From: Corallococcus caeni
Lineage (GTDB): Bacteria > Myxococcota > Myxococcia > Myxococcales > Myxococcaceae
Reading direction: 5' to 3' (one strand)
Assembly: GCF_036245885.1 (NCBI RefSeq)
Contig: NZ_BTTX01000008.1
DNA: 64,000 nucleotides
Shown here: positions 1 through 64,000 of the stretch, one piece after another
How positions within the stretch are numbered: the stretch's first letter is position 1
How the letters are laid out: the number at the start of each line of letters is the position of its first letter
Program-made: the position numbers and the translations under genes
Notes under the pieces: model-generated
Databases searched by the model: none
What the model saw: only the letters and a program-made list of their open reading frames with translations
Told to the model about the DNA's origin: nothing

Positions 1-2099
1 TCCAGGAGGCTGGAGTCCACCTGCCGCAGCGTCGCGCGCAGGTGGTCGATGATGTCGTCCAGGTCCTCGTTGCGGAACTTCTCCGGCACCGTCTGCACCA
101 GCGACTTGTAGACGTCTCCCACGTAGCGCAGCAGCACGCCCTCGCTGCGCTGCAGGCCGTACTCGCGCACGTAGTCGTGGAAGGACATGAAGCGCTCGAA
201 CATGTCCCGGACGATGGACTTGGGCCGGATGTTCTCCTCGCCCACCCACGGGTGCTTCTTCGCGAAGGCGTTGAAGGTGCCATAGACGAACTCGCGGTTC
301 GGCTTGGGCCACTCCAGCTTCTCCAGCTCCTCCATGCGGTCGTCGTACTCCACGCCCCGCGCCTTCATCTCCTGGATCTTCTCCCCCTTCAGCTGGTGCA
401 GCTGCGCGTACAGCACCACGTCCGGGTTCTCCAGGATGGACTCCACCAGCGTGACGACGTCCAGCGCGTACGTCTCCAGCGTGGGGTCCAGCAGCTCCAG
501 CGTCTCGTGCAGGTACAGGGACAGCGTGTGGTTGAGGCTGAAGTCGCGCTGCAGGTCCTCGGACACCTCCACCGTGGCGGAGTGCTTCTCCCACTGGACG
601 ACCTTCACGATGCCCGCGTCGCGCAGCGTGCGGAAGTACATCGCCGCGTCCTTGAGCAGCTTCTTCTTCGTGTAGTCGGAGCTGTGCGAGCGCATCACCA
701 GCTGCACCAGCCGCTTGTAGCCGCCGCTGCCCTCCGTCTTGTCGCTCTGGAGCAGGTTGAGCAGCAGGCCGTGGCTCACGTCGAAGCGCGACTCCAGCGG
801 CTCCGGCAGCCCGTTCTGGAGCCGCTCGAAGGTGCTCTTGTCGTACTGCACGAAGCCCTTCTGCGGCGGCTTCGCCTTGGGAGACTTCTTCTTGCCCGCG
901 GCCTCCTTCGCCGCCTGGCGGATGTTCTCAATCATGTACTCCGGGGCCTGCGCCACCACGCTGCCCTCGGTGTCGAAGCCCTTGCGGCCCGCGCGGCCGG
1001 CGATCTGCTTGAAGTCGCGCACGCTCAAGGTCGCCAGCTTCTCGCCGTTGAACTTGAACAGCTGCGTGAAGAGCACCGTGCGGATGGGGATGTTCACGCC
1101 CACGCCCAGCGTATCCGTGCCGCTGATGACCTTGAGCAGGCCCTGCTGCGCCAGCTTCTCCACCAGCAGCCGGTACTTGGGCAAGAGGCCCGCGTGGTGC
1201 ATGCCGATGCCGTGGCGCAGGTAGCGCTGGAAGTCCTTGCCGTAGGGCGTGTCGAAGGGGGCGTCCAGGAGGGCCTGGCGGATCTCCTCCTTCTCCTCCT
1301 TGGTGTTGAAGTCCACGGACATGAGGTTTTGCGCCTGCTCGGCCGCGGCCCGCTGCGTGAAGTTCACCAGGTACACGGGGTACTTCCCGCGCGCGATGAG
1401 GTCCTGGATGGTCTCGTGCAGCGGCACCTCGCGGTAGTCGAAGTCCAGCGGCACGGGGCGCTCGGAGCTGCGCACCGTGGCCACCTCGCGGCCGGTGAGC
1501 TTCTCCAGGCTCTGCTCGATGACGTGCGTGTCGCCCAGCGTGGCGGACATCAGCAGGAACTGCGTCTTCGGCAGCGCCAGCAGCGGAATCTGCCAGGCCA
1601 CGCCGCGGTCCTTGTCGGAGTAGTAGTGGAACTCGTCCATCACCACCGCGTCCACGCGCGCGGAGGCGTCGCGCAGCGCGAGGTTCGACAAAATCTCCGC
1701 CGTGCAGCAGAGGATGGGCGCCTCGCGGTTGATGGACGCGTCACCCGTGAGCATGCCCACGTTCTCCGGGCCGAACGCCTTGGAGAGCGCGAAGAACTTC
1801 TCGTTCACCAGCGCCTTGATGGGGCACGTGTAGAACGACACCTTGCCCTCGGCCATGGCCTTGAAGTGGAGCGCCATGGCCACCAGCGACTTGCCGGAGC
1901 CCGTGGGCGTCTTGAGGAACAGGTGCTTGTCGCTCAAGAGCTCCAGGATGGCCTCCTCCTGGGCGGAGTACAGGCTCAGGCCGTTCGTGGCGACGTAGCT
2001 CACGAAGCGGTTGAGGATCTCGTCGGCATCGAGAGGGGGCTCGCCGGGCTTGGGCAGCAGGGCGGCGAGCGGGGCGCGGGTGTCGGCGGAGGCACTCAT
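1..2099 (-). CDS. DEAD/DEAH-box (Lhr/Ski2-like, DUF3516-type) ATP-dependent helicase, 5' part of window; C-terminus runs off the window start
   Basis: Minus-strand translation from the ATG at 2099 ([32 protein letters not shown]...) shows Walker A (PTGSGKS), a DEFH box (VVMDEFHYY), the SAT motif and helicase motif VI ([10 protein letters not shown]), then a long C-terminal extension. The plus-strand 690-aa ORF over the same DNA is Arg/Leu/Val-rich antisense junk. Confidence 0.85.
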
Positions 2100-2205
2100 C
2101 GGGCCCGACTCTAGGGGTTGGCGCTGGGGCCACCGTGAAAAATCGCGCGGCGGCGGCCTCAAGGTGTTCGGACGCGACCACCGTCCTGGCGTCCAGGGGC
2201 CGCGC

Positions 2206-2622
2206 TCACCGGGAGACGTAGAGTCCCACGGACATGCGGCCCTCCCGCAGGGGCCCGCCCGCCGCAGGGCGCTGCCAGCACACCCGTCCGGCCTGCTCCG
2301 GCGACAGGCAGGGCACGTCCGTCACCTCCAGCGAGGCGCCGGCCAGGCGCGCCCTGCGCACGGCGGCACTCCGCGTCAGTCCCAGCAACTCCGGCGCGAG
2401 AGGTGGCGCCGCCTCGGGGCCCGTCTGGACGAAGACGGCCCGCACCTCGCCGGAGCCCCCGGGCGTGAACCGCATGCCCGTCCCGCTCGCGGTGACCTGC
2501 CCGCGCAGCTCCAGCTCCACCGGCCCCAGCACGAAAGGGCCGGCCCCGAGCCGCGCGTGGACCCGCGCGAGCGACTCACGCAGATCCACCAGCAGGGCAT
2601 CCAGGTCGAGGGCGTCGCTCAT
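2206..2622 (-). CDS. small hypothetical protein, last gene of the paralog operon; possibly a degenerate member of the shared family
   Basis: ORF with GC3-rich codon usage. A GGAGGAG Shine-Dalgarno sits 8 nt upstream of the ATG at 2622, and the gene lies 37 nt downstream of the preceding gene. There is weak resemblance to the family N-region ([31 protein letters not shown]). Confidence 0.5.
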
Positions 2623-2659
2623 CGCGCCAGAGGACTCCTCCGCGGCGTGGGGCACCGGC

Positions 2660-3328
2660 TCACTTCAACGTCCCCGCCGTCGAGGGCTCCAGGACCGGCG
2701 AGCGGGTGGGCGTGCTGGTGGGCGGGAGCTTCCCTCCCCCGGTCGCTTGCACGGTGAGCACCAGCTCCGTGCCGCGCGGCAGCAGCGCCCCCGGCCCGAC
2801 CGAGGCCGAGGTGACCACTGCGGCGTCCGCCGCGCCGTTGGGGAACCGGTGCGGCACGCCGATGGCGGACAGCAGCGCCCGCGCGTCGGCCACCGTCCTG
2901 CCCACCACCGCCGGCACCACCACCAGCGCCTCCGCCTGGGGCGAGGGCGGCACCGGCACCACGCGGAACTTCAGCCGCGACTGCGCCGTCAGGCTGTAGG
3001 CGAAGCGGTTGGTGTAGCTGGCGTCCAGGGGCGCGCCGTACATCTTCAGCCGCGTCCTCCCCTCCGAGCGCTCCTCCGAGGTGATGGACAGCGCCACGGC
3101 GATCTCCGCCTCGGCCTCGGGGATGTGGTACCAGGTCGGCCGGTAGCCGATGCGCTGCAGCTCCACCGCCAGGTCCTCGTCCGAGGCGTAGAGCTCGCGG
3201 ATCCGCTCGAGGGTCTCCGCATCCAGCTCCCGCTGGGCCTCCGCCACGCCACGGCCCACCGCGGAGATCAACGCGCCCAGCGGTGCGCTCAGTGCCTCCA
3301 ACTGGGGGACGTCATTCGAATCCGCCAT
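2660..3328 (-). CDS. paralog-family domain protein with a C-terminal PASTA domain
   Basis: The N-terminal ~145 aa carry the family motifs (GVAEAQRELD; IGYRPTWYHIPEAEAEIAVALSI; DASYTNRFAYSLTAQSRLKFRVVPVPPSP). The C-terminus VPAVVGRTVADARALLSAIGV...GTELVLTV fits the PASTA consensus. A GGAGGG RBS precedes the start, 3 nt after the upstream gene's stop. Confidence 0.7.
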   Translation of the reverse strand: MADSNDVPQLEALSAPLGALISAVGRGVAEAQRELDAETLERIRELYASDEDLAVELQRIGYRPTWYHIPEAEAEIAVALSITSEERSEGRTRLKMYGAPLDASYTNRFAYSLTAQSRLKFRVVPVPPSPQAEALVVVPAVVGRTVADARALLSAIGVPHRFPNGAADAAVVTSASVGPGALLPRGTELVLTVQATGGGKLPPTSTPTRSPVLEPSTAGTLK

Positions 3329-3331
3329 GGT

Positions 3332-4066
3332 TCAGCCCTCCATTGCCTGGCCGATGAACAACTGCACGGAAGCCGAGGCCTGAATGGCGCCGGACTCCGG
3401 TACCTGCCGCAGCACGCGGCCGTACTGGCCGGCCTCCTTGACGAAGACGGGCGCCAGCCCCACCCGGACCCCCGCCTCCGCCGCGCGCCGGCGGGCCGCC
3501 GAGGCCGTCAGCCCCCGGAAGTCCGGCACCTCGCGAGCGGGCGCGTCGCCCGTCGCGGGCGCGGTGGGAGACTGCTCGACGAACTGCGCCTCCGCCTCCG
3601 TCACCCCCTCGGGCGTCGTCTCGGTCCACCGCACGCGGACGGTGCTCAGCCGCACCGTCGTCAGCGACGCGCGCACCGACTCGATCTGCTGCCCCGCCGT
3701 CTTCAGGCGATCGGAGAGCACGAGCGGCGTGGCCGTCTCCTGGGTGGGCTCCGTAACGGCGGACCGAACCGCCCCGGCGGACACGGCGCGGATGCCCTCG
3801 CGCGCGGGCTCCAGGAGCACCAGCGTCCCGTAGTCGATGAGGGTGCTGCTCATCTTCACCGGGAAGGTGGCCACCCCGGCGGAGTCCAGCCGCAGGTGTG
3901 AGCCGAAGGTGGCGCTGCTGACCTCCAGCTCCAGCACGCCCTCCGCGTTCGTCACCCCGGTGTCGCGCAGCTCGAACGTCCCCGCCTTCGCCGGGACCCA
4001 CCACGCCACCTTCATTCCGCCGGCGGGCACTCCGGTGGACTTGAGGAACACGGCCCGGACCTTCAC
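3332..4066 (-). CDS. PASTA-domain protein with an N-terminal Ig/carboxypeptidase-regulatory-like beta domain
   Basis: The C-terminus VPDFRGLTASAARRRAAEAGVRVGLAPVFVKEAGQYGRVLRQVPESGAIQASASVQLFIGQ is PASTA-like. The N-terminus is a beta-rich repeat (KVAWWVPAKAGTFELRDTGVTNAEGVLELEV). It shares an ATGA start/stop overlap with the upstream gene. Confidence 0.65.
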   Translation of the reverse strand: MKVRAVFLKSTGVPAGGMKVAWWVPAKAGTFELRDTGVTNAEGVLELEVSSATFGSHLRLDSAGVATFPVKMSSTLIDYGTLVLLEPAREGIRAVSAGAVRSAVTEPTQETATPLVLSDRLKTAGQQIESVRASLTTVRLSTVRVRWTETTPEGVTEAEAQFVEQSPTAPATGDAPAREVPDFRGLTASAARRRAAEAGVRVGLAPVFVKEAGQYGRVLRQVPESGAIQASASVQLFIGQAMEG

Positions 4067-4728
4067 GGGTTCACCTCGCAGGACAGCGCCAGCGTCCGCG
4101 ACGCGGCGTCCACCGTGATCGCCAGGAAGCGGGCCCGCTCACCGGCCGCCAGGCGCAGCGTCGTGCGCGCCTCGCCCGCGGCGTCCGTCCTCACCACCGC
4201 GAGCACCACGTCCGTGCCCGCCAGCGGCGCCACGCCGGACAGCGACTGCGTCGTCCGCCGGTCCAGGTTGAACTCCACCTCCACGCCCGGCAGGGCTTCC
4301 CCCGCCGCGTTGCGCACGCGCACGACCACGCCCGGCACGCCCCCGGCGCCGATGACGCAGCGGGCGTCGAGCACCACCGGAGGGAGGCCCTCGTTGGCCG
4401 GCACCGCGACGAAGCTGCCGCGAATCACGCTGACGATCTCCGTCTGCGTCTGCGACGAGGCCACGTCCGCCAGCCGCACGGGCCGCATCTTCAGGATCTT
4501 CGCGTTGACCGGCGCTCCGGAGGTGGTGCTGGACGTCTCCACCCGCAGGTCCATGCGCAGCTCGAACTCCAGCTTCGGCACGTAGTAGGTGAACTGGCGG
4601 CCGGGCGCGCCGGCCGCGGAGAGGCCCCCCAGCTCCTCCTGGGCCTTCGCCAGGCCGTCGGCCAGCTCCAGCAGGTACTCGTCCAGGGTGCCGAACAGCT
4701 CCTGCGCCTGTTGTGTCGTGTCACTCAT
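4063..4728 (-). CDS. paralog-family domain protein with a C-terminal Ig-like (CarboxypepD_reg-like) domain
   Basis: The N-terminus carries the family motifs (LADGLAKAQEELG; FTYYVPKLEFELRMDLRV; EIVSVIRGSFVAVPANEGLPPVV). The C-terminus VVRVRNAAGEALPGVEVEFNL...DAAGEARTTL is Ig/Cna-B-like. The ATG at 4728 overlaps the upstream gene's stop by 8 nt (ATGAGTGA). Confidence 0.65.
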   Translation of the reverse strand: MSDTTQQAQELFGTLDEYLLELADGLAKAQEELGGLSAAGAPGRQFTYYVPKLEFELRMDLRVETSSTTSGAPVNAKILKMRPVRLADVASSQTQTEIVSVIRGSFVAVPANEGLPPVVLDARCVIGAGGVPGVVVRVRNAAGEALPGVEVEFNLDRRTTQSLSGVAPLAGTDVVLAVVRTDAAGEARTTLRLAAGERARFLAITVDAASRTLALSCEVNP

Positions 4729-5674
4729 CCCGCGCTCCCTGGCGCCCGCGAGCCCGCTGCGCGTCACGTGCCGTGTCGCGCGCGTCCATGTCGTCCATGC
4801 CCATGCCGGCGCGCTCCATCTCCATGTCCATCCGCTGCTCCATGGACTCCATGTCCATGCCGGCCATCGCCAGCCCGCGCATCATCAGGGCCTCGGTGTC
4901 CAGCGAGCGGGGGCTCATGCCCCACAGCTCGCGCGCCACCGCCACCCCCTTCTCCACCTTCCCAACCTGGAGCCCGCCGCGCCGTCCCAGGTTTCCCAGG
5001 GAGGGCAGCGCCTGGCCCTTCACCAGCGACATCGGCTTGCGCGCCGCCGAGCGCGCCTCCTCCGCCGCGTGCGACAGCCGCCGGGCCGCGTCCCTCGTCG
5101 CGGAGCCCACGTCTCCGAGCTTCATGCGGCCCCTGCCCGGAGTCTCCAGGACGCGCTCCGCCAGCCGCGTCGCGAGCTTTGCGCGCTCGCGTGCCTTGGT
5201 CGCCCACTGCTGGCGCAGCGTCTGCTGCCGCTGCGCCTTGCGCCGGCCCGCCTTCCCCGCCTCCAGGCGCTCGCGGCGCAGCTGCTCCACCCGCTCGGCC
5301 TCCTCCGCCTCCGTCCGGCGCCGGGCGTACAGCTTCTGCTCCAGCAGCCGCCGCGCGGTGTCCCGCTCGTGCTGCTTGCGCTCCGCGATGCGCGACTCCG
5401 GCGTGTGCTGGACGACGGGGAACTGCTTCGCCAGCCGCTCGTCGACGGGCGCCTCCTGCACGCCGCTCAGCGCCTTCATCGTGTCTTCGAGCTGCCGGCG
5501 CTCCTTCAGCAGCTCCGCCAACGCCGGGTCGCTGGCGGCCACCTGCTCCAGGGAGGGCACCACGGACGCCGCGGCGGAGGCCCCCGCTCCCGGAACCGGA
5601 GCGGACGCGCCCGCGTCGCCGGCGGCCTCGGCGGCGTCCTCCTCCAGCAGGTCTTCCCAACGGACGTGTGACAT
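4721..5674 (-). CDS. charged coiled-coil protein with a Met/Asp-rich C-terminal tail
   Basis: 317-aa ORF in operon register, E/R/A/K-rich with heptad-like stretches. The C-terminus reads MMRGLAMAGMDMESMEQRMDMEMERAGMGMDDMDARD. Its stop is translationally coupled to the downstream gene. Confidence 0.6.
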   Translation of the reverse strand: MSHVRWEDLLEEDAAEAAGDAGASAPVPGAGASAAASVVPSLEQVAASDPALAELLKERRQLEDTMKALSGVQEAPVDERLAKQFPVVQHTPESRIAERKQHERDTARRLLEQKLYARRRTEAEEAERVEQLRRERLEAGKAGRRKAQRQQTLRQQWATKARERAKLATRLAERVLETPGRGRMKLGDVGSATRDAARRLSHAAEEARSAARKPMSLVKGQALPSLGNLGRRGGLQVGKVEKGVAVARELWGMSPRSLDTEALMMRGLAMAGMDMESMEQRMDMEMERAGMGMDDMDARDTARDAQRARGRQGARDE

Positions 5675-5693
5675 GCGCGGCGACCCTCTTCCG

Positions 5694-6284
5694 TCAGGTG
5701 ACGTTGCCCACGGCGGTGTCGATCTTCCCGCTGACGGCCTGGCCTTCCGCGGTGCCCTTGAGGCCCTTGGCGATCTCCGCGCAGATCTGCTGGAGCGCCG
5801 CCGGTGGAGGGATGGGCACCAGCTTGGTGCGGATGAGGCTGGAGCCCTCGGCGGAGTAACTGTACTTCTGCGAGTGCTTGGCCGTGACCGTGGTGACGTG
5901 GCTCTTGTGGCCCTTCACCAGCGTGGTGAGGATGCCCTTGTCGCGGTCCACCTTGCGGTCCCGCGTCTGGGTCGAGTCGTCGGTGGACTCGTGCATGGAG
6001 ATCTCCATCTTCACTTCGATGATGGTCTCCACGAACTGGTAGAACGTGGGCGTGAAGCCGAGCAGCAGCAGCGGGTACTCGGTGGTCCCCAGCTTCACGA
6101 AGCCGGCCCCGTCCCGCACGGCGTTGCCGCTGTCGTCGATGCGGTAGCCCGCCATGAGCTGGGCGATCTTCAGCGACGAGCTGTCCAGCGCGTACTGGGC
6201 ATCCGCGATGGCGTTGCCCAGGTTGCGGACCATCTCCCCGAAGGGGACGTTGAGCAGATCCTGACCAATGGAGTTGGTGGACAT
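5694..6284 (-). CDS. paralog-family protein (196 aa, core domain only)
   Basis: Carries the three family motifs: LLNVPFGEMVRNLGNAIADAQYALD; LGFTPTFYQFVETIIEVKMEISM; KYSYSAEGSSLIRTKLVPIPPPAAL. Confidence 0.75.
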   Translation of the reverse strand: MSTNSIGQDLLNVPFGEMVRNLGNAIADAQYALDSSSLKIAQLMAGYRIDDSGNAVRDGAGFVKLGTTEYPLLLLGFTPTFYQFVETIIEVKMEISMHESTDDSTQTRDRKVDRDKGILTTLVKGHKSHVTTVTAKHSQKYSYSAEGSSLIRTKLVPIPPPAALQQICAEIAKGLKGTAEGQAVSGKIDTAVGNVT

Positions 6285-6302
6285 GGTGCGCGCTTTCCGG
6301 AG

Positions 6303-6875
6303 CTACTTCGTGGGGGTGACGGTGCCGGCCCTGGCCGCGATGAGCGCGCGCACCCGCTCCTCGAAGAGGGCCGGAGGAGGCACGGGCACCAGCTTCGTGC
6401 GCAGCAGGCTGGAGCCCTCCACGCTGTAGTCGTACTTGCGCGTGTAGCTGGCATCCACCGTCGTCACCACGGCCTGGGGCGCGCCGCCGCGCTTGAAGAG
6501 GCGCAGCCCGCCGGCCGTCTGGCGCGTGGTCTGCGTCGCCACCTTGCTCTCCACGCTCTCCGTCATCTTGATGGCGATCTTCACCTCGATGATGGTGTCC
6601 ACGAACTGGTAGAAGTTCGGCGCGAAGCCCAGCTCCATCATGGACGAGGGCGTGCCCGCGAAGGACACCTTGGTGTCCACGCGGATGGGCTTGCCGGAGC
6701 CGTCCAGCTGGATGTTCCCGTCCGCGTCCCGCAGCAGCGCCTCGCCGCTCATCATCTCCGCGACGAGCATCCCGCTCTTGTCCAGCTCGAGCTGCGCCTC
6801 GGCGATGGCGGTCGCCATCTCACGAATCATGTCCCCCATGGGGACGTTCAGCAGTTCCTGACCGACGTTGGGCAT
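6303..6875 (-). CDS. paralog-family protein (190 aa, core domain only)
   Basis: Carries the three family motifs: LLNVPMGDMIREMATAIAEAQLELD; LGFAPNFYQFVDTIIEVKIAIKM; KYDYSVEGSSLLRTKLVPVPPPALF. Confidence 0.75.
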   Translation of the reverse strand: MPNVGQELLNVPMGDMIREMATAIAEAQLELDKSGMLVAEMMSGEALLRDADGNIQLDGSGKPIRVDTKVSFAGTPSSMMELGFAPNFYQFVDTIIEVKIAIKMTESVESKVATQTTRQTAGGLRLFKRGGAPQAVVTTVDASYTRKYDYSVEGSSLLRTKLVPVPPPALFEERVRALIAARAGTVTPTK

Positions 6876-6897
6876 GGTGTCTGGGTCCTTGCGCGCT

Positions 6898-7401
6898 TCA
6901 GGCGGAAGTGTTGGTGGAGGCCGCGGGGGCGGGCGGCTGGGCGGCGATCTCGTTGAGCAGCTGGTGCAGGCGGGCGGGCGGGGGCAGCGACACCAGCCGC
7001 GCGGCGATGGAGCTGGCGCCCTGCACCTCGAAGCCGTACTTGCGGCTGTACTCGGCGTTCACCGTCACGGAGAAGATGCCGGCCATGCCGCCCGTCGCGC
7101 CGCCGCCCACGGAGAACTCCGTGGACTCGCGGATGGTGAAGGTGAGCTTCGCCTCCAACGTGGCCTCTGCGAAGGCGTAGAACGTGGGCGTGAAGCCGAG
7201 CGCGAGCAGGCTCCACAGCTGCCCGTCGCCCAGGTCCACGGTGCGCTCGGACATGCGCTTCGCGATGTCGAGCGAGTTGACGTCCAGCGCGTGCTGCGCG
7301 TCCGCCACCGCGCGCCCGAGCCTCTCGATGAGCTCCGGCAGCGGCGCGTCCAGCACCGTCATCATCGCGCGCTGGCCCTGCGTGGTGTTGTTTCCGGGCA
7401 T
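6898..7401 (-). CDS. paralog-family protein (167 aa, core domain only)
   Basis: Carries the three family motifs: LPELIERLGRAVADAQHALD; LGFTPTFYAFAEATLEAKLTFTI; KYGFEVQGASSIAARLVSLPPPARL. The start could instead be the internal Met near 7365. Confidence 0.7.
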   Translation of the reverse strand: MPGNNTTQGQRAMMTVLDAPLPELIERLGRAVADAQHALDVNSLDIAKRMSERTVDLGDGQLWSLLALGFTPTFYAFAEATLEAKLTFTIRESTEFSVGGGATGGMAGIFSVTVNAEYSRKYGFEVQGASSIAARLVSLPPPARLHQLLNEIAAQPPAPAASTNTSA

Positions 7402-7410
7402 GGAGGCTCC

Positions 7411-9507
7411 TTACGGGTACCAGCGCTCGAGGTAGTCGCCGATGGCCTGGAGGAACTGGGGCGGCGCGGGCACGGCCACCAGGCGGGCCTTGATGGTGGA
7501 GCTGCCGGACACGCTCAGCTCGTACTTCACCGCCAGGTGCGCATCCACGTTGAGGGCGCGAAGCTCGCGCTCGGAGCTCTCCTCACGGTCTGCGGACGGC
7601 CTGCCGCCGATGCGCGTCCCCGACAGCAGGAAGGCGGCGGGGTTGCTGGTGCCCAGCATGGTGCCGGAGGGGCCGGAGACGGTGACGATGTTGCCCGCGG
7701 ACTGGGCCTGGAGGCCCGCGGCCAGCAGGCCGGAGCTGGAGCCCGCCGTGATGGCGGCGGCCAGGTTGCGGGCCGTGTCCGCGCCCGTCACCCCCAGCGT
7801 GAACTGCCCTGGCTGCGGGGCGACGCCGGCCTCCACGGCCACCAGCTGCACGTTGTCGATGACGATGGTGTCGCGCGGCTGGGGCGTGGCCGGTGGGCGG
7901 CCGTCGCCGAAGCGGCGGGCCACGCGGATGGAGCCCGCGGCGGACAGGGCCGGCGCGGTGGGCGTGCGCGCGAACAGGGTGAACAGGGCGTGGTCGCCGG
8001 TGCCGTACAGGTAGACGCGGTCCCCGCGCGCGAAGGCGCCGAAGGCGGTGTTGGCGTTGGCGTCGCGGATGGCGCGGGCCAGGTTGGCGGCGGTGGACTC
8101 GGCGGTGGCGCCCACCGCAAAGGTGGTGCCCTGGGCAGCGGTGCCTTGCGTGAAGTCCGTGCCGCGGAAGGTGACGACGGCCGTGGTGGGCGCGTTCGCC
8201 GGGGCGCGCGTGCGCGGGACGATGCGGGCCTCCCGGTCCGTCCCCGTGGGGTCGAAGGCGGCCGTGGCCGCGACGGTGCGGGCCACCAGCGCCGCGGGCA
8301 CCCCGGAGAATTGGAAGACGACGCGCCGGTTGGCCGCCAGGTCCGAGCTGCTGAAGCTGACCGTCGCGCCCATGCCCCGGGCCGTGAGCCTGCTGGCCGC
8401 CACGCCCCGCGACGTCAGCGCACGCAGGACGAAGTCCGCGCGCTTCTGGGACAGCCGCTGGTTGTAGCCGGGGGCCGGCGGGGAGCGCTGGTCCGCCCAG
8501 CCCTCCAGCGTCAGCGAGGCGGACGGGTGCTCCGCCAGGAGCGCCGCCACCGCGTCGAGCACGGCGGAGGGCTCGCGGTCCGTGCCGTAGGTGGTGGTGG
8601 GCACGTCGTGGATGTCGGTGTCGAAGTAGATGGCCCGGCTGCAGTCACCGCCCGACACGACGACGAAGGCCGCCGGGTCCACCTGCTGGCCGATGTCCGC
8701 CAGCGCCGCGCCCACCGTCGCCGCGGCGCTGGTGTAGCGCGTGCCGTTGGTGGCCGGCAGCAGCAGCGCGGGCGCGGGCGTCACGCTGCCCAGCCGCGCG
8801 ATCACCAGGTTGTCGCCGGGCGCCGCCTGCGGCGAGGTGCGCACGGTGATGACGGAGCGGTTGATGGCGTAGAGGTCGGGGCGGTTGGTGCTGGCGGTGA
8901 CGCCCGACTGCATCTCCCAGTCCATGAAGATGCCCTGCAGGTCCCCCGTGGCCTGGTTGGTCCAGACGGAGTTGTTGCGCAGGGCCACGAGCAGCTCCTG
9001 CGCCGTCTCCCACAGCGTGTCCTGGCGGGCGACGGGCAGGCCGGTGCTGTTGGGGCCCACGCCGCCGTCCAGCGCGTAGCTGGTGGTGCCCACCGTGAGG
9101 TGGCCCGGCGCGTTGGCGACCAACGCCAGACAGGCGTAGGGGGGAATGCCCTCGCCGTCCTGTACCGTGATGGTGGCGCTGCCGCTGGCGGAGGACGTCT
9201 CGAGGCTGTACTCGCTCGACTCGTTCTCGTTGTCGTAGTTGAAGTTGACGCCCACGTCGACGGTGGTCGAGTAGTAGACGTTGAGGTTCACCTCCAGGTC
9301 GGCGTACTGGAAGTGGTAGAAGGCCGGCCGCAGCCCCAGCGACAACAGGTTCTGCGTCATGCCCGGCAGGACGGTCTGCCCCATGCGCAGCGTCTGATCC
9401 ACGCTGTTGGTGTCCAGCTTGGCCTGGGCCTCGGCGATGGCGAGCCCCATGTCCCGGATGAAGTCGGAGATGTTGAGATCCGCGAGGATCTTCCCTGCTT
9501 TCGGCAT
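7411..9507 (-). CDS. paralog-family protein fused to a long beta-rich region and an OmpA/MotB-like peptidoglycan-binding domain (698 aa)
   Basis: The N-terminus carries the family motifs (ILADLNISDFIRDMGLAIAEAQAKLD; LGLRPAFYHFQYADLEVNLNVYY) and the C-terminus carries KYELSVSGSSTIKARLVAVPAPPQF. The middle contains an OmpA_C-like signature TLEGWADQRSPPAPGYNQRLSQKRADFVLRALTSRGVAASRLTARGMG. Confidence 0.75.
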   Translation of the reverse strand: MPKAGKILADLNISDFIRDMGLAIAEAQAKLDTNSVDQTLRMGQTVLPGMTQNLLSLGLRPAFYHFQYADLEVNLNVYYSTTVDVGVNFNYDNENESSEYSLETSSASGSATITVQDGEGIPPYACLALVANAPGHLTVGTTSYALDGGVGPNSTGLPVARQDTLWETAQELLVALRNNSVWTNQATGDLQGIFMDWEMQSGVTASTNRPDLYAINRSVITVRTSPQAAPGDNLVIARLGSVTPAPALLLPATNGTRYTSAAATVGAALADIGQQVDPAAFVVVSGGDCSRAIYFDTDIHDVPTTTYGTDREPSAVLDAVAALLAEHPSASLTLEGWADQRSPPAPGYNQRLSQKRADFVLRALTSRGVAASRLTARGMGATVSFSSSDLAANRRVVFQFSGVPAALVARTVAATAAFDPTGTDREARIVPRTRAPANAPTTAVVTFRGTDFTQGTAAQGTTFAVGATAESTAANLARAIRDANANTAFGAFARGDRVYLYGTGDHALFTLFARTPTAPALSAAGSIRVARRFGDGRPPATPQPRDTIVIDNVQLVAVEAGVAPQPGQFTLGVTGADTARNLAAAITAGSSSGLLAAGLQAQSAGNIVTVSGPSGTMLGTSNPAAFLLSGTRIGGRPSADREESSERELRALNVDAHLAVKYELSVSGSSTIKARLVAVPAPPQFLQAIGDYLERWYP

Positions 9508-9510
9508 GGT

Positions 9511-10059
9511 CTACCCCAGTGGTGAGGCAACGGGAGGAAGTGCGACAGCGACGTCGGGACGAACGGTGTCGGGCCGGACGACCCAGTAGGCGTGACGGTC
9601 CTGCTCCAGCGTGATGCGGCGCGCGTCCACGTGCAGCCCGGCGCGCGTCCACCCCAGCACCCGCTCCGACAGCGGGAGCCGCCCCGCGCCGGCCAGCGCC
9701 ACCGCGGACTCCAGCCGGGTGCGCGCCTCGGCCAGGCGCCCCAGCTTCGCCAGCGCCAGCCCGTGCCGCTCGTGGTGCGCGGCCAGGTCCTGAAGGGCCA
9801 GCTCGCTGGTGGGAGGCTGTTGCTGGTAGTGGGCCTCCACGCGCAGGCAGAAGGAGATGACGGCCTCGTGGGCCCCCGAGCGCTCCAGCGACTCGAGCAC
9901 GCACCACGCATAGTGACGCTGGCAGACGTCGGAGCCGCCCTGGAGCGCGGCCAGCCGCAGCGCTTCGCGGTAGTGGCGCAGCGCCTCGTCATGCCGGCCG
10001 GCCAGCGCGAACACCTTGCCCTGTTCAGCCACGCGGAAGTGCAGCGCCGGGACGCTCAA
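9511..10059 (-). CDS. TPR-like repeat protein (182 aa)
   Basis: Helical repeat pattern (ALRHYREALRLAA, LAKLGRLAEARTRLESAVALAG). Its start overlaps the upstream gene by ATGA, and the downstream gene starts 3 nt after its stop. Confidence 0.6.
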   Translation of the reverse strand: MSVPALHFRVAEQGKVFALAGRHDEALRHYREALRLAALQGGSDVCQRHYAWCVLESLERSGAHEAVISFCLRVEAHYQQQPPTSELALQDLAAHHERHGLALAKLGRLAEARTRLESAVALAGAGRLPLSERVLGWTRAGLHVDARRITLEQDRHAYWVVRPDTVRPDVAVALPPVASPLG

Positions 10060-11138
10060 TGCGACACCAGGGAGGTCCGCGTGCCACGCGCCCGCAGCTC
10101 CGCGACGAGCCAGCGTGCGCGCGTGTCCCCCACCGTGGGCTGGAAGGTGTGCGGCAGCCGGGAGAGCGCGGTGCGCGTCTCGTTGGCGGGCAGGCCCAGC
10201 GCCGTGGACAGCAGCTCCGCGGCCCCTGCAGGGTCCTTCGAGTCCTCCACCGTCAGGCGGAAGCTGCGGAAGTTGATGAGCTGCACGGCCAGCTTCGCGC
10301 CCGCGGCCTCCAGCGGGGCGGTGCGCGCCACCACGTCCGCGCGCGACAGTCCCGTGTGCAGCACCACCGGCAGCCGCTTGAGCACCTTGGGCACCAGCGC
10401 CAGCGGCATGCCCGTCTCACGCACCAGCAGCTCCGTGAAGCCAGCGTCCGCGGGGGCCTCGAGGAGGCTCACGTCGAACCGTTGGAAGGCATGGTCCAAC
10501 AGCCGCACCCCACCCCGCGGGCCCAGCTCCCTCCACACGCGCTCCGCCTGCTCGTGCGACAGATCCCTGGCCACCAGGGGGACCGCCGCCGGAGTCACGC
10601 CCTGCGACTCCAGCACCGGGCGGATCACCGAGAGGCTGGCCGTGTCCGTGGCGAAGACGTCATAGAGGGCCGTGGGCGGGTGGCTGGCGTCCACCTCCGC
10701 GCCCAGAGGAGAGAAGCGCGCCTGGAGCGCGTCCACGGTGGCCTGGGAGACGGAGCCGAGCACCGTGGGAGGCGTGGCGCAGAGCGCCGCGGCGGCGTCC
10801 GTCAGGGGACACCCCAGGACGGCGGCCAGCTCCGTGCAGACGTCGCGGAAGCGCCCGCCGTCCCGCAGGTACAGCGCTACGTCGTAGGTCCGCGCGGCGG
10901 GTGGAGGAAGGGGCGCGTCATCCGGCTCCACGACCACGCGCAGGCCCGCGTTGCCCAACACCTCCGACAGGCTGCTGGCGAGCTCCTCGGGCAGCCCTCC
11001 CGCCAGCACGGCGGGGGCGCGGAACAGCCGCGCGGCGAGCTCCGCCGGAGGCAGATCGAAGTGGGGCACGAGGGCGCGAACGATGCTCGCGGAACCCCGG
11101 TGCAGGGAGAGAACAGTGACGCGCCGTGAACCGTTCAT
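10056..11138 (-). CDS. protein with ~5 tandem ribosomal L7/L12 C-terminal-domain-like repeats; first gene of the operon
   Basis: From the ATG at 11138 (MNGSRRVTVLSL...) there are five ~45-aa repeats of the pattern LP..L...L....P.VL..GLS...A.......EAAGAKLAV.L, which resembles the L7/L12 CTD ([23 protein letters not shown]). The longer ORF extending to 11414 has an implausible Gly/Arg-rich N-terminus. Confidence 0.6.
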   Translation of the reverse strand: MNGSRRVTVLSLHRGSASIVRALVPHFDLPPAELAARLFRAPAVLAGGLPEELASSLSEVLGNAGLRVVVEPDDAPLPPPAARTYDVALYLRDGGRFRDVCTELAAVLGCPLTDAAAALCATPPTVLGSVSQATVDALQARFSPLGAEVDASHPPTALYDVFATDTASLSVIRPVLESQGVTPAAVPLVARDLSHEQAERVWRELGPRGGVRLLDHAFQRFDVSLLEAPADAGFTELLVRETGMPLALVPKVLKRLPVVLHTGLSRADVVARTAPLEAAGAKLAVQLINFRSFRLTVEDSKDPAGAAELLSTALGLPANETRTALSRLPHTFQPTVGDTRARWLVAELRARGTRTSLVSH

Positions 11139-11141
11139 CTT

Positions 11142-11168
11142 GAAACACGAAACACCATCGGGTGTTTC
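11142..11168. promoter_or_regulatory. candidate operator: direct repeat GAAACAC-GAAACACC and 8-bp inverted repeat (GAAACACC-N4-GGTGTTTC) immediately upstream of the operon start codon
   Basis: Read directly from the sequence: gaaacacgaaacaccatcgggtgtttc lies 4-30 nt upstream of the ATG at 11138, on the coding strand. Confidence 0.4.
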
Positions 11169-11424
11169 AATGTCAACGATGCGCGAGGGCGCAATGCCTT
11201 TGCCAATGTATGAGAAACATCCAGTCTCCACCCCCCACCCCACCTCCTGCGTCATGACGCGGAACGGTGAAACACGCCGTGAGTCATTCCGGAGCGTCAG
11301 GACTGGCGAGACCTGGCCTCCTGCCTGCCCGGCCTGTGCAGCCGGGCACAGTGGCAACGGCTGAGTCGCGCATGGCCGTGAACGGAGGTCCTCCCCATCC
11401 TGCCCCCGCGACATTCACGGGGGT

Positions 11425-12057
11425 TTGAACATGCGGACAGCGAAATTCTGGGTGGGGACGGGGCTGGCGGGCGCGCTGGCGCTTGGCTACGGGTGCGGGA
11501 GCAACTCGCAGAACCCCACCCCGCAGGAGGCAACGCAGCAGAACCCGGACGCGGGGACCGACGCGGGCGTGCTGCTCACGCTCACCGACGCGCAGATCGC
11601 CCGCGTCCTGCAGGTGGCGAACGCCGGTGAGGTGATGCTCGGCCAGTACGCCGCGCCGCTCTCCACGGACCCGGCCATCCAGGCCTTCAACCAGAAGATG
11701 GAGACGGAGCACACCGCCGTCAAACAACGGCTGGATGCGCTGCTCGCGACCGAGGGCATCGTGCCCGAGGACTCCGCGCTGAGCCTCCAGTTGCAGCAGG
11801 AGGTCCAGCAGATGATGGCGGTGCTCAGCGGCCCGAACGCGCCGCCCGCGGGCACCGCGCGCGACCTGGCGCTGATCAGCGCGCAGGTCGCCGCGCACGC
11901 GCGCGTCGCCTTCATCGGCGACAGCCTGCTGACGACGCAGGTCACCAACCCGGCCCTCCAGCAGGAGCTGCTCACCGAGCGGCAGACGGTGCAGACGCAC
12001 CTCGACGAGGCGACGAACCTCCAGTCCGGACTGGTGCTGCCACCCACGACGCCGTAG
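11425..12057 (+). CDS. DUF4142-family secreted lipoprotein
   Basis: Signal peptide with a Cys lipobox (LALGYGCGS). Motifs VANAGEVMLGQYAA...AIQAFNQKMETEHTAV match the DUF4142 pattern (N..E....A...S....FA..M..DH). Confidence 0.7.
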   Translation: MNMRTAKFWVGTGLAGALALGYGCGSNSQNPTPQEATQQNPDAGTDAGVLLTLTDAQIARVLQVANAGEVMLGQYAAPLSTDPAIQAFNQKMETEHTAVKQRLDALLATEGIVPEDSALSLQLQQEVQQMMAVLSGPNAPPAGTARDLALISAQVAAHARVAFIGDSLLTTQVTNPALQQELLTERQTVQTHLDEATNLQSGLVLPPTTP

Positions 12058-12082
12058 CGCGCTCCACCGCTGACTGGAAATC

Positions 12083-12115
12083 GGCTCGGGCTCTCAAAAC
12101 ATGAGAGCCCGAGCC
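12083..12115 (+). terminator. perfect 14-bp stem / 5-nt loop hairpin downstream of the DUF4142 gene
   Basis: ggctcgggctctca-aaaca-tgagagcccgagcc. No U-tract follows, which is common in high-GC genomes. Confidence 0.5.
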
Positions 12116-12198
12116 CCTGCGCATGACCCGTGGGGAGGGATTCGACCCAGGTGCTTTCCAATCGTGTCGGCCCGGTTTAGTAGGAAATCGGACCGCTG

Positions 12199-13854
12199 AT
12201 GCAAAAGCCCACCGAACCGACCTCCGCGCAGTCCGAGCCGTTGACGACGGGACGGATCCTGCGCGCCACGTATGAGATTGGCACCGTGCTGGGCAAGGGC
12301 GGCATGGGGGCGGTGTTCCTGGCCCGCCACCTGCGTCTGCCGGGCAAGCAGGTCGCCATCAAGGTGCTGCACGGCGCGGAGGCGCTGTCGGAAGAGGTGG
12401 CGGTGCGCTTCCGGCGCGAGGCGGAGATCGCCTCCCGGCTGGGGCACCCGAACATCGTGGAGGTGCTGGACTTCGACACCCTGGAGGACGGCACGCCCTT
12501 CATGGTGATGGAGTACCTGCGCGGCGAGGGCCTGTCGCGCCGGCTGCGCAAGCAGAAGCAGCTGCCGCTGGAGGAGGTCCTCTCCATCGCGCGGCAGATG
12601 GGCGCGGCGTTGCAGGCGGCGCACCGCGCGGGCGTGGTGCACCGCGACCTGAAGCCGGGCAACGTGTTCCTCGTGCCCACGGAGGCCGGCGGCGTCGTGG
12701 GCGAGCGCGTGAAGCTGCTCGACTTCGGCATCTCCAAGCTCGTGGACTCTCGCACCGTGCAGACGCTGGACTCGGTGCTGATGGGGACGCCGCAGTACAT
12801 GGCCCCTGAGCAGGCCATGGGCCAGAACAGCAACGTGGACGCGCGCACGGACCTGTTCGCGTTCGGCTGCATCGTCTACGAGATGCTCGCCGGACGGCCG
12901 CCCTACTCCGGCGACAACATCGCGGAGCTGATCTATCAAATCGTCCACCTGGAGCCGCCGCCGCTCCTTTCGCTGGCACCGGGCACGCCGCCGCACGTGG
13001 TGGCGGCCATCACCCGCGCGATGGCGAAGAAGCCGGAGGACCGCTACCCGGACGTGGGCAGCTTCATCCTGGAGCTGACGGGCAGCCCGCTCCAGACGCT
13101 CGCGGAGGCGAAGCACGAGCGCACGCGCCCCTCCGCCCCCACGTCCCCGCCGCCCGCGTCGCGCCCGCCGGATCAGGAGGAGCACATCCCCACGGTGGGC
13201 ATGCGCCCCCACGCCGGCCGCGAGGCCTCCCCCACCGGGCCACAGACCGCCTCCCTGCCCGCGCAGCCCCTGTCCCGCCCCCGCCCGAAGTGGCCGGTGG
13301 CCGTGGCCGTGGGCCTGGCGGTCATCATCGCGTTCGCCGTCGCCTTCTTCTGGAAGGGCGCGGCCACGCCCCCGCCCACCGTCGTCGCGGCGAATCCGCC
13401 GGCGCCCACGGCCCCCGTCGCGGCGGCGCCCGTCGCGGCCGTGACGCCGCCCGTGGAGCAGAAGCCGCCCGTGGTGGAGCCGGCTGCCCAGCCGCCGCGG
13501 CCGACGGCTCCCGAGGAGAAGCGGCCGTCCGTGGAGCCCACGGACCCGCCCGCCGTCACGACCCGGCCGAAGGCGCCGCGCGGTGGCGGCGTCCCGGAGT
13601 CGATGCCGGACAGCGTGCGCGAGGACCTGGCGTCCGCGCAGAAGGCGCTGGACGCGTCGAACTCGTCGGAAGCGTTGCGTCACATCCGGCGCAGCCAGCG
13701 CACGAAGATTACCGGCCTGTCGTTCTCGCTGCTCACCCGCGTGTACTGCCATCAGCACGACCTGGCGAATGCGCGGGCGCAATGGACCCGGGTCCCGGCA
13801 ACGGAACGTCCAAGGGTCCGACAATACTGTTCGCAGTACGATATCGACCTCTAG
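12199..13854 (+). CDS. Hanks-type Ser/Thr protein kinase with a TM segment and a Pro-rich extracytoplasmic tail
   Basis: Gly loop LGKGGMGAVF, VAIK, HRDLKPGN, DFG, APE and DLFAFGCIVYEMLAG are all present, followed by a TM helix (WPVAVAVGLAVIIAFAVAFFW) and a P/A/T-rich region. Confidence 0.9.
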   Translation: MQKPTEPTSAQSEPLTTGRILRATYEIGTVLGKGGMGAVFLARHLRLPGKQVAIKVLHGAEALSEEVAVRFRREAEIASRLGHPNIVEVLDFDTLEDGTPFMVMEYLRGEGLSRRLRKQKQLPLEEVLSIARQMGAALQAAHRAGVVHRDLKPGNVFLVPTEAGGVVGERVKLLDFGISKLVDSRTVQTLDSVLMGTPQYMAPEQAMGQNSNVDARTDLFAFGCIVYEMLAGRPPYSGDNIAELIYQIVHLEPPPLLSLAPGTPPHVVAAITRAMAKKPEDRYPDVGSFILELTGSPLQTLAEAKHERTRPSAPTSPPPASRPPDQEEHIPTVGMRPHAGREASPTGPQTASLPAQPLSRPRPKWPVAVAVGLAVIIAFAVAFFWKGAATPPPTVVAANPPAPTAPVAAAPVAAVTPPVEQKPPVVEPAAQPPRPTAPEEKRPSVEPTDPPAVTTRPKAPRGGGVPESMPDSVREDLASAQKALDASNSSEALRHIRRSQRTKITGLSFSLLTRVYCHQHDLANARAQWTRVPATERPRVRQYCSQYDIDL

Positions 13855-13914
13855 GGTCGTCCGGGCGCGCGGAAGCTTGAGAGCGGGGGCGCGCCCTCAA
13901 TTCAAGGAGTCGTC

Positions 13915-14745
13915 GTGAGAGTCCTACTGGCAGTGGGGGTCGTGGCGCTGTCCCTGGGGTGTTCCCGGGGCGTGCGGCCCGACAGCGCCGTGGCGGGCAC
14001 GAAGCCCGTCACCGGCAAGGTGTATTCCAACGAGGCCGGCGAGAAGATCACCCTCATCGGGCTGGAGCCCGGAGACGCGCACAAAGCGCTGGTGATGTTC
14101 GAAGGCACGAAGAGCGAGCTGGACGGCCAGGTGCTGGTCGCGTCGGTGGGCGAGGAGCGGCGCCGGACGGAGTACTGGACGAAGTGGCGTGGCCACAGCC
14201 AGCGCTTCGTCTCCGTGGAGGACCGGGGCGGCTACGAGGACCTCGTCTTCAGCGACGTGAACCACACGGGCTACACGCACCTGAAGCCGGACACGGGGAA
14301 GACGGGCGCGCTCAAGGTGGAGAAGGTCTTCGAGCGCTACCAGGACCTGGAGGGCGACAAGAAGTACCAGGCGCTGCTCGCGTTCGACCGCAAGTTCTGG
14401 ACGAACCAGGCGGAGGCGCAGCTGGGTGAGGCGCTCGCCGAGACGAACAAGGCGTGCGGATCCAAGCTGACGTCCACCGTGGCCTGGGACTCCGTCACGG
14501 ACAAGCAGCTCAATGACATCTCCTACGGCAGCTACTGTGCGCGCCCGCTGGAGACGCTCCAGAAGCTGTGCGAGCGCTCCGACGAGGCCAAGCGCGCCGT
14601 CCAGGAGAAGGTCCAGACGGTGGAGTGCCGCATGGACGCGCAAGCCGCGCTGAAGCTGGAAGCGCGCAAGGTCATCTGGGCCGTGACGGACGGCGACCAG
14701 GTCCAGCCCGACGCGGCCACCACATACTTCACCGACACCCTCTAG
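13915..14745 (+). CDS. hypothetical lipoprotein
   Basis: Signal peptide plus lipobox (VALSLGCS); coding-like composition. No recognisable catalytic motif. Confidence 0.65.
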   Translation: MRVLLAVGVVALSLGCSRGVRPDSAVAGTKPVTGKVYSNEAGEKITLIGLEPGDAHKALVMFEGTKSELDGQVLVASVGEERRRTEYWTKWRGHSQRFVSVEDRGGYEDLVFSDVNHTGYTHLKPDTGKTGALKVEKVFERYQDLEGDKKYQALLAFDRKFWTNQAEAQLGEALAETNKACGSKLTSTVAWDSVTDKQLNDISYGSYCARPLETLQKLCERSDEAKRAVQEKVQTVECRMDAQAALKLEARKVIWAVTDGDQVQPDAATTYFTDTL

Positions 14746-14762
14746 AACGAAAGCCCACCGAC

Positions 14763-15581
14763 ATGACGCTTCGACACATGGTCATCGCCCTGGGGCTCGT
14801 CCTGGCCCCGCAAGCCGCGCTCGCGCTGGATCCCCCCTGGGGGAAGGAACAGAAGCTGCGGGACCGCATGGTGCTGGAGTCCGCGAAGGTCTGCGCGGAC
14901 GGCAAGGGCCACTACACGGTCCTCATCCCCCACTCGCCGGAGCACGACGGCGGAGACCTGTACTACGGGGACGGCAAGACGTTCACGCAGGTGCGGCCCG
15001 TGGGCTATCCCTCCGCCACGGACGGTGCCTTCTTCGAGCCCCGCTTCTTCAACCCCAAGGCCAACGACAACTTCCGCGGCATGGACTACCGGGTCGTCTC
15101 GGACGTGAAGCTGAGCGACGACTTCAAGACGTGCGCGCTGCGCTGCGGTGAGAAGAGCCTGCCGCAGCAGCCGGTGCCGGCGGATCAGGCGAAGGAGCTC
15201 CTGCGCAAGGCCGCCTACCAGCCCAGCCCGACGAAGTTCCAGCCGTACGCGCTGCTGCGCGACGACAAGGGCACGTACTACCTGGTGGAGCGCGGCATCG
15301 GCGCGGACAACAAGAGCTTCCGCATCTTCACGGGCCAGCGCGGCCAGGTGAAGCAGCAGAAGATGCTCAACGTCGTCACCGACTCGCAGGGGGAGATCTT
15401 CTCCACGCAGGGCGGCGACCTGCGCCTCGTGGTGGACCGCGAGGAGCCGTCGTTCTGGGTGGTGAAGAGCAAGCGCCAGAAGCTGCGCGCGGTGCCGGTG
15501 GGGGAGAACCTGCCGTTCATCTACAACGAGCTGGGCGTCTACACGGGCGCGCGGCTGGGCACGCCCTGCGACGACGTGTAG
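14763..15581 (+). CDS. hypothetical secreted protein
   Basis: The ATG at 14763 gives MTLRHMVIALGLVLAPQAALALDPP (signal peptidase I type). The longer ORF starting at 14568 is Arg/Gly-rich junk. Confidence 0.65.
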   Translation: MTLRHMVIALGLVLAPQAALALDPPWGKEQKLRDRMVLESAKVCADGKGHYTVLIPHSPEHDGGDLYYGDGKTFTQVRPVGYPSATDGAFFEPRFFNPKANDNFRGMDYRVVSDVKLSDDFKTCALRCGEKSLPQQPVPADQAKELLRKAAYQPSPTKFQPYALLRDDKGTYYLVERGIGADNKSFRIFTGQRGQVKQQKMLNVVTDSQGEIFSTQGGDLRLVVDREEPSFWVVKSKRQKLRAVPVGENLPFIYNELGVYTGARLGTPCDDV

Positions 15582-15611
15582 TGCCGTGAGGCGGTAGGGC
15601 CCCGGGCACGG

Positions 15612-18380
15612 TCAGCCGTTGAGCACCTTCACGGCCTTCACCATGTCCGGGGCCAGCTCCTCGTGCTCCACGAGGGTGAACCCCAGCTTCTTGCTGACGG
15701 CCTGCATGCCGCGGTTGCGAGTGAGGATGTCCGCGACGATGCGGCGCAGGCCCCAGTCCCGGCCGATGTCCACCAGCCGCCGGAGCAGCTCCGTGCCCAG
15801 GCCCAGCCGCTGCGCCTTGTCGCTGACGGTGATGGCGAACTCCGCGTCCTTCGTGCCGCGCAGGCGCGTGAGCCGGCCCACCGCCAATATCTCGCCCCCA
15901 CCCTTCCCGTCCGGTGACGGCCGCTCCGCGACGAGCGCCATCTCCCGTGCGTAGTCGTTGAAGCAGATGCGCGCCAGGCGCTCGTGGGCCACGCGCTGGC
16001 TGAGCTTCATCAGGCCCGCGTAGCGCATGAACACCGTCTGTTCGGACAGGGCCTGGTGGAAGCGGCCCATGGCGGGCTCGTCTTCTGGGCGGATGGGGCG
16101 CACGAGCAGCTGCTCGCCGTTCTTCAGCGTGAGCAGCTGCGCGTACTGGTGCGGGTACGGTTCGATGGCGAGCTTCGGCAGCGACGCGGCGGTGACGTCC
16201 GGCGGATGCAGCACCACTCGCGCGTCCAGCGCGATGATGCGCTCCGCGGAGACGAGCAGCGGGTTGATGTCCAGCTCGCGGATGAAGGGCTGCTCCACCA
16301 CCAGCTGGCTGAAGCGCACCATCAGCCGCTCCAGCGCGCCCAGGTCCACGGGCGCCCGGCCGCGCACGCCCTTGAGCGCGTGGTGGATGCGCGTGCGCTC
16401 CATCATCCGGCGCGCCAGCGTGGTGTTGAGGGGCGGCAGGCCCAGGGCCCGGTCCTGCATCACCTCCACCAGCGTGCCGCCCGCGCCAAAGAGCAGCACC
16501 GGGCCGAACTGCGCGTCCAGGCTGCTGCCCAGAATCAGCTCGTAGCCGTCCAGCTTCGCCATGGGCTGCACGGTGACGCCGTCGAACGCGTCCCCCAGCC
16601 CCCGCTCCGTGAGCGCGTCGCGGATGGCGCGGAAGGCCTCCCGCACCTGCGCCTCGTCGCGCAGGTCCAGCCGCACGCCGCCCACGTCCGTCTTGTGCGT
16701 CACCGTGAGCGAGTGCAGCTTGAGCACCACGGGGAAGCCCAGCGCGCGGGCCTTCTCCACCGCCTCGTCCTCGCTCGTTGCCAGCCACGTCTCCACGGTG
16801 GGGATGCCGTAGGCGGCCAGCAGGCGCTTGGATTCGTACTCGGACAGGAGGACGCGGCCGGCGGCCCGGGCCTCGTCCACCAGCGCGCGCGCCACGTCAC
16901 GGCCACCGCCGGTGGGCTCCTCCGCCAGCGTGGGCGTTTCGTAGAGCCCGGCGATGTTGTCCGAGTAGCGCCACATGTAGTTGAAGACGCGGGCCGCGGT
17001 GTCCGGGTAGCCGAAGGTCGGGATGCCCGCGTCGTTGAGGATGCGCTCGCCGGCGGCCACTTCGGAGCCGCCCATCCAGCTCGCGAGCACGGGCTTGCCG
17101 GGCAGCTTCGCGTAGCCCTTGAGGCGGTCCGCCGTCTGGGTGGGCTCCGTCATGTCCTGCGGGGTGAGGATGACGAGCAGGCCGTCGCTGTTGGGGTCCG
17201 CGCCGGTGGTCTCCAGCGCCTTCGCGTAGCGCTCCGCGTCCGCGTCTCCCAGGATGTCCACCGGGTTGGCGTGGCTCCACGGCGGCGGCAGGAAGGCATC
17301 CAGCCGCGCGCGCGTGGCGTCGGACAGCACGGCCAGCTCTCCGCCGCCGGACACCAGCGCGTCCGTGGCGAGCACCGCGGGGCCGCCCGCGTTGGTCAGC
17401 AGCGTGAGCCTGCGGCCGGAGGGCCGGGGCTGGCGGGCCAGCACCTCCGCCATGTGGAAGAGGTCCTCGATGGAGTCCACGCGCAGCACGCCCGCGCGGC
17501 GGAAGGCGGCGGAGAGCACCTCGTCGCTGCCGGCCAGCGTGCCGGTGTGCGACGCGGCGGCCTGCGCGGCCTGCGCGGTGCGGCCGGCCTTGATGACGAT
17601 GATGGGCTTGGTGAGCGCCACCTCGCGCGCGGCGGACAGGAAGGCGCGCGCGTCGCCGATGGACTCCATGTAGAGCAGGATGGAGCGCGTCATCGGATCA
17701 TCCGCGAGGAAGTCGATGAGGTCTCCCCAGCCCACGTCCAGCATGGAGCCCACGGAGACGAAGGCGCTGAAGCCCACGGCCTCGCGCAGGCTCCAGTCCA
17801 GGATGGAGGTGAGCAGCGCGCCGGACTGGCTGATGAAGGCCACGTTGCCGGGGCGGGCCATGCCCTTGGCGAAGGTGGCGTTGAAGCCGCCCGTGGGGCG
17901 CATCACGCCCAGGCAGTTGGGCCCGATGATGCGTAGGTTCGCGGCCTGCGCGATGCGCAGCACCTCCTGCTCCAGCTTCACGCCCTCCGGGCCCGTCTCC
18001 TTGAAGCCCGCGGAGATGATGATGGCGCCCTTGACGCCGACCTCCGCGCACTCGCGGATGACGGCTGGCACGGACCTCGCCGGGGTGACGATGACGGCCA
18101 GGTCCACGGCCTCCGGCAGCGCGCGCAGGGACGGCCACGCCTTGATGCCCAGCACGTTGGGGCGCTGCGGGTTGACGGGATAGACGGTGCCGCCGAACGG
18201 GCTGCTGATGAGGTTCCAGAGGACGGTGCGGCCCACGCTGCCGGGGCGCTCGCTCGCCCCCACCACCGCGACGCTGCGGGGAGAGAAGAGGACCTCCAGC
18301 GGCTGGCGCGTGCGCTGGTGAAGCAGGTCGATGGAGGGGTCCGTCCGGGCCGGGGGCGTGGCGGGGCGTTGCTCGTCCAT
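15612..18380 (-). CDS. bifunctional acyl-CoA synthetase (NDP-forming) / GNAT acetyltransferase, Pat/PatZ-like protein lysine acetyltransferase family
   Basis: CoA-binding fold ([15 protein letters not shown]), succinyl-CoA-synthetase-like and ATP-grasp regions, and a C-terminal GNAT motif ([44 protein letters not shown]). The ATG at 18380 (MDEQRPA) was chosen. Confidence 0.85.
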
Positions 18381-18527
18381 GGTGCGCTCGTGTTCGGTGG
18401 GGTGGCCGTACCGGGTGAATCTCCGGTCGGCCCCCATCGTGCACCAGTCGGGAGGAAGAGGACGGGGTGGCGGACGTTCCCCCGTCCGTTTCCGCGGGCG
18501 GACGGCCAGGCGGACGCGGGGTTCCCC

Positions 18528-19421
18528 TTACGACGCGCGCGCCTGCTCCAACACCGGCTTGAGCACGGTGCTGGCGAACTCCGCCAGCGTGGTGGGCGTG
18601 GTGGTCTCCTTCGAGCGCGGCTCGGCCGGATCCATGCGCCCGTCCTGGATGGCGCCGTACATCTCCACGAAGCTGTCCGCCATCCACGAGGGCATGCCCG
18701 CGCCCGTCATGCTGTTGCGCGCGTCCTCCAGCCCCACCCGCACGTACTTCACGGGCAGGCCCAGCACCTGGGTGAGGATGCTCGCGACCTCCGGATAGGT
18801 CAGGTCCTGCGGGCCGTGCACGCCCACGTAGCGGTGGCCCGTCCACGACGCGTCCGTGAGGAACCCGGCGGCCTTGGCCGCGATGTCCGCCGTGGCGACC
18901 ATCGGGAAGCGCTTCGTCTCCGGGTTCGGGCTGAAGATGGCGCCCGTCTTCGCCAGGCCCTGCACGTCGCGCAGCAGGTTCTCCATGAAGAAGCCCGCGC
19001 GCAGGCTGACGACGTTGGGCGCCGCCGCCTGGAAGGCCTCTTCAATGGCCTTCAGCGAGGACACCGGCCCCGACCCCGGCCCGTTCTGCGCACCGACGCT
19101 GGAGATGAGCACCACTCGCTTCACGCCGTGCGCCTTCACGCGCTCCGCGGCCATCCGCCCGGTGGCCGTGGCCCACTCCACGAAGTCCGGACGGGGCGCG
19201 GATGGCGTGAGCCAGAACAGCGCCTCCGCGCCCGGGAGTGCCGCGTCCAGCGTGGCCTGCGCGTCGATGGAGCCCTGCACCCACTTCGCGCCCTGCTTCA
19301 CCAGGTCCGCCACCTTCTCCGGCGTGCGGGAGATGACCGTGACCTTGTGGCCGGCCTTCAGCAGCTTCTGGACGAGGGAACGGCCGATGTTGCCATTCGG
19401 GGTGTTGATGACGATGGACAT
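18528..19421 (-). CDS. NmrA-like / NAD(P)H-binding Rossmann-fold protein
   Basis: The ATG at 19421 gives MSIVINTPNGNIGRSLVQKLLKAGHKVTVISR (GxxGxxG). It is divergent from a LysR regulator gene. Confidence 0.8.
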   Translation of the reverse strand: MSIVINTPNGNIGRSLVQKLLKAGHKVTVISRTPEKVADLVKQGAKWVQGSIDAQATLDAALPGAEALFWLTPSAPRPDFVEWATATGRMAAERVKAHGVKRVVLISSVGAQNGPGSGPVSSLKAIEEAFQAAAPNVVSLRAGFFMENLLRDVQGLAKTGAIFSPNPETKRFPMVATADIAAKAAGFLTDASWTGHRYVGVHGPQDLTYPEVASILTQVLGLPVKYVRVGLEDARNSMTGAGMPSWMADSFVEMYGAIQDGRMDPAEPRSKETTTPTTLAEFASTVLKPVLEQARAS

Positions 19422-19502
19422 GGGGTGCCTCCGGCGACAGCGAGATGGCGCAACAGTGCCCCCGCGCCCTGCATGAGGCCACTGCATGCTATTCATGTCC
19501 CC

Positions 19503-20504
19503 ATGCGCCGCGCTCATGAAACCCCGGCCCCGCTTCCGGCCGAGGTCGACCTCTCCGGCATCAACCTGAACCTGATGGTGGCGCTGGACGCGCTGCTCCA
19601 GGAGGCGCACGTCACCCGCGCCGCCGCCCGCGTGGGCCTCACCCAGTCCGCCATGAGCCATGCGCTCGCCCAGCTGCGGGAGCTATTGGGTGACGCGCTC
19701 CTCATCCGGGGCCGGGGCGGCATGGTGCTGACGCCGCGCGCGCAGCAGCTGGCCGCGCCGCTGCAACGGGGGCTGGCGGAGCTGCGGCGGGCCCTGCGCC
19801 ACGAGCCCCCCTTCGAACCCGCCACTGCGTCGCGCCGCTTCACCGTGGCCACGCGCGACTACTTCGGGACCGTGCTGCTGCCGGGCGCACTGGAGCTGCT
19901 GGGCCGCGAGGCCCCCGGCGTGGACCTGTCCGTGCTGCACGTGGACGGCCACACCTACCCCGCGCTCCTGGAGACGGGCGCCGTGGACCTGACCGTCGTC
20001 TCGCCGCCGGTGGAGGCCGGGCCGGGGCTTCGCCAGAAGAAGCTGCTCACCGAGGACTTCGTCTGCGTGGTGCGCAAGGACCACCCCACCGTGCGCCGCA
20101 CGCTGGACCTGGACACCTACCTGAAGCTGTCCCACATCCTCATCAGCCCGCGCGGCGACGGCGTGGGCGCGGTGGACATGGCCCTGGCCAGGCGCGGCCT
20201 GCCCCCGCGCCGCATCGCCCTGCGGGTGCCCTACTTCCTCATCGCCCCGCTGGCGGTGTCGCGCTCGGATTACGTCCTCACCGCGCCCCGCCGCCTCATC
20301 GCCGCGTTCTGCGAGGCGTACGCGCTCCAGGTGTTCCCCCCGCCCATCCCGGTGCCGACCTTCGACATCCTCCAGGTCTGGCACGAGCGCTTCGACGGCG
20401 ACCCCGCCCACCAGTGGCTGCGCGGACTCGTGGCGCGCGCCGTCAGCGCGGGGTCTGAAAACACCCGGAGTTCACGAAGGGTGCGGCGCGCGCCAGCTTC
20501 CTGA
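19503..20504 (+). CDS. LysR-family transcriptional regulator
   Basis: N-terminal HTH (LNLMVALDALLQEAHVTRAAARVGLTQSAMSHALAQLRELLGDALLIR) plus a substrate-binding domain. Classic divergent arrangement with the NmrA-like gene. Confidence 0.85.
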   Translation: MRRAHETPAPLPAEVDLSGINLNLMVALDALLQEAHVTRAAARVGLTQSAMSHALAQLRELLGDALLIRGRGGMVLTPRAQQLAAPLQRGLAELRRALRHEPPFEPATASRRFTVATRDYFGTVLLPGALELLGREAPGVDLSVLHVDGHTYPALLETGAVDLTVVSPPVEAGPGLRQKKLLTEDFVCVVRKDHPTVRRTLDLDTYLKLSHILISPRGDGVGAVDMALARRGLPPRRIALRVPYFLIAPLAVSRSDYVLTAPRRLIAAFCEAYALQVFPPPIPVPTFDILQVWHERFDGDPAHQWLRGLVARAVSAGSENTRSSRRVRRAPAS

Positions 20505-20574
20505 CACTCGGGGGGCGCGGCACTGAACGTCAGTACACAGGTGGGGGAGCATCGCATGGGGGGCTTCGTGTAGG

Positions 20575-21201
20575 GTGCTTCGCATGAATCCTGAGAAGCT
20601 TGTCTTCGCCCAGACCGTCGACGCGCTCTTCGTCCGAGCGCTGGAGAACCGCCTGACGCCCGCGTGCCGCGAGCACCTGAAGCGGGCGGGGCTGGACCTC
20701 GACCGCAAGCTGGAACGCACGTATTCGCTGGAACAGTGGCGGGAGTTCCTGCGCATCGCGGCCGGCCACGTCTATGGCGGCGTGCCCGCGGAGGCCGCGT
20801 ACTACTCCCTGGGCGAGCGCTTCATGGACGCCTACTTCGGCACCTTCTTTGGCCGCGCCCTCCTGGGCGTGGGCCGGCTGGCCGGTCCCCGGCGGATGCT
20901 GCTGCGGGCGGACGTGGGCTTTCGCGCCGGCAACAACTTCAGTGAAGTCAAAATCGTGGAGCGCGGCGCGACGTCGCTGGAGCTGTGGATGAACGACGTG
21001 CTGGCGGATCAGCCGACGTTCGCGGCGGGGTTGCTGGCGCGCGCGGTGCAGCTGTGCGGGGGCTGGCGGGTGGTGGCGCTGCCGGAGGAGTTCGACGGCA
21101 CGGCGGCGACGTTCCACCTGCGCTGGAGCGAGGCCCCCGTCGAGACGGCGCTCAGCGCCACTGAGGATGGGTCCGCAGGCGACGCTCGACCTCAGGCGTG
21201 A
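20575..21201 (+). CDS. hypothetical protein (possibly a Myxococcales-specific DUF2378/TIGR02265-like family member)
   Basis: Coding-like ORF with no catalytic motif. The family assignment is from memory and is only an inference. Confidence 0.5.
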   Translation: MLRMNPEKLVFAQTVDALFVRALENRLTPACREHLKRAGLDLDRKLERTYSLEQWREFLRIAAGHVYGGVPAEAAYYSLGERFMDAYFGTFFGRALLGVGRLAGPRRMLLRADVGFRAGNNFSEVKIVERGATSLELWMNDVLADQPTFAAGLLARAVQLCGGWRVVALPEEFDGTAATFHLRWSEAPVETALSATEDGSAGDARPQA

Positions 21202-21997
21202 GGGTGGCCCCATGCGGGGCCCGGGAGGACGAGCGCTCCCAGCGCTCCAGCCACCGGGTCCCCAGCGGGGCGGCCAGGGTTTCGTAGCGGGTCGAGGCCA
21301 CGGTGGTCTCCCCCTTGGCGCCGGTGGACACGCCGGCGCCCACGTAGAACCCCGCGAGCAGCAGCGTGACGCGGGTGGGCGTGGCCGCGCTGTAGGTCAT
21401 CAGCAGGGCACCCTCCCCGTCCTCCCGGCAGTGCCGGCGCACCCGGGCGAGCACCGCTTCGGTCCACATGTCCGGGTTGGACGCGGGTGAGAACGGGTCG
21501 AAGAAGACGAGGTCGGCGGTGGGCAGCACCGCATCCAGGAAGGGCACCGCGTCCCCCAGCTTGAGCTCCCACCGGATGCCGGGCTCGCTCCAGGTGCCGT
21601 GCTTCATGAGGCCCTCACAGGCCTCGCGGAACGGCTGGAGGAACGGGAAGCCCTCCGCGTCCGCGAGCGCCAGGCGCAGCGGGGCCAGGTCCACCTCGAA
21701 GCTGACGACGTGCAGGTCGCGGGCGCGCTGGGGGCCCAGCTCGCGGGCGCGGGTGAGCGCGGCGACGGCGTTGGTGGCGGCGCCCAGGCCCACGTCGTGG
21801 ATGACGAGCGGCGGTCCGGGCTTGCGCAGGCGGTCCGCGAGGCCGGGTTGGTCCACGTAGAGGCGCAGGGCCTCCTGCCACGGCCCCACCGCGGGGTGCA
21901 TGACCTCGCCATGGCCCAGGTGGCGCACGGCGCGGTGGCCGTTGCGCAGGGTGACGAGCTCGAAGTCGCCGTCGCGCGGATGGGAGGGCTCGGACAT
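21152..21997 (-). CDS. MnmC-like SAM-dependent methyltransferase domain protein (tRNA mnm5s2U-type, DUF752)
   Basis: The ATG at 21997 (MSEPSHP...) gives motifs VIHDVGLGAATN and VFFDPFSPASNPDMWTEAVLARV, which match the MnmC methyltransferase signature (DGFSPAKNPELW). The longer ORF to 22861 is Arg/Pro-rich junk. It overlaps the convergent gene 20575..21201 by 50 nt. Confidence 0.7.
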   Translation of the reverse strand: MSEPSHPRDGDFELVTLRNGHRAVRHLGHGEVMHPAVGPWQEALRLYVDQPGLADRLRKPGPPLVIHDVGLGAATNAVAALTRARELGPQRARDLHVVSFEVDLAPLRLALADAEGFPFLQPFREACEGLMKHGTWSEPGIRWELKLGDAVPFLDAVLPTADLVFFDPFSPASNPDMWTEAVLARVRRHCREDGEGALLMTYSAATPTRVTLLLAGFYVGAGVSTGAKGETTVASTRYETLAAPLGTRWLERWERSSSRAPHGATLTPEVERRLRTHPQWR

Positions 21998-22045
21998 GGG
22001 GCTCCTGGCCTGGAGGGGACGTGTGGGAAAGGATGGGTGCCTAGC

Positions 22046-23035
22046 ATGAGGACCCCAGGGCAGGAACATCGCGGCGCGCTTCACGGAGAGGACGTGCGGC
22101 ACGGGGAGGCGCCCTCTCCGGGGGGCCGGGTGCGGCTGTCGCTCCGGGTGGAGGCCGGGACGCGGCTCATCCAGGAGGCCGCGTGGGAGGCCCCTGTCTC
22201 GGTGGACGCGGGGCATCCGCTGGCGGCGTGCCTGGAGTCGCTGTGTCAGAACGCGGTGGGCATCGGGGTGGACGTGTTCCTGCGCTTCGACGACTTCCAC
22301 CTGCGGGCGGGCTGTCCGGAGGGGCTGGAGGCGACGGAGGAGGCGGGGCTGGCGGTGCGGGTGTTCCGCCTCGCGTTCAGCCAGTTCCATTCCCGGGCCA
22401 CCGGGCCGGCGTACCTGTCGAGCGGGCTGGTGCTGGCGAAGCTGCCCCGGGGCGTGCGGCCGGAGTGGGAGGAGCCGGGGTTCTACTTCGCGCACTACTA
22501 CCGCGAGGAGCTGTGGCCCGCGGCGGTGGAGGAGGCGCGCCGGGGCGGCGTGCTGGGGCCGCGCGCGGCGTGTGCGTACATCGACGCGCTGCTGGCGAAG
22601 GCGGACGACACGGTGGAGCTGGACTGGCCCGTGGAGCAGGGCACGGCGACCTGGGAGTGGCTGACGCGCGTCTGTCTGCCGGCGGTGACGGGGGGCGAGG
22701 AGCGGACGCGGCAGCTCCTGGAGGGCGGGTACGGGGGCGCGAGCGGCACGGGGAGCTTTCCCTTCGGCCACCTGGACGGAGGGCAGTGGCATCCACCGGA
22801 AGGCCTGGTGGAGCCCGAGGACGTGGGGCACGCGGAGTTCATCCTCGGGGACCTGGAGCACCTCTTGCCGGAGCTACCGAAGAACGGCGTGCTCCTGGCC
22901 GCGCCCCGCTGGATGGCGGTGGGACAGACCCAGGACTCACCCGCGCTGCGCCGGGCGGACATTTCGAGCGAGGAAGCGGGAGGCTTCGGCCTGTTCAACG
23001 CGGCGGCGCATGACGTGGGCGAGGACGATGATTGA
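22046..23035 (+). CDS. hypothetical protein
   Basis: The ATG at 22046 gives a plausible, non-repetitive 329-aa ORF. The alternative minus ORF over the same DNA is Ser/Arg-rich junk. Confidence 0.45.
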   Translation: MRTPGQEHRGALHGEDVRHGEAPSPGGRVRLSLRVEAGTRLIQEAAWEAPVSVDAGHPLAACLESLCQNAVGIGVDVFLRFDDFHLRAGCPEGLEATEEAGLAVRVFRLAFSQFHSRATGPAYLSSGLVLAKLPRGVRPEWEEPGFYFAHYYREELWPAAVEEARRGGVLGPRAACAYIDALLAKADDTVELDWPVEQGTATWEWLTRVCLPAVTGGEERTRQLLEGGYGGASGTGSFPFGHLDGGQWHPPEGLVEPEDVGHAEFILGDLEHLLPELPKNGVLLAAPRWMAVGQTQDSPALRRADISSEEAGGFGLFNAAAHDVGEDDD

Positions 23036-23533
23036 GATGCGACTGCTGGGCGGGGTGATGGCCCTGCTGAGCCTGTCGTGCGCGTCAGGGCCGGCGCGCT
23101 ATGCGCAGACGGACTCCGCGACCCATGGATGCTTTCGCCATTGAAACATCCGGAGACCACCGTCCAGGAGCTCACCGGGGGCCGTGCCCTGATCCGCCTG
23201 GGCCCCGCGCCACTGGCCGGAGACACGAAGCTGGGCGAAACGCTGCCGGCGTACCGCGAGCTGGCCCGGCTCCTGGAACCCTGGCTCCTGCCCTTCACCC
23301 GCTCCGACACCTGGGACGGCTACACCGAAGAGGAGACCCGCCACTGGTGGCGCCGCTTCCTGGAGCCGCCCCCGGCGCCCATCTCCGATCCACGCGATGG
23401 ATGACCGCACCGGATTTTTTCACGCATTGCCCCACCACCCGGCCCGCTGATAATCCGCCATCCGGAGTGTTCACGTCGAGCGGCGGGCCAACGGTCACGT
23501 TCGCGCCAGCCCTCGCGGATCGGGGTTTCATCG

Positions 23534-26500
23534 ATGCGATCACAACGCGCTGTCTGGAGCGGGCTCCTGGTGTTCTGCGCGAGCCTGGGCCTTCTGTCGT
23601 GCGGCGGCAACGAGCGCCCGGCACCGGAGGGCGCCCGCGCCGCGACCTCCCGTCTCGCGACGGCGCCGGCCTGGTACGCCACCGCGTCCATGGCGGGGCC
23701 CCGCGGGCAACACGCGGCCGTCCTGCTCCCGGACGGGAAGCTGCTGATCATCAACGGCGTCAACCGGACCGGGTTCGTGACCACGGCGGACCTGTATGAC
23801 CCGGCCACCGGCGCCTGGACCTCCGCGGGCGCCACCGGGATCCAGGGCAACATCACGCAGGCCGTGCTGCTGCCCACCGGCAAGGTGCTGGTGTTGACCG
23901 ACGGCTCCTCCGCGGGACGTCTCTACGACCCCGCGACGGGCGCCTGGACCGCCACGGGCAACATGTCCACCACCCGCAGCATCCCCACGCTCACGTTGCT
24001 GGCCACGGGGCAGGCGCTGGTCGCGGGCGGCACCGGCGCTGGCGGCGTCCGGCTCACGTCGGCGGAGCTGTATGACCCGGCCAGCAACGCCTTCGTTCCC
24101 ACCGGCGCCATGACCCTGGGCCGCAACGCGCACACCGCCACGCGGCTGCGCGACGGGCAGGTGCTCGCGGTGAGCGGCTTCAGCGGGGCCGGCGAGGTGC
24201 CCGGCGCGGACCGCTACAACCCCGCGACCGGCACCTGGACCGCCGCCGCGGCCCCGCTGGTCGCCCGCCACTACTTCACCAGCACCCTGCTCCCCGACGG
24301 CCGCGTGCTCGTCGCGGGCGGCTTCGCGCAGGGCGGCGTGACGACCCAGTCGGAGATCTACGACCCGGTGGCCAACACCTGGACCGCGACGGGCAGCCTC
24401 GCGTTCCCGCGCGCCGGCCACGCGGCCACGCTGCTTCCCGACGGCCGCGTCCTCGTCACCGGCGGCTCCGTCTCCAACGCCGCGCCGCAGATCCAGTCGG
24501 AAATCTATGATCCCGCCACCGGCACCTGGGCCCCCGCGGGCACGATGAACGTCGCCCGCGAGAACCACACCGCGACGCTGCTGCCGAACGGCAAGGTGTT
24601 CGTCGCGGGCGGATTCGCCTCGGCCCCGTCGCTGACCTTCTACGCGGAGACGGAGGTCTACGACCCCGCCGTGAGCCGGTGGTCGCCCGCGGGCGCCCTG
24701 CTCACCCCCCGGACGGATCCCGTGGTGGCGCTGCTGCCCTCGGGGCAGGTGCTCGTCGCGGGAGGCCTCGATGCAGCGGGCTCCTCGACGGCGGTGGAGC
24801 TGTATGACCGCGGGAGCAACGGCTGGACCGCCGCCCCCCCGCTCGCCACGCCTCGCGAGCGCGCCACCGCGACCGTCCTGCCTTCGGGCCAGGTGCTCGT
24901 CGTGGGGGGGCGGACCGACGCCTCCTCGACGAACGCCTGCGAGCGCTACGACGCCAGCGCCAACACCTGGACGCCCACCGCGCCGATGAACGGCAATCGC
25001 CACCTCCACACCGCGACGCTGCTTCCGGATGGCCGGGTGTTCGTCGCGGGCGGCCAGCTGGACGCGGCGGTGATTGGCACGTCGGAGCTGTACTCGCCCG
25101 ACACCAACACCTGGGCCCCTGCCGCGAACCTGCTGCTTGCCCGAGGCCGACACTCCGCCGCGCTGCTCCCCAACGGCCGGGTGCTCGTGGTCGGCGGGCA
25201 CGACGTCAGCGGCACCGCGACGCGCACCGCGGAGCTGTACAACAGCGCCAACAACACCTGGGCGTCGGCGGCGAACCTTGCCCAGGCCCGCGATGACCTG
25301 ACGCTGACGGTGCTGCCCTCGGGCCAGGTGCTCGCGGTGGCGGGCGTCGCGGGCGGCACGCCGCTCACGTCCGTGGAGCTCTACAGCCCGGACACGAACA
25401 CCTGGGTGACCGTGGGGCCGCTGTCGCAGCCGCGCTCGCGCCACACCGCCACGCTGATGCCCTCCGGGAAGGTCCTGGTCGCGGGAGGCCTGACCACCGG
25501 CGGCGCGTTCGCCGACACGGTGGAGATCTATGATCCCCAGCTGAGGACCTGGACCACCGCCGCCACGCCCACCACGCGCGGAGGCGTGGTGGCCGCCGCC
25601 CTGCCCTCGGGCGAGGTCCTCCTGGTGGGTGGCGAGACCGCCCCCACCGCCGAACTCTACGACGACACCGGCGCCCTCCCCGCGTGGCGGCCCACCGTGA
25701 CGAACCCTCCGACCTTCGTCGCCGGCTGCCCCACCGTCCTGGAGGGCCTGTTGTTCCGGGGCATCTCCGGTGCGAGCGCTGGCAACAGCGCCGACTCCCC
25801 CACCGACTTCCCCCTGGTGCGGCTGCGGGCCGCCGAGGGCGGACGCCTCTGGACGCTCCCCAGCAGCAACACCTCGGCCACGCGCGCGACGGTGACGGTG
25901 CCCACCGGCACGCCGCAGGGCACCTACGGCCTCTCCGTCTTCGCCAACGCCATCCCCGGCGGACGCACGGTGACTGTCGTCGCCAACAGTGCTCCGACGG
26001 CGGCGGACCAGACGGTCACCGTCCCGAAGGACACGGCGGTGGAGCTCGGCCTGAACGGCACGGATCCGGACCCCGGCCAGGTGTTGACCTGGACGATCGT
26101 CACCCAGCCGCAGCACGGCACGCTCGGCACCAGCGCGCAGGGGCACCTCGCGTATACGCCCGCGCCCGGCTACGTGGGCCCCGACAGCTTCACCTACCGG
26201 GTTCGGGACTGCGTCGACGACAGCAACCTCGCGACCGTGACCCTCAACGTGGTGGATGCCGTCCCGACCCTCACCTGTCCCGCGAACGTCACCGCGGAGG
26301 CGACCGGGGCGGACGGCGCCGACGTGACCTACGACCCCGCGGTCCTGGAGCCGGCGGGGCTCCCGGTGATCTACACGCAGGCGTCGGGTTCGCGCTTCCC
26401 GCTGGGCACCACGACGGTCACCGCGACCTCCAGCGGCCTCACCTGTTCGTTCCAGGTGACGGTGCAGGACACCACGGCTCCCGCGCTCACCTGCCCCGCC

Positions 26501-26824
26501 GACATCCTGGTGGGTCCGGGCGAGCCGGTGACGTTCAACCCCACGGCCACGGACGCGGTGACGGCCTCGCCGACGGTGACGTCGTCGCCCGCGTCGGGCA
26601 GCACCTTCGCGCCGGGCGCCACGCAGGTCACCGTCACCGCGACGGACGCCGCGGGCAACACCGCGCAGTGCACGTTCCAGGTCCGGGTCCAGGCGGAGGT
26701 CGTGGAGATCGCCGGCGGTGGCTGTGACAGCACCGGCGGCACCACGTCCGCGCTGGCGCTCCTCGCCGCGCTGGCGGCCTGGAGTCATTCGCGCCGCCGT
26801 CAGAACCCGGCTGGGGAGAACTGA
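23534..26824 (+). CDS. large cell-surface protein: lipoprotein signal, ~13 Kelch-type beta-propeller repeats, Ig-like/HYR domains, and a C-terminal MYXO-CTERM sorting signal
   Basis: Lipobox LLSCGG. Repeated motifs of the form LLPDGRVLVAGG...ELYDPATGTWT. HYR-like segments (TLTCPANVTAEATGADGADVTYDP; TCPADILVGPGEPVTFNPTATD). The C-terminus GGCDSTGGTTSALALLAALAAWSHSRRRQ is a MYXO-CTERM tail. Confidence 0.9.
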   Translation: MRSQRAVWSGLLVFCASLGLLSCGGNERPAPEGARAATSRLATAPAWYATASMAGPRGQHAAVLLPDGKLLIINGVNRTGFVTTADLYDPATGAWTSAGATGIQGNITQAVLLPTGKVLVLTDGSSAGRLYDPATGAWTATGNMSTTRSIPTLTLLATGQALVAGGTGAGGVRLTSAELYDPASNAFVPTGAMTLGRNAHTATRLRDGQVLAVSGFSGAGEVPGADRYNPATGTWTAAAAPLVARHYFTSTLLPDGRVLVAGGFAQGGVTTQSEIYDPVANTWTATGSLAFPRAGHAATLLPDGRVLVTGGSVSNAAPQIQSEIYDPATGTWAPAGTMNVARENHTATLLPNGKVFVAGGFASAPSLTFYAETEVYDPAVSRWSPAGALLTPRTDPVVALLPSGQVLVAGGLDAAGSSTAVELYDRGSNGWTAAPPLATPRERATATVLPSGQVLVVGGRTDASSTNACERYDASANTWTPTAPMNGNRHLHTATLLPDGRVFVAGGQLDAAVIGTSELYSPDTNTWAPAANLLLARGRHSAALLPNGRVLVVGGHDVSGTATRTAELYNSANNTWASAANLAQARDDLTLTVLPSGQVLAVAGVAGGTPLTSVELYSPDTNTWVTVGPLSQPRSRHTATLMPSGKVLVAGGLTTGGAFADTVEIYDPQLRTWTTAATPTTRGGVVAAALPSGEVLLVGGETAPTAELYDDTGALPAWRPTVTNPPTFVAGCPTVLEGLLFRGISGASAGNSADSPTDFPLVRLRAAEGGRLWTLPSSNTSATRATVTVPTGTPQGTYGLSVFANAIPGGRTVTVVANSAPTAADQTVTVPKDTAVELGLNGTDPDPGQVLTWTIVTQPQHGTLGTSAQGHLAYTPAPGYVGPDSFTYRVRDCVDDSNLATVTLNVVDAVPTLTCPANVTAEATGADGADVTYDPAVLEPAGLPVIYTQASGSRFPLGTTTVTATSSGLTCSFQVTVQDTTAPALTCPADILVGPGEPVTFNPTATDAVTASPTVTSSPASGSTFAPGATQVTVTATDAAGNTAQCTFQVRVQAEVVEIAGGGCDSTGGTTSALALLAALAAWSHSRRRQNPAGEN

Positions 26825-26827
26825 GAC

Positions 26828-28579
26828 ATGCGCTCCTTCTTTTCTCGAATGGACCTTCCCTTGCGTACAAAGGCTCAGAGCTGGGCGCTGGCCGCGCTGC
26901 TGGCCACCGCCGTCTCCCCCGCCGCGTTCGGACAGACCACCACGAGCCCGCTCAGGCCGCTGGACCTGGAGCGCCTGCGCTTCCAGCCGGCGGCGACGGA
27001 CTCGATGCTGGTGGACACCGGCCGCGTGCTCCCCGAGGGCGGCTACCGCATGCTCCTCATGGTCAACTACGAGCGCGGCATCCTCCTGCTCCAGGGCAGT
27101 GACGGGCTGGAGCGCTCCATCCTCCACTACCGCACCGCGGGCTGGCTGGCGGGCGCGTGGTCGCCGGTGGACCGGTTGGAGTTCTCCGCGAAGCTGCCCG
27201 TCATCATCGCGCAGGGCGGCCACGGCGCGGAGCAGCTGGTCGGCGTGAGCGAGCCGGACTCGTTCGGCCTGGGCACGCCGGAGCTGGGCGTGCGCTACGA
27301 GCTGCTGCGGCGGGAGGAAGGCGCGCCGGTGTTCCTGGGCCTGGGCCTGGACATCGGGCTGCCGGGCGGCACGGCGGACGCGTTCGGCCGTCAGGCGGGC
27401 TGGGCGGGGTTCCAGGTGGCGCCCCGCGTGTCGGTGAGCCGTGAGTTGGGGCCCGTGGTGCTGGGCGCCAACGCGGGCGTGCGGATCCGCTCCAAGGAAG
27501 TGGAGCCGGGCCGCGACGTCGGCACGGAGCTGGAGCAGGGCGTGGTGGTGGCCACGCGCGGCAAGGGGCTGCGCGGCGAAATCGCGCTGCAGGCCGCCGA
27601 GTCGCTCGTGGAGTCGGACTTCGCGCTGGAGCTGCTGGGCGGCGTGCGGCTGCCGGTGGGCGCGGGCTTCGAGGCGTTCGCGATTGGCGGGCACGGCTTC
27701 ACGGACATCCCGGGCACGCCGTCGTTCCGCCTGGGCGCGGGCATCGCGTACGCGAACGAGCCCGAGCCCGTGGACCGCTGCCGCACCGGCCGCAGCCACA
27801 CGCCGGAGCAGTGCCCCAACGAGGACGACGACGGCGACGGCGTGGCGAACAAGGACGACCGCTGCCCGCTGGAGTCCGGCTCCGTGGAGAACAACGGCTG
27901 CCCGGACAAGGACTCGGACGGCGACGGCGTGGTGGACCGCGAGGACCAGTGCCCGAACGAGGCCGGTCCGTCGTCCGAGCGCGGCTGCCCCGTGAAGGAC
28001 ACCGACAAGGACGGCGTGCCAGACAAGGACGATGCCTGCCCGAACGAGGCCGGTCCCGCGTCCGAGCGCGGCTGCCCCGTGAAGGACACGGACAAGGACG
28101 GCGTGCCGGACAAGGACGACGCCTGCCCGAACGAGGCCGGTCCCGCGTCCGAGCGTGGCTGCCCCGCCAAGCCGCAGAAGCCGCCCGAGGAGCCCAAGCC
28201 CCAGCCGCAGGAGGAGAAGCCCGCGGAGGAGACGACGTCGCCGCTGGAGCACATCGTCCAGTTCCCGGTGAACCAGTCGGAGTTCCAGGAGAACGAGCAG
28301 CAGCAGCTGGATGCCATCGCGGCGTACCTGAAGGCGAATCCGCAGCTGAGCATCCGGATTGAAGGCCACACGGACAACAGCGGTCCGGAGGAAGCCAACC
28401 GCACGCTGAGCCAGCAGCGCGCGAACCGCGTGCGCGCGTACCTCATCCAGAAGGGCATCGCGGGCTCGCGCATGGAGGCGAAGGGCTTCGGCCCCGACCG
28501 TCCGCGCGTGTCCAACGAGACGCCGGAAGGCCGCAGCGCGAACCGCCGCGTGGAGTTCGTGCCCGTGTCGGAGCGCTGA
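26828..28579 (+). CDS. OmpA-family outer-membrane protein with thrombospondin type-3 (TSP3) calcium-binding repeats
   Basis: Signal peptide (ALAALLATAVSPAAFGQ) and a beta-barrel-like N-terminal half. Repeated D-x-D-x-D-G-V-x-D-x-x-D-x-C-P motifs. The C-terminus IRIEGHTDNSGPEEANRTLSQQRANRVRAYL is a canonical OmpA_C domain. The gene starts 4 nt after the Kelch gene. Confidence 0.9.
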   Translation: MRSFFSRMDLPLRTKAQSWALAALLATAVSPAAFGQTTTSPLRPLDLERLRFQPAATDSMLVDTGRVLPEGGYRMLLMVNYERGILLLQGSDGLERSILHYRTAGWLAGAWSPVDRLEFSAKLPVIIAQGGHGAEQLVGVSEPDSFGLGTPELGVRYELLRREEGAPVFLGLGLDIGLPGGTADAFGRQAGWAGFQVAPRVSVSRELGPVVLGANAGVRIRSKEVEPGRDVGTELEQGVVVATRGKGLRGEIALQAAESLVESDFALELLGGVRLPVGAGFEAFAIGGHGFTDIPGTPSFRLGAGIAYANEPEPVDRCRTGRSHTPEQCPNEDDDGDGVANKDDRCPLESGSVENNGCPDKDSDGDGVVDREDQCPNEAGPSSERGCPVKDTDKDGVPDKDDACPNEAGPASERGCPVKDTDKDGVPDKDDACPNEAGPASERGCPAKPQKPPEEPKPQPQEEKPAEETTSPLEHIVQFPVNQSEFQENEQQQLDAIAAYLKANPQLSIRIEGHTDNSGPEEANRTLSQQRANRVRAYLIQKGIAGSRMEAKGFGPDRPRVSNETPEGRSANRRVEFVPVSER

Positions 28580-28722
28580 CCTCCGCCCGCATCAACGTGA
28601 CGCCGCTTCGTGTTCACCCACGAAGCGGCGCGCGGGAGTTCGTCCCCGTCTCCGGACGCTGACACTCCCGCACGCAGCAACGTGCGCCGCTTCGTGTTCA
28701 CCCACGAAGCGGCGCACAGCCG
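28566..28722. repeat. tandem ~85-bp duplication of the OmpA gene 3' end plus its terminator hairpin (two copies of an 11-bp-stem hairpin gccgcttcgtg-ttcacc-cacgaagcggc)
   Basis: Read directly: ...gagttcgtgcccgtgtcggagcgctgacctcc...caacgtgacgccgcttcgtgttcacccacgaagcggcgc is followed by gagttcgtccccgtctccggacgctgacactcc...caacgtgcgccgcttcgtgttcacccacgaagcggcgc. Confidence 0.7.
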
Positions 28723-28724
28723 TT

Positions 28725-29507
28725 TCAGGCCTCTTCGGGATGCAGCTGCACCAGCGCCGGCAGCTCCGCCGCGCGGTCCCGCAGCCGGACCTTGGGGCGG
28801 ATGGCCACCGGAACGCGGGCCGCCGCGAGCAGGTCCAGGTCGAACACGTTGTCGCCGAAGGCGGCGTAGAGCGGCCGGTCCGTGCGCTGCCTCAGGCAGG
28901 ACACCTTGCCGGGGCCGTAGGGCACGGGCTCGAAGACGGACGTCTGCAACCGTCCGCCCTCCTCTTTCGGCGTGCACGCCAGCACGAACTCGGACGTGAG
29001 CCCCACCTCGCGCACGGCCGCCTCCACCACCGCGCGCGGCGACGCGCTGACCACGTAGCAGTCCACGCCCTGCCCGCGGGCCCACTCCACCACGCGGCGG
29101 GCTTCCGGGTGGATGCGGCGGGCCACGTCCTTGCGGGTCACCACCTCCTGGGCGAAGCCGCGCATCTCCTCCGCGTGCCAGCCCGCGAAGATCCACGCCA
29201 TCATCTCGTAGGTGTCCTTCTCCGGCAGCCGCCCGGCCTCGAACGCCTTGAACAGCGCGTGCGCCAGCGTCACCGCGTCCGGATGCACCTCCACGCCGTG
29301 GCGGGCGCCCAGCCGCTCCAGCGCCACGCGGGCCTCGGGCCGCACGCCGCCGTGCTCCAGCAGGGCCATGAACAGGTCATCCCCCACGTCCCCGCTCCAC
29401 AACGTGCCGTCCCCGTCGAAGGCCAGCACGCCGTCCGGCGTCCGCTCCACCTCGCGACGGATGCGCTCCAGCGTCTCCTCGACCCGCTCAGTCCTCATGG
29501 GCGCCAT
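28725..29507 (-). CDS. HAD-superfamily (HAD-IB-like) hydrolase
   Basis: Motif I LAFDGDGTLW, a Ser/Thr motif (YVVSASP) and a C-terminal GDNVFDLDLL region. The start could be 29507 or 29498. Confidence 0.8.
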   Translation of the reverse strand: MAPMRTERVEETLERIRREVERTPDGVLAFDGDGTLWSGDVGDDLFMALLEHGGVRPEARVALERLGARHGVEVHPDAVTLAHALFKAFEAGRLPEKDTYEMMAWIFAGWHAEEMRGFAQEVVTRKDVARRIHPEARRVVEWARGQGVDCYVVSASPRAVVEAAVREVGLTSEFVLACTPKEEGGRLQTSVFEPVPYGPGKVSCLRQRTDRPLYAAFGDNVFDLDLLAAARVPVAIRPKVRLRDRAAELPALVQLHPEEA

Positions 29508-29584
29508 CCTCGCTGGCCTGACTGTCCAGTGTCATCCGGGTCCGCGAAGCCGGGCCACGGGCTGTTCACCAGCGACGTGGAGGT

Positions 29585-30163
29585 GTGACTACCCTCCAGG
29601 GCATGGCACGGACAGAGAAGGAGAAGATGCTCGCGGGGGAGCTGTACCTCGCCACCGATCCACAGCTGATGGCCGAGCGGGCCCGCGCCCGCAAGCTCCT
29701 GCGCCGCTACAACCAGTCCACCGAGGACGAGCTGCCCGAGCGTGAGAGCCTGCTCACCGAGCTGCTGGGCAAGGTGGGCGCGGGGACGTGGATCGAACCG
29801 CCCTTCTATTGCGACTACGGCGAGCACATCCGGCTGGGCGAGCGCGTCTTCATGAACTTCCAGTGCGTCATCCTGGATTGCAACACGGTGACGATTGGCG
29901 ACGACGTGTCCTTCGGCCCGGGCGTGCAGGTGTACGCGGCCACGCATCCCCTGGACCCGGATGAGCGCATCAAGGGCCCGGAGCTGGGCCGCGCCATCAC
30001 CATCGGCTCGAAGGTGTGGATTGGCGGCGGCTCCATCATCTGCCCGGGCGTGACCATCGGGGAGGGCTCCACCATCGGCGCGGGCAGCGTGGTGACCCGG
30101 GACATCCCGCCGTATGTCTTCGCCGCCGGCAACCCCTGCCGCGTCATCCGGAACCTCCGGTAA
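29585..30163 (+). CDS. maltose/galactoside O-acetyltransferase-like left-handed beta-helix (hexapeptide) acetyltransferase
   Basis: Maa N-terminal region (LAGELYLATDPQLMAERARARKLLRRYN) followed by hexapeptide repeats (IGDDVSFGPGVQV, IGSKVWIGGGSIICPGVTIGEGSTIGAGSVV). Confidence 0.85.
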   Translation: MTTLQGMARTEKEKMLAGELYLATDPQLMAERARARKLLRRYNQSTEDELPERESLLTELLGKVGAGTWIEPPFYCDYGEHIRLGERVFMNFQCVILDCNTVTIGDDVSFGPGVQVYAATHPLDPDERIKGPELGRAITIGSKVWIGGGSIICPGVTIGEGSTIGAGSVVTRDIPPYVFAAGNPCRVIRNLR

Positions 30164-30169
30164 CGGCGC

Positions 30170-31738
30170 TCAGCCCATGCGCGTCGCGGAAGCGCACTTC
30201 GCCAGGGACTCGCGGAGCGCATCGAGCGGCGAGTCCGGAAGGTCGACCGAGCGCCAGGCCACGTAGCCATCCGGGCGGATCAGCGACGCGCCTCCCGCCT
30301 TCAGCCCGAACGCGCTCCGGAACGCCTCCGCCTCCACCGGCCGCACGTCCCCGCCGATGCGCACGCACTCCAGCGCGAGGCCTGACGCCCTGGCGACGCG
30401 CGCCACGGCCGACTCCCACCGCGAGTCCTCGGTGAGGAGCACCCACGTCCGCTGGAGCAGGTCGAGCGTCGACACCCGCTCACCGCCCTTCTCCACCCAG
30501 AGATGGGGCGCGCGCGTACCGGGCTGACCAGCCCACTGGTCGGGCCGGGCCGCGGGCGGCAGCGTCGCGTCCGTGCCCAGCACCGCATCCGAGCGGTAGA
30601 GCTGACCAAACTCCATGGCCGCGTCATCGAGGATGGGCGCGTCGCTGCCCGGCGCCGCCATGGGCTTGAAGTCGTCGCGCGCGAAGATCTGCTGGTGCCT
30701 CAGCCACGCGATGGGCCGCCGTTCAGCGTCATACGTGTCGAGCAGCCGGGGTGACGCCGTACCGGAGTGCACCGCGGCCAGCTTCCACGCGAGGTTGTGC
30801 GCATCGTCGATGCCCGTGTTCGCCCCGTAGCCGCCGCGGTTGGGCGGCAGCGTGTGCGCGGCGTCTCCAGCGAGGAACACCCGGCCGGAGGCGAAGCGGT
30901 CCGCGATCAGCGCGCTGATCTCCCAGCGCCCCGTGGTGAGCACCTCGACCGGCAGGTCGTCCCGGCCAATCGCCCGGGCGATGATGGCGCGGAGCTCGGC
31001 GTCATCCAGCTCGCGGTCCTCCCCGTGGATCAGCAGCCAGCGGCCGTCGCCGTACGTGGTGAGGAACGCCTCGAAGCCCGGCTGCACGATGTTGAACTGC
31101 GAGACGCCCGCCTTCAGGTACTCCTGCAACGGCGCTCGGAAGATGGCGCTGCGCGCGGTGCGCATGAGGCCCCGCCCGCTCCGGCCAATGCCGAGCGCCT
31201 CGCGGACCGGGCTTCGATGTCCGTCCGCCGCGACCAGGTAGTCGGCTCGCAGCAGCTCCTCCTGGCCGTCGCGGCCGCGCAACCACGCGACGACGCCGTC
31301 GGCGCTCTGTTCGAACCGGACCAACTCCGTCCCCAGCCGCAGGTCCGCGCCCAGCGCGAGCGCCTGCTCCCGGAGGATGGGCTCCAGGCGATCCTGCGCC
31401 ATCGCCGCACCCCGGCACGGCGAGAACTCCAGGTCGGGCACGTTCCGGTCCTCCGGCGTCCAGGCGGACTCCTCGAACCACTGTCCGCTCAGGCTCTCCG
31501 CCCGGACCCGCCGCAGCCGCATTCCTGGAGGCGCCTGGGGGATGCGCGCGCCCAGGCCCACGGCGCGGAGCAGCTCCAGGGTCCGGGGCGTGAAGCCGAT
31601 GGCGCGGGGATGCGGATGGCTCCCCGGATGTCGCTCGACCACCACTGTCGGAACGCCTCGCCACGCGAGGAACACCGCGGCTGACAACCCCACCAGACTG
31701 CCACCCACCACGAGCACCGCCGTCGACTTCGTCTCCAT
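30170..31738 (-). CDS. FAD-dependent aromatic-ring monooxygenase (PHBH/FAD_binding_3 family)
   Basis: The ATG at 31738 gives METKSTAVLVVGGSLVGLSAAVFLAWRG (GxGxxG), a DG motif (LVAADGHRSPVR) and GD (FLAGDAAHTLPPNRGGYGANTGIDDAHNLAWKL). The longer ORF extending to 32170 is junk. Confidence 0.85.
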   Translation of the reverse strand: METKSTAVLVVGGSLVGLSAAVFLAWRGVPTVVVERHPGSHPHPRAIGFTPRTLELLRAVGLGARIPQAPPGMRLRRVRAESLSGQWFEESAWTPEDRNVPDLEFSPCRGAAMAQDRLEPILREQALALGADLRLGTELVRFEQSADGVVAWLRGRDGQEELLRADYLVAADGHRSPVREALGIGRSGRGLMRTARSAIFRAPLQEYLKAGVSQFNIVQPGFEAFLTTYGDGRWLLIHGEDRELDDAELRAIIARAIGRDDLPVEVLTTGRWEISALIADRFASGRVFLAGDAAHTLPPNRGGYGANTGIDDAHNLAWKLAAVHSGTASPRLLDTYDAERRPIAWLRHQQIFARDDFKPMAAPGSDAPILDDAAMEFGQLYRSDAVLGTDATLPPAARPDQWAGQPGTRAPHLWVEKGGERVSTLDLLQRTWVLLTEDSRWESAVARVARASGLALECVRIGGDVRPVEAEAFRSAFGLKAGGASLIRPDGYVAWRSVDLPDSPLDALRESLAKCASATRMG

Positions 31739-31754
31739 CGCACCCTCCGATTCG

Positions 31755-31789
31755 CCGTATCCGTCGATACAGTGTATCGACGAATACGG
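31755..31789. promoter_or_regulatory. 17-bp inverted repeat (one mismatch) in the TetR/monooxygenase divergent intergenic region; likely the TetR operator
   Basis: ccgtatccgtcgataca-g-tgtatcgacgaatacgg lies 17 nt from the monooxygenase ATG and 38 nt from the TetR ATG. Confidence 0.65.
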
Positions 31790-31827
31790 GTTGTCAATGT
31801 GGACGGAAATGGGCAAGACGGAGAGCG

Positions 31828-32565
31828 ATGAGCCCTGGACGCAAACCGAGTGCGAAGAAGGCCCCCGTGGTCTGGGAGCGCCCCGAGCCCGCCCAAAGGC
31901 CCCCGCCCGTCCCGCTGAGCCGGGAGGCCATCGTGCAGGCGGCCATGGGGCTCGCCGACAAGGAGGGGCTCGACGCCGTGTCGCTGCGCAACGTGGCGGC
32001 CGCGCTGGAGGCCGGCCCCATGCGGCTCTACGGCTACGTGGCCACGAAGGAGGAGCTGCTCGAGCTGATGGTGGACGAGGTCTACGGGGAGATGGCCGCG
32101 GACGGCCGTCTGCGCGGGGACTGGCGCAAGGCCCTGCGCGCCGTCGCCCACCGCATGCGGCGGGCGTCACGCAAGCACCCGTGGTTCACCGCCCTGCTGG
32201 GCGGCCGTCCCCACCTGGGTCCCCACGCGCTCGCGCACCTCGAGGCGTCACTGGCCGCGCTGGGGGACGCGCCGGGGTTCGAGGACATCGACACCGTCAT
32301 GCACGCCCTGCGGACGGTCAACGCCTACGTCATCGGCGCCATCCAGTCCGAGGCCAGCGAGCTGCGCTCCGAAGTCCAGAGCGGCAAGACCAAGACGGAG
32401 TGGCAGAACGCCACGGGGCCCTACCTCCAGCGGATGCTCGCCACCGGCCAGTTCCCGATGCTCGCGAGGGTGATGCAGGACGCGACGCACCCGCCCCTGG
32501 ACGCGCTGTTCGACCAGGGACTGGAGTGCGTGCTCGACGGGCTCGCGGCGCGGCGCTCACGCTGA
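31828..32565 (+). CDS. TetR/AcrR-family transcriptional regulator
   Basis: HTH region REAIVQAAMGLADKEGLDAVSLRNVAAALEAGPMRLYGYVATKEEL followed by an all-helical ligand-binding domain. It is divergent from the monooxygenase gene. Confidence 0.85.
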   Translation: MSPGRKPSAKKAPVVWERPEPAQRPPPVPLSREAIVQAAMGLADKEGLDAVSLRNVAAALEAGPMRLYGYVATKEELLELMVDEVYGEMAADGRLRGDWRKALRAVAHRMRRASRKHPWFTALLGGRPHLGPHALAHLEASLAALGDAPGFEDIDTVMHALRTVNAYVIGAIQSEASELRSEVQSGKTKTEWQNATGPYLQRMLATGQFPMLARVMQDATHPPLDALFDQGLECVLDGLAARRSR

Positions 32566-32579
32566 CCCGGCGGGAGACG

Positions 32580-33284
32580 TCAGCCCACGGCCTGGTGGGT
32601 CTCGGTGACGCCCTGGTACTTGTAGGCGCCGCCGTCGTACGGGGTGATGGCGTCGTCGGCCTTCTTGGTGCAGGCCGCGGCGGTGGGGTCGAAGGCCTGG
32701 AACTGGCCCTTGTCGTCCTTGAACTCCACCCACGCGTGAAGGCCCTGGTCCGTGTTGCCGAAGGCGACGCGCGCCTCCACGCCAGCCTGCTCGAAGCGCT
32801 GCTCGGCCTCGATGGCCATGTCCACGCAGACGCCAGACTTGGACGCGTCGAAGTTACCGGCGTTCTTCATGGCGGCATCCCACGTCTTGCCGCCCGAGTA
32901 GTCGTACTTCCAGGACGTGGCCTCCTTCGCGATGTCCTGGGCCACCTGATCCGCGCTCTTGCCGGAGGACGGGCCCTTCGCGCCCTGCGGCTTGGACGGC
33001 TCGAAGCTGTCGCGGTTCCGGTCCTGCTGGAAGCTCTGTGAGAGGGTGGGCTTCGGGTCCGGGCCCTTCGCGCCCTCGCCCTTCAGCAGGGCCTCCTTGG
33101 TCAGGCCCAGCTCCTTCAGCAGCTTCGCGAACTCCTGGGGCTGCTTCGCGGAGTCCACCGTCTTCACCGGCTTGCCATCGGGGGTGACGACCTTCACCAC
33201 GACATTCCGAGGGGCCTGCGCGGCTTCGGAAGGACGCATCGCGCACGGGTTTGAGGACGGACGCGGCAGGGAGGAGATCGCCAT
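32580..33284 (-). CDS. hypothetical secreted/Pro-rich protein with a possible transglutaminase/papain-like Cys-His core
   Basis: Coding-like ORF. A C-terminal GVCVDMAIEAEQRF...HAWVEF region hints at a Cys/His fold, but this is weak. The start at 33284 is uncertain. Confidence 0.5.
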   Translation of the reverse strand: MAISSLPRPSSNPCAMRPSEAAQAPRNVVVKVVTPDGKPVKTVDSAKQPQEFAKLLKELGLTKEALLKGEGAKGPDPKPTLSQSFQQDRNRDSFEPSKPQGAKGPSSGKSADQVAQDIAKEATSWKYDYSGGKTWDAAMKNAGNFDASKSGVCVDMAIEAEQRFEQAGVEARVAFGNTDQGLHAWVEFKDDKGQFQAFDPTAAACTKKADDAITPYDGGAYKYQGVTETHQAVG

Positions 33285-33468
33285 GGGACAGGGCCTCGAT
33301 GGAACAGCGGGGATGCCTGTCCCATGAGCACGGCGTGTGCCAGCGCTCGTGCGCCCTGGAGTGAGCGCCAAACCCCTGTGTTTCCAGGCCCCGTGGGCCG
33401 GTCCCCGTCAGCGAAGGCCCGCGCCGCTGATGACTGTCGTTGGAGGGGTGATGGCCGGCGTCATCACC

Positions 33469-34662
33469 CTACCCTGCCGGCTCGGAGACGCCGTCGGGCT
33501 CCGCGTCCTCCGGTTCCTCCGGCCCCTCCACGGTGCGCTCCAGCGTGCGAGCGAGCGCGGCCCGGGCCTCCGCCGCCTCCTCGAAGGGCTCATCGCTCCC
33601 AGCCCGCGCCGGGGCAGGCACCGTCGCGTCCAGCTCCTCCGGGTGCAGGCGGAACCACTTCGCGACGAGCATCAGCTCCTGGGCCTCCTGCGCGCGGAGG
33701 CCCATCGCCTCCGGCTCCGGCATGGCGAAGATGTCCCGCACCCGCGCGTCCAGCGCCGAGTGCTCCTCCGGCGTCCGGGGCGCGGGGACCTCCGCGCGGA
33801 TCCGTCCCCGCCGGAGCACGTACGTGCGGTCGTCGCCGCCGTGCCCGCGCACCGTGTAGACCAGCGACAGCCGCCGCAGCGTGCGCCCCAGCTCGACGAT
33901 CCACGCCTGGACGTTCTCCAGCCGCTCCGCGCGGTCGCGCAGCTCCGCCGCGTACTCGAACTGGAGCCGCCGCGCCGCCATCGCCATGCGCTCGCGCAGG
34001 ATGACCAGCGGCCGGTCCGACTCGCCGTTGAGGAACGCCCGCGCCAGCGCGACCTGCGCATGGTACTCCGCCGTCGTGCACCCGGCCGCGCACGGCGAGA
34101 GGCACCGCGCCGTCTGCCCGCGCATGCACCGCGGGTCGTCCTTCATGGGGAAGAGTTGAATCTGATCCGCCAGCCGCATGGGCGTCTCGGACGGGCAGTC
34201 GCGCAGCTCCAGCAGGTCGTTCACCGCGCGCACCACGTCCGCCATCGTGTGCCGGCCGTGGAAGGGCCCGAAGTACTCCGCGGTCCCGCCGCCGCCGGGC
34301 TGCCCCACCACGCGCAGCCGGGGCACGGCCTCGCGCGTGAGCTGGAGGAAGCAGTGCGCGCGGTCGCGCTTGTGCTCCACGTTGTAGAGGGGCCGGTGGC
34401 TCTTGATGAGCCGGAACTCGTGCAGGAGCGCCGCGAACTCGCTGGCCGTGTACTCCCACTCCACCTGGTGCGACTGGGAGACGATCTCCCACGCCTTCTC
34501 GCCCTCGTCCGCGCGGAAGTACGACAGGAGCCGCGTGCGCACCCGCACGGACTTGCCCACGTAGAGCAGCTCACCGGCGGGACCGAAGAACCGGTACACG
34601 CCGGGCCGGTTCTCCGCGCTCGCGCGGACGTGACTCAGGAGGGTGGCGGTGCGCGGGTCCAT
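33469..34662 (-). CDS. UvrC-homologue (Cho-like) GIY-YIG excinuclease: the N-terminal half of UvrC only
   Basis: GIY-YIG motif (GVYRFFGPAGELLYVGKSVRVRTRLLSYF) and a UvrC Cys-rich homology region (CMRGQTARCLSPCAAGCTTAEYHAQVALARAFLNG). No UvrC C-terminal RNaseH/HhH part is present. Confidence 0.8.
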   Translation of the reverse strand: MDPRTATLLSHVRASAENRPGVYRFFGPAGELLYVGKSVRVRTRLLSYFRADEGEKAWEIVSQSHQVEWEYTASEFAALLHEFRLIKSHRPLYNVEHKRDRAHCFLQLTREAVPRLRVVGQPGGGGTAEYFGPFHGRHTMADVVRAVNDLLELRDCPSETPMRLADQIQLFPMKDDPRCMRGQTARCLSPCAAGCTTAEYHAQVALARAFLNGESDRPLVILRERMAMAARRLQFEYAAELRDRAERLENVQAWIVELGRTLRRLSLVYTVRGHGGDDRTYVLRRGRIRAEVPAPRTPEEHSALDARVRDIFAMPEPEAMGLRAQEAQELMLVAKWFRLHPEELDATVPAPARAGSDEPFEEAAEARAALARTLERTVEGPEEPEDAEPDGVSEPAG

Positions 34663-34791
34663 GCGGCGAGAGCGCCGGGCCTACGCGCCCGGGCACCGCA
34701 GGCTAACCCGCCACGTCCCGCCATACCGCCGTCCGCGTCAGGCCTTCTTCAACCCGGCCGGGGGGCGGCCAGCGGAACGCGCGCCCGAGGC

Positions 34792-35970
<1,179 letters not shown>

Positions 35971-36195
35971 TTATACCCAGCCCGCCCGTCCGGAGGCACC
36001 CGCTTCCTGGGGGACGCCTGCCTGGTCCCCGGGAGGCCGTTCCCCCGGGGAAGGCTCCGGTTTCCCTACCCGGCCCCCGGGGGCGGGGTCGGAAGCCGGC
36101 ATTTCCGGGGCGTGGCGGCGGTTACATTGGGTCCTCCGGTACACGATTCACCGCGCGTCTTGGGTCGCCGCGCCATTTCCGTTACAAGCCGCCGC

Positions 36196-37795
36196 CATGT
36201 TCAACGTCATCAACGTCTCCAAGGCCTACGGGCCCAAGAAACTTTTCGAGGAGGTCAACGTCGCCTTCTCGCCGGGCCGTCGCTACGGCCTGACCGGTCC
36301 GAACGGGGCCGGCAAGTCCACGTTCATGAAGATCCTCGCGGGTGACGAGGAGCAGGACATGGGCGAGATCATCCGCCCGCGGAAGCTGGGCATCCTGCGC
36401 CAGGACCACTTCCGCTACGAGAACGACCGCGTCATCGACGTGGTGCTGATGGGCAACCGCCACCTGTGGGCGGCCATGGACGAGAAGAACAAGCTCCTGG
36501 CCAAGGCCGACATCACGGAAGAGGACGGCAACCGGCTGGGTGAGCTGGAAGGCGTCATCGCGGAGGAGGACGGCTATTCAGCGGAGAGCGACGCGGCCAC
36601 GCTGCTGGCGGGCCTGGGCATCGAGGAGTCCTTCCACGAAGAGCCCATGCGCCAGCTCACCGGCGGCCTGAAGCTGCGCGTGTTGCTCGCGCAGGCGCTG
36701 TTCGGCAAGCCGGAAGGACTGCTGCTGGACGAGCCCACGAACAACCTGGACATCGACTCCATCCGCTGGCTGGAGAACTTCCTCCATGCGTACGAGGGCG
36801 TGCTGATCACCATCAGCCACGACCGGCACTTCCTGAACTCCATCTGCACGCACATCGCGGACATCGATTACGAGACCATCATCCAGTACACGGGTGGTTA
36901 CGACGACATGGTCCGGCAGAAGTCGCAGCTGCGGACCCGGGTCGAGTCCGAGACGGCGGAGAAGAAGAAGAAGATCGCCCAGCTGCAGGACTTCGTGGCG
37001 CGCTTCCACGCGGGCACGCGCGCGTCGCAGGTGCAGAGCCGCATCAAGCAGATCGACAAGCTGAAGACGGAGGACCTGAAGCGCTCGAACATCGCGCGGC
37101 CGTTCATCCGGTTCGACCAGAAGGTGGTCAGCGGCCGTCAGACGCTGATGTTCGAGGGCCTGAAGAAGTCCTTCGACGGGGTGCCGGTCATCAAGCCGTT
37201 CAAGGGGCTGGTCTGCAAGGGCGAGCGCATCTGCGTCATCGGCCGCAACGCGGTGGGCAAGTCCACGCTGGTGAAGATGCTGGCGGGGCAGCTGGAGCCG
37301 GACGCGGGCACCATCACCTGGGGTCACCAGGCGACGGTGGGCTACCTGCCGCAGGACCACCACGGCGTCATCCACAAGGGCACGACGTGCTTCGGCTACC
37401 TCCGGGAGATCAGCGAGAAGCTGACCAACGAGGAGATTTCCGGCGTGCTGGGCCGGATGCTCTTCTCCGGTGAGGAGCGGATGAAGCCCACGGACACGCT
37501 GTCCGGTGGTGAGACGGTGCGCGTGCTGTTGTCCAAGCTGATGATCATGCAGGACAACGTGCTCATCCTGGACGAGCCGACGAACCACCTGGACCTGGAG
37601 TCCATCGCGGCGCTGGCGGAAGGCCTGTCGAAGTTCGAAGGCACGGTCATCTGCGTGACGCACGACCAGGAGCTCATCTCCGAGGTCGCGACCCGCATCT
37701 GGAGCCTGGAGCAGGGCAAGGAAGTGCTCGACTTCAACGGCCCGTATTCGGAGTTCATGGAGAAGCACGCGGACGCGGCGCAGAAGCGCCGGTAG
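36196..37795 (+). CDS. ABC-F family ATPase (EttA/YbiT-like translation factor), two ABC cassettes
   Basis: The ATG at 36196 gives two Walker A sites (GPNGAGKST; GRNAVGKST), two LSGG signatures, and a linker with a charged helix. No TM domain. Confidence 0.9.
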
Positions 37796-37824
37796 TCAGC
37801 ACAGGCTCACAGCAAGGCAGTGCC

Positions 37825-37869
37825 AAACGCCGCCCGTTTCCGGTCCTCCGGAAGCGAGGCGGCGTTTTC
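37825..37869 (+). terminator. intrinsic terminator (10-bp GC stem aaacgccgcc/ggcggcgttt followed by TTTTCG) after the ABC-F gene; also copy 1 of a ~60-nt repeat
   Basis: aaacgccgcccgtttccggtcctccggaagcgaggcggcgttttcg. A related copy lies at ~47262-47330. Confidence 0.6.
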
Positions 37870-37978
37870 GTGGGCTGTCCATCCCTCTTCCGGGTGATGT
37901 CCCTTTCGTGGGGAATGGGCCAGAACCTGGGGTGCCAGGTCGTCCCACCCATGACGACCCGGGGGGGCGAAGACATTC

Positions 37979-40900
37979 ATGACTCCGCACGACTCGGTCC
38001 TGCTGAAAGAGCTTCAGCGGCAACGCACCCGGTTGCTGGATTTGAGCGCAACCAACCGGCTCCTCCACTTCAAGCACACGGCCAGGACGTCGCTGCGAAT
38101 CGTGGATGAACTTCCAGGTGTCGTCTTCGAGCGGCTGAGCAACCACCGCGCGCTCACGTTCCTCCCGGTGACGCCACCGGAGCAGGACTCCGAGGAACAG
38201 GAGGACTTCGACCCCGCCGCCGCGACCGTGGTGTTCTCGATGACCGAGGAGGTCCCCAGCAAGGACGCCCGGCAGAAGCTGCTGCTTCAACAGGCGAAGC
38301 GGCTGGGCATCGACACCCGGTATGAGCTGCCCAAGGCGGCCCCCACGGAGAGCGGCACCCCTCCTCGCAAGCATCAGGACCGCCACCTGCAGACGTTGTA
38401 CTTCCCGGAGGATCTGGAGGGCCACCTGCACCGCCTCCAGGGGCTCGCGCAGACAGCCATCCAGGAGACCGGAGCCAACCTGCTCCACTTCGTCTTCGGG
38501 TTCCTGCGCTGGTACGAGTCTGGTGATACCCGGCAGGAGAAGCCGCGCAGCGCACCGCTCGTGCTCATGCCGGTGAGTCTCAAGCGCGGCCAGGCCCACC
38601 CTGACACCCAGGTACACGCTTACGAGGTCGACTACAACGAAGGCGAGTCCATCGAACTGAACCTCACGCTCCAGGAGAAGCTGAGGCAGGAGTTCGGCAT
38701 CACGCTGCCGACCTTCTCCGCCGAGGAAGGCCTGGAGGCGTACTTCGACAAGGTGACGGCGCTGCTCAAGGGCCTGCGCCCCGGGTGGGGGCTGGAGCGG
38801 CAGGTCACGCTGACACTGCTGTCCTTCGGGCGGCTCCTGATGTGGCGGGACCTGGAGCCCACCCGATGGCCGCAGAACAGTTCCCCGCTGGCCAACCCGC
38901 TCGTTCGCACGCTGATGGGAGGACAGGCGCAGGCGAATGAACCGGGAGGAGGCGCAGGAGGCGGAGGCGGCCTCAGGGAACGCCGAAGCGAGGTCTACGA
39001 CCTGGACTCGCCGGAGCTGAATCCTCCACCCCTCATCACGGACGCGGACAGCAGTCAGCACAGCGTGCTGGTGGACGTGCTCCGGGGTGAGAACCTGGTG
39101 GTGCAGGGACCGCCCGGCACCGGGAAGTCACAGACCATCACCAACCTCATCGGAGCGGCGCTGGCGGCGGGCAAGACCGTGCTGTTCGTCACGCAGAAGC
39201 TGGCGGCGCTGGAGGTCGTCTCACGCCGCCTCCAGCAGGCGGGGCTGGGTGAGTTCTGCCTGGAGCTGCACAGCCACAAGACCCAGAAGCAGCAGTTCAT
39301 GGAGGACCTGCGGCGAAGGCTCAACCTGGACGCAGGCGCGAGCGCTCCCCGGCCGCTCACCGAACAGGTCTCGAGCGCCGCAGGCATCCTGCGCGCGCAT
39401 ACCGAGCGGATGCACAAGCCATTCGGGGCGCTCGGCATGTCACCGCACGACGTGTTCTGGAAGGTCAGTCGCGCGGAGGCGGAGCTGGGAGAAGCAGTCG
39501 TCGAGTTGGAGGGCCTGCGCTTCGAGGGTGCGGAGACCATGTCCTCCACGGCGCTGGCGGAGGTCCGCGACACGGTTCGGGGCCTCGCTGCGCAGTTGGG
39601 GGACGTTCGCCGCGTCGCTCCCCTCCTCTGTGCCCACCCCTGGGCGGGGGTGACGAACGACGCGCTGACGGACAAGGACCGCCAGACACTCGTTCAACGG
39701 ATCTCGGCCTGGGAAGAGTCCACGCTGCTCCTGGAGAAGGCGCTGGCTGCGTTCACAGCCCGAACTGGCGTCACCCCCAGATCGAGCGTGCTTGCGGCGG
39801 ATACCCTGGTTTCCAACGTCCGGGTCCTTCCGCCCCTCCCGGAGGGGGCTCCTCCAGAGCTGATCCCTACCCTGCTTGATGCCACGCAGCGCGAGGGATT
39901 GCGCGCCCTGCTCGATGCCATCGAGTCGGTCCAGGCGCGGTGGGCGGGGCTGGAGGCGGGCTGGCGTGCCCGGGAGGATCTGACCGTACCCGCCGTGCGT
40001 GACGCGCAAGCCATCCTCGACACGGCCCTGCGCCTGCTTTCGCCAGACACCACGCTCGTCACGCTGACACGCGCGCATGAAGCGGTGGATGCAGCAGCCC
40101 GGGCCCTGGCACAGGGACGCCGGTTCATCGCCGCCGTGGCCTCATGCCTGGAGGTGGACGTCACGCCCTGGACGCCCCAGCAGCTCCAGACGTTTGTCCG
40201 CGTCGTCGAAGCGATGGCGGTCCTGGATGACGCCGCCCTGGAGTGGCGGGACGCGCGTTGGGTCGAGCGCGAGGCCGAGGAGTTGCTTCGGAAGGCCGGC
40301 AGCACCTGCTCGGAGCTGAAGGACCAGGCGCGAGCGCTCGCGGTGCGCTTCATGCCCGAACTCGTTCCTCCGCTCACGACGCTCAAGGCACATGCCGTCG
40401 CGGTTTCGACCGCGCCCTTCATCCCCTGGCTCTCGGGTGCATGGCGTGCGGCGAGGCGGGACTTCCAGGCCATGTCCCACGGCGTCCGTCCGACGCGGCC
40501 CGTGTTGCTCCAGGGTTACACCGACCTGCTGGCGCACCACGCGGCGCGGGAGCGATTCCACGAGGACGCGACCTTGAAAGCGACCCTGGGCGCTCGCTTC
40601 CAGGGAGTCGATACGCGTTTCGACCGGATTCTTTCGTGGTTGGACGCCTACCGGAACGTCGATGCATTGCTCCTTTCGCTGGGAGAGCGAGGGGCGGAAC
40701 TCCGCCGCGCGGTGTTGGAGCGGCCGGCGAGCCATTGGCAGGAGGCCCTGGCGAAGACCCGCGTGTGGAGTGACGAGTTGCTCCAGGCCCGCGACGTGAG
40801 CACTACCGTGCAGGAAGCCGCGACGCGCATGGGTCTGCCGCACGCACCCTGGAATACCGAACCCTGCGGCAAGGCCCAGGACAGCCTCGACGCCTTGCTG

Positions 40901-43183
40901 AAGCACCTGGGTGAGGTCCTGAGCTGGGCACGGAAGGGAGATGCCCCGCCGTCCTTGACCCTTTCCCAGCTCCAGGGACAGCTGCGCCGGGTGCGCGACG
41001 CCTGCGAAGCCGAGGACCGGCTGGAAGCGCATGCCCCGGCGGCGGGATTACCAGGGATTGAATACCGGGGTCGGAAGACGTCCCTCGCGGGCCCTCGAAG
41101 CGCCCTGCGCCATGTCGACGTCCTCTTCGCGGCGCCACTGCCCGAGGGGCTGGTGGAGTGGCTGCTGAGGAAGGACACGCCACGGAGGCACGCGGACCTG
41201 CTCACCGCCACGCATGACGTGGAGGTAGCTCTCACCGCCTATAGCCAGTCCGCCAGTCAGGCCTGGGAGCTGGGAAGGATGGCACCCGGCACCTGGGAGG
41301 AACCCGCCGCCGAGAAGCCACTCCAGGCGACGGTCATGCGCCTGCGCCAGGCTCGAAGCCAGTCCGCGACGCTCGCGGCCTGGTGCGCGTACCAACGGCA
41401 GAGGCGCGCCGTCGCGCGAGCGCGGAGCACCCTGGGGTTCCTGGAGCGCGTCGACACCCGTCCTGGCCTGAAGCCTGAGAGGTTGGTCACGGCCTTTGAC
41501 GCCGTCTTCTTCCGCTCCCTGGCGGAAGCCATCCTGCGAGACCAGCCGGAGCTCGATCAATTCACGGGCGCGGTTCACGCCTCCCAGCGTGAGGAGTTCG
41601 CCCGCCTGGACACGCATTGCATCGCAAAGCAGGGCCGATACCTGGCGCGTCAACTCAGTCAGCGTCCGGTTCCTCCCGGCGTGTCGTCGGCAAAGGTTGC
41701 GGGCATGACGGAGACGCATCTCCTGCGGCACGAGCTGGGCAAGAAGCAGCGGCACCTCCCAATTCGCGAGCTGGTGGCACGCGCCGGCAGTGCACTCCAG
41801 ACGTTGATGCCCTGCTTCATGATGGGGCCGCAGTCCGTCGCCCAATACCTGCCCGCCGGGCAGCTGACCTTCGACCTGGTCGTGATGGACGAGGCCAGCC
41901 AGATGCGTCCCGAGGACGCGCTGGGAGCCATTGCCCGAGGTCGGCAATTGGTGGTGGTGGGCGACCCGGAGCAGCTTCCTCCCACCAGCTTCTTCGCGCA
42001 GGTGGAGCAGGAGGACGTCGAAACCGAGGGCGAAGCGGGAGACGAGGTCCAGGGTCCATCCTTCCTGGAGGACTCGGAGAGCATCCTCACGGCGGCGGCG
42101 GAACGGTTTCCCATGCGCATGTTGCGTTGGCATTACCGGTCCCGCCACCCCTCGCTCATCGCCTTCAGCAACCGCGAGTTCTACAACGGCGACCTCATCA
42201 CCTTCCCCGCGCCCGGCGAGCAGTTGGACGGGCTGGGCCTCCACTTCCACCGCGTGGAGCAGGGATTGTACGAGTCCAACCGGAACGTTCCCGAGGCCCG
42301 CGAGGTGCTGGCGGCGGTGAAGGCGCATGCGCGTACGCGCCCGGAGCAGAGCCTGCTGGTCGTCACGTTGAACTCGAAGCAGCGAGAGCTCATCGACGAC
42401 CTGGTGACCGCCGAGGAGAAGAACGACGCGGCCCTCCGGGCCTTCCTGGCGAAGTGGGAGAAGTCCCCCATGCCCTTCGACGTGAAGAACCTGGAGAACG
42501 TCCAGGGCGACGAGCGCGACGCCATCTTCGTGTCGGTCACGTTCGGTCCCGACAAGAACGAGCGCTTCCGGATGAACTTCGGGCCCATCAATCAAGCGGA
42601 CGGGTACCGCCGGCTGAACGTCCTCTTCACGCGGGCGCGGTGCGCGCTGACGGTGTTCGCGTCCTTCGACCCGTCGGAGCTCAAGGTCCAGGAAAGCAGT
42701 CCCCGCGGGATGCGCGTCCTGCAGCGATACCTGTCCGAAGCCAAGGGAGAGAAGGTGGCGCACGGCGTGGGCAGCGGTCGGCCACCCGACTCCGACTTCG
42801 AGATTGCCGTCGCGAAGGCGCTCGTCGCGCGGGGATTCGAAGTGGTCCCGCAGGTGGGCGTCGCGGGTTATTTCATCGACATGGCCCTGCGGCATCCTCG
42901 GCAACCGGGCCGTTACGTCCTTGGCGTCGAGTGTGACGGAGAGAGGTATCACTCGTCACGTTCCGCCCGGGACCGGGACCGCCTCCGGGATCAGGTGCTG
43001 AAGGGCCTGGGATGGAGGCTGCACCGCATCTGGTCCACGGACTGGTTCCGCTCGCCATCGGAAGAGGTCGCCCGGATCGTCGCGCACGTTGAAGAGGTGC
43101 TTCGGGAAGAGGCGGCGGAGCTGCCGGCCGTGGTGCGCGAGGAGCCCGCGGCGGAGAACCAGATGCGCGCCGTCAGCGCCTGA
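37979..43183 (+). CDS. 1734-aa DNA helicase-related protein: DUF4011-like N-terminus, Upf1-like SF1 helicase core (AAA_11/AAA_12), DUF3320, and a C-terminal DUF559 (Vsr/restriction-endonuclease-like) nuclease
   Basis: Motif I VVQGPPGTGKSQTITNLIGAALAAGKTVLFVTQ, motif II LVVMDEASQ, VVVGDPEQLPPT, YRSRHPSLIAFSNREFYNGDL, and a C-terminal VPQVGVAGYFIDMALRHPRQPGRYVLGVECDGERYHSSRSARDRDRLRDQVLKGLGWRLHRIW (PD-(D/E)xK Vsr-like). GC is lower than the core by eye. Confidence 0.85.
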   Translation: MTPHDSVLLKELQRQRTRLLDLSATNRLLHFKHTARTSLRIVDELPGVVFERLSNHRALTFLPVTPPEQDSEEQEDFDPAAATVVFSMTEEVPSKDARQKLLLQQAKRLGIDTRYELPKAAPTESGTPPRKHQDRHLQTLYFPEDLEGHLHRLQGLAQTAIQETGANLLHFVFGFLRWYESGDTRQEKPRSAPLVLMPVSLKRGQAHPDTQVHAYEVDYNEGESIELNLTLQEKLRQEFGITLPTFSAEEGLEAYFDKVTALLKGLRPGWGLERQVTLTLLSFGRLLMWRDLEPTRWPQNSSPLANPLVRTLMGGQAQANEPGGGAGGGGGLRERRSEVYDLDSPELNPPPLITDADSSQHSVLVDVLRGENLVVQGPPGTGKSQTITNLIGAALAAGKTVLFVTQKLAALEVVSRRLQQAGLGEFCLELHSHKTQKQQFMEDLRRRLNLDAGASAPRPLTEQVSSAAGILRAHTERMHKPFGALGMSPHDVFWKVSRAEAELGEAVVELEGLRFEGAETMSSTALAEVRDTVRGLAAQLGDVRRVAPLLCAHPWAGVTNDALTDKDRQTLVQRISAWEESTLLLEKALAAFTARTGVTPRSSVLAADTLVSNVRVLPPLPEGAPPELIPTLLDATQREGLRALLDAIESVQARWAGLEAGWRAREDLTVPAVRDAQAILDTALRLLSPDTTLVTLTRAHEAVDAAARALAQGRRFIAAVASCLEVDVTPWTPQQLQTFVRVVEAMAVLDDAALEWRDARWVEREAEELLRKAGSTCSELKDQARALAVRFMPELVPPLTTLKAHAVAVSTAPFIPWLSGAWRAARRDFQAMSHGVRPTRPVLLQGYTDLLAHHAARERFHEDATLKATLGARFQGVDTRFDRILSWLDAYRNVDALLLSLGERGAELRRAVLERPASHWQEALAKTRVWSDELLQARDVSTTVQEAATRMGLPHAPWNTEPCGKAQDSLDALLKHLGEVLSWARKGDAPPSLTLSQLQGQLRRVRDACEAEDRLEAHAPAAGLPGIEYRGRKTSLAGPRSALRHVDVLFAAPLPEGLVEWLLRKDTPRRHADLLTATHDVEVALTAYSQSASQAWELGRMAPGTWEEPAAEKPLQATVMRLRQARSQSATLAAWCAYQRQRRAVARARSTLGFLERVDTRPGLKPERLVTAFDAVFFRSLAEAILRDQPELDQFTGAVHASQREEFARLDTHCIAKQGRYLARQLSQRPVPPGVSSAKVAGMTETHLLRHELGKKQRHLPIRELVARAGSALQTLMPCFMMGPQSVAQYLPAGQLTFDLVVMDEASQMRPEDALGAIARGRQLVVVGDPEQLPPTSFFAQVEQEDVETEGEAGDEVQGPSFLEDSESILTAAAERFPMRMLRWHYRSRHPSLIAFSNREFYNGDLITFPAPGEQLDGLGLHFHRVEQGLYESNRNVPEAREVLAAVKAHARTRPEQSLLVVTLNSKQRELIDDLVTAEEKNDAALRAFLAKWEKSPMPFDVKNLENVQGDERDAIFVSVTFGPDKNERFRMNFGPINQADGYRRLNVLFTRARCALTVFASFDPSELKVQESSPRGMRVLQRYLSEAKGEKVAHGVGSGRPPDSDFEIAVAKALVARGFEVVPQVGVAGYFIDMALRHPRQPGRYVLGVECDGERYHSSRSARDRDRLRDQVLKGLGWRLHRIWSTDWFRSPSEEVARIVAHVEEVLREEAAELPAVVREEPAAENQMRAVSA

Positions 43184-43196
43184 ACAGGAGACAACC

Positions 43197-44762
43197 ATGA
43201 CCACGATGATTGCCGTTGGACTGGGCGTATTGAGTCTGTTGCTCCTCGGGTTGTGGTTCCAGACACGAAGTCGGCTCAAGGCCGTCCAGGAGCGCTTCAA
43301 GCCCATCCTGGACCTGGAGGCCGAACGGCGGCGGGTGGCCGAGGAGTTGACGCGGGCGCGCACGGACGCGGACGCTGCGCTGGCCGCGGAGCAGAAGCGG
43401 GTCCGCGAAGAGTTGGCGAAAGCCAGGAGCGAGGCGGACAACGCGCTGGCGGCGGAGCAGAAGCGGGTGGAAACCCAGCTGGCCCGGGCCAAGGCGGACG
43501 TGGAGCAAGCCATCACGGCCGAACAGGGCCGGGCGAAGGCGGAGCTGAGCCGGATCCGTGAAGAGACGGCGAAGACAACCCAGAGCGCGACACGCGCCAT
43601 GGAAGAGGCGGAAGCGCGGCGAAAGCAGGCGAACACCGAGCGAACCAGCCTGGAGTCAGGCCTCGCCCGGTTGAAGGCCGAGCTGAAGGCCCTTGAGGAA
43701 GAGGAGGTCCTGCTCTCCTTTGGCTTCTACAAGCCGGTGTACGCCCTCTCGTCCGTGAAGGAATACGAGGACCGCCTGGAGAGGCTCCGCGATTCTCAGA
43801 AACAGATGCTGAAGAACAAGGAAGCCGCCACGTGCTCTCTCCAGTGGGAGGTCAATGGCAGCAAGGCGGAGGGCAAGAAGCAGACGGACCGTACCTTGAA
43901 GCTGATGCTCCGGGCCTTCAATGGCGAAGCGGATGCGTGTGTCGCGAAGGTTTCGTACAAGAACGTGAAGGCAATGGAGACGCGCATCGAGAAGGCAGCT
44001 GCCGCCATAAATGGCCTTGTGGAGATACAGCGGTGTGTCATCGACAGGCGCTACGTCAAGCTCAAGGTCGAGGAGCTGATGCTCGCATATGAGCACTCGG
44101 AGAAGGTGCAACAGGAGCGGGACGAACAGCGCCGCATCCGGGAGCAGATGCGAGAGGAGGAGGCCGCCCAGCGCGAGCTGGAGAAGGCGAAGCTGGAGGC
44201 GGAGCGCGAGTCGAAGCGTGACGCCGAGGCCCTGGCGAAGGCGAAGGCGGACTACGATCGGGCAAAGGGCTCCGAGCAGCAGAAGTTGCTGGAACGCATC
44301 GCCGAGCTGGAGCGCCGCGTGGCCGAAGACCTGGAGAAGCAGCGAGCCATCTCCCAGGCACAGCTCACGCGGACAGGGCACGTCTACGTCATCTCCAACA
44401 TCGGCTCCTTCGGGGAGGGCGTCTACAAGCTGGGGATGACGAGGAGGCTCGTGCCCCAGGACCGCATCGACGAGCTGGGGGATGCATCCGTGCCCTTCGA
44501 GTTCGACGTCCACGCCATCATCCGGACCTCGGATGCCCCGGCCCTGGAGAACGCACTCCACAAGACGTTCGCGAACAGGCGCGTCAACCGCATCAATGAG
44601 CGCAAGGAGTTCTTCCGCGTCAGCCTGGATGAGATCGCCCAGGCCGTGCGAAAGCACCACGGGGAGTTCGAGCTGACCCAGCTTGCTGAGGCCGCGGAGT
44701 ACCGTAAGACCTTGGCGCTCCAAGAGGAGGAGCAGGGCGGTCGACGCGAGCGGGCCGCTTGA
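43197..44762 (+). CDS. membrane-anchored DUF4041-like coiled-coil protein with a C-terminal T5orf172 (Mug113/GIY-YIG-like) nuclease domain
   Basis: An AGGAG RBS precedes the ATG at 43197. N-terminal TM helix (MTTMIAVGLGVLSLLLLGLWF), a long E/R/A/K coiled-coil, and a C-terminus GHVYVISNIGSFGEGVYKLGMTRRLVPQDRIDELGD...FEFDVHAIIRTSDAPALENALHKTFANRRVN typical of T5orf172. It starts 14 nt after the helicase stop. Confidence 0.8.
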   Translation: MTTMIAVGLGVLSLLLLGLWFQTRSRLKAVQERFKPILDLEAERRRVAEELTRARTDADAALAAEQKRVREELAKARSEADNALAAEQKRVETQLARAKADVEQAITAEQGRAKAELSRIREETAKTTQSATRAMEEAEARRKQANTERTSLESGLARLKAELKALEEEEVLLSFGFYKPVYALSSVKEYEDRLERLRDSQKQMLKNKEAATCSLQWEVNGSKAEGKKQTDRTLKLMLRAFNGEADACVAKVSYKNVKAMETRIEKAAAAINGLVEIQRCVIDRRYVKLKVEELMLAYEHSEKVQQERDEQRRIREQMREEEAAQRELEKAKLEAERESKRDAEALAKAKADYDRAKGSEQQKLLERIAELERRVAEDLEKQRAISQAQLTRTGHVYVISNIGSFGEGVYKLGMTRRLVPQDRIDELGDASVPFEFDVHAIIRTSDAPALENALHKTFANRRVNRINERKEFFRVSLDEIAQAVRKHHGEFELTQLAEAAEYRKTLALQEEEQGGRRERAA

Positions 44763-44802
44763 ACTCGAACCTGCCTGCGCTTCTGATAGCGTTCGCCTCC
44801 CG

Positions 44803-46560
44803 ATGAGTTCCTACCCGTTCCTGCATCCGAAGGATGCGCTCCCAAATGCTGTCATTGCTGCCTCTAAAAACCGGAAAATCGCGTTTCTAGTGGGCTCTCC
44901 CTTGTCGACGCAGGAACGAGCCGACGCCCCTCAGGTTCCTGGGGTGGATGCGATGTTGGATCTCATCCGCGAGTACGTTCCGGCCGGATTCCAAGCGAAA
45001 TTCGACACGGAGCGCGAGTACACCAAAGAAAACAAATACCAATGGGCCATGCGCTTCGTGCAAGGCCTTGGTGACAAGGATGTCTCCGAGAAGGTTGTTC
45101 GGGAGGCGGTGCTTCGCGCACGGGTGGACCGCCAACGCGATGGAGCGGCGACCGACGACCAGCTGGATCTGGACCATGGCGGATGGGCCTTGCCGCCCGC
45201 GACGGAGCACCTCGGTAGATTGCTGGTGGAAAGAGCTGAGACGTTTGGTCCTGTCTTGACCACGAACTTTGATCCTCTCATCTCGGCATCGGTGAAGGTG
45301 GCTGGCGGCGATTTCCATCGCACCATCGTGGCCAGCGACATCCCGTTCGGGCAGACAGTCCCCGCCTCATCCAAATCCACACACATCATCCATCTTCACG
45401 GCTACTGGCACCGTTCGCCTACGTTACACACGGGTATCCAGCTTGGTCGCGAGCGCAGACACGTCTCCGCAGAGCTGATCCAGATTCTTCAAGACCACAC
45501 GCTGGTCGTGATCGGGTACGGCGGGTGGGATGACGTCTTCACCCAGACCCTCGCAACCATTGACATCGACCGACACAAGGACGTCGACATCCTCTGGGGG
45601 TTCTACGGAGAAGAAGACGCCGTGATTGAGGCCCGCAATCCAAATCTCTTCAGCAGAGTCGCCAATCTGAGAGGTAGCAAAGGGCTTCGCTGCTATGGCG
45701 GAATCGACTGCCATAAGTTCTTCCCCGACCTGCGGAAACAATTTGGCGCGGCCAGCGCCCAGCTCTCGAACCCTCGAACCGCGGGCCAACCGACACCGCC
45801 ACCCTCCACGCGATCCGACACAAGCGCCAAAGCCACGGTGCAGACTGCGCCGACGTCGCACAGCCCCCCGAAACCTCCTGAGCCCGCGCCACCCGTGCCG
45901 GCTGGCTCAACGCCAGCGCCGAGCACCGCGACTGTCACGGTCTCCCCAGTCATCACGGTCTCTCCTGTCATCCAAGTCCCAGCACCGCCTGTTACACCGA
46001 GTCGTTCGGGCTCCAGTCGGCTCGCGGTCGTCATCGCGGGAGGGGTGATCGCAGGGGGGATTGCCGTGGTCTCGCAGCGACCTGAAAGCGGCAAGGGATC
46101 ACCACCGCTGACGGATGTGCGTCCCATCGAGCAGCCACCTTCCGCCTTCGTGCCCATCGCTCCAGGTGCACAGATCAGGTCTGTGCGCCAGCAGCACCAG
46201 GTCGTGCCTGCGTCAGAATCCGAGCGTGGATCGCGGATCGCTCAGCTTCCGAGAGGTCGCTACGCCTTCCTTCGGCTGGATTCGATTCCGACCTACAACG
46301 CCAACACTCCGACCTACGGGAACCTGCCAGACGGAATCGAGGTTCACCGTGTACGAGCCACTGGCGAACTCTTCCTCGTTGGCTATGCCGAACCTCAAAC
46401 CGTTACGGCGCTCGCATCTACAACCCCCGCGCCCATCGTTCTCGCGGCCACGCCAGGAGGACGGCGCACCCAGGTTGCGAGCGTTCCTGTGATCAGGATG
46501 TCAACGGCCGAAGTGCGGATGGACAAAAGCACCCGCGTTCTCGTGCTTCAACTCAACTAA
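44803..46560 (+). CDS. SIR2_2-type (Sir2-like NADase fold) domain protein with a TM segment and a Pro-rich C-terminal region
   Basis: SIR2_2 hallmarks IAFLVGSPLS, VLTTNFDPLIS, IIHLHGYW and LVVIGYGGWDD. A TM helix (LAVVIAGGVIAGGIAVV) follows. GC is markedly lower (~58% by eye) with atypical codons (aaa, gat, ttg). Confidence 0.75.
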   Translation: MSSYPFLHPKDALPNAVIAASKNRKIAFLVGSPLSTQERADAPQVPGVDAMLDLIREYVPAGFQAKFDTEREYTKENKYQWAMRFVQGLGDKDVSEKVVREAVLRARVDRQRDGAATDDQLDLDHGGWALPPATEHLGRLLVERAETFGPVLTTNFDPLISASVKVAGGDFHRTIVASDIPFGQTVPASSKSTHIIHLHGYWHRSPTLHTGIQLGRERRHVSAELIQILQDHTLVVIGYGGWDDVFTQTLATIDIDRHKDVDILWGFYGEEDAVIEARNPNLFSRVANLRGSKGLRCYGGIDCHKFFPDLRKQFGAASAQLSNPRTAGQPTPPPSTRSDTSAKATVQTAPTSHSPPKPPEPAPPVPAGSTPAPSTATVTVSPVITVSPVIQVPAPPVTPSRSGSSRLAVVIAGGVIAGGIAVVSQRPESGKGSPPLTDVRPIEQPPSAFVPIAPGAQIRSVRQQHQVVPASESERGSRIAQLPRGRYAFLRLDSIPTYNANTPTYGNLPDGIEVHRVRATGELFLVGYAEPQTVTALASTTPAPIVLAATPGGRRTQVASVPVIRMSTAEVRMDKSTRVLVLQLN

Positions 46561-46566
46561 AAGACA

Positions 46567-47247
46567 ATGAAACTCACCCATCGAATCCTTACTTGCCTTG
46601 GCTTGGCGTCCTTCTTGTTGCTTGCCGCATGTGGGCCCGAGGACCTCAGCCCCGGCGGCCCCGACCCCATCACGGATGACCCGCCTCCGCTCACCGAGCT
46701 TTGTACCGCGGAGAGCTGTGAAGGCTGCTGCGACCCAACCACCAACAAGTGCGTCATGACTCGCACCGCCGACGCATGCGGTCCGAACGGCAGCACCTGT
46801 TCCAAGTGCACAACCGGGATGATGTGCCACCCTTCCAAGCAGCAGTGCTACACCCCCACCATCCGCACGAAGATCCAGCCCCTTCGTGCGCAGATCGCGC
46901 CGCTGGATCCCTCTGACAACAGCGACTGGGACGTTGATGGCTCGCCGCCGGATGTCGTGATTCAGCTGTCGTGCCCCAACACGCCAGCCGCCGTACCCCC
47001 TTCGGAGGAAGTTGAGAGCTTCACCCCCACCTGGACGAAGGGCTCATGCGACGTCCTCAGTACCGATCTGCTTTCGGCCCCCATCCAGTTCACCGTCATT
47101 GATGTTGACGCCATCTTCGACGACCCGATTGCGTCGGCGCAGTACCAGATGACCCGCGCCGACATCGACCGTGGCGTCGTGGAGCTCACGGGTTCGAGTG
47201 CATTGCTCTCCGTGGCCTTCCAGGTCACCACCTACTACGCCGAATAG
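46567..47247 (+). CDS. Cys-rich lipoprotein (paralogue of the gene at 51768..52388)
   Basis: Lipobox LLLAACG. An N-terminal Cys-rich module (CTAESCEGCCDPTTNKCV...CSKCTTGMMC). The C-terminal domain has DWDVDGSPPDV. It starts 7 nt after the SIR2-like stop. Confidence 0.7.
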   Translation: MKLTHRILTCLGLASFLLLAACGPEDLSPGGPDPITDDPPPLTELCTAESCEGCCDPTTNKCVMTRTADACGPNGSTCSKCTTGMMCHPSKQQCYTPTIRTKIQPLRAQIAPLDPSDNSDWDVDGSPPDVVIQLSCPNTPAAVPPSEEVESFTPTWTKGSCDVLSTDLLSAPIQFTVIDVDAIFDDPIASAQYQMTRADIDRGVVELTGSSALLSVAFQVTTYYAE

Positions 47248-47261
47248 CCCGTCACCGCACT

Positions 47262-47330
47262 GCGCTCCCAAGCAGTGTCACCGCCGCCCGCTTCCAGTCC
47301 GTCCGGAAGTGAGGCGGCGGGTTCGTCTCG
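47262..47330 (+). repeat. copy 2 of the ~60-nt terminator-like repeat (about 80% identical to 37808-37875)
   Basis: caagcagtgtcaccgccgcccgcttccagtccgtccggaagtgaggcggcgggttcg compared with caaggcagtgccaaacgccgcccgtttccggtcctccggaagcgaggcggcgttttcg. Both copies lie immediately 3' of a plus-strand stop codon. Confidence 0.55.
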
Positions 47331-47518
47331 AGCCGCTACTCCTCACGAGGGATGCACAGGAGGAGTGAAACCGGTCAGAACCCTCTCCTCTACTTGGAGA
47401 TGAGGACTCACCCCTCCTCCTCCCTGCGGTTGAATCTTCCCATCATCTCCACGTCCGGAAGGGACGGGAGTCGTTGGCACCGCGGGCCAGTCCACGCGAG
47501 CCATTTCTGGGGGAGCGC

Positions 47519-48886
47519 ATGTCCAATCAGAGCTTCGAGGTCATCTCGGTCCCACCTCAGCCACGGCGGGTCATTCTGGTCTCGATTGATTGGACGCGCG
47601 ACAAGGATCCTCGCCTTCCGCTGGGACATGCTTCCATCGTCGCGGCACTGCGACATGCAAACGTCGACGTGCGAGCGTTCTCCTTTGCCGTCAATCGCTC
47701 TGACTTCAGTGAGGAGCACATCCTGTGGAGCGTGCTTGAAAGTGCACGGGGACTTGAGGCTCGGGACGTGGACCTGGGCCTTGGCGTCTACGTGTGGAAC
47801 GACCGGGTGGTGAAGAGGCTTCTGGGGGCGGTCCGCCGGAGCGGATTCGCGGGACGTATCATCCTCGGAGGGCCACAGGTCTCCTACGCGGGACCGGGCC
47901 TTGAGCAGCTCTATCCCGAGGCGGATGGATTCGTCCGGGGTTATGGCGAAGAGGCCATGGTGGCGATTGCCGCTACGTCCGAGCGGGTCCGGTTTCCAGG
48001 AGTCCATTGGGCTGGCCAGTTGGATGCTGGCGTCCAAGCACAGGCGAAGCTGGAGACGCTTGCTTCTCCCTTCCTCGAAGACGTGATTGAACTTTCAGGG
48101 GAGCAACGGTTCATCCGGTGGGAAACCCAGCGAGGGTGTCCCTTCCGCTGCTCGTTCTGCCAGCATCGGGAGGCTGGCAGCCGGTTGCGTCGCCGCGATC
48201 TCCCCATGGCACGACTTGAGGAAGAGATTGAGCTGTTCGTGTACTCGGGAGTGAACGACATCGCCGTGCTGGATCCGCTCTTCAATCTCGGGGATCACGC
48301 GCTGGCGGTGCTGCGGACTTTCCAGCGGCTTGACTATCGCGGACGGCTATCTTTGCAGTGCCACTTCTCGACGTTGGATGATGAGTTCCTCGACGCCTGC
48401 GAAGGGCTCGCGGTCCGGCTTGAGTTTGGCCTGCAGACCATCCACGAGAAGGAGGCACGCGCCGTGGAGCGCGTGAATCATCTCGAGAAGGTGGTGGAAG
48501 GAGTCCGCAAGCTCCACGCGCGCGGCATCCCTTTCGAGGTTTCCATCATCTTCGGGCTGCCCGAGCAGACGTTGGAGTCCTTTCGACAAACGGTCGACTT
48601 CTGCCTCCGTCGGCAAGTGCCCGTGCTCAAGGCGTTTCCCCTCATGTTGCTACGGGGAACCCAACTGGAACGTGAGCGGGCACGATGGGGGCTGGAGGAG
48701 AATGACGCCCCCATCCCAAGCGTCATCCGCAGCCACACGTTCAATGAACAGGAGTGGAGTCGGATGGAGGCGCTCGCGGAAGCACTCCGCCAGACTGAAG
48801 GCAGGCATCCGGATTGTGTCGAAGCCTTGGAGGTGCGGGTGGTCTCCCTTCCGGACACTTCCGGCTGGTGGTCACCAGCGGCATAG
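47519..48886 (+). CDS. B12-binding-domain radical SAM enzyme
   Basis: An N-terminal Rossmann-like B12-binding region, the CxxxCxxC motif (QRGCPFRCSFCQH), and a TIM-barrel-like remainder. The ATG at 47519 follows GGGGGAGCGC. Confidence 0.85.
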   Translation: MSNQSFEVISVPPQPRRVILVSIDWTRDKDPRLPLGHASIVAALRHANVDVRAFSFAVNRSDFSEEHILWSVLESARGLEARDVDLGLGVYVWNDRVVKRLLGAVRRSGFAGRIILGGPQVSYAGPGLEQLYPEADGFVRGYGEEAMVAIAATSERVRFPGVHWAGQLDAGVQAQAKLETLASPFLEDVIELSGEQRFIRWETQRGCPFRCSFCQHREAGSRLRRRDLPMARLEEEIELFVYSGVNDIAVLDPLFNLGDHALAVLRTFQRLDYRGRLSLQCHFSTLDDEFLDACEGLAVRLEFGLQTIHEKEARAVERVNHLEKVVEGVRKLHARGIPFEVSIIFGLPEQTLESFRQTVDFCLRRQVPVLKAFPLMLLRGTQLERERARWGLEENDAPIPSVIRSHTFNEQEWSRMEALAEALRQTEGRHPDCVEALEVRVVSLPDTSGWWSPAA

Positions 48887-49005
48887 GGACCTGACGGCAG
48901 CTACGCCTCGACAGGCGGCTTGGTGCGGGTCATGTAGCTTCATGCGGTCAGTGTCCCCTTATGATGCCGGAGGGGGACGGGCATCAGTGGGTATGATGCA
49001 GGGCC

Positions 49006-50457
49006 ATGTACCCGAGACGCCGTCTCCTGGCCCGAGGACCGTGGTTGTTTGATCTCAGACCGCAGCGGCTCATCGTCTTCCACGGAGCCGACGGCGTGCG
49101 CCGGGAGGCCAGTGGAGACGTGCCGGATCATCCGTCCGCGCCCGTGGTGCTCGCCGCGCTCAATGAGGGACAGGACGTCTGGGTGGGAAGCGGGGATCGG
49201 CGTGTCTTCTCCGTGGGGGCCGGCGCGAGCGCTCCCGTCCAGGCCTTTCCGAAGGAGTGCTTCGATCTCACCTGCGATGGAGACCGGCTCATCGGAACGG
49301 TGGTGGACAGCGCCCACAAGCTGACCACCCTCTTCACGACCGATGGGTCCGGGCAGCGATGGGAGCCCATGACCTTGCCCAAGCCCGTGCTCGCCACGCA
49401 CGGGTACGGATACTCCGAGGGGCGCCCCCTCAGTCAGTCCCCCGATGGGGCGTTCCTCGACACGAGCCCTTTTGGAATCACCGTCCTGGAGAAGGGGCGG
49501 GGCCGCGTCTACGTGCTCCGCGCGGGGGCTGCTCAGCCGGAGGGCGCGCTCCAGGTGGAGCCGGGTGGTGAGGAGGACAACTGGCGGGCCGTGGCCACTC
49601 CCCACGGCGTGCTCCTCCTGCTCGTCGTCAACTACCGGCAGACGGCGCTCCTCCATTTCGCGCTCGATGGCACCCTGCTCGGCTCCATCCCGGAGAGCGA
49701 GGATGAGGATGATGCTGCGGATGACCTGACCTGGAGCGGTGCCGGGGTGTGCGTCCTCGACGCGGCCCGGGCGCTCCTCTTCGTCCAGGACAAGGCCCTC
49801 CTGGTGTCCCTGCCCGGGCTCCAGGTGCTCGAAACGCTCGTCGGGGAGTGGCCCCGCTTCGTTACCGTGACTCCCGCGGGGCCTGACCGGTGGTGGGTGG
49901 GCGCCGAGGACAGTGACGCGCTCTTCCTGCTCACCGCCGAGCCCGGACACCCCTTGCGCCTCCACGCCTCGAACCGCCTGGTGAACCCAGGCGCGCCGCT
50001 CATGCACGTGGGCTACAAGACGCCCGCGTTCCACTGGACCGAGCACTCCTCGGGGCCACTGACCGTGTCCGCGCCCGTGACCGAGACGTGGCGGGCGGTG
50101 GTGCGCAATGACGGGACCTCGTGTGAGGCCGTGCGGATCCGGGTGTCCGGGGCGCTCGTCGGCGCTCGCGTGGTGGACGTGAGCGTGCGGTATCGCGGTC
50201 AGCCACTCCCGATGGTGAATGAGAACCGCGTGAACCTCGTGGGGGTCTCCGCCGGATTGGAGGCAGGCGCTGTCGCGGAGCTGGAGGTGACCTTCAAGCC
50301 CCGGAGCGAGGGCTCGGGACCGCTGACCATCACCGTCGAGCCGTGCTCCTGGCAATCGCAGGCCAAATACTGGCAGTGGCAGGACAAGGAGGAGCCTCGC
50401 GTCCTCACGGTGACGGGCCATCCGGCATCCGCCTTGTTCCCGCTCACGGTGGAGTAG
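49006..50457 (+). CDS. hypothetical protein (483 aa), beta-rich
   Basis: Coding-like ORF with no recognisable catalytic motif. Its 3' end overlaps the convergent pseudokinase gene by 14 nt. Confidence 0.5.
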   Translation: MYPRRRLLARGPWLFDLRPQRLIVFHGADGVRREASGDVPDHPSAPVVLAALNEGQDVWVGSGDRRVFSVGAGASAPVQAFPKECFDLTCDGDRLIGTVVDSAHKLTTLFTTDGSGQRWEPMTLPKPVLATHGYGYSEGRPLSQSPDGAFLDTSPFGITVLEKGRGRVYVLRAGAAQPEGALQVEPGGEEDNWRAVATPHGVLLLLVVNYRQTALLHFALDGTLLGSIPESEDEDDAADDLTWSGAGVCVLDAARALLFVQDKALLVSLPGLQVLETLVGEWPRFVTVTPAGPDRWWVGAEDSDALFLLTAEPGHPLRLHASNRLVNPGAPLMHVGYKTPAFHWTEHSSGPLTVSAPVTETWRAVVRNDGTSCEAVRIRVSGALVGARVVDVSVRYRGQPLPMVNENRVNLVGVSAGLEAGAVAELEVTFKPRSEGSGPLTITVEPCSWQSQAKYWQWQDKEEPRVLTVTGHPASALFPLTVE

Positions 50458-51769
50458 CGCGGACCTTCTCGGGCTCGGGCGCAGCGCTCATCTTCCAGAG
50501 CAGCGCGCCGCCTCCGAGCAGGCTCCCCAGACCCACTGCCGCCGCGAGGATCCAGCCTCGTCTCAAGCAGGGCCGTGCCTGGGTCTCCGGATCGTCGCTC
50601 GCGGTGATCTGCTGGAGGAGCTGGGCCACCTGCCGCGGTGTCACCGGCTCACCCTCCGAGCGGATGAACTGCTCCAGTTCCTCCCGGAACACGTGGCAGT
50701 CCGGGTAGCGCTGGTCCCGATCCTTCGCGAGCGCCCGGGCGAGGATGGCTCGCAGGACTCCGGGCAGGTCCGGGCGGTGCTGCTCGGCGGGCACCATGGG
50801 CTCGGACATGACGGCCCGAGGCAAGTCCCATTCGGACGTGGACGAAAAGGGCCTGCGCGTGGTGAGCAACTCGTAGAGCACCACCCCGAGCGCGTAGACG
50901 TCGACCCGCCGGTCCACCCGCTCGCCCCTTATCTCCTCGGGCGCCATGTACACGTAGCTGCTCATGACGGGGAGCGGGTGTTCGGGGGTCCACCGGGACC
51001 GGAGATGGTCGATGCCGAAGTCCACCACCTTGGTCGTCCCCTGACGCGACAGGAGGACGTTGTACGGCCGGAGGCAGCGGTGGATGAGCCTCAGCGGCTC
51101 GTGCGTCTCGGGGTGGGTCAGGTCGTGGGCATAGGCGAGCCCCTCGCAGGCTTGCGAGATGATGCGCGCGCACAGCGTCGCCGGCAGGGTCATCCGCTGG
51201 ACCGCCAGGTGCTGGATCAACCTGCTCAGGCTGATCCCATCGACGTGCTCCCTGGCGAGGAAGTACGTGCCGTCCGCCTCACCGAAATCAAAGACCTTCA
51301 CGAGGTGCGGGTGCGTGAGCCGGGCGGCGGTCCTCGCCGTGTCGAGGAACAGCTCCGGGAACTCCATCTGCTCGGCCATGTCCGGCCGGAGGCACTGGAG
51401 CACCAGCGTCTTCTCGATGCCCAGCGGGCCAGCGGCCTTGGCCAGATGGTCCTCGATGATGCCTTCGGCGAGCAGGCGGATGCGCTGGTATTGGCCGACG
51501 TGGGATGTCACGAGACAGATGAATAGCAGATCGCCGATCTCATCGAGCGCTGGCAGGGAACGGGGCGTGCCACGCGACGATGGAGCCTGGACGGACCCAT
51601 GGCTACACGGGGTGGCGCCATGAAGCTCGACCTCGTCGTGCTGTTCACCGCAGGCAACGACAACCACGTCGCCATCTGGCGGAAGTTCCGTGAGGATCTG
51701 CTGCCCCGATACATCCTGGCCGCGGTCACCGCGAAGTGAACCCCCTCTGATAGCCTTCCCGGCCGTCAT
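50444..51769 (-). CDS. Ser/Thr-kinase-fold protein with degenerate catalytic motifs (predicted pseudokinase), a C-terminal TM segment and a short tail
   Basis: The kinase fold is recognisable (YQRIRLLAEG...; HPHLVKVFDFGE; VVDFG; YMAPEEI; DVYALGVVLYELLT). However, the Gly loop is A-E-G-I-I-E, the beta3 Lys is Leu (TLVLQ), and HRD is H-R-C (LIHRCLRPYN). The ATG at 51769 overlaps the divergent lipoprotein ATG (CATG); an internal GTG start is possible. Confidence 0.6.
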   Translation of the reverse strand: MTAGKAIRGGSLRGDRGQDVSGQQILTELPPDGDVVVVACGEQHDEVELHGATPCSHGSVQAPSSRGTPRSLPALDEIGDLLFICLVTSHVGQYQRIRLLAEGIIEDHLAKAAGPLGIEKTLVLQCLRPDMAEQMEFPELFLDTARTAARLTHPHLVKVFDFGEADGTYFLAREHVDGISLSRLIQHLAVQRMTLPATLCARIISQACEGLAYAHDLTHPETHEPLRLIHRCLRPYNVLLSRQGTTKVVDFGIDHLRSRWTPEHPLPVMSSYVYMAPEEIRGERVDRRVDVYALGVVLYELLTTRRPFSSTSEWDLPRAVMSEPMVPAEQHRPDLPGVLRAILARALAKDRDQRYPDCHVFREELEQFIRSEGEPVTPRQVAQLLQQITASDDPETQARPCLRRGWILAAAVGLGSLLGGGALLWKMSAAPEPEKVRATPP

Positions 51770-52388
51770 GAAAACGCCCTGCCTGCTCCTGATGGCCCTG
51801 TCGTGCGCCCTCTTCCTCCCGGCCTGCGGTGAGCCCGAGTGCACTCCGGAGAGCTGCGCGAATGGCTGCTGCTCCGTGAGCAACGTGTGCGTTCTCGACC
51901 TCGGCGACGCCCTCTGCGGCTCCAACGGCGCCCGCTGTGAGAGCTGTCCCGACGGCAATGTCTGTCGGCTCGATACCCGGGCCTGTTACGCGGGCGTGAT
52001 GCGGACGCGGGTGCAGCCCCGCCGGGCCTTCATCGCGGACGTCGATCCGGACAACGGCGAGGACTGGGATTCCGACGGCTCCCCGCCCGACGTCGTCGTG
52101 GAGATGCGCTGCCCCTCCGCTCCGGAGCGCACCCGCACCGCCGAGGACGAGAGCTGGGAGCCCGAATGGCGCTCGGGCAGCTGTGAGGTCATCACGTCCA
52201 ACCTCCTCCAGCACCCCATCGAAATCTCCATCTTCGACAACGATGACTTCACCTTCGATGACGAGTTCGGCGGAACCTCCTACCAGGTCACCCGCGCGGA
52301 TCTGAACAGGGGCCACATCGAGCTCGCGTTTCCTCCCATCGTGGAGTCCCTGGTCATCGACCTGACCCACACCTATTCGCCCCAATGA
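51768..52388 (+). CDS. Cys-rich lipoprotein (paralogue of the gene at 46567..47247)
   Basis: MKTPCLLLMALSCALFLPACG lipobox. The same Cys-rich N-module and a C-domain with DWDSDGSPPDV and YQVTRADLNRGHIEL, matching YQMTRADIDRGVVEL in the paralogue. Confidence 0.7.
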   Translation: MKTPCLLLMALSCALFLPACGEPECTPESCANGCCSVSNVCVLDLGDALCGSNGARCESCPDGNVCRLDTRACYAGVMRTRVQPRRAFIADVDPDNGEDWDSDGSPPDVVVEMRCPSAPERTRTAEDESWEPEWRSGSCEVITSNLLQHPIEISIFDNDDFTFDDEFGGTSYQVTRADLNRGHIELAFPPIVESLVIDLTHTYSPQ

Positions 52389-52436
52389 GCAGTCCGCCGC
52401 TGTAACCGTCCCGGCGCCCGGGGCGTAGCCCAGTGC

Positions 52437-52922
52437 ATGCGCCCCCATGCCCTGCTCCTGCCGCTCCTGTTCGCCAGCGCCTGCGGTCCCTCCTCCTCCG
52501 TGGACGAGGGGCTCGGCGTCATCCAGCAGCTCGACACGTCCGAACAGGGCATCACCGCCTTCGTGCGCTCCGGCCAGTACAGCTCCTGGCTCGCGGAGCC
52601 CTCCGTCCACGACACGCGCGCCCCTCACGGCAGCAAGGTCCGCGTCTTCTTCAACGACGTCGTCGCGAGCTCGCTCCGGGAAGGCAATGCCACCCATCCC
52701 GTGGGCAGCATCCTCGTGAAGGAGCTCTTCGAGGACGACGGGAAGACGCTCCGGGGCCACGCGCTGGACGTGAAGGTCGCCGAGGGCCCCGGCAAGAACA
52801 CCTGGGTCTTCTACGAGGGCTTCGGCCCGACCTACTCCGACAACTATTACGGCCGCGCCCACTCCAGCTGTCACGGCTGCCATTCCGACGGGAAGGACTA
52901 CGTCACCTCTCCGCTCCCCTGA
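52437..52922 (+). CDS. small lipoprotein with a C-terminal CXXCH motif (possible cytochrome P460-like haem protein)
   Basis: Lipobox LLFASACG. ~160 aa with a C-H-G-C-H motif near the C-terminus (SSCHGCHSDGKDY). Size and motif position resemble the cytochrome P460 family; this is an inference. Confidence 0.55.
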   Translation: MRPHALLLPLLFASACGPSSSVDEGLGVIQQLDTSEQGITAFVRSGQYSSWLAEPSVHDTRAPHGSKVRVFFNDVVASSLREGNATHPVGSILVKELFEDDGKTLRGHALDVKVAEGPGKNTWVFYEGFGPTYSDNYYGRAHSSCHGCHSDGKDYVTSPLP

Positions 52923-52979
52923 AAAGACAACGGGCGGCCCCCTCGCGAGGACCGCCCGCCGTGCAAGGCCTTGCCGTGC

Positions 52980-54020
52980 CTACCGCGCCGCGGACTTGCG
53001 GCGCATCAGGAACACGCCCAGGCCCACCCCCGCGGCCCACTTCGCCGCCGCGGCCAGGGGCGTCTTGCTCAGGGGCACCGGCTGGCTCTGGTAGCTCGGC
53101 TGCGGCGGGATGGGCCGGAAGTCGGTGGCGCCGGGCAGGTTCGCGCCCTGCTCCTCCGCCTCCGTCTTCGTCACGTTCGGTCCCGGCGCGTCCGGATCCC
53201 GCTGGCCCGGCGACTTCCCATCCGGTGACTTGTGCTCGAGGACGCCGTTGATCTCCGCGCCCAGCAGCACGACCATGCAGGAGATCTGCATCCACAGCAG
53301 CATCACGATGACACCGCCGATGGCGCCGTAGTTCACGTCATACGAGCCGAAGTTCGACACGTACTTCGAGAAGCCCCACGACGCGATCACCCAGATGATC
53401 ACGCTCACCACCGAACCCGGGGTGATGAACTTGAACTTCTGCTTCACGTCCGGCAGCACGTAATAGAGCACCGCCAGCAGCAGCATCATCAGGATGCCGG
53501 CCACCGGCATGCGCAGCCACAGCATGAGGCCCGCCAGCGGTTCACCCAGCTTGTCCGCCACCGCCGGGGTGACGATCGCGACGATGGCCGCCAGCACCAC
53601 CGTCACCGCCGTGCCCAGCGTCGTCAGCAGCGCGATGCCACGCTTCTTCCAGAAGGGGCGCTTCTCCTCCACGCCGTACACGGTGTTGAGCGCCTCCATC
53701 AGCGCCACCACGCCGCCTGACGCCGCCCAGATGGCGCCCACGCCACCGATGGTCAGGAGTCCCACCGGGTTGCTGGTCGCCAGCGCCTCCAGCCGCTCGC
53801 CCAGGATCTTCGTCACCTCCTGGGGCGCCACCTTGGACAGCTCCTGGATGAGCTGCTGCGCCTGATGCGGATCAATCAGCACGCCGGCCAGCGACACGAG
53901 GAACAGCAGGAACGGGAACAGCGCGAGGATGCTCTGGAACGTCAGCGCCCCCGCGACGTTGCCCACGTTGTCGCGCCCCCACTCGTCCTTGAGGGATTTG
54001 AAGAACTCCTTCCAACTCAT
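52980..54020 (-). CDS. YihY/BrkB (ribonuclease BN-like) family inner-membrane protein
   Basis: The ATG at 54020 gives MSWKEFFKSLKDEWGRDNVGNVAGALTFQSILALFPFLLF plus six or more TM segments typical of YihY. Confidence 0.85.
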   Translation of the reverse strand: MSWKEFFKSLKDEWGRDNVGNVAGALTFQSILALFPFLLFLVSLAGVLIDPHQAQQLIQELSKVAPQEVTKILGERLEALATSNPVGLLTIGGVGAIWAASGGVVALMEALNTVYGVEEKRPFWKKRGIALLTTLGTAVTVVLAAIVAIVTPAVADKLGEPLAGLMLWLRMPVAGILMMLLLAVLYYVLPDVKQKFKFITPGSVVSVIIWVIASWGFSKYVSNFGSYDVNYGAIGGVIVMLLWMQISCMVVLLGAEINGVLEHKSPDGKSPGQRDPDAPGPNVTKTEAEEQGANLPGATDFRPIPPQPSYQSQPVPLSKTPLAAAAKWAAGVGLGVFLMRRKSAAR

Positions 54021-54186
54021 TCCCCTGCCGGGCAGGACCATGCCTTCTCCTCCTCGGAGGAGATTGGGCATTCCATCCCCCGGTCGGCTTCCTCCCCTGG
54101 GACGTTGCCTGCCCCCCTGCCTGCTCACCGCGCAGGGCGCATGGAATGACAAGCCCCCGTCCCAAGCCTGCCCGGCCGCCCGAAAC

Positions 54187-54732
54187 TCAGTAGACGGGCA
54201 GCACCTGGGCGTCCTTCAGCCGGGGCGCGCGCTGATCCTTCACCGACAGCAGCGGCTCCTTCACGGGCCAGGGAATCGCCAGGTCCGGATCGTCCCAGGC
54301 CACGCTCCGCTCGGACTCCGGGGCGTATTGCGCGGTGCACTTGTAGAAGAAGTCCGCCGAGTCGCTCAGCACGCAGAACCCGTGCGCGAAGCCCGGGGGG
54401 ATCCACAGCTGCCACTTGTTGCCGGAGGACAGCTCCGCCCCCATCCACCGGCCGAACGTGGGCGAGCCCTTGCGCACGTCCACCACCACGTCCCAGACCG
54501 CGCCCGCCAGCACCTGCACCAGCTTCCCCTGCCCGTTCGGCTCCTGGAAGTGCAGGCCCCGGAGCGTGCCCCGCACCGACCGCGACAGGTTGTCCTGCAC
54601 GAAGGCGCTCGGGATGCCCGCGTCCTGGTAGCGCTGGGCGTGGAACGTCTCCACGAAGAAGCCACGCGAGTCCCCGAACACGCGGGGCTCCAGCAGCAGG
54701 ACCCCGGGAAGCTCCGTCGTCTGCACCTTCAT
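54187..54732 (-). CDS. rfbC: dTDP-4-dehydrorhamnose 3,5-epimerase
   Basis: The ATG at 54732 gives [30 protein letters not shown]...RGLHFQ...[18 protein letters not shown], which is RmlC. Confidence 0.9.
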
Positions 54733-55610
54733 GGCGTCGTCCCCCGGGTCCCCAGGAGCGCCTTCAGGTACTGGCCGTAGTCGTTCTTCAACATGGGCTC
54801 CGCGAGCGCCTCCAGCCGCGCCTCGTCGATGTAGCCCATGCGGTAGGCGATCTCCTCCGGACAGGCGATCTTCAGCCCCTGCCGGCGCTCGATGATCTCG
54901 ATGAACGACGAGGCCTGCATCAGCGACTCGTGCGTCCCGGTGTCCAGCCACGCGTAGCCGCGGCCCATCAACTCCACCGTGAGCTGGTCGCGGCGCATGT
55001 ACTCCGCGTTGACGTCGGTGATCTCCAGCTCGCCCCGCTTGCTGGGCTTCAGCGCGGCGGCGATGTCCAGCACCTGGTTGTCGTAGAAGTACAGCCCCGT
55101 GACGGCGTAGTGGGACTTCGGCTTCGCGGGCTTCTCCTCGATGCTGATGGCCCGGTTGCCCGGCGCCAGCTCCACCACGCCGTAGCGCTGCGGATCCTTC
55201 ACCTGGTAGCCGAACACCGTCGCCCCGGACGCGCGCCGCACCGCCCGGCGCACCAGCTCGCTCAGGCCATCCCCGTAGAAGATGTTGTCCCCCAGGATGA
55301 GCGACACGGCGTCGCTCCCCACGAAGTCCCGGCCAATGACAAACGCCTGCGCCAAGCCCTCCGGCCGGGGCTGCTCCGCGTACTGGAAGGACATGCCCCA
55401 CTGCTCGCCGTCGCCCAGGAGGTCGCGGAAGCGCGGCAGGTCGTGCGGCGTGGAGATGATCAACACCTCCCGGATGCCCGCCAGCATCAGCGTGGTCAGC
55501 GGGTAGTAGATCATCGGCTTGTCGTAGACGGGCAGGAGCTGCTTGCTCACCACGAGCGTCAGCGGATACAGGCGCGTCCCCGAGCCTCCCGCCAGGATGA
55601 TTCCCTTCAT
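54729..55610 (-). CDS. rfbA: glucose-1-phosphate thymidylyltransferase
   Basis: The ATG at 55610 gives [18 protein letters not shown]...[11 protein letters not shown]...[20 protein letters not shown], which is RmlA. It overlaps rfbC by ATGA. Confidence 0.92.
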
Positions 55611-56521
55611 CCCGCCTCCCCGGCCCGGGCCTCGAGCCAGCTCGCATGGAAGCGCCGCAGGGACTCCGCCAGCGCCAGCGGCTTCTCCGACAGCTGCTCC
55701 CGCGCCTTGTCCGTCAAGAGCCCGCTCTTCAGCGGCCGGGGCGCGGACAACTTCAGGTCCGCCATCCGCGTGGGGACCACCAGGCCCCCGTCGAAGCCGA
55801 ACACGTCGCACAGCGCCCGCCCGAAGGCCACGCGGTCCAGCACCGTGCCGCCGCAGGTGTTCCACGTCCCGCCCAGCCGCCGCTCGCCCAGCTCCACCAG
55901 CATCGCGGCCACGTTGTCCGCGAAGCTCGGGGACACGACCTGATCCTCGAAGAGCTTCACCGGCTGCCCCGCGGACAGCGTCTTCACCAGCCACGCGCCG
56001 AAGTTGAGCCGGCCCTCCACTGGAGGCCAGCCATACACCACCGCGGTCCGGGCAATCGCGCACCCGGGCGAGAGCACGCGCGCGGCCTGTTCGCCCATGT
56101 GCTTCGTCACCGCGTAGACGCCGCGCGGGTTCGGCACCGCGTCCTCGCCGTAGGGCCCCGCGTCGCCGTCGAAGACGTAGTCGGTGGACACGTGCACCAG
56201 GTGCGCGCCGGCCTCGCGCGTCCAGCGGGCCACCGCCGCCGTGGCGGTGACGTTCGCGGCGTACGCGGCCTCGGGCGCCTTCTCGCAGGCGTCCACCTCC
56301 GTCATGGACGCGCAGTGCAGGACGACCTCCGGGGACAGCCGCCCCAACGCGGGCGCCACGTCCGCCTCGCGCGTGAGGTCCAGCGCCTCGTAGTCGAACG
56401 GCCCCAAGGCGCGGCGCGCGCCCTTCCCCACTCCGACCACCGAGTGCCCTCGCGCGGCCAGCAGCGCGCACGCCCGGCGCCCCACCAGCCCGTTCGCTCC
56501 CGTCACGACGAACCGGCTCAT
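55607..56521 (-). CDS. rfbD: dTDP-4-dehydrorhamnose reductase
   Basis: The ATG at 56521 gives [16 protein letters not shown]...[10 protein letters not shown]...[10 protein letters not shown], which is RmlD. It overlaps rfbA by ATGA. Confidence 0.88.
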
Positions 56522-57540
56522 GCTCCGTTCCCCCGGCGTCCCAGCGTCACGGTGCTCCGGTACGCACCGCTCAGCACGCGCTCCCACCACTCCGGATGTT
56601 CCACGTACCAGCGCACCGTGTCCGCCAGCCCTGCTTCGAAGGAATGCGTGGGCGTCCAGCCCAGCTCGCGCCGGCTCTTCGCGGGGTCGATGGCGTAGCG
56701 GCGGTCGTGCCCCAGCCGGTCCGTGACGAACTCGATGAGCGACTCCGGCTTGCCCAGCGCCGCGAGGATGCCCTTCACCAGGTCCAGGTTCTTGCGCTCC
56801 GCGCCGCCGCCCAGGTTGTAGACCTGCCCCGCCCGTCCCCGCTCCAGCGCCTGGAGCAGCCCCTGGCAGTGGTCCTCCACGTGCAACCAGTCACGCACGT
56901 GCTGGCCGTCGCCGTAGACGGGCAGCCGCTGGTTCCTCAGCGCGTTCACCACCATGCGGGGGATGAGCTTCTCCGGGAACTGGTAGCGGCCGTAGTTGTT
57001 CGAGCAGCGGGTCACCACCACGTCCAGACCGTAGGTGTGGTGGTACGCCAGGGCCAGCAGGTCCGCGCCCGTCTTGGACGCCGAATAGGGGCTGGAGGGC
57101 TGGAGGGGCGACGCTTCCGTGAACGCCCCGGAGGGCCCCAGCGAGCCGTACACCTCGTCCGTGGAGACCTGCACGAACCGCCGGACGCCGTGCACGCGGC
57201 AGGCCTCCAGCAGGTGCTGCGTGCCCAGGACGTTGGTGGTGACGAAGACGGCCGGGCCTTCGATGGAGCGGTCCACGTGGCTCTCCGCGGCCAGGTGGAG
57301 GACGCTGTCGATGCCGTGCTCCTGGAGCACCCGGTCCACGGATGCCCGGTCGCCCACGTCGCCGTGCACGAAGACGTGGCGGGTGTCGTCCTCCAGGCCG
57401 GCGAGGTTCTCCAGGTTGCCGGCGTAGGTGAGCCGGTCCAGGTTGACGACCTTCCAGTCCGGCCGCTCGCGGAGCAGGTAACGGACCAGGTTGGACCCGA
57501 TGAAGCCGCACCCTCCCGTGACCAGGACGTTCGTTGACAT
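56518..57540 (-). CDS. rfbB: dTDP-glucose 4,6-dehydratase
   Basis: [17 protein letters not shown]...[11 protein letters not shown]...[14 protein letters not shown] matches RmlB. It overlaps rfbD by 4 nt. Confidence 0.92.
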
Positions 57541-57656
57541 GGACCCAACCTTGGGGGACGCGTGGGCCGCCCTGGCTACTGTGCGGAAGTCCCCCCGTCA
57601 AGGCACGTGCGGCGCCCTTGTAAGGGCGGGCTGGACGGTTGTAAGGGAACGCGCGC

Positions 57657-59306
57657 GTGTCACCGCGACCACCTCACGGCCCGGGCGGCCCCTTGCACAT
57701 CCATCAGCTGGTCACCCGCCTGGCGTGGGGTGACGCGATTGGCAACCAGGTGCGCTACCTCCAGAGCCTGCTGCGCTCCTGGGGCCACACCTCCGAAATC
57801 TACGCGGACTCCTGGGACGACGCGTGCCGCGACCAGGTGCGCGCCGCCAGGAGCTACCCGCGCGAGGCCACCCGCGACTCCGTGCTGCTCGTGCACCACA
57901 GCTTCGAATCGAGGCAGGTGCCGCTCATCGCGCGGTCGCGCGGACGCAAGCTGCTCGTCTACCACAACATCACCCCCGCCCGGCTCTTCGAGGGCTACGA
58001 CCGGGGCGCGGTGCTCGCGTGCGACGCCGCCCGCCTGGAGCTGCTCGCGCTGCGCCCGCACGTGGACGGCGCCTTCGCCTACTCGCGCTTCAGCGCGGAG
58101 GAGCTGGTCGCCGCGGGCTACCCGCGCGTGGACGTGCTGCCCTTCGCCATCGACTGGAACGCGTTCGACACGCCGCCGGACCCCGCGCTGATGGCGGAGC
58201 TGGACGACGGCTGCTCCAACATCCTCTTCGTGGGCCGCGCGGTGCCCAGCAAGTACGTGGACGACGTGCTGCGCGTCTTCACCGCGTACCAGCGCCTGTA
58301 CCAGCCCAAGAGCCGCCTGCTCATCGCGGGCAACATCCACCGCGACGCGCCGTATGGCGGCTTCCTGCACGGCCTCAAGGACCTGCTCGGCCCGGACCGC
58401 ATCCAGTTCCTGGGCCGCGTCAACGCCGCGCAGCTGTCCGCCTGCTTCGCGTCCGCCACGGCCTACCTCTCCATGAGCCGACACGAGGGCTTCGGCGTGC
58501 CGCTGCTGGAGGCCATGTACCGCGACGTCCCCGTCGTCGCGTACGGCGCCGCGGCCGTCCCGGAGACGATGGGCGGCGCGGGCCTCACCACGTTCTCGCG
58601 CGAGCCCATGGACGTGGCGCAGCTGCTCGCGGTGCTGGAGCGCGAACCCGCGCTGCGCCAGCAGGTGCTCACCGCGCAGCGCGCCCGCGTGGCCGCGCTG
58701 TCCCAGAAGGCCGTGGCCGCGCAGGTGCGCACCGCGCTGCAGGGCTGGCTGGGAGGAAGCGGGCCCGGTCCGGCGGTGGCCCCCTCGCAGGCGCCCGCCA
58801 TCGAGCTCGTCTGCCCCGGCTTCTCCGCGCGGCCGGAGGCGCCCATGTCGCGGCTCGCCCGCGAGCTGCACCGCCGCCTGCCTGACTCCCGCATCCTCGC
58901 CCTCCGGGGGCGCGGTGAGGAGCCCGCCCTCGCGCTCGGACCCCAGACGGCCGGGGGAGCGCCCGTCTGGCACTTCACCCCCGACCAGCCCGTCGGCCCC
59001 GCGCCCGAGCCGCTGCCGAGCTCGTCGTCGCTGGAGACGGCGGTGCGGGCTTCATCCGGGAAGGTGGTGCTCCTGGGCGTGGACACCGCCGCGGCGCAGG
59101 CGCTGATGGCCAGCGTGGGGCGCCGGAGCTGGGGCGTGCGCGACGCGGCCGGCGCGTCCGACGAGGCGTCGACGGAGGCGGCCCGGCACCACCTGGGGCC
59201 GCGCCTGGTGGAGCTGGACCGCACGGACCTGGACGCGGTGGCCAACGTCCTGGTCCAGGCCCTGTCATCGAAGAAGAAACGAGGAGCCCGCGATGCACGC
59301 CGCTGA
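57657..59306 (+). CDS. family-1 (GT4-type) glycosyltransferase
   Basis: C-terminal Glycos_transf_1 motifs (ILFVGRAVPSKYVDD...LLIAGN...SRHEGFGVPLLEAMYRDVPVVAY). The start is uncertain and a GTG start is possible. Confidence 0.75.
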   Translation: MSPRPPHGPGGPLHIHQLVTRLAWGDAIGNQVRYLQSLLRSWGHTSEIYADSWDDACRDQVRAARSYPREATRDSVLLVHHSFESRQVPLIARSRGRKLLVYHNITPARLFEGYDRGAVLACDAARLELLALRPHVDGAFAYSRFSAEELVAAGYPRVDVLPFAIDWNAFDTPPDPALMAELDDGCSNILFVGRAVPSKYVDDVLRVFTAYQRLYQPKSRLLIAGNIHRDAPYGGFLHGLKDLLGPDRIQFLGRVNAAQLSACFASATAYLSMSRHEGFGVPLLEAMYRDVPVVAYGAAAVPETMGGAGLTTFSREPMDVAQLLAVLEREPALRQQVLTAQRARVAALSQKAVAAQVRTALQGWLGGSGPGPAVAPSQAPAIELVCPGFSARPEAPMSRLARELHRRLPDSRILALRGRGEEPALALGPQTAGGAPVWHFTPDQPVGPAPEPLPSSSSLETAVRASSGKVVLLGVDTAAAQALMASVGRRSWGVRDAAGASDEASTEAARHHLGPRLVELDRTDLDAVANVLVQALSSKKKRGARDARR

Positions 59307-59748
59307 CCTGCTCACGGCCGAGCCCACGGCCCAGGCCGTGGCCGCCGCCACCGAGCGGCTCCCCGAGCCGTCCGCCGCCGCGCGCGACCACCTGCGCCGC
59401 ACGATGGCCGCGTCGCTGCGCGCCCCCGTCGCGGGCCAGTGGCCGGCGCTGCTGCTGGAGGCCCGGGCCAAGGCGGACGTGCGCTACGTGGAGCCCGCGA
59501 CGTCGCACCGCCCCGTCCTGGGGCCCGTGCTCGTGTTCGCCAAGCGGACCTTCCGCGGCGCGTTCCAGCCGTTCATCAACGAGGTGCTGCGCCGCCAGGT
59601 GCACTTCAACGAGGCCATCCTGGACGCGCTCACCGTCGTCATCGAGAACCAGCGCGAACACGCGCGGACGCAGGCGCTGTGGCGGCGCGAACTGGAGGCA
59701 CGGCTGAAGCAGTTGGAGAAGGAGCCGCCGGGGCCTTCCTCGCCCTGA
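59293..59748 (+). CDS. small hypothetical protein (151 aa)
   Basis: ORF overlapping the upstream GT stop by 14 nt; coding-like but unconfirmed. Confidence 0.4.
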   Translation: MHAADLLTAEPTAQAVAAATERLPEPSAAARDHLRRTMAASLRAPVAGQWPALLLEARAKADVRYVEPATSHRPVLGPVLVFAKRTFRGAFQPFINEVLRRQVHFNEAILDALTVVIENQREHARTQALWRRELEARLKQLEKEPPGPSSP

Positions 59749-59937
59749 GCGAATGGCTGCCTGCTCGACGGACAGCGGCCCTGGCGGGCGTTGACGCAGC
59801 AACCATCTCCGCGCTACATCGGCCCCTCGCTTCGCCTGCCTCGTCAATCCTGAGGGGGATGCCACGGGGAGAATCAACGGCGGCGGCGAATCGTTTCCTC
59901 CGGGCCGCATCCAGCCCACGACGCGAGTTGCCAAGGC

Positions 59938-61215
59938 ATGAAGATCGGGTTCCTCGTTGGGGACATCGCCAATATCTCCGGTGGGTCCAACGTCATCCTG
60001 GAGTACGCCTCACGGCTCCAGGACCTCGGCCATGAGGCCGTCCTCATCACCCCGGGCCCCGTCAAGCTGACGTATCCCCTGTGGCACCCGCGGCTGGCGG
60101 ACCTGCCGCGCCGGTCCCTCGCGGAGGCCGAGGGCGAGTCCTTCGACTTCGCGCTGGCCACCTGGTGGATCACCTTCTACGACCTGTGGCGCGTCAACGC
60201 CCGGGTGTACGGCTACCTGAACCAGAGCCTGGAGTCGCGCTTCCACGCGGAGCGCCACTACAAGCTGCTCAACCGGCAGACGTATTCGCTGCCGCTGCTG
60301 TTCGTCACCGAGGCGAAGTGGCTGGTGGAGTTCATCCAGACGCTGCAGCCCGAGGGGCGCACGCTCTACGTGCAGAACGGCCTGTCCCGCGACCACTTCC
60401 CCTGCGTGCAGGCCCCGCCCCAGCGCGGCGGCAAGCTGCGCGTGCTGGTGGAGGGCCCGTGGGGCGTGGGCTTCAAGGGCGTGCCGGAGACGTTCGAGGT
60501 GCTGGAGCTGGCGGCGCAGGCGGGCGTCCAGTTCGAGACGGGGTGGCTGGCGTCGTCCTCCGGCGGGCAGAAGCCCACCGTGGGCGGGCAGCCGGTGCAG
60601 GTGCACGAGCGCATCCCCATCAACCAGGTGCACCAGGTCTACGGCCAGTACGACGTGCTGCTGAAGCTCTCTCGCGTGGAGGGCATGTTCGGCCCGCCGC
60701 TGGAGATGTTCTCCCAGGGCGGCACCGCCATCACGTACACCGTCACCGGCACCGACGAGTACATGGTGCACGGGCAGAACTCGCTGATGGTGGAGCCGTA
60801 CAACCACCGGCAGATCGTCCAGTTCCTGCGGCTGTTGAGCACGCAGCCGGCGTACCTCGCGCACCTGCGCACGAACGCGCTCGCCACCGCGAAGGCGTTC
60901 ACGGACTGGGAGTCCAGCACGCGCCAGGTGGCCTCCGGGCTGGAAGCGCTGCACGCGGAGGGCTGGACGAACACGCACCTGCGCCCCGCGCTGGCCGCGA
61001 TGTCCACCATGCACGGCCACTGGCTGGACGACGTCTGGCGCGCGGAGCGCGGAGGCCACTCGCCGCTGCACCCGTACGTGGGGCCCGGCGAGCAGGTGCT
61101 GCTGGAGCGCTACCGCCAGTTCAAGAAGTCCCGCCCCGTCCGCGCGCTGCAGAAGCTGGTGGGCGACGACTTGAAGAAGTCCCTCCGCGCGCGTCTGACG
61201 CGAGTCCTGTCATGA
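59938..61215 (+). CDS. glycosyltransferase-like protein (GT-B fold, GT1/GT4-related)
   Basis: N-terminus MKIGFLVGDIANISGGSNVILEYASRLQDLGHEAVLI (GT4 N-domain-like) and a C-terminal EGMFGPPLEMFSQGGTAITYTVTG region. Confidence 0.65.
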   Translation: MKIGFLVGDIANISGGSNVILEYASRLQDLGHEAVLITPGPVKLTYPLWHPRLADLPRRSLAEAEGESFDFALATWWITFYDLWRVNARVYGYLNQSLESRFHAERHYKLLNRQTYSLPLLFVTEAKWLVEFIQTLQPEGRTLYVQNGLSRDHFPCVQAPPQRGGKLRVLVEGPWGVGFKGVPETFEVLELAAQAGVQFETGWLASSSGGQKPTVGGQPVQVHERIPINQVHQVYGQYDVLLKLSRVEGMFGPPLEMFSQGGTAITYTVTGTDEYMVHGQNSLMVEPYNHRQIVQFLRLLSTQPAYLAHLRTNALATAKAFTDWESSTRQVASGLEALHAEGWTNTHLRPALAAMSTMHGHWLDDVWRAERGGHSPLHPYVGPGEQVLLERYRQFKKSRPVRALQKLVGDDLKKSLRARLTRVLS

Positions 61216-62255
61216 GAGTCCATCCGCCCTCCCCCTCCCTCCAGCGCGTCGCCTTCGTGGGCGAGCCGACCTTCGAGCCGCACGTGCCCGTCCAGGCGGC
61301 GTGGGCCGAGGTCCGCTTCTTCCCCGTGACGGCCGGCCAGTGGGAGCCCGCGCTCGACGCGGCCCAGGTCTGGGGCGCGAACGCGACGCTCGTGTTCCGG
61401 CCGCAGGACCTCACGCCGGAGCAGGTGGCGCGGGTGCCCGGGAGCATGCGCATCGGCGTCATCCCCGCGCCGCTGTTCAGCGCGGAGGAGATTGAGCGGC
61501 TCTCGCGCACCAGCGGTCCGGACGCGCAGGGCTTCCGCTGGCTCACCTACCTGGAGACGCCCACGTCGCCGGAGCTGGCGCGGCTGCCGCTGCTGCAGAC
61601 GCTGCCCCTGCCGGTGGACACCGCGCGGTGCCCGACGGGCCCGCGGCTGGAGGTCCGGAGGATGCTGGTGGCGGACTGGGCCAGCCCCTCGCCGGAGGCC
61701 CTGGACGACCTGCGCAAGCTGGGGCCGGTGGACGTGCTGTCCTCGCACGCCACGCCGCAAGAGGTGTCCCAGGCGCTGGAGAAGGCCGGGACGCTCGTCT
61801 ACGCGTCGCGCGACCTGATGGGCCGCTTTGATCCGCTGCCGCTGCTGGCCATGGCGCACGGGCTGCTCGTCATCGCCGACACGGTCTTCGCCGGGGAGTG
61901 GAACATCGAGCCGGAGGACGAGTTCCTCTACCGGCCGGACGGCCAGTGGGCGCGCTCGCTGGACGAAGTCTTCCGCATGCCGGTGTCCTTCCGCGCGGTG
62001 CGCATCCGCGCGTGGCAGAAGATGCGCGAGGCCTTCGACGCGTCCGCGTGCTTCCAGCGCGTGCTGCATGACGCCCACCTGTTCGCGGACCCCGTGGCGC
62101 ACCTGGCGTCGCTGACGCCCACGCGGCCCCCGGTGGCCGTGCCCGTCGCCGTCGAGTCCACCGGCGCGCGCGCTCCGGAGGCCTCCGCCCCGGAGGCCCT
62201 GGGCGCGGAGAAGCTCACGCGTCCCAGCCGCACCCTCGCGGCCGTCCCCAACTAG
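61212..62255 (+). CDS. hypothetical protein, likely a glycosyltransferase-associated component (347 aa)
   Basis: The ATG at 61212 overlaps the upstream stop (ATGA). Coding-like, with no catalytic motif recognised. Confidence 0.5.
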   Translation: MRVHPPSPSLQRVAFVGEPTFEPHVPVQAAWAEVRFFPVTAGQWEPALDAAQVWGANATLVFRPQDLTPEQVARVPGSMRIGVIPAPLFSAEEIERLSRTSGPDAQGFRWLTYLETPTSPELARLPLLQTLPLPVDTARCPTGPRLEVRRMLVADWASPSPEALDDLRKLGPVDVLSSHATPQEVSQALEKAGTLVYASRDLMGRFDPLPLLAMAHGLLVIADTVFAGEWNIEPEDEFLYRPDGQWARSLDEVFRMPVSFRAVRIRAWQKMREAFDASACFQRVLHDAHLFADPVAHLASLTPTRPPVAVPVAVESTGARAPEASAPEALGAEKLTRPSRTLAAVPN

Positions 62256-62276
62256 AGCCAAGGACACCGGAAGCAG

Positions 62277-64000
62277 ATGACAGCCCGCCGTGAACCCGCA
62301 GCGGCCGCGCTGCTTCCCGCCCTCCAGCGCTGGGCGGTGGAGACCGCGCGCGACCTGTACCTGACGCAGAAGGGCGCTCCCGTCGCCACGAAGCACCCGC
62401 GCGCGACGCCCGGCGAGCGCATGTCGGTGATTGCCTCGGAGGCCCTGCCGCCCAACGTGGTGGACGGACTGGCCCAGGCCTCGCGCCTCTTCCGCGCGGG
62501 CGACGCGCCTCCCATTGAATCCTCTCCCTTCGCCACGCTGCGCGAGCGGCTGCTCACGGCGACGGCGGGCTACGACGTGGTGGGCTTCGACGTCTTCAAC
62601 ACGCTGGTGGTGCGCAGCGTGGAGGGCGAGTGGCTCAAGACGGCCGTGGCGCGCGGCTTCCACGCGCGGCTGAAGGAGCTGGTGCACCCCAAGGCCCTGC
62701 CCACGGTGGCCCAGGTGCGTCAGCGCCGCTTCGCCCTGGAGATGGAGATCGCCGGGGAGCAGGTGGCCCAGGGCCGCGACAACGAGGTGGACTTCGAGGC
62801 GCTCCTGCAGCGCTGGGCGGGCAGCTGGGTGCCTCGGGAGCCGATGCGCTCGCGCATGGCCGCGGAGCTGCGCGCGCTGGAGCTGGAGCTGGAGAAGCTG
62901 GCGCTGCGTCCCGCGCCGGGCATCCCGGAGGTGCTCTCCGCGCTGAAGGCCCAGGGCAAGCGGCTCATCTTCGTGAGCGACATGTACCTGTCGCAGCCGC
63001 TCTTGCGTGAGCTGCTGCGGCACTGCGGGCTGGAGCAGTACTTCGACGCGGGCTACGTCTCCATCGACGAGGGGCTGCGCAAGGCGTCCGGCCGGCTCTT
63101 CCCGCGCGTGCTGGAGCGCGAGGGGCTCAAGCCCGAGCAGCTCTTCTTCGTCGGCGACGACGAGAACGCCGACAACGTGCAGCCGCGCCGGCTGGGCATC
63201 TCCACCCTGCGCGTGGAGGACCCGGACGAGAAGGTGCGCCGCCGCCGGCTGGAGATTGCCCAGAAGGCCGTGGAGCAGAACCCGTACTGGGCCGCGCACT
63301 ACGTGGACGTCGTGCTGGGCAACGAGGCCCGCCACGTCCGCCCGTCGGACGACGACGCCAGCTACCAGCTGGGCCGCACACTGGCGCCGGGCATCGTGGC
63401 CTTCGTGGTGGACGTCATCGAGCGCTCGGAGAAGCTGGGCATCGACCACGTCTACTTCCTGGCGCGCGAGGGCCTGACGCTGCTCAAGGTGTTCGCGCTC
63501 CTGAAGGACTCCGGGCTGTTCCGCCGGGTGCCGAAGGCGCACTACCTGTTCGTCAGCCGGGCCTCCACCATCCTCGCGTCCATGCGCGAGCTGAGCTGGG
63601 AGGAGGTGCACCGCTTCTGGCGCCAGTACAGCCGCCAGTCGCTGCGCGGCCTGCTCAAGAACCTGTCGCTGCCCCAGGACGAGTTCATCCGGCTGGCCGC
63701 CGAGTGCGGCCTCACGGACCCGGACCGGCCCATCGTGGAGCCCACGAAGGACGCCGCCTTCCAACGCTTCCTCGCGTCGCGCCGCGTGCGCGTGGCCTTC
63801 CACCAGCGCCGCGACGAGGCGAAGGCGAATCTGTCCCGCTACCTGGAGTACCGCGGGCTGATGGGCCTGGAGCGCACGGCACTCGTGGACATCGGGTGGA
63901 AGGGCAGCATGCAGGACAACCTGATGCGCGCCTTCGAGCACGACGCGCGCTTCCCGGAGCTGCACGGCTTCTACCTGGCCTACGTGCCGGACGGTCAGCC
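62277..64000 (+). CDS. HAD-like domain fusion protein; C-terminus runs off the window end
   Basis: The ATG at 62277 gives an open frame to the window end. It has HAD-like motifs (VVGFDVFNTLVV; GKRLIFVSDMY; FFVGDDENAD) with the second motif-I Asp replaced (DVFNT). Confidence 0.55.
   Translation, partial: MTARREPAAAALLPALQRWAVETARDLYLTQKGAPVATKHPRATPGERMSVIASEALPPNVVDGLAQASRLFRAGDAPPIESSPFATLRERLLTATAGYDVVGFDVFNTLVVRSVEGEWLKTAVARGFHARLKELVHPKALPTVAQVRQRRFALEMEIAGEQVAQGRDNEVDFEALLQRWAGSWVPREPMRSRMAAELRALELELEKLALRPAPGIPEVLSALKAQGKRLIFVSDMYLSQPLLRELLRHCGLEQYFDAGYVSIDEGLRKASGRLFPRVLEREGLKPEQLFFVGDDENADNVQPRRLGISTLRVEDPDEKVRRRRLEIAQKAVEQNPYWAAHYVDVVLGNEARHVRPSDDDASYQLGRTLAPGIVAFVVDVIERSEKLGIDHVYFLAREGLTLLKVFALLKDSGLFRRVPKAHYLFVSRASTILASMRELSWEEVHRFWRQYSRQSLRGLLKNLSLPQDEFIRLAAECGLTDPDRPIVEPTKDAAFQRFLASRRVRVAFHQRRDEAKANLSRYLEYRGLMGLERTALVDIGWKGSMQDNLMRAFEHDARFPELHGFYLAYVPDGQ

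What the first reader, a model, noticed from the sequence alone, without database searches (positions are those of the whole stretch)
37808..52400. Lower-GC island carrying defence-type domains (SF1 helicase-nuclease, T5orf172, SIR2, radical SAM, pseudokinase)
Immediately downstream of the ABC-F gene the sequence composition changes. The SIR2-like gene, the lipoprotein gene and the rSAM gene read at ~58-60% GC by eye, with non-myxobacterial codon choices (aaa, gat, ttg, tct). The helicase gene is ~62-65% and the flanking core is ~70%. The gene content is a hallmark of anti-phage defence islands. It comprises a huge Upf1-like helicase with a Vsr-type endonuclease end, a GIY-YIG-like T5orf172 protein, a SIR2 NADase-fold protein, a radical SAM enzyme and a kinase-fold protein. 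No integrase or transposase is present, which suggests an old or stabilised acquisition.
Basis: partly seen in the sequence, partly recalled or inferred. Interest (0 to 1): 0.8.

Follow-up and report, generated by a model that had tools for sequence, protein, structure and literature searches.

The report
Mosaic anti-phage island in Corallococcus hotspot
This is a real 13.9-kb, lower-GC insertion in a Corallococcus chromosome; it carries two known anti-phage genes and a previously undescribed gene pair, a membrane-anchored NAD-destroying enzyme with a lipoprotein partner, that looks like a new way of sensing attack at the cell envelope.

Summary
Window 37875-51744 is absent from the same site in C. 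llansteffanensis. It has 65.7% GC against 71% in the flanks, and gene GC3 of 0.68-0.86 against 0.91 outside. It sits in a variable slot between a core ABC-F gene and lipoprotein/P460/YihY genes. In Archangium and Cystobacter, ABC-F and YihY are adjacent. Other Corallococcus strains carry Tiamat TmtA, a NERD-UvrD helicase, DUF3800 or IS elements in this slot.

The cargo is a mosaic:
- a divergent Hhe-type DUF4011/SF1 helicase/Vsr-like nuclease;
- a full SNIPE (PD-lambda-1) membrane nuclease;
- a SIR2 protein with one transmembrane helix and an unannotated C-terminal domain, followed by a Cys-rich C2-fold lipoprotein;
- a solitary B12-radical-SAM gene (PADLOC candidate PDC-M51A, no partner);
- an older unknown-protein/pseudokinase pair with core-like synonymous divergence, so probably not defence.

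The new result concerns the SIR2 tail domain. It is rare (19 representative clusters). It also occurs behind TIR, PNP-nucleosidase and Rossmann heads. In all 10 loci examined it is immediately followed by the same lipoprotein family. I read this pair as a candidate envelope-coupled abortive-infection module; that function is inferred, not shown.

The parts
37875..51744 (.). The island: sequence absent from the empty site of C. llansteffanensis (L009). GC is 65.7% against 71% in the flanks.
   Evidence: blastn junctions: window 37874 matches L009 11682, and window 51745 matches L009 11689. Composition.
36191..37795 (+). Left flank: core ABC-F ATPase gene. Its terminator hairpin lies at about 37830-37875, directly before the junction.
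   Evidence: NCBIfam ABC-F family ATPase, 1.8e-185. 95-100% identical in all Corallococcus loci. Terminator stem visible in the alignment.
37979..43183 (+). Hhe-like defence protein, 1734 aa. It comprises DUF4011, an SF1 (Upf1-like) helicase with Walker A GPPGTGKS at residue 377 and Walker B DEASQ at 1304, and a C-terminal Vsr-like MTES_1575/DUF559 nuclease with ECDG at 1651.
   Evidence: Pfam. NCBIfam Hhe_antiphage scores 1402.6 bits over residues 12-1724, below the 2000-bit cut-off. PADLOC PDC-S37 scores 1245 bits and Hhe 928 bits. Motifs. dN/dS 0.12.
43194..44762 (+). SNIPE / PD-lambda-1 homologue, 522 aa. It has an N-terminal TM helix (residues 2-22), a coiled region, DUF4041 (SNIPE domain) and a T5orf172/GIY-YIG nuclease.
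   Evidence: PADLOC PD-Lambda-1, 1.1e-153, model positions 51-477 of 496. Pfam DUF4041 9.6e-21 and T5orf172 4.4e-18. TM. Motifs. Defining features taken from PMC13190303.
44803..46560 (+). SIR2-TM-Cdom protein, 585 aa. It has a cytoplasmic SIR2_2 NADase-type domain (residues 1-322; invariant N155, D157, H199), a Pro-rich linker, one TM helix (residues 405-424) and a roughly 140-aa unannotated C-terminal domain ('Cdom', window 46075-46557).
46567..47247 (+). Partner lipoprotein ('lipo1'), 226 aa. It has a lipobox (LAAC|G), a module of 8 invariant Cys residues and a C-terminal C2-fold beta-sandwich. It starts 7 bp after the SIR2 gene.
   Evidence: Alignment invariants. In the AF2 model, residues 98-226 have pLDDT of about 90. 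Foldseek matches the cPLA2 C2 domain (1rlw, E 2.5e-6) and the perforin C2 domain. A member of this family lies directly downstream of every Cdom gene found.
47519..48886 (+). Solitary B12-binding radical SAM enzyme, 455 aa, with CxxxCxxC at residue 207. It matches the PADLOC candidate PDC-M51A. Its role is unresolved.
   Evidence: Pfam B12-binding + Radical_SAM. PADLOC PDC-M51A, 1.9e-152. Nearest solved relatives are TokK, CysS and TsrM. Contexts. Absent from the otherwise similar island in L086.
49006..50457 (+). Unknown 483-aa protein with no detectable domain. It is always paired tail-to-tail with the pseudokinase gene.
   Evidence: No hit in Pfam, NCBIfam, PADLOC, PHROGs or PDB sequences. 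Orthologues in L001-L004, L081 and L086. dS 0.25, dN/dS 0.39.
50444..51511 (-). Membrane-anchored pseudokinase, about 355 aa. The Pkinase fold has a degenerate Gly loop, VAIK Lys changed to Gln and HRD changed to HRC; DFG and APE are kept. There is a C-terminal TM helix.
   Evidence: Pfam Pkinase 5.8e-28. Alignment with two orthologues and PknB. Motif positions. dS 0.20, dN/dS 0.57-0.68.
51765..52388 (+). Right flank: resident orphan paralogue of the lipoprotein ('lipo2'), about 38% identical to lipo1. It is conserved in Corallococcus whether or not the island is present.
   Evidence: tblastn and HMM hits in L003, L004, L008-L012, L081 and L086. Pfam C2, 5.8e-5.
52437..54152 (.). Right-flank core genes: a P460-like gene (52437-52922, + strand) and YihY/BrkB (52980-54152, - strand).
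   Evidence: Pfam. Conserved synteny.

Best explanation
The region is a mosaic defence island in a chromosomal hotspot that opened between ABC-F and YihY in Myxococcaceae. In Corallococcus this slot is used for anti-phage cargo. Cargo is swapped by homologous recombination through the conserved flanks, not by a resident integrase.

In this strain (Corallococcus caeni by 100% protein identities) the mobile part is 37875 to about 48960 and holds four independent units.

1. A divergent Hhe-type protein. Its SF1 helicase is expected to track on foreign DNA, and its Vsr-like nuclease is expected to cut it.
2. A SNIPE homologue. This inner-membrane-tethered GIY-YIG nuclease is expected to cut phage DNA as it is injected.
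3. A two-gene module. A cytoplasmic SIR2 NADase head is tied by one transmembrane helix to a small extracytoplasmic domain (Cdom). Cdom works with a Cys-rich C2-fold lipoprotein. I infer that disturbance of the envelope by an attacking phage is relayed through the lipoprotein-Cdom contact across the membrane. This would switch on NAD+ breakdown and abort the infection.
4. A solitary B12-radical-SAM gene whose part in defence is unproven.

The remaining 2.8 kb (unknown protein plus pseudokinase) is an older, vertically inherited insertion and is probably not defence.

What is shown: island status, hotspot variability, family assignments, domain architectures, the Cdom-lipoprotein linkage and the head swapping. 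What is inferred: all biochemical activities, the membrane topology and the trigger.
For: Island and hotspot.
- An empty site exists in L009.
- ABC-F and YihY are adjacent in 11 Archangium, Cystobacter and Vitiosangium-type loci.
- Corallococcus strains carry different cargo in the slot: TmtA + NERD-UvrD, SNIPE + DUF3800/PDC-M04A, or IS66.
- Composition differs from the flanks.

Independent histories of the modules.
- dS is 0.16-0.25 for the core, 0.44 for Hhe, 0.73 for SNIPE, 0.74 for rSAM and 1 or more for SIR2 and lipo1.
- The defence-type cargo genes (Hhe, SNIPE, SIR2 protein, lipo1 and rSAM) all have dN/dS of 0.07-0.21, so they are intact and under purifying selection.
- Modules occur separately. 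SNIPE occurs without Hhe in L003, Hhe + SNIPE without SIR2 in L010 and L012, and SIR2 + lipo without rSAM in L086.

Family matches: with motifs.

SIR2 module.
- The catalytic N/D/H residues are invariant.
- The fold is nearest to defence NADases.
- The SIR2 domain is 38-40% identical to those of SIR2-NB-ARC/NACHT proteins.
- Cdom is found in only 19 representative clusters. It is always C-terminal and follows a TM helix. It sits behind SIR2, TIR, PNP_UDP_1 (one also with EAD5) or Rossmann heads.
- All 10 distinct loci with Cdom have the lipoprotein gene next downstream. They span four head types and at least five unrelated genomic contexts.
- SIR2, TIR and PNPase are the canonical NAD+/nucleotide-targeting effectors of bacterial conflict systems (PMC8195603).
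- Cdom and lipo1 are the fastest-diverging proteins of the island (58% and 69% identity, against 89-90% for their neighbours).
- K+R counts favour an N-in/C-out topology in 18 of 20 long family members; the other two are ties.
Against: - No experiment exists for any gene here.
- Hhe scores below NCBI's equivalog cut-off (1402 against 2000 bits), and its best PADLOC model is the unvalidated candidate PDC-S37.
- The SIR2 pair matches no PADLOC system. It is confined to Myxococcota-like sequences, and its neighbourhoods elsewhere include polymorphic-toxin immunity genes (Imm52, Imm11/AHH) rather than classic defence genes.
- Two short Cdom homologues have charge distributions that would place Cdom in the cytoplasm.
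- dN/dS of Cdom and lipo1 is 0.13-0.21, so there is no signal of positive selection in whole-domain averages.
- A lipo2 paralogue exists without any Cdom partner, so the lipoprotein family is not strictly tied to the effector.
- The rSAM gene also occurs in metabolic contexts.
Confidence: 0.72

Rival explanations
1. The SIR2-TM-Cdom/lipoprotein pair is not anti-phage. Instead it belongs to myxobacterial cell-cell conflict or kin discrimination. For example, it could sense foreign lipoprotein toxins or outer-membrane exchange and respond by self-killing or growth arrest.
For: The family is essentially confined to Myxococcota-type sequences. The PNP and Rossmann versions sit beside polymorphic-toxin and immunity genes: Imm52, DUF2380, Gmx_para_CXXCG, and AHH nuclease with Imm11. 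The sensor parts are extracytoplasmic. One homologue carries an EAD5 adaptor typical of conflict systems in multicellular bacteria (PMC8195603).
Against: In Corallococcus the pair sits directly after Hhe and SNIPE, in a slot that elsewhere carries Tiamat and NERD-UvrD. In M. faecalis it follows an HSDR_N restriction-type gene. The SIR2 fold is closest to anti-phage NADases.
Confidence: 0.2
2. The radical SAM enzyme is a working defence component (PADLOC candidate PDC-M51). It might make a modified nucleotide or cofactor, and it might cooperate with the adjacent SIR2 pair or with the DUF4011 helicase.
For: PDC-M51A scores 1.9e-152. The gene's GC3 is low (0.715), like that of the SIR2 pair. In Myxococcus sp. 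MISCRS1 a 74%-identical copy lies beside a NERD-UvrD helicase, HerA-like and IS21 genes. [quoted passage not shown]
Against: No neighbour here matches a PDC-M51B model. No partner gene is conserved across five contexts. The Stigmatella and planctomycete copies lie among metabolic genes. L086 has the SIR2 pair without the rSAM gene. Identity of 53-57% across phyla suggests a conserved enzymatic role. The nearest solved enzymes are biosynthetic C-methyltransferases.
Confidence: 0.2
3. The five or six + strand genes from Hhe to rSAM form a single cooperative multi-gene system, not stacked independent systems.
For: All are co-directional with short gaps (10, 40, 6, 271 bp). The same order is kept in C. 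interemptor. Hhe and SNIPE co-occur in the window and eight other loci: L005, L006, L007, L010, L012, L025, L081 and L086.
Against: Each unit is found without the others. dS differs two- to five-fold between units in the same genome pair. Hhe and SNIPE are each sufficient on their own in E. coli (bioRxiv 10.1101/2022.06.16.496414; PMC13190303).
Confidence: 0.08
4. There is no horizontally acquired island. The lower GC would reflect amino-acid composition or local mutation bias in a conserved block.
For: ABC-F, a core gene, also has low total GC (65.6%).
Against: ABC-F keeps a GC3 of 0.92, whereas island genes fall to 0.68-0.86. The block is missing, or replaced by other genes, in close relatives.
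Confidence: 0.01

Closest known systems
Hhe (Gao et al. 2020 single-gene system; NCBIfam NF042953 'DUF4011 domain-containing anti-phage protein Hhe')
   Same: The architecture is the same end to end: DUF4011, an SF1 helicase with intact Walker A and B motifs, and a C-terminal Vsr-like nuclease with the ExDG motif. The alignment to the Hhe model covers residues 12-1724.
   Different: The score is 1402 bits, below the 2000-bit equivalog cut-off. The best PADLOC model is candidate PDC-S37, and NCBIfam 'ProA' also scores 1123 bits, below its 1500-bit cut-off. This is therefore a divergent subfamily. Two alleles only 69% identical circulate within Corallococcus.
SNIPE / PD-lambda-1 (Vassallo 2022; Saxton et al. 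2026, PMC13190303)
   Same: It has an N-terminal single TM helix within the first 70 residues, a DUF4041 domain and a C-terminal GIY-YIG (T5orf172) nuclease. The PADLOC PD-Lambda-1 model matches at 1e-153 over nearly its full length.
   Different: The host is a myxobacterium with no ManYZ-dependent lambda entry route. The N-terminal adapter region is unrelated, as expected for this family. No activity data exist.
Defence SIR2 NADases: ThsA (Thoeris), SIR2-HerA/Nezha, DSR1/DSR2, SPARSA, KomC, Avs5 (SIR2-STAND)
   Different: None of the sensor or partner modules that define those systems is present: no SLOG, HerA, pAgo/APAZ, STAND NTPase or DSR2 tail-tube-binding region. Instead there is a Pro-rich linker, one TM helix, an unannotated extracytoplasmic domain and a C2 lipoprotein partner.
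Core defence hotspots bounded by housekeeping genes (e.g. P. aeruginosa cDHS1, PMC10250203)
   Same: The flanks are conserved core genes. Size and cargo vary, GC is lower than in the genome, there is no single associated mobile element, and many genes are of unknown function (one search compared).
   Different: The flanking genes differ (ABC-F and YihY). The slot serves defence only in Corallococcus. In Myxococcus and Pyxidicoccus it holds giant CHB_HEX_C_1/Fn3_assoc repeat proteins.
Envelope-coupled defence systems (SNIPE, Zorya, Kiwa)
   Same: The concept is shared: infection is detected at the membrane rather than in the cytoplasm. The Zorya and Kiwa comparison rests on my own knowledge; SNIPE is from PMC13190303.
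   Different: There is no sequence or architectural relationship. Here the output is a NADase, TIR or nucleosidase head, and the partner is a lipoprotein.

Membership tests
Hhe | N-terminal DUF4011 domain | tested here: met
   PF13195, 1.8e-33, residues 18-235
Hhe | SF1 helicase core with intact ATPase motifs | tested here: met
   AAA_11, AAA_12 and AAA_30. GPPGTGKS at residue 377 and DEASQ at 1304.
Hhe | C-terminal Vsr-type endonuclease with a catalytic acidic residue | tested here: met
   PF18741 MTES_1575, 6.7e-37, and DUF559. ECDG at residue 1651. The equivalence to E1731 of E. coli Hhe is inferred, not aligned.
Hhe | Score above the NCBIfam equivalog cut-off (2000 bits) | tested here: not met
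   1402.6 bits. This makes it a divergent relative, not an equivalog.
Hhe | Protects against phage as a single gene | not testable with these tools
   Needs plaque assays.
SNIPE / PD-lambda-1 | Membrane anchor in the N-terminal region | tested here: met
   Hydrophobic helix at residues 2-22, Kyte-Doolittle 2.23. Criterion taken.
SNIPE / PD-lambda-1 | DUF4041 (SNIPE) domain | tested here: met
   PF13250, 9.6e-21
SNIPE / PD-lambda-1 | C-terminal GIY-YIG nuclease | tested here: met
   T5orf172 4.4e-18 and MUG113 1.5e-17. GHVYVISN, YKLGMT and KEFF motifs.
SNIPE / PD-lambda-1 | Full-length match to the family model | tested here: met
   PADLOC PDLC03977, 1.1e-153, model positions 51-477 of 496
SNIPE / PD-lambda-1 | Cuts phage DNA during injection | not testable with these tools
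   Needs labelled-phage injection assays.
Defence SIR2 NADases (Thoeris ThsA, SIR2-HerA, DSR, SPARSA, Avs5) | SIR2_2 fold with catalytic Asn/Asp/His | tested here: met
Defence SIR2 NADases (Thoeris ThsA, SIR2-HerA, DSR, SPARSA, Avs5) | The family-specific sensor or partner (SLOG/ThsB, HerA, pAgo-APAZ, STAND NTPase, DSR C-terminal region) | tested here: not met
   No such domain is present in the protein or its neighbours. PADLOC hits are confined to the SIR2 domain at 1e-8 or weaker.
PADLOC candidate PDC-M51 | PDC-M51A protein | tested here: met
   1.9e-152, model positions 5-416 of 420
PADLOC candidate PDC-M51 | Adjacent second component (PDC-M51B) | tested here: not met
   None of the nine neighbouring proteins hit a PDC-M51B model at E <= 0.01. 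No neighbour is conserved in other genomes.
PD-T4-6 / defence Ser-Thr kinases | Catalytically competent kinase (VAIK Lys, HRD Asp) | tested here: not met
   Lys is changed to Gln and Asp to Cys, and both changes are conserved in orthologues. The PADLOC hits (7e-57) are generic kinase-fold matches.
Chromosomal defence hotspot / genomic island | Conserved flanks with an empty site in relatives | tested here: met
Chromosomal defence hotspot / genomic island | Different defence cargo in the same slot in other strains | tested here: met
   TmtA + NERD-UvrD (L008), SNIPE + DUF3800/PDC-M04A (L003) and Hhe alleles
Chromosomal defence hotspot / genomic island | Integrase, att repeats or tRNA target | tested here: not met
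   None in the window. IS66 and IS630-like fragments occur only in sister strains.

The most novel reading that the evidence does not exclude
The Cdom and C2-lipoprotein pair defines a new class of trans-envelope immune receptor. An extracytoplasmic sensor, made of a small conserved domain and a Ca2+/lipid-binding C2 lipoprotein, would detect phage attack or another envelope insult. It would signal through a single transmembrane helix to interchangeable cytoplasmic suicide heads: SIR2, TIR, PNP nucleosidase or a Rossmann enzyme. This would be a bacterial analogue of single-pass immune receptors with TIR-type outputs.
Probability: 0.35. Interest if true: 0.8.

Novelty: new variant of a known kind. 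Interest (0 to 1): 0.6.

Why it matters
Taken as a whole, the island is an ordinary member of a well-known kind: a defence hotspot stacked with Hhe-like and SNIPE genes. Its value is that it documents such a hotspot in myxobacteria, whose phage defence is little studied.

The part that matters more is the SIR2-TM-Cdom/lipoprotein pair. Known SIR2, TIR and nucleosidase effectors are switched on by cytoplasmic sensors or small-molecule signals. Here the same effector set is wired to an extracytoplasmic domain and a C2-fold lipoprotein. If that link is functional, infection or another envelope insult would be read from outside the cytoplasm and converted directly into NAD+/nucleotide depletion.

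The module is small (2.4 kb, two genes) and has clear catalytic and lipobox residues to mutate. Natural head swaps are available as controls. The idea is therefore directly testable.

Tried and rejected
- Mobility signals. I looked for att-type direct repeats, tRNA genes, Rfam families and integrases around the junctions and found none. The promoter and terminator scan was uninformative for this GC content.
- Source look-up. An exact-sequence look-up of ABC-F found nothing on record. The source species was instead inferred from 100% matches of the rSAM and lipo1 proteins to C. caeni.
- Hhe + SNIPE as an obligate pair. Rejected, because SNIPE occurs alone in L003 and the two genes have different dS.
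- lipo1 as a displaced orthologue of the flank gene lipo2, carried in by recombination. Rejected, because both genes lie side by side in L025, and lipo1-type genes follow Cdom genes in unrelated genomes.
- A conserved partner for the rSAM gene. None was found in five contexts, and there is no plasmid homologue. One planned context look-up (P0048) was not on record.
- Literature. Searches for 'PDC-M51' and the NCBIfam name 'ProA' found nothing usable. Searches for a SIR2/C2-lipoprotein system found no precedent.
- The unknown 483-aa protein has no hit in any library.
- Cdom has no Pfam or PHROG hit even at E <= 5. The afdb50 library was unavailable.
- Positive selection on Cdom and lipo1. Whole-domain dN/dS is only 0.13-0.21, so that claim was dropped.


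Full report

Sliding GC falls from 0.70-0.75 to 0.61-0.69 between about 36 and 53 kb. The island defined below has GC 0.657, against 0.711 on the left and 0.708 on the right. I chose ORFs by the high-GC coding pattern. Thirty ORFs outside the island have a mean GC3 of 0.910 (sd 0.047). The island ORFs have 0.68-0.86 (Mann-Whitney p = 9e-5).

The SIR2, lipoprotein and rSAM genes measure 61.4, 62.4 and 62.2% GC, and the helicase 67.8%. ABC-F also has low total GC (65.6%), but it keeps a GC3 of 0.92. The break is therefore a third-position break just after ABC-F.

**Is it an island?**

A genome-collection scan with the ABC-F protein returned 80 loci from Myxococcota. The window's rSAM and lipoprotein are 100% identical to Corallococcus caeni proteins.

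- In eleven Archangium, Cystobacter and Vitiosangium-type loci, ABC-F is directly followed by YihY.
- In C. llansteffanensis (L009) the order is ABC-F, lipoprotein, P460-like gene, YihY. Window 37874 aligns to L009 11682 and window 51745 to L009 11689, so 13.87 kb is missing there.
- The left junction lies just after the ABC-F terminator hairpin. The right junction lies about 20 bp before the start codon of the resident lipoprotein gene.
- There are no flanking direct repeats, tRNA genes, Rfam matches, integrases or transposases in the window.

**Is the slot a defence hotspot?**

Other Corallococcus strains fill the same slot differently.

- L008 carries a Tiamat TmtA protein (PADLOC 9.7e-110) and a NERD-UvrD helicase.
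- L003 carries a 67%-identical SNIPE homologue with a DUF3800/PDC-M04A gene.
- L007 carries an IS66 transposase and a hydrolase ahead of Hhe + SNIPE.
- L004 carries a Kelch/Big_7 protein.
- L002 carries a second copy of the last 556 bp of ABC-F, 5.1 kb downstream of the intact gene, next to an IS630-like fragment.

In Myxococcus and Pyxidicoccus the interval instead holds one to three giant CHB_HEX_C_1/Fn3_assoc repeat proteins. The interval is therefore plastic across Myxococcaceae, but it serves defence specifically in Corallococcus.

**The island is a mosaic.**

blastn breakpoints against relatives split it into four segments:

- 37875 to about 44735: Hhe + SNIPE;
- about 44735-47256: SIR2 + lipoprotein;
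- about 47256-48962: rSAM;
- 48962-51544: unknown protein + pseudokinase.

Each segment occurs without the others in some strain.

Synonymous divergence from C. interemptor also differs by segment.

| Gene or segment | dS |
|---|---|
| Core genes | 0.16-0.25 |
| Unknown protein and pseudokinase | 0.20-0.25 |
| Hhe | 0.44 |
| SNIPE | 0.73 |
| rSAM | 0.74 |
| lipo1 | 1.07 |
| SIR2 protein | 1.0-2.2 |

The first four cargo units have therefore been exchanged with more distant lineages. The last pair has been inherited vertically since an older insertion. The defence-type cargo genes (Hhe, SNIPE, SIR2 protein, lipo1 and rSAM) have dN/dS of 0.07-0.21, so they are functional genes. This does not fit an 'old or stabilised' acquisition. 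It fits continuing allele replacement by recombination through the conserved flanks, which is an inference.

**Known systems.**

The 1734-aa protein has three parts: DUF4011, an SF1 core (GPPGTGKS at residue 377, DEASQ at 1304) and an MTES_1575/DUF559 Vsr-like nuclease (ECDG at 1651). It aligns to NCBIfam Hhe_antiphage over residues 12-1724. However, it scores 1402.6 bits against a 2000-bit cut-off, and its best PADLOC model is candidate PDC-S37. I file it as a divergent Hhe-like protein, not an equivalog. E. coli hhe is reported to be active against lambda, T3, T7 and PhiV-1 and to depend on its Vsr-domain glutamate.

The 522-aa protein meets every sequence-level criterion of SNIPE/PD-lambda-1. 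It has a TM helix at residues 2-22, a DUF4041 domain, a T5orf172 GIY-YIG nuclease, and a PADLOC match of 1.1e-153 over almost the whole model. SNIPE cuts phage DNA at the inner membrane during injection (PMC13190303).

**The SIR2 pair.**

The 585-aa protein has four parts:

- a SIR2_2 domain with invariant N155, D157 and H199;
- a Pro-rich linker;
- one TM helix (residues 405-424);
- a confidently modelled C-terminal domain of about 140 aa, here called Cdom (pLDDT about 90).

Seven bp downstream lies a 226-aa lipoprotein. It has a lipobox, eight invariant cysteines and a C-terminal C2-fold sandwich. The C2 assignment rests on a Foldseek match to the cPLA2 C2 domain (2.5e-6) and to the perforin C2 domain. 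The invariant acidic residues D122, D129, D179, D181, D185 and D186 are also present.

A full HMMER search with Cdom against 1.84 billion representatives found only 19 proteins. In all of them Cdom is C-terminal and preceded by a TM helix. The N-terminal heads are SIR2_2, TIR_2, PNP_UDP_1 (one also with EAD5) or a Rossmann FAD/NAD-type domain. A few proteins have no head at all.

I examined the genomic context of the following:

- the TIR version (L090);
- the PNP version (L091, L092);
- the Rossmann version (L093);
- distant SIR2 versions (M. faecalis L084/L085 and the metagenomic loci L087/L088).

In every case the next gene on the same strand belongs to the same lipoprotein family. Local HMMs confirmed this in all 10 distinct Cdom loci.

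Swapping of NAD+/nucleotide-degrading heads on a constant module is the signature of bacterial conflict systems (PMC8195603). Neither PADLOC 2.0, Pfam, NCBIfam 20 nor the literature searches turned up this architecture.

**Proposed mechanism (inferred).**

The head is cytoplasmic. There is no signal peptide, and K+R is enriched on the N-terminal side of the helix in 18 of 20 long members, with ties in the other two. Cdom faces the periplasm and contacts the lipoprotein. The lipoprotein's C2 domain binds membrane, perhaps in a Ca2+-dependent way. Envelope disturbance by phage then changes this contact and activates the head, most simply by clustering. The result is depletion of NAD+ and abortion of the infection.

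Several points weigh against this model.

- Two short homologues have the opposite charge bias.
- Neighbourhoods outside Corallococcus contain polymorphic-toxin immunity genes rather than classic defence genes. A role in kin conflict is therefore a live rival.
- The orphan paralogue lipo2 shows that the lipoprotein family can exist without the effector.

**The remaining genes.**

The B12-rSAM has CxxxCxxC at residue 207, and its nearest solved relatives are TokK, CysS and TsrM. It matches PADLOC candidate PDC-M51A strongly, but no PDC-M51B is present. Homologues 74-86% identical occur in four settings:

- in the same island in C. interemptor;
- beside a NERD-UvrD helicase and IS21 in a Myxococcus strain;
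- among metabolic genes in Stigmatella;
- among metabolic genes in a planctomycete.

I leave its role open.

The kinase-fold protein is a membrane-anchored pseudokinase. Its catalytic Lys is changed to Gln and HRD to HRC, and both changes are conserved in orthologues. Its many PD-T4-6 hits are generic. It is always paired tail-to-tail with a 483-aa protein that has no detectable homology to anything annotated. Both have core-like dS and raised dN/dS (0.4-0.7).

**Verdict.**

The finding is real and its main interpretation is right. This is a defence island at an indel site on the tgt/ABC-F ... YihY/rml backbone.

Corrections:

- The true limits are 37875-51744.
- The right-hand lipoprotein gene is flank, not cargo.
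- The pseudokinase segment is an older, non-defence insertion.
- The rSAM gene's role is unproven.
- The locus is a high-turnover hotspot rather than a stabilised relic.

As an island it is ordinary. Its interest lies in the Cdom/C2-lipoprotein module with interchangeable SIR2, TIR, PNPase and Rossmann heads. It appears to be undescribed and is easy to test.

Noticed in passing
L002 6894-7449 (matches window 37330-37885); L002 5236-5784: C. aberystwythensis has a second, 94.5%-identical copy of the last 556 bp of ABC-F, 5.1 kb downstream of the intact gene. An IS630-like HTH transposase fragment lies between the copies. This suggests an insertion that duplicated the 3' end of the target gene.
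   Followed up: partly
L013-L026 and L075, between ABC-F and YihY (e.g. L013 11735-16573, - strand): In Myxococcus and Pyxidicoccus the same interval holds one to three giant proteins of 850-1600 aa built from CHB_HEX_C_1/Fn3_assoc repeats. Their number varies between species. This is a different kind of variable cargo at the same site.
   Followed up: partly
window 51765-52388 and orthologues (L003, L004, L008-L012, L081, L086): A resident paralogue of the SIR2-linked lipoprotein (about 38% identical, with the same Cys pattern and C2 domain) is conserved at the right edge of the hotspot without any Cdom partner. Its dN/dS is raised (0.38-0.43). It could be a relic of an earlier module or a general envelope protein that the effector family exploits.
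   Followed up: partly
window 37979-43183 and 47519-48886; P. aeruginosa cDHS1 (PMC10250203): The right flank of the P. aeruginosa core defence hotspot cDHS1 is described as a large DUF4011 gene plus a radical SAM gene. The same two families lie 4.3 kb apart in this island. I could not test whether the Pseudomonas rSAM is the same subfamily.
   Followed up: no
P0251 and P0252 (short Cdom homologues): Two headless homologues have an N-terminal TM helix with more Lys/Arg after it than before it. This would put Cdom in the cytoplasm, contrary to the topology inferred for the long forms. They may be truncated gene calls.
   Followed up: no
window 49006-50457 and 50444-51511: An unknown 483-aa protein and a membrane-anchored pseudokinase overlap tail-to-tail by 14 bp. 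They are co-conserved in at least six Corallococcus loci. Their dS is core-like but dN/dS is raised (0.39-0.68). No function could be suggested.
   Followed up: partly
L084/L085 8768-9976: In Myxococcus faecalis the SIR2-TM-Cdom/lipoprotein pair is preceded, 25 bp upstream on the same strand, by a 402-aa HSDR_N (restriction-enzyme N-terminal nuclease-like) gene. This may be a third component there.
   Followed up: no
window 33469-34662 (- strand): A UvrC-like GIY-YIG protein gene next to tgt is core (85-95% identical across Corallococcus). It is not part of the island, although it has a nuclease fold.
   Followed up: partly

What the first reader, a model, noticed from the sequence alone, without database searches (positions are those of the whole stretch)
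37808..47330. ~60-nt terminator-like direct repeats bracket the first 9.4 kb of the island
Sequence 1 (37811-37869) is caaggcagtgccaaacgccgcccgtttccggtcctccggaagcgaggcggcgttttcg. Sequence 2 (47268-47325) is caagcagtgtcaccgccgcccgcttccagtccgtccggaagtgaggcggcgggttcg. They are about 80% identical with one indel. Each lies directly after a plus-strand stop codon and each contains a GC-rich hairpin. They enclose exactly the helicase-nuclease, DUF4041/T5orf172, SIR2 and lipoprotein genes. They could be duplicated attachment or target sites from an insertion event. Alternatively they could be a dispersed REP-like terminator family that happens to occur twice here.
Basis: seen in the sequence. Interest (0 to 1): 0.55.

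Follow-up and report, generated by a model that had tools for sequence, protein, structure and literature searches.

The report
Duplicated gene-end hairpin at defence hotspot
The two repeats are diverged copies of the hairpin that ends a conserved ABC-F gene in Corallococcus; the second copy looks like a scar left when two alternative versions of a phage-defence gene hotspot were joined head to tail, and it is neither a genome-wide repeat family nor a mobile-element attachment site.

Summary
Two ~57-nt GC-rich hairpins (37813-37869 and 47270-47325; 47 matches, 80% over 59 aligned columns) each follow a plus-strand stop codon. They bracket the Hhe-like helicase-nuclease, PD-Lambda-1 (DUF4041/T5orf172), SIR2 and lipoprotein genes.

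- **Not a REP family.** A pattern that matches every allele found 14 stretches in 185,579 species genomes. Each Corallococcus genome has one copy, always right after the ABC-F stop codon. This includes two complete chromosomes. No viral contig matched.
- **Empty sites exist.** In three C. exiguus strains the ABC-F hairpin runs straight into orf145 and the radical-SAM gene. The window's second copy and its right flank are colinear with that arrangement.
- **Not an attachment site.**
  - The same island sits at the same place in other strains with only one hairpin.
  - No recombinase gene lies nearby.
  - The longest identical run between the copies is 9 nt.
  - The two copies match different pre-existing allele classes.
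  - An independent duplication in C. carmarthensis has different boundaries and carries about 24 nt of the ABC-F coding end.

Best reading: copy 1 is the native ABC-F terminator-like hairpin at the left edge of a core-gene-flanked defence hotspot. Copy 2 is a retained border from a second hotspot haplotype, joined by illegitimate recombination. This is ordinary biology, useful mainly as a marker of how such hotspots grow.

The parts
36197..37795 (+). Conserved ABC-F ATPase gene (532 aa), the left core flank of the hotspot
   Evidence: Pfam ABC_tran x2 plus ABC_tran_Xtn. It is 95-100% identical in protein across Corallococcus species and is always followed by the hairpin.
37796..37812 (+). Hypervariable spacer between the ABC-F stop codon and the hairpin unit
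   Evidence: Two allele classes (TCAGCAC... and TCCTTCG/TCCCGCG...) are shuffled among strains. The window and L001 differ here although both flanks are identical.
37813..37869 (+). Repeat copy T1, the native 3' hairpin of ABC-F (stem-loop 37827-37865, then TTTT)
   Evidence: The hairpin segment is 100% identical to the alleles in L001, L002, L014, L016 and L021. The 16-bp stem is paired in 98.9% of cells over 22 copies.
37880..37899 (+). Second small hairpin ('motif 2', CATCCCTC-TTCC-GGGTGATG), the last conserved element before the variable cargo
   Evidence: Present in most haplotypes. Homology between different cargo contexts ends just after it. As a helix it is 75% paired, and 5 of its 8 pairs show changes on both sides.
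37979..43183 (+). Helicase-nuclease (DUF4011, SF1 helicase, MTES_1575 REase), Hhe/PDC-S37-like
   Evidence: Pfam. PADLOC PDC-S37 E = 0 and Hhe E = 3e-279.
43197..44762 (+). DUF4041 (SNIPE) - T5orf172 protein, PD-Lambda-1-like
   Evidence: Pfam. PADLOC PD-Lambda-1 E = 1e-153.
44803..46560 (+). SIR2_2-domain protein
   Evidence: Pfam SIR2_2 E = 1.6e-7. Weak PADLOC SIR2 matches.
46567..47247 (+). Lipoprotein (LIPO), the last gene of the bracketed block
   Evidence: No Pfam or PADLOC hit. It is 40% identical to LIPO2 at 51768-52388. It is the last gene of the block in every occupied locus.
47270..47325 (+). Repeat copy T2, a diverged second copy of the ABC-F 3' hairpin (stem-loop 47281-47320)
   Evidence: It is 83-86% identical to every orthologous allele. 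The stem is kept through G-C/G.U/A-U and U.G/C-G changes.
47266..47412 (+). Whole retained 'ABC-F 3' flank' segment around T2: hairpin, motif 2 and the former orf145 leader
   Evidence: Aligns to L002 1758-1906 (75%, E = 7e-21) and L007 1702-1849. The 75 nt to its right are closest to L022 (85%).
47519..48886 (+). B12-binding radical-SAM gene (PDC-M51A-like), the first gene of the second unit
   Evidence: Pfam. PADLOC PDC-M51A E = 2e-152. It directly follows hairpin + orf145 in the empty-site strains.
51768..52388 (+). LIPO2 (C2-like lipoprotein), the right core flank of the whole island
   Evidence: In L010 a LIPO2-like gene directly follows the ABC-F hairpin, then the BrkB and rml genes as in the window's genome.

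Best explanation
T1 is the native 3'-end hairpin of the conserved ABC-F gene. It most likely acts in the mRNA as an intrinsic terminator or 3' stabiliser. Together with a second small hairpin it forms the fixed left border of a variable, core-gene-flanked defence hotspot in Corallococcus. T2 is a second, diverged copy of that same border, and it stayed attached to the radical-SAM module. The window's island therefore reads as two alternative hotspot haplotypes joined head to tail: [border - Hhe-like helicase - PD-Lambda-1 - SIR2 - lipoprotein] followed by [border - (orf145 deleted) - radical SAM - p483 - kinase - LIPO2]. The join was probably made by recombination between two strains' versions of the locus. 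One side would have been anchored in homologous core DNA. The other would have been an illegitimate junction within about 12-20 nt after the lipoprotein stop codon. Shown: the homology relationships, the copy number, the empty sites and the different allele origins. Inferred: the recombination mechanism, the direction of the event and the terminator function.
For: (1) Locus-specific and single-copy. The pattern matched 14 stretches in 185,579 species genomes. There is one per Corallococcus genome, including the complete chromosomes of C. exercitus SDU142 and C. coralloides KYC2213. Every one of these sits right after the ABC-F stop codon. (2) Empty sites L002, L005 and L007 have ABC-F - T - orf145 - rSAM. 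Window 47266-47412 and 47466-47700 align to L002 1758-1906 and 2397-2630, which is colinear apart from a clean orf145 deletion. (3) T1 and T2 represent two allele classes that exist unduplicated elsewhere. T1's hairpin is 100% identical to the alleles in L001, L002, L014, L016 and L021. T1's motif-2 allele (…GGGTGATGTCCC) is the one seen in L006 and L015. T2's flank is closest to L022, at 85%. (4) The window and sister strain L001 are 94.5-100% identical per 200-nt bin (about 98% on average) across ABC-F and the island. Identity falls to 83-85% exactly at the lipoprotein stop codon, where T2 begins. That marks a boundary between segments with different histories. (5) L024 is an independent case. 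Its two copies bracket a Kelch lipoprotein, and the second copy carries about 24 nt of the ABC-F coding end plus a different spacer class. (6) The hairpin is under selection as a plus-strand structure. It is 98.9% paired, G-C/G.U/A-U and U.G/C-G changes keep the pairing, and the loop and spacer vary freely. (7) The hotspot cargo differs among strains whose ABC-F proteins are 95-100% identical to the window's: Hhe, PD-Lambda-1, SIR2, PDC-M51A, Shedu and AriA/PtuA-like ATPases. No mobility genes lie within about 10 kb.
Against: The direction of the event cannot be decided from these data. The helicase block may have entered an rSAM-type locus, or the rSAM unit may have been added behind a helicase-type locus. 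No donor or recipient haplotype at 98% identity or better was found. The T2 hairpin is more diverged (83-86%) than any orthologous allele, so an old in-lineage duplication followed by allelic replacement of one copy is not excluded. Most haplotypes break at the same point, right after motif 2, and that regularity could hint at a site-directed process. The simple terminator scan flagged neither copy. The stem is bulged, T1 has only four T's after it, and T2 in the window has GGGTTCG there. Terminator function is therefore inferred. The genome-wide count rests on an exact degenerate pattern and on one genome per species. The window's own genome was not scanned in full.
Confidence: 0.62

Rival explanations
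1. The repeats are attL/attR-type duplicated attachment sites, or a target-site duplication. On this reading a mobile island (helicase - PD-Lambda-1 - SIR2 - lipoprotein) integrated site-specifically into the ABC-F terminator.
For: There are exactly two direct copies bracketing the block, and an empty site with one copy exists in related strains. A second duplication at the same site occurs in L024. GC content dips across the island.
Against: The same island at the same site in L003, L004, L008 and L009 has no second copy. The complete C. coralloides chromosome, which carries the helicase gene here, has one copy genome-wide. No integrase, transposase or relaxase gene lies in the block or within about 10 kb. 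The longest identical run between the copies is 9 nt. The two copies belong to different pre-existing allele classes. The L024 duplication has different left and right end points. No viral contig carries the site.
Confidence: 0.1
2. An in-lineage local duplication of the ABC-F 3' region arose when the cargo was inserted by a non-specific event such as slippage or double-strand-break repair. Initially identical copies then diverged, and one copy was later overwritten by homologous recombination with other strains.
For: T2 carries unique derived changes shared by the window and L001 (AAGCAGTGTC, GAAGTG), which shows some age. Mosaic allele shuffling around the hairpin is evident, because the window and L001 differ only in the 17-25-nt spacer.
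Against: It needs two steps where one suffices. T2's 75-nt right flank and T1's right flank each match a different allele class that exists unduplicated in other strains. The divergence step between the window and L001 falls exactly at the junction.
Confidence: 0.17
3. The hairpin plus motif 2 is a dedicated cassette-recombination site, analogous to integron attI/attC. A trans-encoded recombinase would stack defence cassettes behind ABC-F, and T2 would be a cassette boundary.
For: At least four different first genes (helicase, DUF4041, orf145, LIPO2-like) begin after the same point at the end of motif 2. In the C. praedator pair, 98.7% homology ends exactly there. The bulged imperfect hairpin has a conserved extrahelical base. 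There are two independent duplications.
Against: No integron integrase or other recombinase lies in the neighbourhood. Haplotypes L016, L017 and L024 break elsewhere, immediately after hairpin 1. Cassettes generally do not end in a copy of the site. The site occurs at only one locus per genome. G.U-type covariation points to an RNA-level plus-strand constraint.
Confidence: 0.05
4. The repeats belong to a dispersed REP-like or terminator repeat family that happens to occur twice in this window.
For: GC-rich palindromes after stop codons are what REP or BIME-like families look like. The CGCCGCC...GGCGGCG stem is a common high-GC motif.
Against: There is one match per Corallococcus genome, always at ABC-F, with a pattern loose enough to catch the 83%-identical T2 copies. 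This includes two complete 9.7-10.1-Mb chromosomes. Only three unrelated hits turned up in all other genomes. There are only two copies in the 64-kb window.
Confidence: 0.02

Closest known systems
Core defence hotspots (cDHS) flanked by conserved core genes, as described in Pseudomonas aeruginosa (PMC10250203)
   Same: The flanking core genes are constant: ABC-F on the left and LIPO2/BrkB/rml on the right. The cargo is highly variable and rich in defence systems (Hhe, PD-Lambda-1, SIR2, PDC-M51A, Shedu, AriA/PtuA-like ATPases). There are no hallmark genes of mobile elements. That paper proposes turnover by homologous recombination through the flanks, which would leave no MGE scars.
   Different: The genus and the flanking genes differ. 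Here one haplotype does carry a visible scar, a duplicated copy of the left border. That is not a described feature of cDHS.
Direct repeats (attL/attR) flanking integrase-borne genomic islands, typically duplicated tRNA 3' ends
   Same: The repeats are direct copies of the 3' end of a conserved gene and they bracket horizontally acquired cargo. An empty site with one copy exists in relatives.
   Different: There is no integrase and no long identical core (at most 9 nt). The second repeat is absent in most strains that carry the same island. The duplication end points vary between independent events.
Homology-facilitated illegitimate recombination during natural transformation (de Vries and Wackernagel 2002; cited from my own knowledge, not read here)
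   Same: It has one homologous anchor plus one illegitimate junction at microhomology. It adds foreign DNA next to a conserved gene and can duplicate the sequence between the anchor and the junction.
   Different: This is inferred only from sequence relationships. Neither parent haplotype was recovered and the junction microhomology is ambiguous.
Rho-independent (intrinsic) transcription terminators
   Same: A GC-rich stem-loop lies 30-35 nt after a stop codon on the coding strand and is followed by TTTT in T1. The stem is conserved, the loop varies, and wobble-type covariation is valid only for the plus-strand RNA.
   Different: The stem is long (16 bp) and bulged, and the U-tract is short. 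In the window's T2 the tract is degraded to GGGTTCG. No experimental 3'-end data exist.
REP/BIME repetitive extragenic palindromes
   Same: It is an extragenic GC-rich imperfect palindrome placed after gene ends.
   Different: It is single-locus rather than dispersed, and no RAYT-type transposase is associated with it.

Membership tests
REP-like dispersed palindrome family | Tens to hundreds of similar copies per genome at unrelated intergenic sites | tested here: not met
   There is one pattern match per Corallococcus genome, including two complete chromosomes, and it is always after ABC-F. The window holds two copies only.
Integrase-mediated island with att duplication | A tyrosine or serine recombinase (or transposase) gene in or next to the island | tested here: not met
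   Pfam and PADLOC on all island ORFs, plus precomputed Pfam for genes about 10 kb either side, show none.
Integrase-mediated island with att duplication | The repeat pair accompanies the island wherever the island is integrated | tested here: not met
   L003, L004, L008 and L009 carry the island with a single hairpin. Genomes with the helicase at this site have one pattern match.
Integrase-mediated island with att duplication | An identical core sequence shared by the two repeats (the crossover region) | tested here: inconclusive
   The longest identical run is 9 nt (CGCCGCCCG). This is short, but some recombinases use cores of 7-9 nt.
Integrase-mediated island with att duplication | The same duplication end points in independent integrations | tested here: not met
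   The window's copy starts in the spacer and includes motif 2. The L024 copy starts about 24 nt inside ABC-F and ends right after hairpin 1.
Intrinsic terminator | A stable GC-rich stem-loop immediately followed by a U-tract, downstream of a stop codon on the sense strand | tested here: inconclusive
   The hairpins are strong and conserved. T1 has a TTTT tail and the window's T2 has GGGTTCG. The consensus terminator scan flagged neither copy.
Intrinsic terminator | Transcript 3' ends map to the tail of the hairpin | not testable with these tools
   This needs Term-seq or 3' RACE.
Core-gene-flanked defence hotspot | The same conserved flanking genes with different cargo in closely related strains | tested here: met
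   At least seven cargo configurations follow ABC-F in the Corallococcus loci examined, and most run on to the p483/kinase or LIPO2 genes. The ABC-F proteins are 95-100% identical to the window's.
Core-gene-flanked defence hotspot | Cargo enriched in known or candidate anti-phage systems | tested here: met
   PADLOC matches: PDC-S37/Hhe, PD-Lambda-1, PDC-M51A, SduA, and AriA/PtuA-like ATPases.
Integron-like cassette array | An IntI integrase with adjacent attI, and attC hairpins at the 3' end of each cassette | tested here: not met
   No integrase lies in any of the neighbourhoods. Most cargo units do not end in a hairpin copy.
Known RNA families (Rfam 15) | A score at or above a family's gathering threshold | tested here: not met
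   The best matches are 18 bits against a threshold of 57 (RsmY) and 20 against 65. All matches are below threshold.

The most novel reading that the evidence does not exclude
The ABC-F 3' hairpin plus motif 2 is a dedicated landing or recombination site at which Corallococcus stacks defence cassettes through a trans-acting, not yet identified recombinase. This would be a chromosomal, integron-like defence-cassette platform. T2 and the L024 duplicate would then be cassette boundaries rather than accidents.
Probability: 0.06. Interest if true: 0.65.

Novelty: new member of a known kind. Interest (0 to 1): 0.25.

Why it matters
How core-gene-flanked defence hotspots gain and lose cargo without mobile-element genes is an acknowledged open point (discussion of PMC10250203). 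Here a duplicated copy of the hotspot's own border survives between two cargo units, and each copy can be traced to a different allele class. That gives a concrete footprint of one growth step: two alternative haplotypes concatenated rather than swapped. It also gives a practical marker, the ABC-F 3' hairpin, for locating and comparing this hotspot across Corallococcus genomes. The repeats themselves do not point to a new mechanism.

Tried and rejected
- **Fuzzy regex search of all loci:** it timed out and was replaced by blastn-short.
- **REP family:** rejected by the genome-wide pattern scan.
- **Phage or plasmid attP:** no viral contig matched and only two stray metagenomic hits appeared.
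- **tRNA-linked integration:** the window has no tRNA or tmRNA gene.
- **Known structured RNA:** nothing in Rfam reaches threshold.
- **Third copy behind the paralogous lipoprotein gene LIPO2:** none present.
- **Extended T1/T2 repeat of about 130 nt:** direct similarity beyond the hairpin is not significant. The 5% 'self-partner' values come from the free-end-gap settings and were ignored.
- **Exact-protein look-ups for the window's radical-SAM and lipoprotein proteins:** these returned only the window's own genome (Logan DRR510904) and no further haplotypes.
- **Consensus promoter and terminator scan:** it found no promoter-like site and flagged neither hairpin.
Full report
**Observation.**
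- T1 (37813-37869) begins 18 nt after the stop codon of a 532-aa ABC-F ATPase gene (36197-37795).
- T2 (47270-47325) begins 22 nt after the stop codon of a 226-aa lipoprotein gene (46567-47247).
- The cores share 47 matches, 79.7% over 59 aligned columns, and none of 500 shuffles scored as high.
- Both fold into long, bulged, GC-rich hairpins: -46.1 and -37.2 kcal/mol, with z-scores of -5.8 and -3.5.
- Half-site searches allowing 3 mismatches find no further copy in the 64-kb window.
- The enclosed genes are as described: a DUF4011/SF1-helicase/MTES_1575 nuclease (PADLOC PDC-S37/Hhe), a DUF4041-T5orf172 protein (PD-Lambda-1; Pfam now calls DUF4041 'SNIPE', see PMC13190303), a SIR2_2 protein and a lipoprotein.
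- The gene after T2 is a B12-binding radical-SAM protein that matches the candidate defence protein PDC-M51A.
- GC content is 61-69% from about 36 to 49 kb, against about 70-75% over most of the rest of the window.

**Source and relatives.** The ABC-F protein is identical in GCA_036245865.1 (L001). It is 95-99.6% identical in named Corallococcus species. The closest are C. exercitus AB043A (99.6%) and SDU142 (99.2%), so I infer that the window comes from that species group. L001 is a sister strain, not the same genome. The window's own genome appears only as a Logan assembly of run DRR510904.

**Is it a dispersed family?** I built a degenerate pattern that matches every allele seen, including both diverged T2 copies. 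I scanned one genome from each of 185,579 species with it.
- It hit 14 stretches in total.
- Eleven are Corallococcus or Myxococcaceae. Each of those genomes has one stretch with one match, except C. carmarthensis, whose single stretch holds two.
- Two of the single-copy genomes are complete chromosomes: C. exercitus SDU142 (10.1 Mb) and C. coralloides KYC2213 (9.7 Mb).
- In every one of these loci the match lies directly after the ABC-F stop codon.
- Three hits in unrelated taxa have no ABC-F next to them and are most simply chance matches.
- No viral contig matched and only two metagenomic contigs did.
- No Rfam family reaches threshold and the window has no tRNA gene.

The hairpin is a locus-specific feature of the ABC-F 3' end.

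**Empty and occupied sites.** Neighbourhoods of near-identical ABC-F genes show a highly variable region behind the hairpin.

| Loci | Arrangement after ABC-F and T |
|---|---|
| L002, L005, L007 (C. exiguus) | orf145 - radical SAM.
| L003, L004 | helicase - DUF4041 - SIR2 - lipoprotein, then a convergent pentapeptide gene. |
| L006, L015 | Begin with a DUF4041 gene. |
| L022 | orf145 - Shedu (SduA, E = 2e-132). |
| L008, L009 (C. praedator) | The helicase block, followed by a LIPO2-like gene. |
| L010 | The LIPO2-like gene directly after T. |

L010's gene order continues into the BrkB and rml genes, as in the window's genome. L010 is therefore the empty state of the whole ~14-kb island.

Other cargo includes AriA/PtuA-like AAA_21 ATPases. 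No integrase or transposase lies in or near the island. The one exception is an IS66 that sits elsewhere in L005. This is the anatomy of a core-gene-flanked defence hotspot (compare PMC10250203).

**What T2 is.** T2 and its surroundings are not merely similar to T1. They are orthologous to the ordinary ABC-F 3' flank of radical-SAM-type strains.
- Window 47266-47412 aligns to L002 1758-1906, from just before the hairpin to the base before the orf145 start codon.
- Window 47466-47700 aligns to L002 2397-2630, in the radical-SAM gene.
- The only difference is a clean loss of orf145.
- The 75 nt to the right of T2 are closest to L022 (85%).
- The T1 hairpin is 100% identical to the alleles in L001, L002, L014, L016 and L021.
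- T1's motif-2 allele (…GGGTGATGTCCC) is the one seen unduplicated in L006 and L015.

The two copies therefore descend from two allele classes that already exist in the population. That is not what a fresh target-site duplication would give.

In line with this, the window and L001 are 94.5-100% identical per 200-nt bin (about 98% on average) across ABC-F and the island. Identity drops to 83-85% exactly at the lipoprotein stop codon. T2 thus sits on a boundary between segments with different histories.

**Evidence against an attachment site.**
- The same island at the same position has no second hairpin in L003, L004, L008 and L009.
- Genomes carrying the helicase here have one pattern match genome-wide.
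- In the C. praedator pair, 98.7% homology ends at the end of motif 2. It resumes only at the LIPO2-like gene, at 76%, with no repeat.
- The longest identical run between T1 and T2 is 9 nt. From general knowledge of minimal processing segments, that is also too short for efficient RecA-mediated deletion.
- C. carmarthensis L024 is the only other genome with two copies. They bracket an 833-aa Kelch/Big_7 lipoprotein rather than a defence block.
- The second L024 copy begins about 24 nt inside the ABC-F coding end (…GACGCGGCGGTCAAGCGCCGGTAG). It carries the other spacer class and ends right after hairpin 1.
- Different end points and different alleles in two independent events argue for illegitimate joining of haplotypes rather than a site-specific crossover.

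**What the hairpin does.**
- Over 22 copies, RNAalifold gives a 16-bp stem.
- 98.9% of cells are paired, against 39-49% for the whole two-helix structure (91.2% as given) when the partners are slid.
- Eleven pairs never vary.
- The pairs that do vary change as G-C / G.U / A-U or U.G / C-G. These changes are neutral only for the plus-strand transcript.
- The loop and the 17-25-nt spacer upstream vary freely.
- With its position after a stop codon and its TTTT tail, the most likely role is an intrinsic terminator or 3' stabiliser of the ABC-F mRNA.
- This role is inferred. The consensus terminator scan did not flag it, and T2 in the window has lost the T-run.

**Model.** The island is best read as two hotspot units in tandem. 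Each starts with the ABC-F 3' border and ends with a lipoprotein of the same family: [T1 - Hhe - PD-Lambda-1 - SIR2 - LIPO] and [T2 - radical SAM - p483 - kinase - LIPO2]. LIPO and LIPO2 are 40% identical.

The likely origin is recombination between two strains' versions of the locus. One crossover would lie in shared core DNA and the other would be an illegitimate junction within about 12-20 nt after the LIPO stop codon. That is the homology-facilitated illegitimate recombination type, which I cite from my own knowledge.

Which unit was resident and which arrived cannot be decided.

**Verdict.** The REP reading is refuted. The 'insertion scar' geometry is right but the attachment-site mechanism is not supported. 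This is an ordinary, explainable feature of a previously undescribed Corallococcus defence hotspot, and interest is low to moderate.

Noticed in passing
window 46567-47247 and 51768-52388: The last gene of the bracketed block (LIPO) and the right core flank of the whole island (LIPO2, weak C2 domain) are paralogous lipoproteins, 40% identical at E = 1e-44. Both borders of the hotspot are therefore represented twice: T1/T2 and LIPO/LIPO2.
   Followed up: partly
window 37796-37812 (and the same position in L001-L024): The 17-25-nt spacer between the ABC-F stop codon and the hairpin is hypervariable and falls into two allele classes. The window and L001 differ completely here, while the last bases of ABC-F shown on one side and the 100 nt or more from GGCAGTG onward on the other are identical. 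This suggests very fine-scale allele shuffling.
   Followed up: partly
window 37880-37931 and 47336-47386: A second small hairpin (CATCCCTC-TTCC-GGGGGATG type) is followed about 20 nt later by a conserved CAGAAC/CAAGAC box. The pair precedes the first cargo gene in most haplotypes, whatever that gene is. It could be a shared promoter or regulatory site. The sigma-70 scan found nothing here.
   Followed up: partly
window 47413-47465 versus L002 1909-2396: orf145 encodes a secreted 145-aa protein with no family match. It follows the hairpin in L002, L005, L007 and L022 but is cleanly deleted in the window and in L001.
   Followed up: yes
L024 3397-5898: In C. carmarthensis the duplicated ABC-F hairpins bracket an 833-aa Kelch/Big_7 lipoprotein, not a defence gene. 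The window itself has a large Kelch-repeat gene with 144-147-nt tandem repeats at about 23.7-25.6 kb.
   Followed up: partly
L003, L004, L006, L008 versus window 37979-47247: The island proteins are far more diverged between strains than the flanking ABC-F. Against the window the helicase is 69-72% identical, SIR2 48-62% and LIPO 56-78%, compared with 96-98% for ABC-F. L006 and L015 lack the helicase altogether. This suggests old, diversifying alleles of the same defence block.
   Followed up: no
L005 3899-6105: An IS66-family element (TnpB_IS66 plus a DDE transposase) is inserted between the radical-SAM gene and the AAA_21-methyltransferase gene in one C. exiguus strain. It is the only mobility gene seen in any version of the hotspot.
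   Followed up: no
window 49006-50457: p483 is a conserved 483-aa protein with no Pfam or PADLOC match. It is always paired with a convergent Ser/Thr kinase gene and is present in most haplotypes as a semi-core part of the hotspot.
   Followed up: no

What the first reader, a model, noticed from the sequence alone, without database searches (positions are those of the whole stretch)
37979..43183. 1734-aa DUF4011/Upf1-like helicase fused to a DUF3320 + DUF559 (Vsr/PD-(D/E)xK-like) nuclease module
Complete SF1 motifs are present (GPPGTGKSQT, VMDEASQ, GDPEQLPPT, YRSRHPSLIAFSNREFYNGDL). There is a very long helical insert between the N-terminal region and the helicase core. The C-terminus carries a Vsr-fold endonuclease motif (VLGVECDGERYHSSRSARDRDRLRDQVLKGLGWRLHRIW). 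Helicase-nuclease fusions of this size are typical single-protein or core components of defence systems, and this one is immediately followed by T5orf172 and SIR2 genes. I do not recognise this exact architecture as a named system.
Basis: partly seen in the sequence, partly recalled or inferred. Interest (0 to 1): 0.6.

Follow-up and report, generated by a model that had tools for sequence, protein, structure and literature searches.

The report
Hhe-family anti-phage helicase-nuclease in Corallococcus
This 1734-residue gene is a divergent member of the already named Hhe family of single-protein phage-defence helicase-nucleases, sitting in a variable defence hotspot of a myxobacterial chromosome, so it is a sound but largely ordinary defence-gene call.

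Summary
The ORF at 37979-43183 (+), 1734 aa, is real and every quoted motif is present. Pfam finds DUF4011, a split AAA_11/AAA_12 SF1 core and a C-terminal Vsr-fold nuclease (MTES_1575). DUF3320 is absent.

The architecture is not unnamed. It is the Hhe family (Gao et al. 2020). The protein aligns end to end with PGAP-named Hhe from E. coli and Vibrio (34-36% identity) and with the NCBIfam Hhe model (1403 bits). It falls below the curated Hhe cutoff (2000) and the ProA cutoff (1123 vs 1500), so it represents an unnamed branch.

The source is Corallococcus caeni. The gene is accessory. Among six Corallococcus genomes with an identical upstream ABC-F protein, two carry it, one carries only the downstream SNIPE gene, and three carry neither. 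Distant relatives lie beside CRISPR-Cas, restriction-modification, GmrSD, WYL and Hma genes.

All catalytic motifs are invariant and dN/dS is 0.12-0.26. The ~860-aa insert is all-helical, conserved in length and fast-evolving. The DUF4011 domain has no solved structural analogue.

The neighbour is SNIPE (PD-lambda-1), a separable stand-alone system.

Verdict: new member of a known kind, with low to moderate interest.

The parts
37829..37869 (+). Terminator-like GC-rich hairpin plus T-run after the ABC-F gene. It marks the left edge of the variable hotspot.
   Evidence: Read from the sequence. The ~110 nt after the ABC-F stop are conserved between the window, L102 (Hhe present) and L105 (Hhe absent). 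The sequences then diverge.
37979..43183 (+). Hhe-family helicase-nuclease gene, 1734 aa
   Evidence: ORF. NCBIfam Hhe_antiphage 1402.6 bits, aa 12-1724 against model positions 2-1700 of 1797. PADLOC PDC-S37 1245 bits and Hhe 928 bits. 100% identical to an NCBI protein of Corallococcus caeni.
37979..38944 (+). N-terminal DUF4011 domain (aa 1-322), alpha/beta, with invariant motif E163-x-G165-x-N167...G174...W178
39014..39298 (+). RecA1 N-terminal half (aa 346-440): DSSQHS motif, Walker A GPPGTGKSQT, motif Ia
   Evidence: Invariant in 60 sequences. AAA_19 and AAA_30 hits. 94-100% identical among Corallococcus orthologues.
39299..41848 (+). All-helical insertion in RecA1 (aa 441-1290), about 40 helices arranged as helical bundles
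41849..42013 (+). RecA1 C-terminal half (aa 1291-1345): motif II DEASQ and motif III GDPEQLPPT
   Evidence: AAA_11 second stretch. Invariant D1304, E1305, G1328, D1329, Q1332.
42104..42673 (+). RecA2 domain (aa 1376-1565): motifs IV-VI (WHYRS, QGDER, RRLNV..R)
   Evidence: AAA_12 hit. Invariant columns.
42779..43093 (+). Vsr-fold endonuclease (aa 1601-1705), with E1608, D1634, E1651-C-D1653-G and H1658
   Evidence: MTES_1575 126-129 bits. These residues are invariant or >=90% conserved. The IECDG motif aligns with E. coli, Vibrio and Ralstonia relatives.
43197..44762 (+). Neighbour, a separate system: SNIPE/PD-lambda-1 homologue, 521 aa. N-terminal hydrophobic helix, coiled coil, DUF4041, T5orf172/GIY-YIG.
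   Evidence: PADLOC PD-Lambda-1 511 bits. Pfam. Sequence. Starts 13 nt after the Hhe stop, with an AGGAG upstream.
44803..47247 (+). Neighbours in the same hotspot: a SIR2_2 protein with an internal hydrophobic segment (44803-46560) and a 226-aa lipoprotein-like protein (46567-47247)
   Evidence: Pfam SIR2_2 32 bits. Sequences. The pair recurs in L102, L103 and L105.
47519..48886 (+). Neighbour in the same hotspot: B12-binding radical SAM protein
   Evidence: PADLOC PDC-M51A 505.8 bits. Pfam Radical_SAM and B12-binding. Present in the alternative cassettes L101, L104 and L106.

Best explanation
The gene encodes a functional member of the Hhe family. This is a stand-alone anti-phage protein that combines four parts:
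- an N-terminal DUF4011 domain;
- an Upf1-like SF1B helicase motor;
- an ~860-residue helical-bundle module inserted into the first RecA domain;
- a C-terminal Vsr-fold DNA endonuclease.

It is an accessory gene in a variable defence hotspot of Corallococcus caeni, between a conserved ABC-F gene and a BrkB-like gene. It shares the hotspot with SNIPE, a SIR2/lipoprotein pair and a radical-SAM candidate system.

Proposed mechanism (inferred, not shown):
1. The fast-evolving helical insert and/or the DUF4011 domain keep the enzyme silent until they sense a consequence of phage DNA replication or metabolism.
2. The ATP-driven motor then translocates along nucleic acid.
3. The Vsr-type nuclease cuts DNA, stopping phage replication, possibly at a cost to the cell.

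Shown here: family membership by full-length homology, intact catalytic motifs, purifying selection, accessory distribution and defence neighbourhoods.

Taken from the literature: anti-phage activity and nuclease dependence of E. coli Hhe.

Inferred: the substrate, the trigger and the order of events.
For: Homology:
- The NCBIfam Hhe model matches in one stretch over aa 12-1724 (1402.6 bits).
- BLASTP against a PGAP-named Vibrio Hhe gives 35% identity over 1794 columns, insert included.
- MAFFT gives 34% identity to E. coli Hhe.
- The Vibrio Hhe has the same Pfam architecture.

Intact chemistry:
- Walker A, motifs II-VI and the nuclease residues E1608, D1634, E1651, D1653 and H1658 are invariant or >=90% conserved in 60 proteins at 34-90% identity.

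Selection:
- dN/dS is 0.12-0.26 overall, 0.00-0.22 in the RecA and nuclease domains (0.00-0.14 in the RecA1 halves and the nuclease), and up to ~0.3 in the insert and N-domain.

Accessory status:
- Six Corallococcus genomes encode an identical ABC-F protein. Two have Hhe>SNIPE>SIR2, one has SNIPE>SIR2 only, and three have neither.
- Two Myxococcus genomes have neither gene.
- dS of Hhe and SNIPE is 0.44-0.91, against 0.11-0.18 for the flanking core genes.
- GC is 62-69% in the block against ~72% in the surrounding sequence.

Defence neighbourhoods of distant relatives:
- Type I-E CRISPR-Cas, GmrSD, WYL/HNH/toxin-antitoxin, Hma plus DUF1156/DUF499, type IV REase plus a Mokosh-like helicase, and type I RM and WYL recurrent in metagenome loci.
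- E. coli hhe sits beside DUF262 proteins and IS elements and was detected in 284 of 5426 complete genomes.

Stand-alone nature:
- No conserved partner was found in 91 loci.

Literature:
- Hhe is active against lambda, T3, T7 and PhiV-1, and a nuclease point mutant is inactive (bioRxiv 10.1101/2022.06.16.496414).
- T7 DNA-metabolism genes and Bas63 g40 act as triggers, and g40 is toxic only when hhe is present (bioRxiv 10.1101/2024.10.10.617714).
Against: - The score is below the curated equivalog cutoffs of both named branches: Hhe 1403 < 2000 and ProA 1123 < 1500. Functional equivalence to E. coli Hhe is therefore extrapolated across ~35% identity.
- No experiment exists for this branch or for any myxobacterial member.
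- In Pseudomonas aeruginosa a large DUF4011 gene is reported in every isolate as a core flank of hotspot cDHS1 (PMC10250203). Family members are therefore not always accessory.
- Two of six sampled distant contexts were not clearly defensive.
- The sensing role assigned to the insert and DUF4011 rests only on evolutionary rate and the lack of catalytic signatures.
Confidence: 0.82

Rival explanations
1. The Hhe-like protein and the adjacent SNIPE nuclease, perhaps with the membrane SIR2/lipoprotein pair, work together as one multi-gene system. For example, SNIPE cuts at the injection site and creates the ends or nicks on which the helicase-nuclease loads.
For: - The two genes are adjacent in three different genomic backgrounds: the Corallococcus syntenic locus, strain GXIMD 01537 at another locus, and a Myxococcaceae MAG with only 41% Hhe identity.
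- In the window only 13 nt separate them, with a ribosome-binding site.
- Both show elevated dS relative to the flanks and roughly parallel divergence.
Against: - They are separable. L105 has SNIPE without Hhe.
- None of the 80 metagenomic Hhe-like loci, nor loci L009 and L011-L018, has a SNIPE gene.
- In L010 the SNIPE gene is on the opposite strand, convergent.
- E. coli Hhe and E. coli SNIPE each protect alone.
- The SNIPE paper mentions no helicase partner.
Confidence: 0.08
2. The protein mainly restricts or competes with other mobile elements (plasmids, integrative elements), or stabilises the island that carries it, rather than defending against phages.
For: - Relatives are found on 496 plasmid records, many conjugative or mobilizable.
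- The block has lower GC and a history different from its flanks.
- An IS66 element sits in an alternative cassette at the same hotspot.
Against: - No integrase, transposase or tRNA lies in or next to the block in the window.
- The validated family member has an anti-phage phenotype.
- The neighbours are phage-directed systems such as SNIPE.
Confidence: 0.07
3. It is a housekeeping Upf1-like DNA-repair or RNA-surveillance helicase that merely sits next to defence genes.
For: - The SF1B core resembles IGHMBP2, Sen1 and Dna2.
- The Vsr fold is known from mismatch repair.
- The gene occupies the same locus in at least six Corallococcus genomes.
- A DUF4011 gene is core in P. aeruginosa.
Against: - Presence/absence varies among strains with identical flanking ABC-F protein, and the gene is absent from this locus in Myxococcus.
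- Synonymous divergence is 3-5 times that of the flanks.
- E. coli hhe was detected in only ~5% of complete genomes.
- Distant relatives sit in defence islands.
Confidence: 0.03

Closest known systems
Hhe (HheA; Gao et al. 2020; NCBIfam NF042953; PADLOC Hhe)
   Same: - Same domain order: DUF4011, SF1 core split by a ~900-aa insert, AAA_12, MTES_1575/Vsr nuclease.
- No DUF3320.
- Full-length alignability, including the insert.
- Single gene without a fixed partner.
- Accessory, island-borne distribution.
   Different: - Only 34-36% identical to E. coli and Vibrio Hhe.
- Scores 1403 bits against the 2000-bit equivalog cutoff. A true Vibrio Hhe scores 2195.
- Lacks the ~85-aa N-terminal and ~100-aa C-terminal extensions of those proteins.
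- PADLOC ranks PDC-S37 above Hhe for it.
- Untested host range in a myxobacterium.
ProA (NCBIfam NF058533) / PADLOC candidate PDC-S37
   Same: - Same DUF4011, split SF1 and MTES_1575 backbone.
- PDC-S37 is the top PADLOC hit, 1245 bits.
- 34% identity to a Ralstonia protein that passes the ProA cutoff.
   Different: - That branch carries DUF3320 after the nuclease (Ralstonia aa 1705-1751).
- The window protein has none, and its match stops at position 1350 of the 1550-position PDC-S37 profile.
- The ProA score of 1123 is below the 1500 cutoff.
- I could not find the paper behind the name ProA.
Mokosh MkoA/MkoC and other Upf1-like defence helicases
   Same: Upf1-like AAA_11/AAA_12 motor. There are weak PADLOC hits to MkoA (99 bits) and MkoC (68 bits) over aa 1297-1594.
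   Different: The similarity covers the helicase core only. There is no PLD nuclease partner, and Mokosh has no DUF4011, no 900-aa insert and no Vsr nuclease.
Helicase-nuclease defence proteins such as Nhi and Hachiman HamAB
   Same: The general logic is shared: a helicase sensor or motor coupled to a nuclease effector that responds to phage replication or DNA damage.
   Different: The helicase families and nuclease folds differ, and no sequence or domain match was found here. This is a functional analogy only.

Membership tests
Hhe (Gao et al. 2020; NF042953) | N-terminal DUF4011 domain | tested here: met
   Pfam PF13195, 116.2 bits, aa 18-235. The motif E163/G165/N167/G174/W178 is invariant.
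Hhe (Gao et al. 2020; NF042953) | Upf1-like SF1 helicase core with intact ATPase motifs | tested here: met
   AAA_11 and AAA_12 above cutoff. Walker A and motifs II, III, IV, V and VI are invariant.
Hhe (Gao et al. 2020; NF042953) | ~900-residue insertion between Walker A and motif II | tested here: met
   921 aa in the window against a family range of 899-964. The insert aligns through with the Vibrio and E. coli Hhe proteins.
Hhe (Gao et al. 2020; NF042953) | C-terminal Vsr-fold endonuclease with conserved acidic/His residues | tested here: met
   MTES_1575 126-129 bits. E1608, D1634, E1651, D1653 and H1658 are conserved. The IECDG motif aligns with E. coli Hhe.
Hhe (Gao et al. 2020; NF042953) | Score at or above the curated equivalog cutoff (2000 bits) | tested here: not met
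   1402.6 bits. A PGAP-named Vibrio Hhe scores 2194.8.
Hhe (Gao et al. 2020; NF042953) | Stand-alone gene without an obligate partner | tested here: met
   The largest neighbour family occurs in 7 of 91 loci. SNIPE adjacency is restricted to Myxococcaceae and is separable.
Hhe (Gao et al. 2020; NF042953) | Protects against phage and depends on the nuclease | not testable with these tools
   Known only for E. coli Hhe.
ProA (NF058533) / PDC-S37 | Score at or above the curated ProA cutoff (1500 bits) | tested here: not met
   1123.2 bits. The Ralstonia relative scores 1521.4.
ProA (NF058533) / PDC-S37 | DUF3320 module after the nuclease | tested here: not met
   No hit at E<=1 on the C-terminal 234 aa. 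It is present in the Ralstonia relative at aa 1705-1751.
ProA (NF058533) / PDC-S37 | Full-length match to the PADLOC PDC-S37 profile | tested here: inconclusive
   It is the best PADLOC hit at 1245 bits, but the best stretch ends at profile position 1350 of 1550. Ralstonia reaches 1545 of 1550 with 1798 bits.
Mokosh | MkoA-type helicase with a PLD nuclease (MkoB, or fused) | tested here: not met
   Only core-helicase similarity, 99 bits. No PLD domain in the protein or its neighbours.
SNIPE / PD-lambda-1 (the neighbouring gene, not the finding itself) | N-terminal membrane anchor, DUF4041 and a GIY-YIG (T5orf172) nuclease | tested here: met
   PADLOC PD-Lambda-1 511 bits. DUF4041 and T5orf172. 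Hydrophobic N-terminus MTTMIAVGLGVLSLLLLGLWF. Architecture as described in PMC13190303.

The most novel reading that the evidence does not exclude
In Myxococcaceae the Hhe-like helicase-nuclease and the membrane nuclease SNIPE are inherited and exchanged as a pair. They may act as a two-layer module. SNIPE cuts DNA at the injection site. The cytoplasmic helicase-nuclease, sensing through its fast-evolving helical insert, then loads on the resulting ends or on replication intermediates and finishes off genomes that escape. A weaker version is that this unnamed third branch of the DUF4011 superfamily has a trigger or substrate different from that of E. coli Hhe.
Probability: 0.1. Interest if true: 0.5.

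Novelty: new member of a known kind. Interest (0 to 1): 0.27.

Why it matters
The result has practical value.

- It corrects the annotation of a protein that NCBI names only "DUF4011 domain-containing protein".
- It shows that the curated Hhe and ProA models leave a large intermediate branch unnamed. That branch contains thousands of proteins, many from soil and sediment metagenomes.
- It defines a chromosomal defence hotspot, between ABC-F and BrkB, in Corallococcus and Myxococcus. The hotspot could be mined for new systems, such as the membrane SIR2/lipoprotein pair and the radical-SAM cassettes.

Two parts of the Hhe family remain mechanistic blanks. The DUF4011 domain is confidently modelled but has no solved analogue. 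The insert is conserved in length but variable in sequence. Neither blank is specific to this window.

Tried and rejected
- **DUF3320.** I searched the whole protein at E<=0.01 and the C-terminal 234 aa at E<=1. It is absent.
- **SNIPE as an obligate partner.** I built an HMM from nine Myxococcaceae SNIPE homologues and searched all six-frame ORFs of 98 loci. Hits came only from the Myxococcaceae loci already known.
- **Any other conserved partner.** All-against-all clustering of ORFs within 5 kb of 91 Hhe-like genes found no family in more than 7 loci.
- **Origin of the name ProA.** Three literature searches found nothing relevant.
- **Mapping the published E1731A mutant.** In the E. coli allele I retrieved, residue 1731 is Ala, and the nearest Glu is E1727 of the IECDG motif. 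The equivalence to window E1651 is therefore probable but not proven.
- **Promoter and terminator scan of 37.5-50.6 kb.** It gave no sigma-70-like sites and fewer terminator-like sites than in shuffles. This is uninformative for a 70% GC myxobacterium.
- **tRNA or integrase at the island borders.** None was found.
- **PD-T4-6 hits of the Ser/Thr kinase at 50444-51985**. I did not treat these as evidence of a defence system, because such kinases are abundant in myxobacteria.
Full report
**1. Observation**

The window has an ATG-initiated ORF at 37979..43183 (+) of 1734 codons. Its third-position GC is 0.84, typical of coding sequence in this ~72% GC genome.

Pfam assigns the following:
- DUF4011 at aa 18-235 (116 bits).
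- AAA_11 in two separated stretches: the Walker A region around aa 360-418, and aa 1297-1337.
- AAA_12 at aa 1376-1561.
- A C-terminal REase_MTES_1575 domain at aa 1607-1703 (126 bits).

It reaches 21.4 bits on the isolated C-terminus. The same stretch is far better described by MTES_1575.

DUF3320 is absent even at E<=1, and only 31 residues follow the nuclease. The downstream genes are, as stated, a DUF4041+T5orf172 gene and a SIR2_2 gene.

**2. Identity**

The protein is 100% identical to an NCBI protein of Corallococcus caeni, named only "DUF4011 domain-containing protein". So the window is myxobacterial.

Library scores for the window protein:
- NCBIfam Hhe_antiphage (NF042953) matches in a single stretch, aa 12-1724 against model positions 2-1700 of 1797, at 1402.6 bits. 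The curated cutoff is 2000.
- NCBIfam ProA (NF058533) gives 1123 bits against a cutoff of 1500.
- PADLOC gives PDC-S37 1245 bits and Hhe 928 bits.

I calibrated these numbers on annotated relatives:

| Protein | NCBIfam Hhe (cutoff 2000) | NCBIfam ProA (cutoff 1500) | PADLOC | DUF3320 |
|---|---|---|---|---|
| PGAP-named Vibrio Hhe | 2195 | 1098 | Hhe 1471, PDC-S37 1203 | absent |
| Ralstonia megaplasmid protein | 1073 | 1521 | PDC-S37 1798, full profile length | present, aa 1705-1751 |
| Window protein | 1403 | 1123 | PDC-S37 1245, Hhe 928 | absent |

Two distant homologues, P0019 and P0081, behave like the window protein.

The window protein aligns end to end, insert included, with:
- Vibrio Hhe at 35% identity;
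- E. coli Hhe at 34% identity.

It therefore belongs to the Hhe/ProA superfamily. It has Hhe-type architecture but sits on a branch that neither curated model names.

Hhe was described as a single-gene system by Gao et al. (2020). From papers held in the library:
- It is active against lambda, T3, T7 and PhiV-1, and a nuclease point mutant is inactive (10.1101/2022.06.16.496414).
- A phage knockout screen found T7 DNA-metabolism genes and Bas63 g40 as triggers, and g40 is toxic only in the presence of hhe (10.1101/2024.10.10.617714).

**3. Is it functional?**

I aligned 60 family members at 34-90% identity.
- Invariant helicase positions: Walker A (G377-T386), motif II (D1304, E1305), motif III (G1328, D1329, Q1332), WHYRS (1384-1388), QGDxR (1509-1513) and RRLNV..R (1544-1552).
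- Nuclease positions E1608, D1634 and D1653 are invariant. E1651 and H1658 are >=90% conserved.

Among eight syntenic or near-syntenic Myxococcaceae orthologues, dN/dS is 0.12-0.26. It is 0.00-0.22 in the RecA and nuclease domains and up to ~0.3 in the insert and the N-terminal domain. The gene is under purifying selection and its catalytic sites are intact.

**4. Anatomy of the unannotated parts**

*N-terminal domain.* AlphaFold2, using the family alignment, gives a confident alpha/beta model of aa 1-322 (pLDDT 86, pTM 0.81).
- Foldseek against viral models finds nothing meaningful.
- An exhaustive HMMER search finds 5,660 cluster representatives at E<=0.001. In the 150 listed, the domain lies at or near the N-terminus, mostly of 1,600-2,100-aa proteins.

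*Insert.* The region between the RecA1 halves (aa ~441-1290) is modelled with pLDDT 89 as about 40 helices and no strands.
- Pfam finds nothing.
- The distance from the Walker A lysine to the motif II aspartate is tightly conserved at 899-964 aa. This region nevertheless has the lowest sequence conservation.
- This fits a structural scaffold or sensor surface that is free to diversify. That reading is an inference.

**5. Core or accessory?**

*Synteny.* In six Corallococcus genomes the gene lies directly after the same ABC-F gene and is followed by the SNIPE homologue. Genes further downstream differ.

*Presence/absence.* Six Corallococcus assemblies encode an identical ABC-F protein:
- Two have ABC-F>Hhe-like>SNIPE>SIR2.
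- One has ABC-F>SNIPE>SIR2 with no Hhe-like gene.
- Three have neither and instead carry a radical-SAM/ATPase cassette, once with an IS66 element.

Myxococcus stipitatus and Myxococcus sp. SDU36 have unrelated genes between ABC-F and BrkB.

*Left boundary.* The ~110 nt after the ABC-F stop, including a terminator-like hairpin at 37829-37869, are shared by Hhe-positive and Hhe-negative strains. The sequences then diverge.

*Evolutionary history.* Synonymous divergence of the Hhe-like and SNIPE genes is 0.44-0.91, against 0.11-0.18 for the flanking ABC-F and TGT-like genes. GC falls from ~72% to 62-69% across ~35-50 kb. The pair therefore has a history different from its flanks.

*Wider context.*
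- Of six distant homologues looked up, four are embedded in obvious defence loci: type I-E CRISPR-Cas, GmrSD, WYL/HNH/toxin-antitoxin, and Hma with DUF1156/DUF499. Two are ambiguous.
- L010 adds a type IV restriction enzyme and a Mokosh-like helicase.
- Across 91 loci the recurrent neighbours are type I and type IV restriction components and WYL regulators.
- E. coli hhe was detected in 284 of 5,426 complete genomes, next to DUF262 proteins and IS elements.
- Relatives occur on 496 plasmid records.

*Caveat.* In P. aeruginosa a large DUF4011 gene is reported in every isolate as a flank of core hotspot cDHS1, next to a radical SAM gene (PMC10250203). Fixation in a species is therefore possible.

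**6. The neighbour**

The gene at 43197-44762 matches PADLOC PD-Lambda-1 at 511 bits. It has an N-terminal hydrophobic helix, a coiled coil, DUF4041 and a T5orf172/GIY-YIG domain. That is the architecture of SNIPE, a membrane nuclease shown to cut phage DNA during injection (PMC13190303). It starts 13 nt after the Hhe stop, behind an AGGAG.

The Hhe-like/SNIPE adjacency recurs at the Corallococcus locus, at a different locus in strain GXIMD 01537, and in a Myxococcaceae MAG whose Hhe-like protein is only 41% identical.

I nevertheless treat the two genes as separate systems that travel together:
- In that MAG the SNIPE gene is convergent.
- One Corallococcus strain has SNIPE without the Hhe-like gene.
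- None of 80 metagenomic Hhe-like loci has SNIPE.
- Both proteins work alone in E. coli.

Cooperation remains a minority possibility.

**7. Mechanism**

- Shown: an intact Upf1-like ATPase/helicase core, an intact Vsr-fold nuclease, purifying selection and a defence-type distribution.
- From the literature on E. coli Hhe: anti-phage activity that needs the nuclease, and activation linked to phage DNA-metabolism genes.
- Inferred: the variable helical insert and/or DUF4011 hold the enzyme inactive and sense a replication-associated cue. ATP-driven translocation then delivers the nuclease along DNA. Polarity is expected to be 5'->3' for this helicase class, from general knowledge of Upf1-like SF1B enzymes.
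- Not tested: substrate, trigger and cell fate.

**8. Verdict**

This is a correct defence-gene call for a family that already has a name. It is best filed as a new, divergent member of the Hhe kind rather than a new architecture. Interest is modest. The residual value lies in the unnamed branch, the Corallococcus hotspot and the still unexplained DUF4011 and insert modules.

Noticed in passing
window 44803-47247 (+); also L102, L103, L105, L005, L006, L008: A 585-aa SIR2_2 protein has a Pro/Ser/Thr-rich linker, an internal hydrophobic segment (LAVVIAGGVIAGGIAVV) and a C-terminal domain. Six nucleotides later comes a 226-aa protein with a lipoprotein-type signal (…LLLAAC) and a Cys-rich region. 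The pair recurs next to SNIPE in several Corallococcus genomes. It matches no named PADLOC or NCBIfam system, only weak SIR2 hits. It is a candidate membrane-anchored SIR2 two-gene defence module.
   Followed up: partly
window ~37900-52000, between ABC-F (35780-37795) and the BrkB-like gene (52980-54215): This interval is a chromosomal hotspot with alternative gene cassettes in different Corallococcus and Myxococcus genomes. One cassette is Hhe/SNIPE/SIR2. Another is a 145-aa protein, radical SAM and an AAA_21-methyltransferase, once with an IS66 insertion. In Myxococcus the interval holds unrelated genes. No integrase or tRNA is present. It resembles the 'core defence hotspots' described in P. 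aeruginosa.
   Followed up: partly
window 47519-48886 (+) and 49045-50457 (+): The B12-binding radical SAM protein matches PADLOC candidate PDC-M51A (506 bits). The following 470-aa protein has no match in any library. A similar ~483-aa protein follows the radical-SAM cassette in L101, L104 and L106. No PDC-M51 partner was detected, so its status as a system is unclear.
   Followed up: no
window 50444-51985 (-): A Ser/Thr protein kinase hits many PADLOC PD-T4-6 profiles (up to 191 bits). Such kinases are very common in myxobacteria, and this one is conserved at the right side of the hotspot, so the hit is probably not evidence of a defence system.
   Followed up: no
L010 12900-17620 (-): In a Myxococcaceae MAG, a type IV methyl-directed restriction enzyme next to the Hhe-like/SNIPE pair is split into two halves (PADLOC profile positions 16-310 and 303-941). 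An oppositely oriented 447-aa ORF lies between them, which looks like an insertion that has disrupted the gene.
   Followed up: no
NCBIfam NF058533 / PADLOC PDLC05009; L100 5929-11559: The NCBIfam family 'ProA' and the PADLOC candidate PDC-S37 appear to describe the same DUF3320-bearing branch. The Ralstonia megaplasmid protein passes the ProA cutoff and matches PDC-S37 over its full length. I could not find a paper for the name ProA in the held library.
   Followed up: partly
window 43197-43700 (SNIPE homologue, aa ~40-130): The coiled-coil region after the membrane helix contains repeated segments of the type 'A(L/I)xAEQKRV…'. These suggest internal duplication in the variable N-terminal part, which in E. 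coli SNIPE contacts the phage entry receptor.
   Followed up: no
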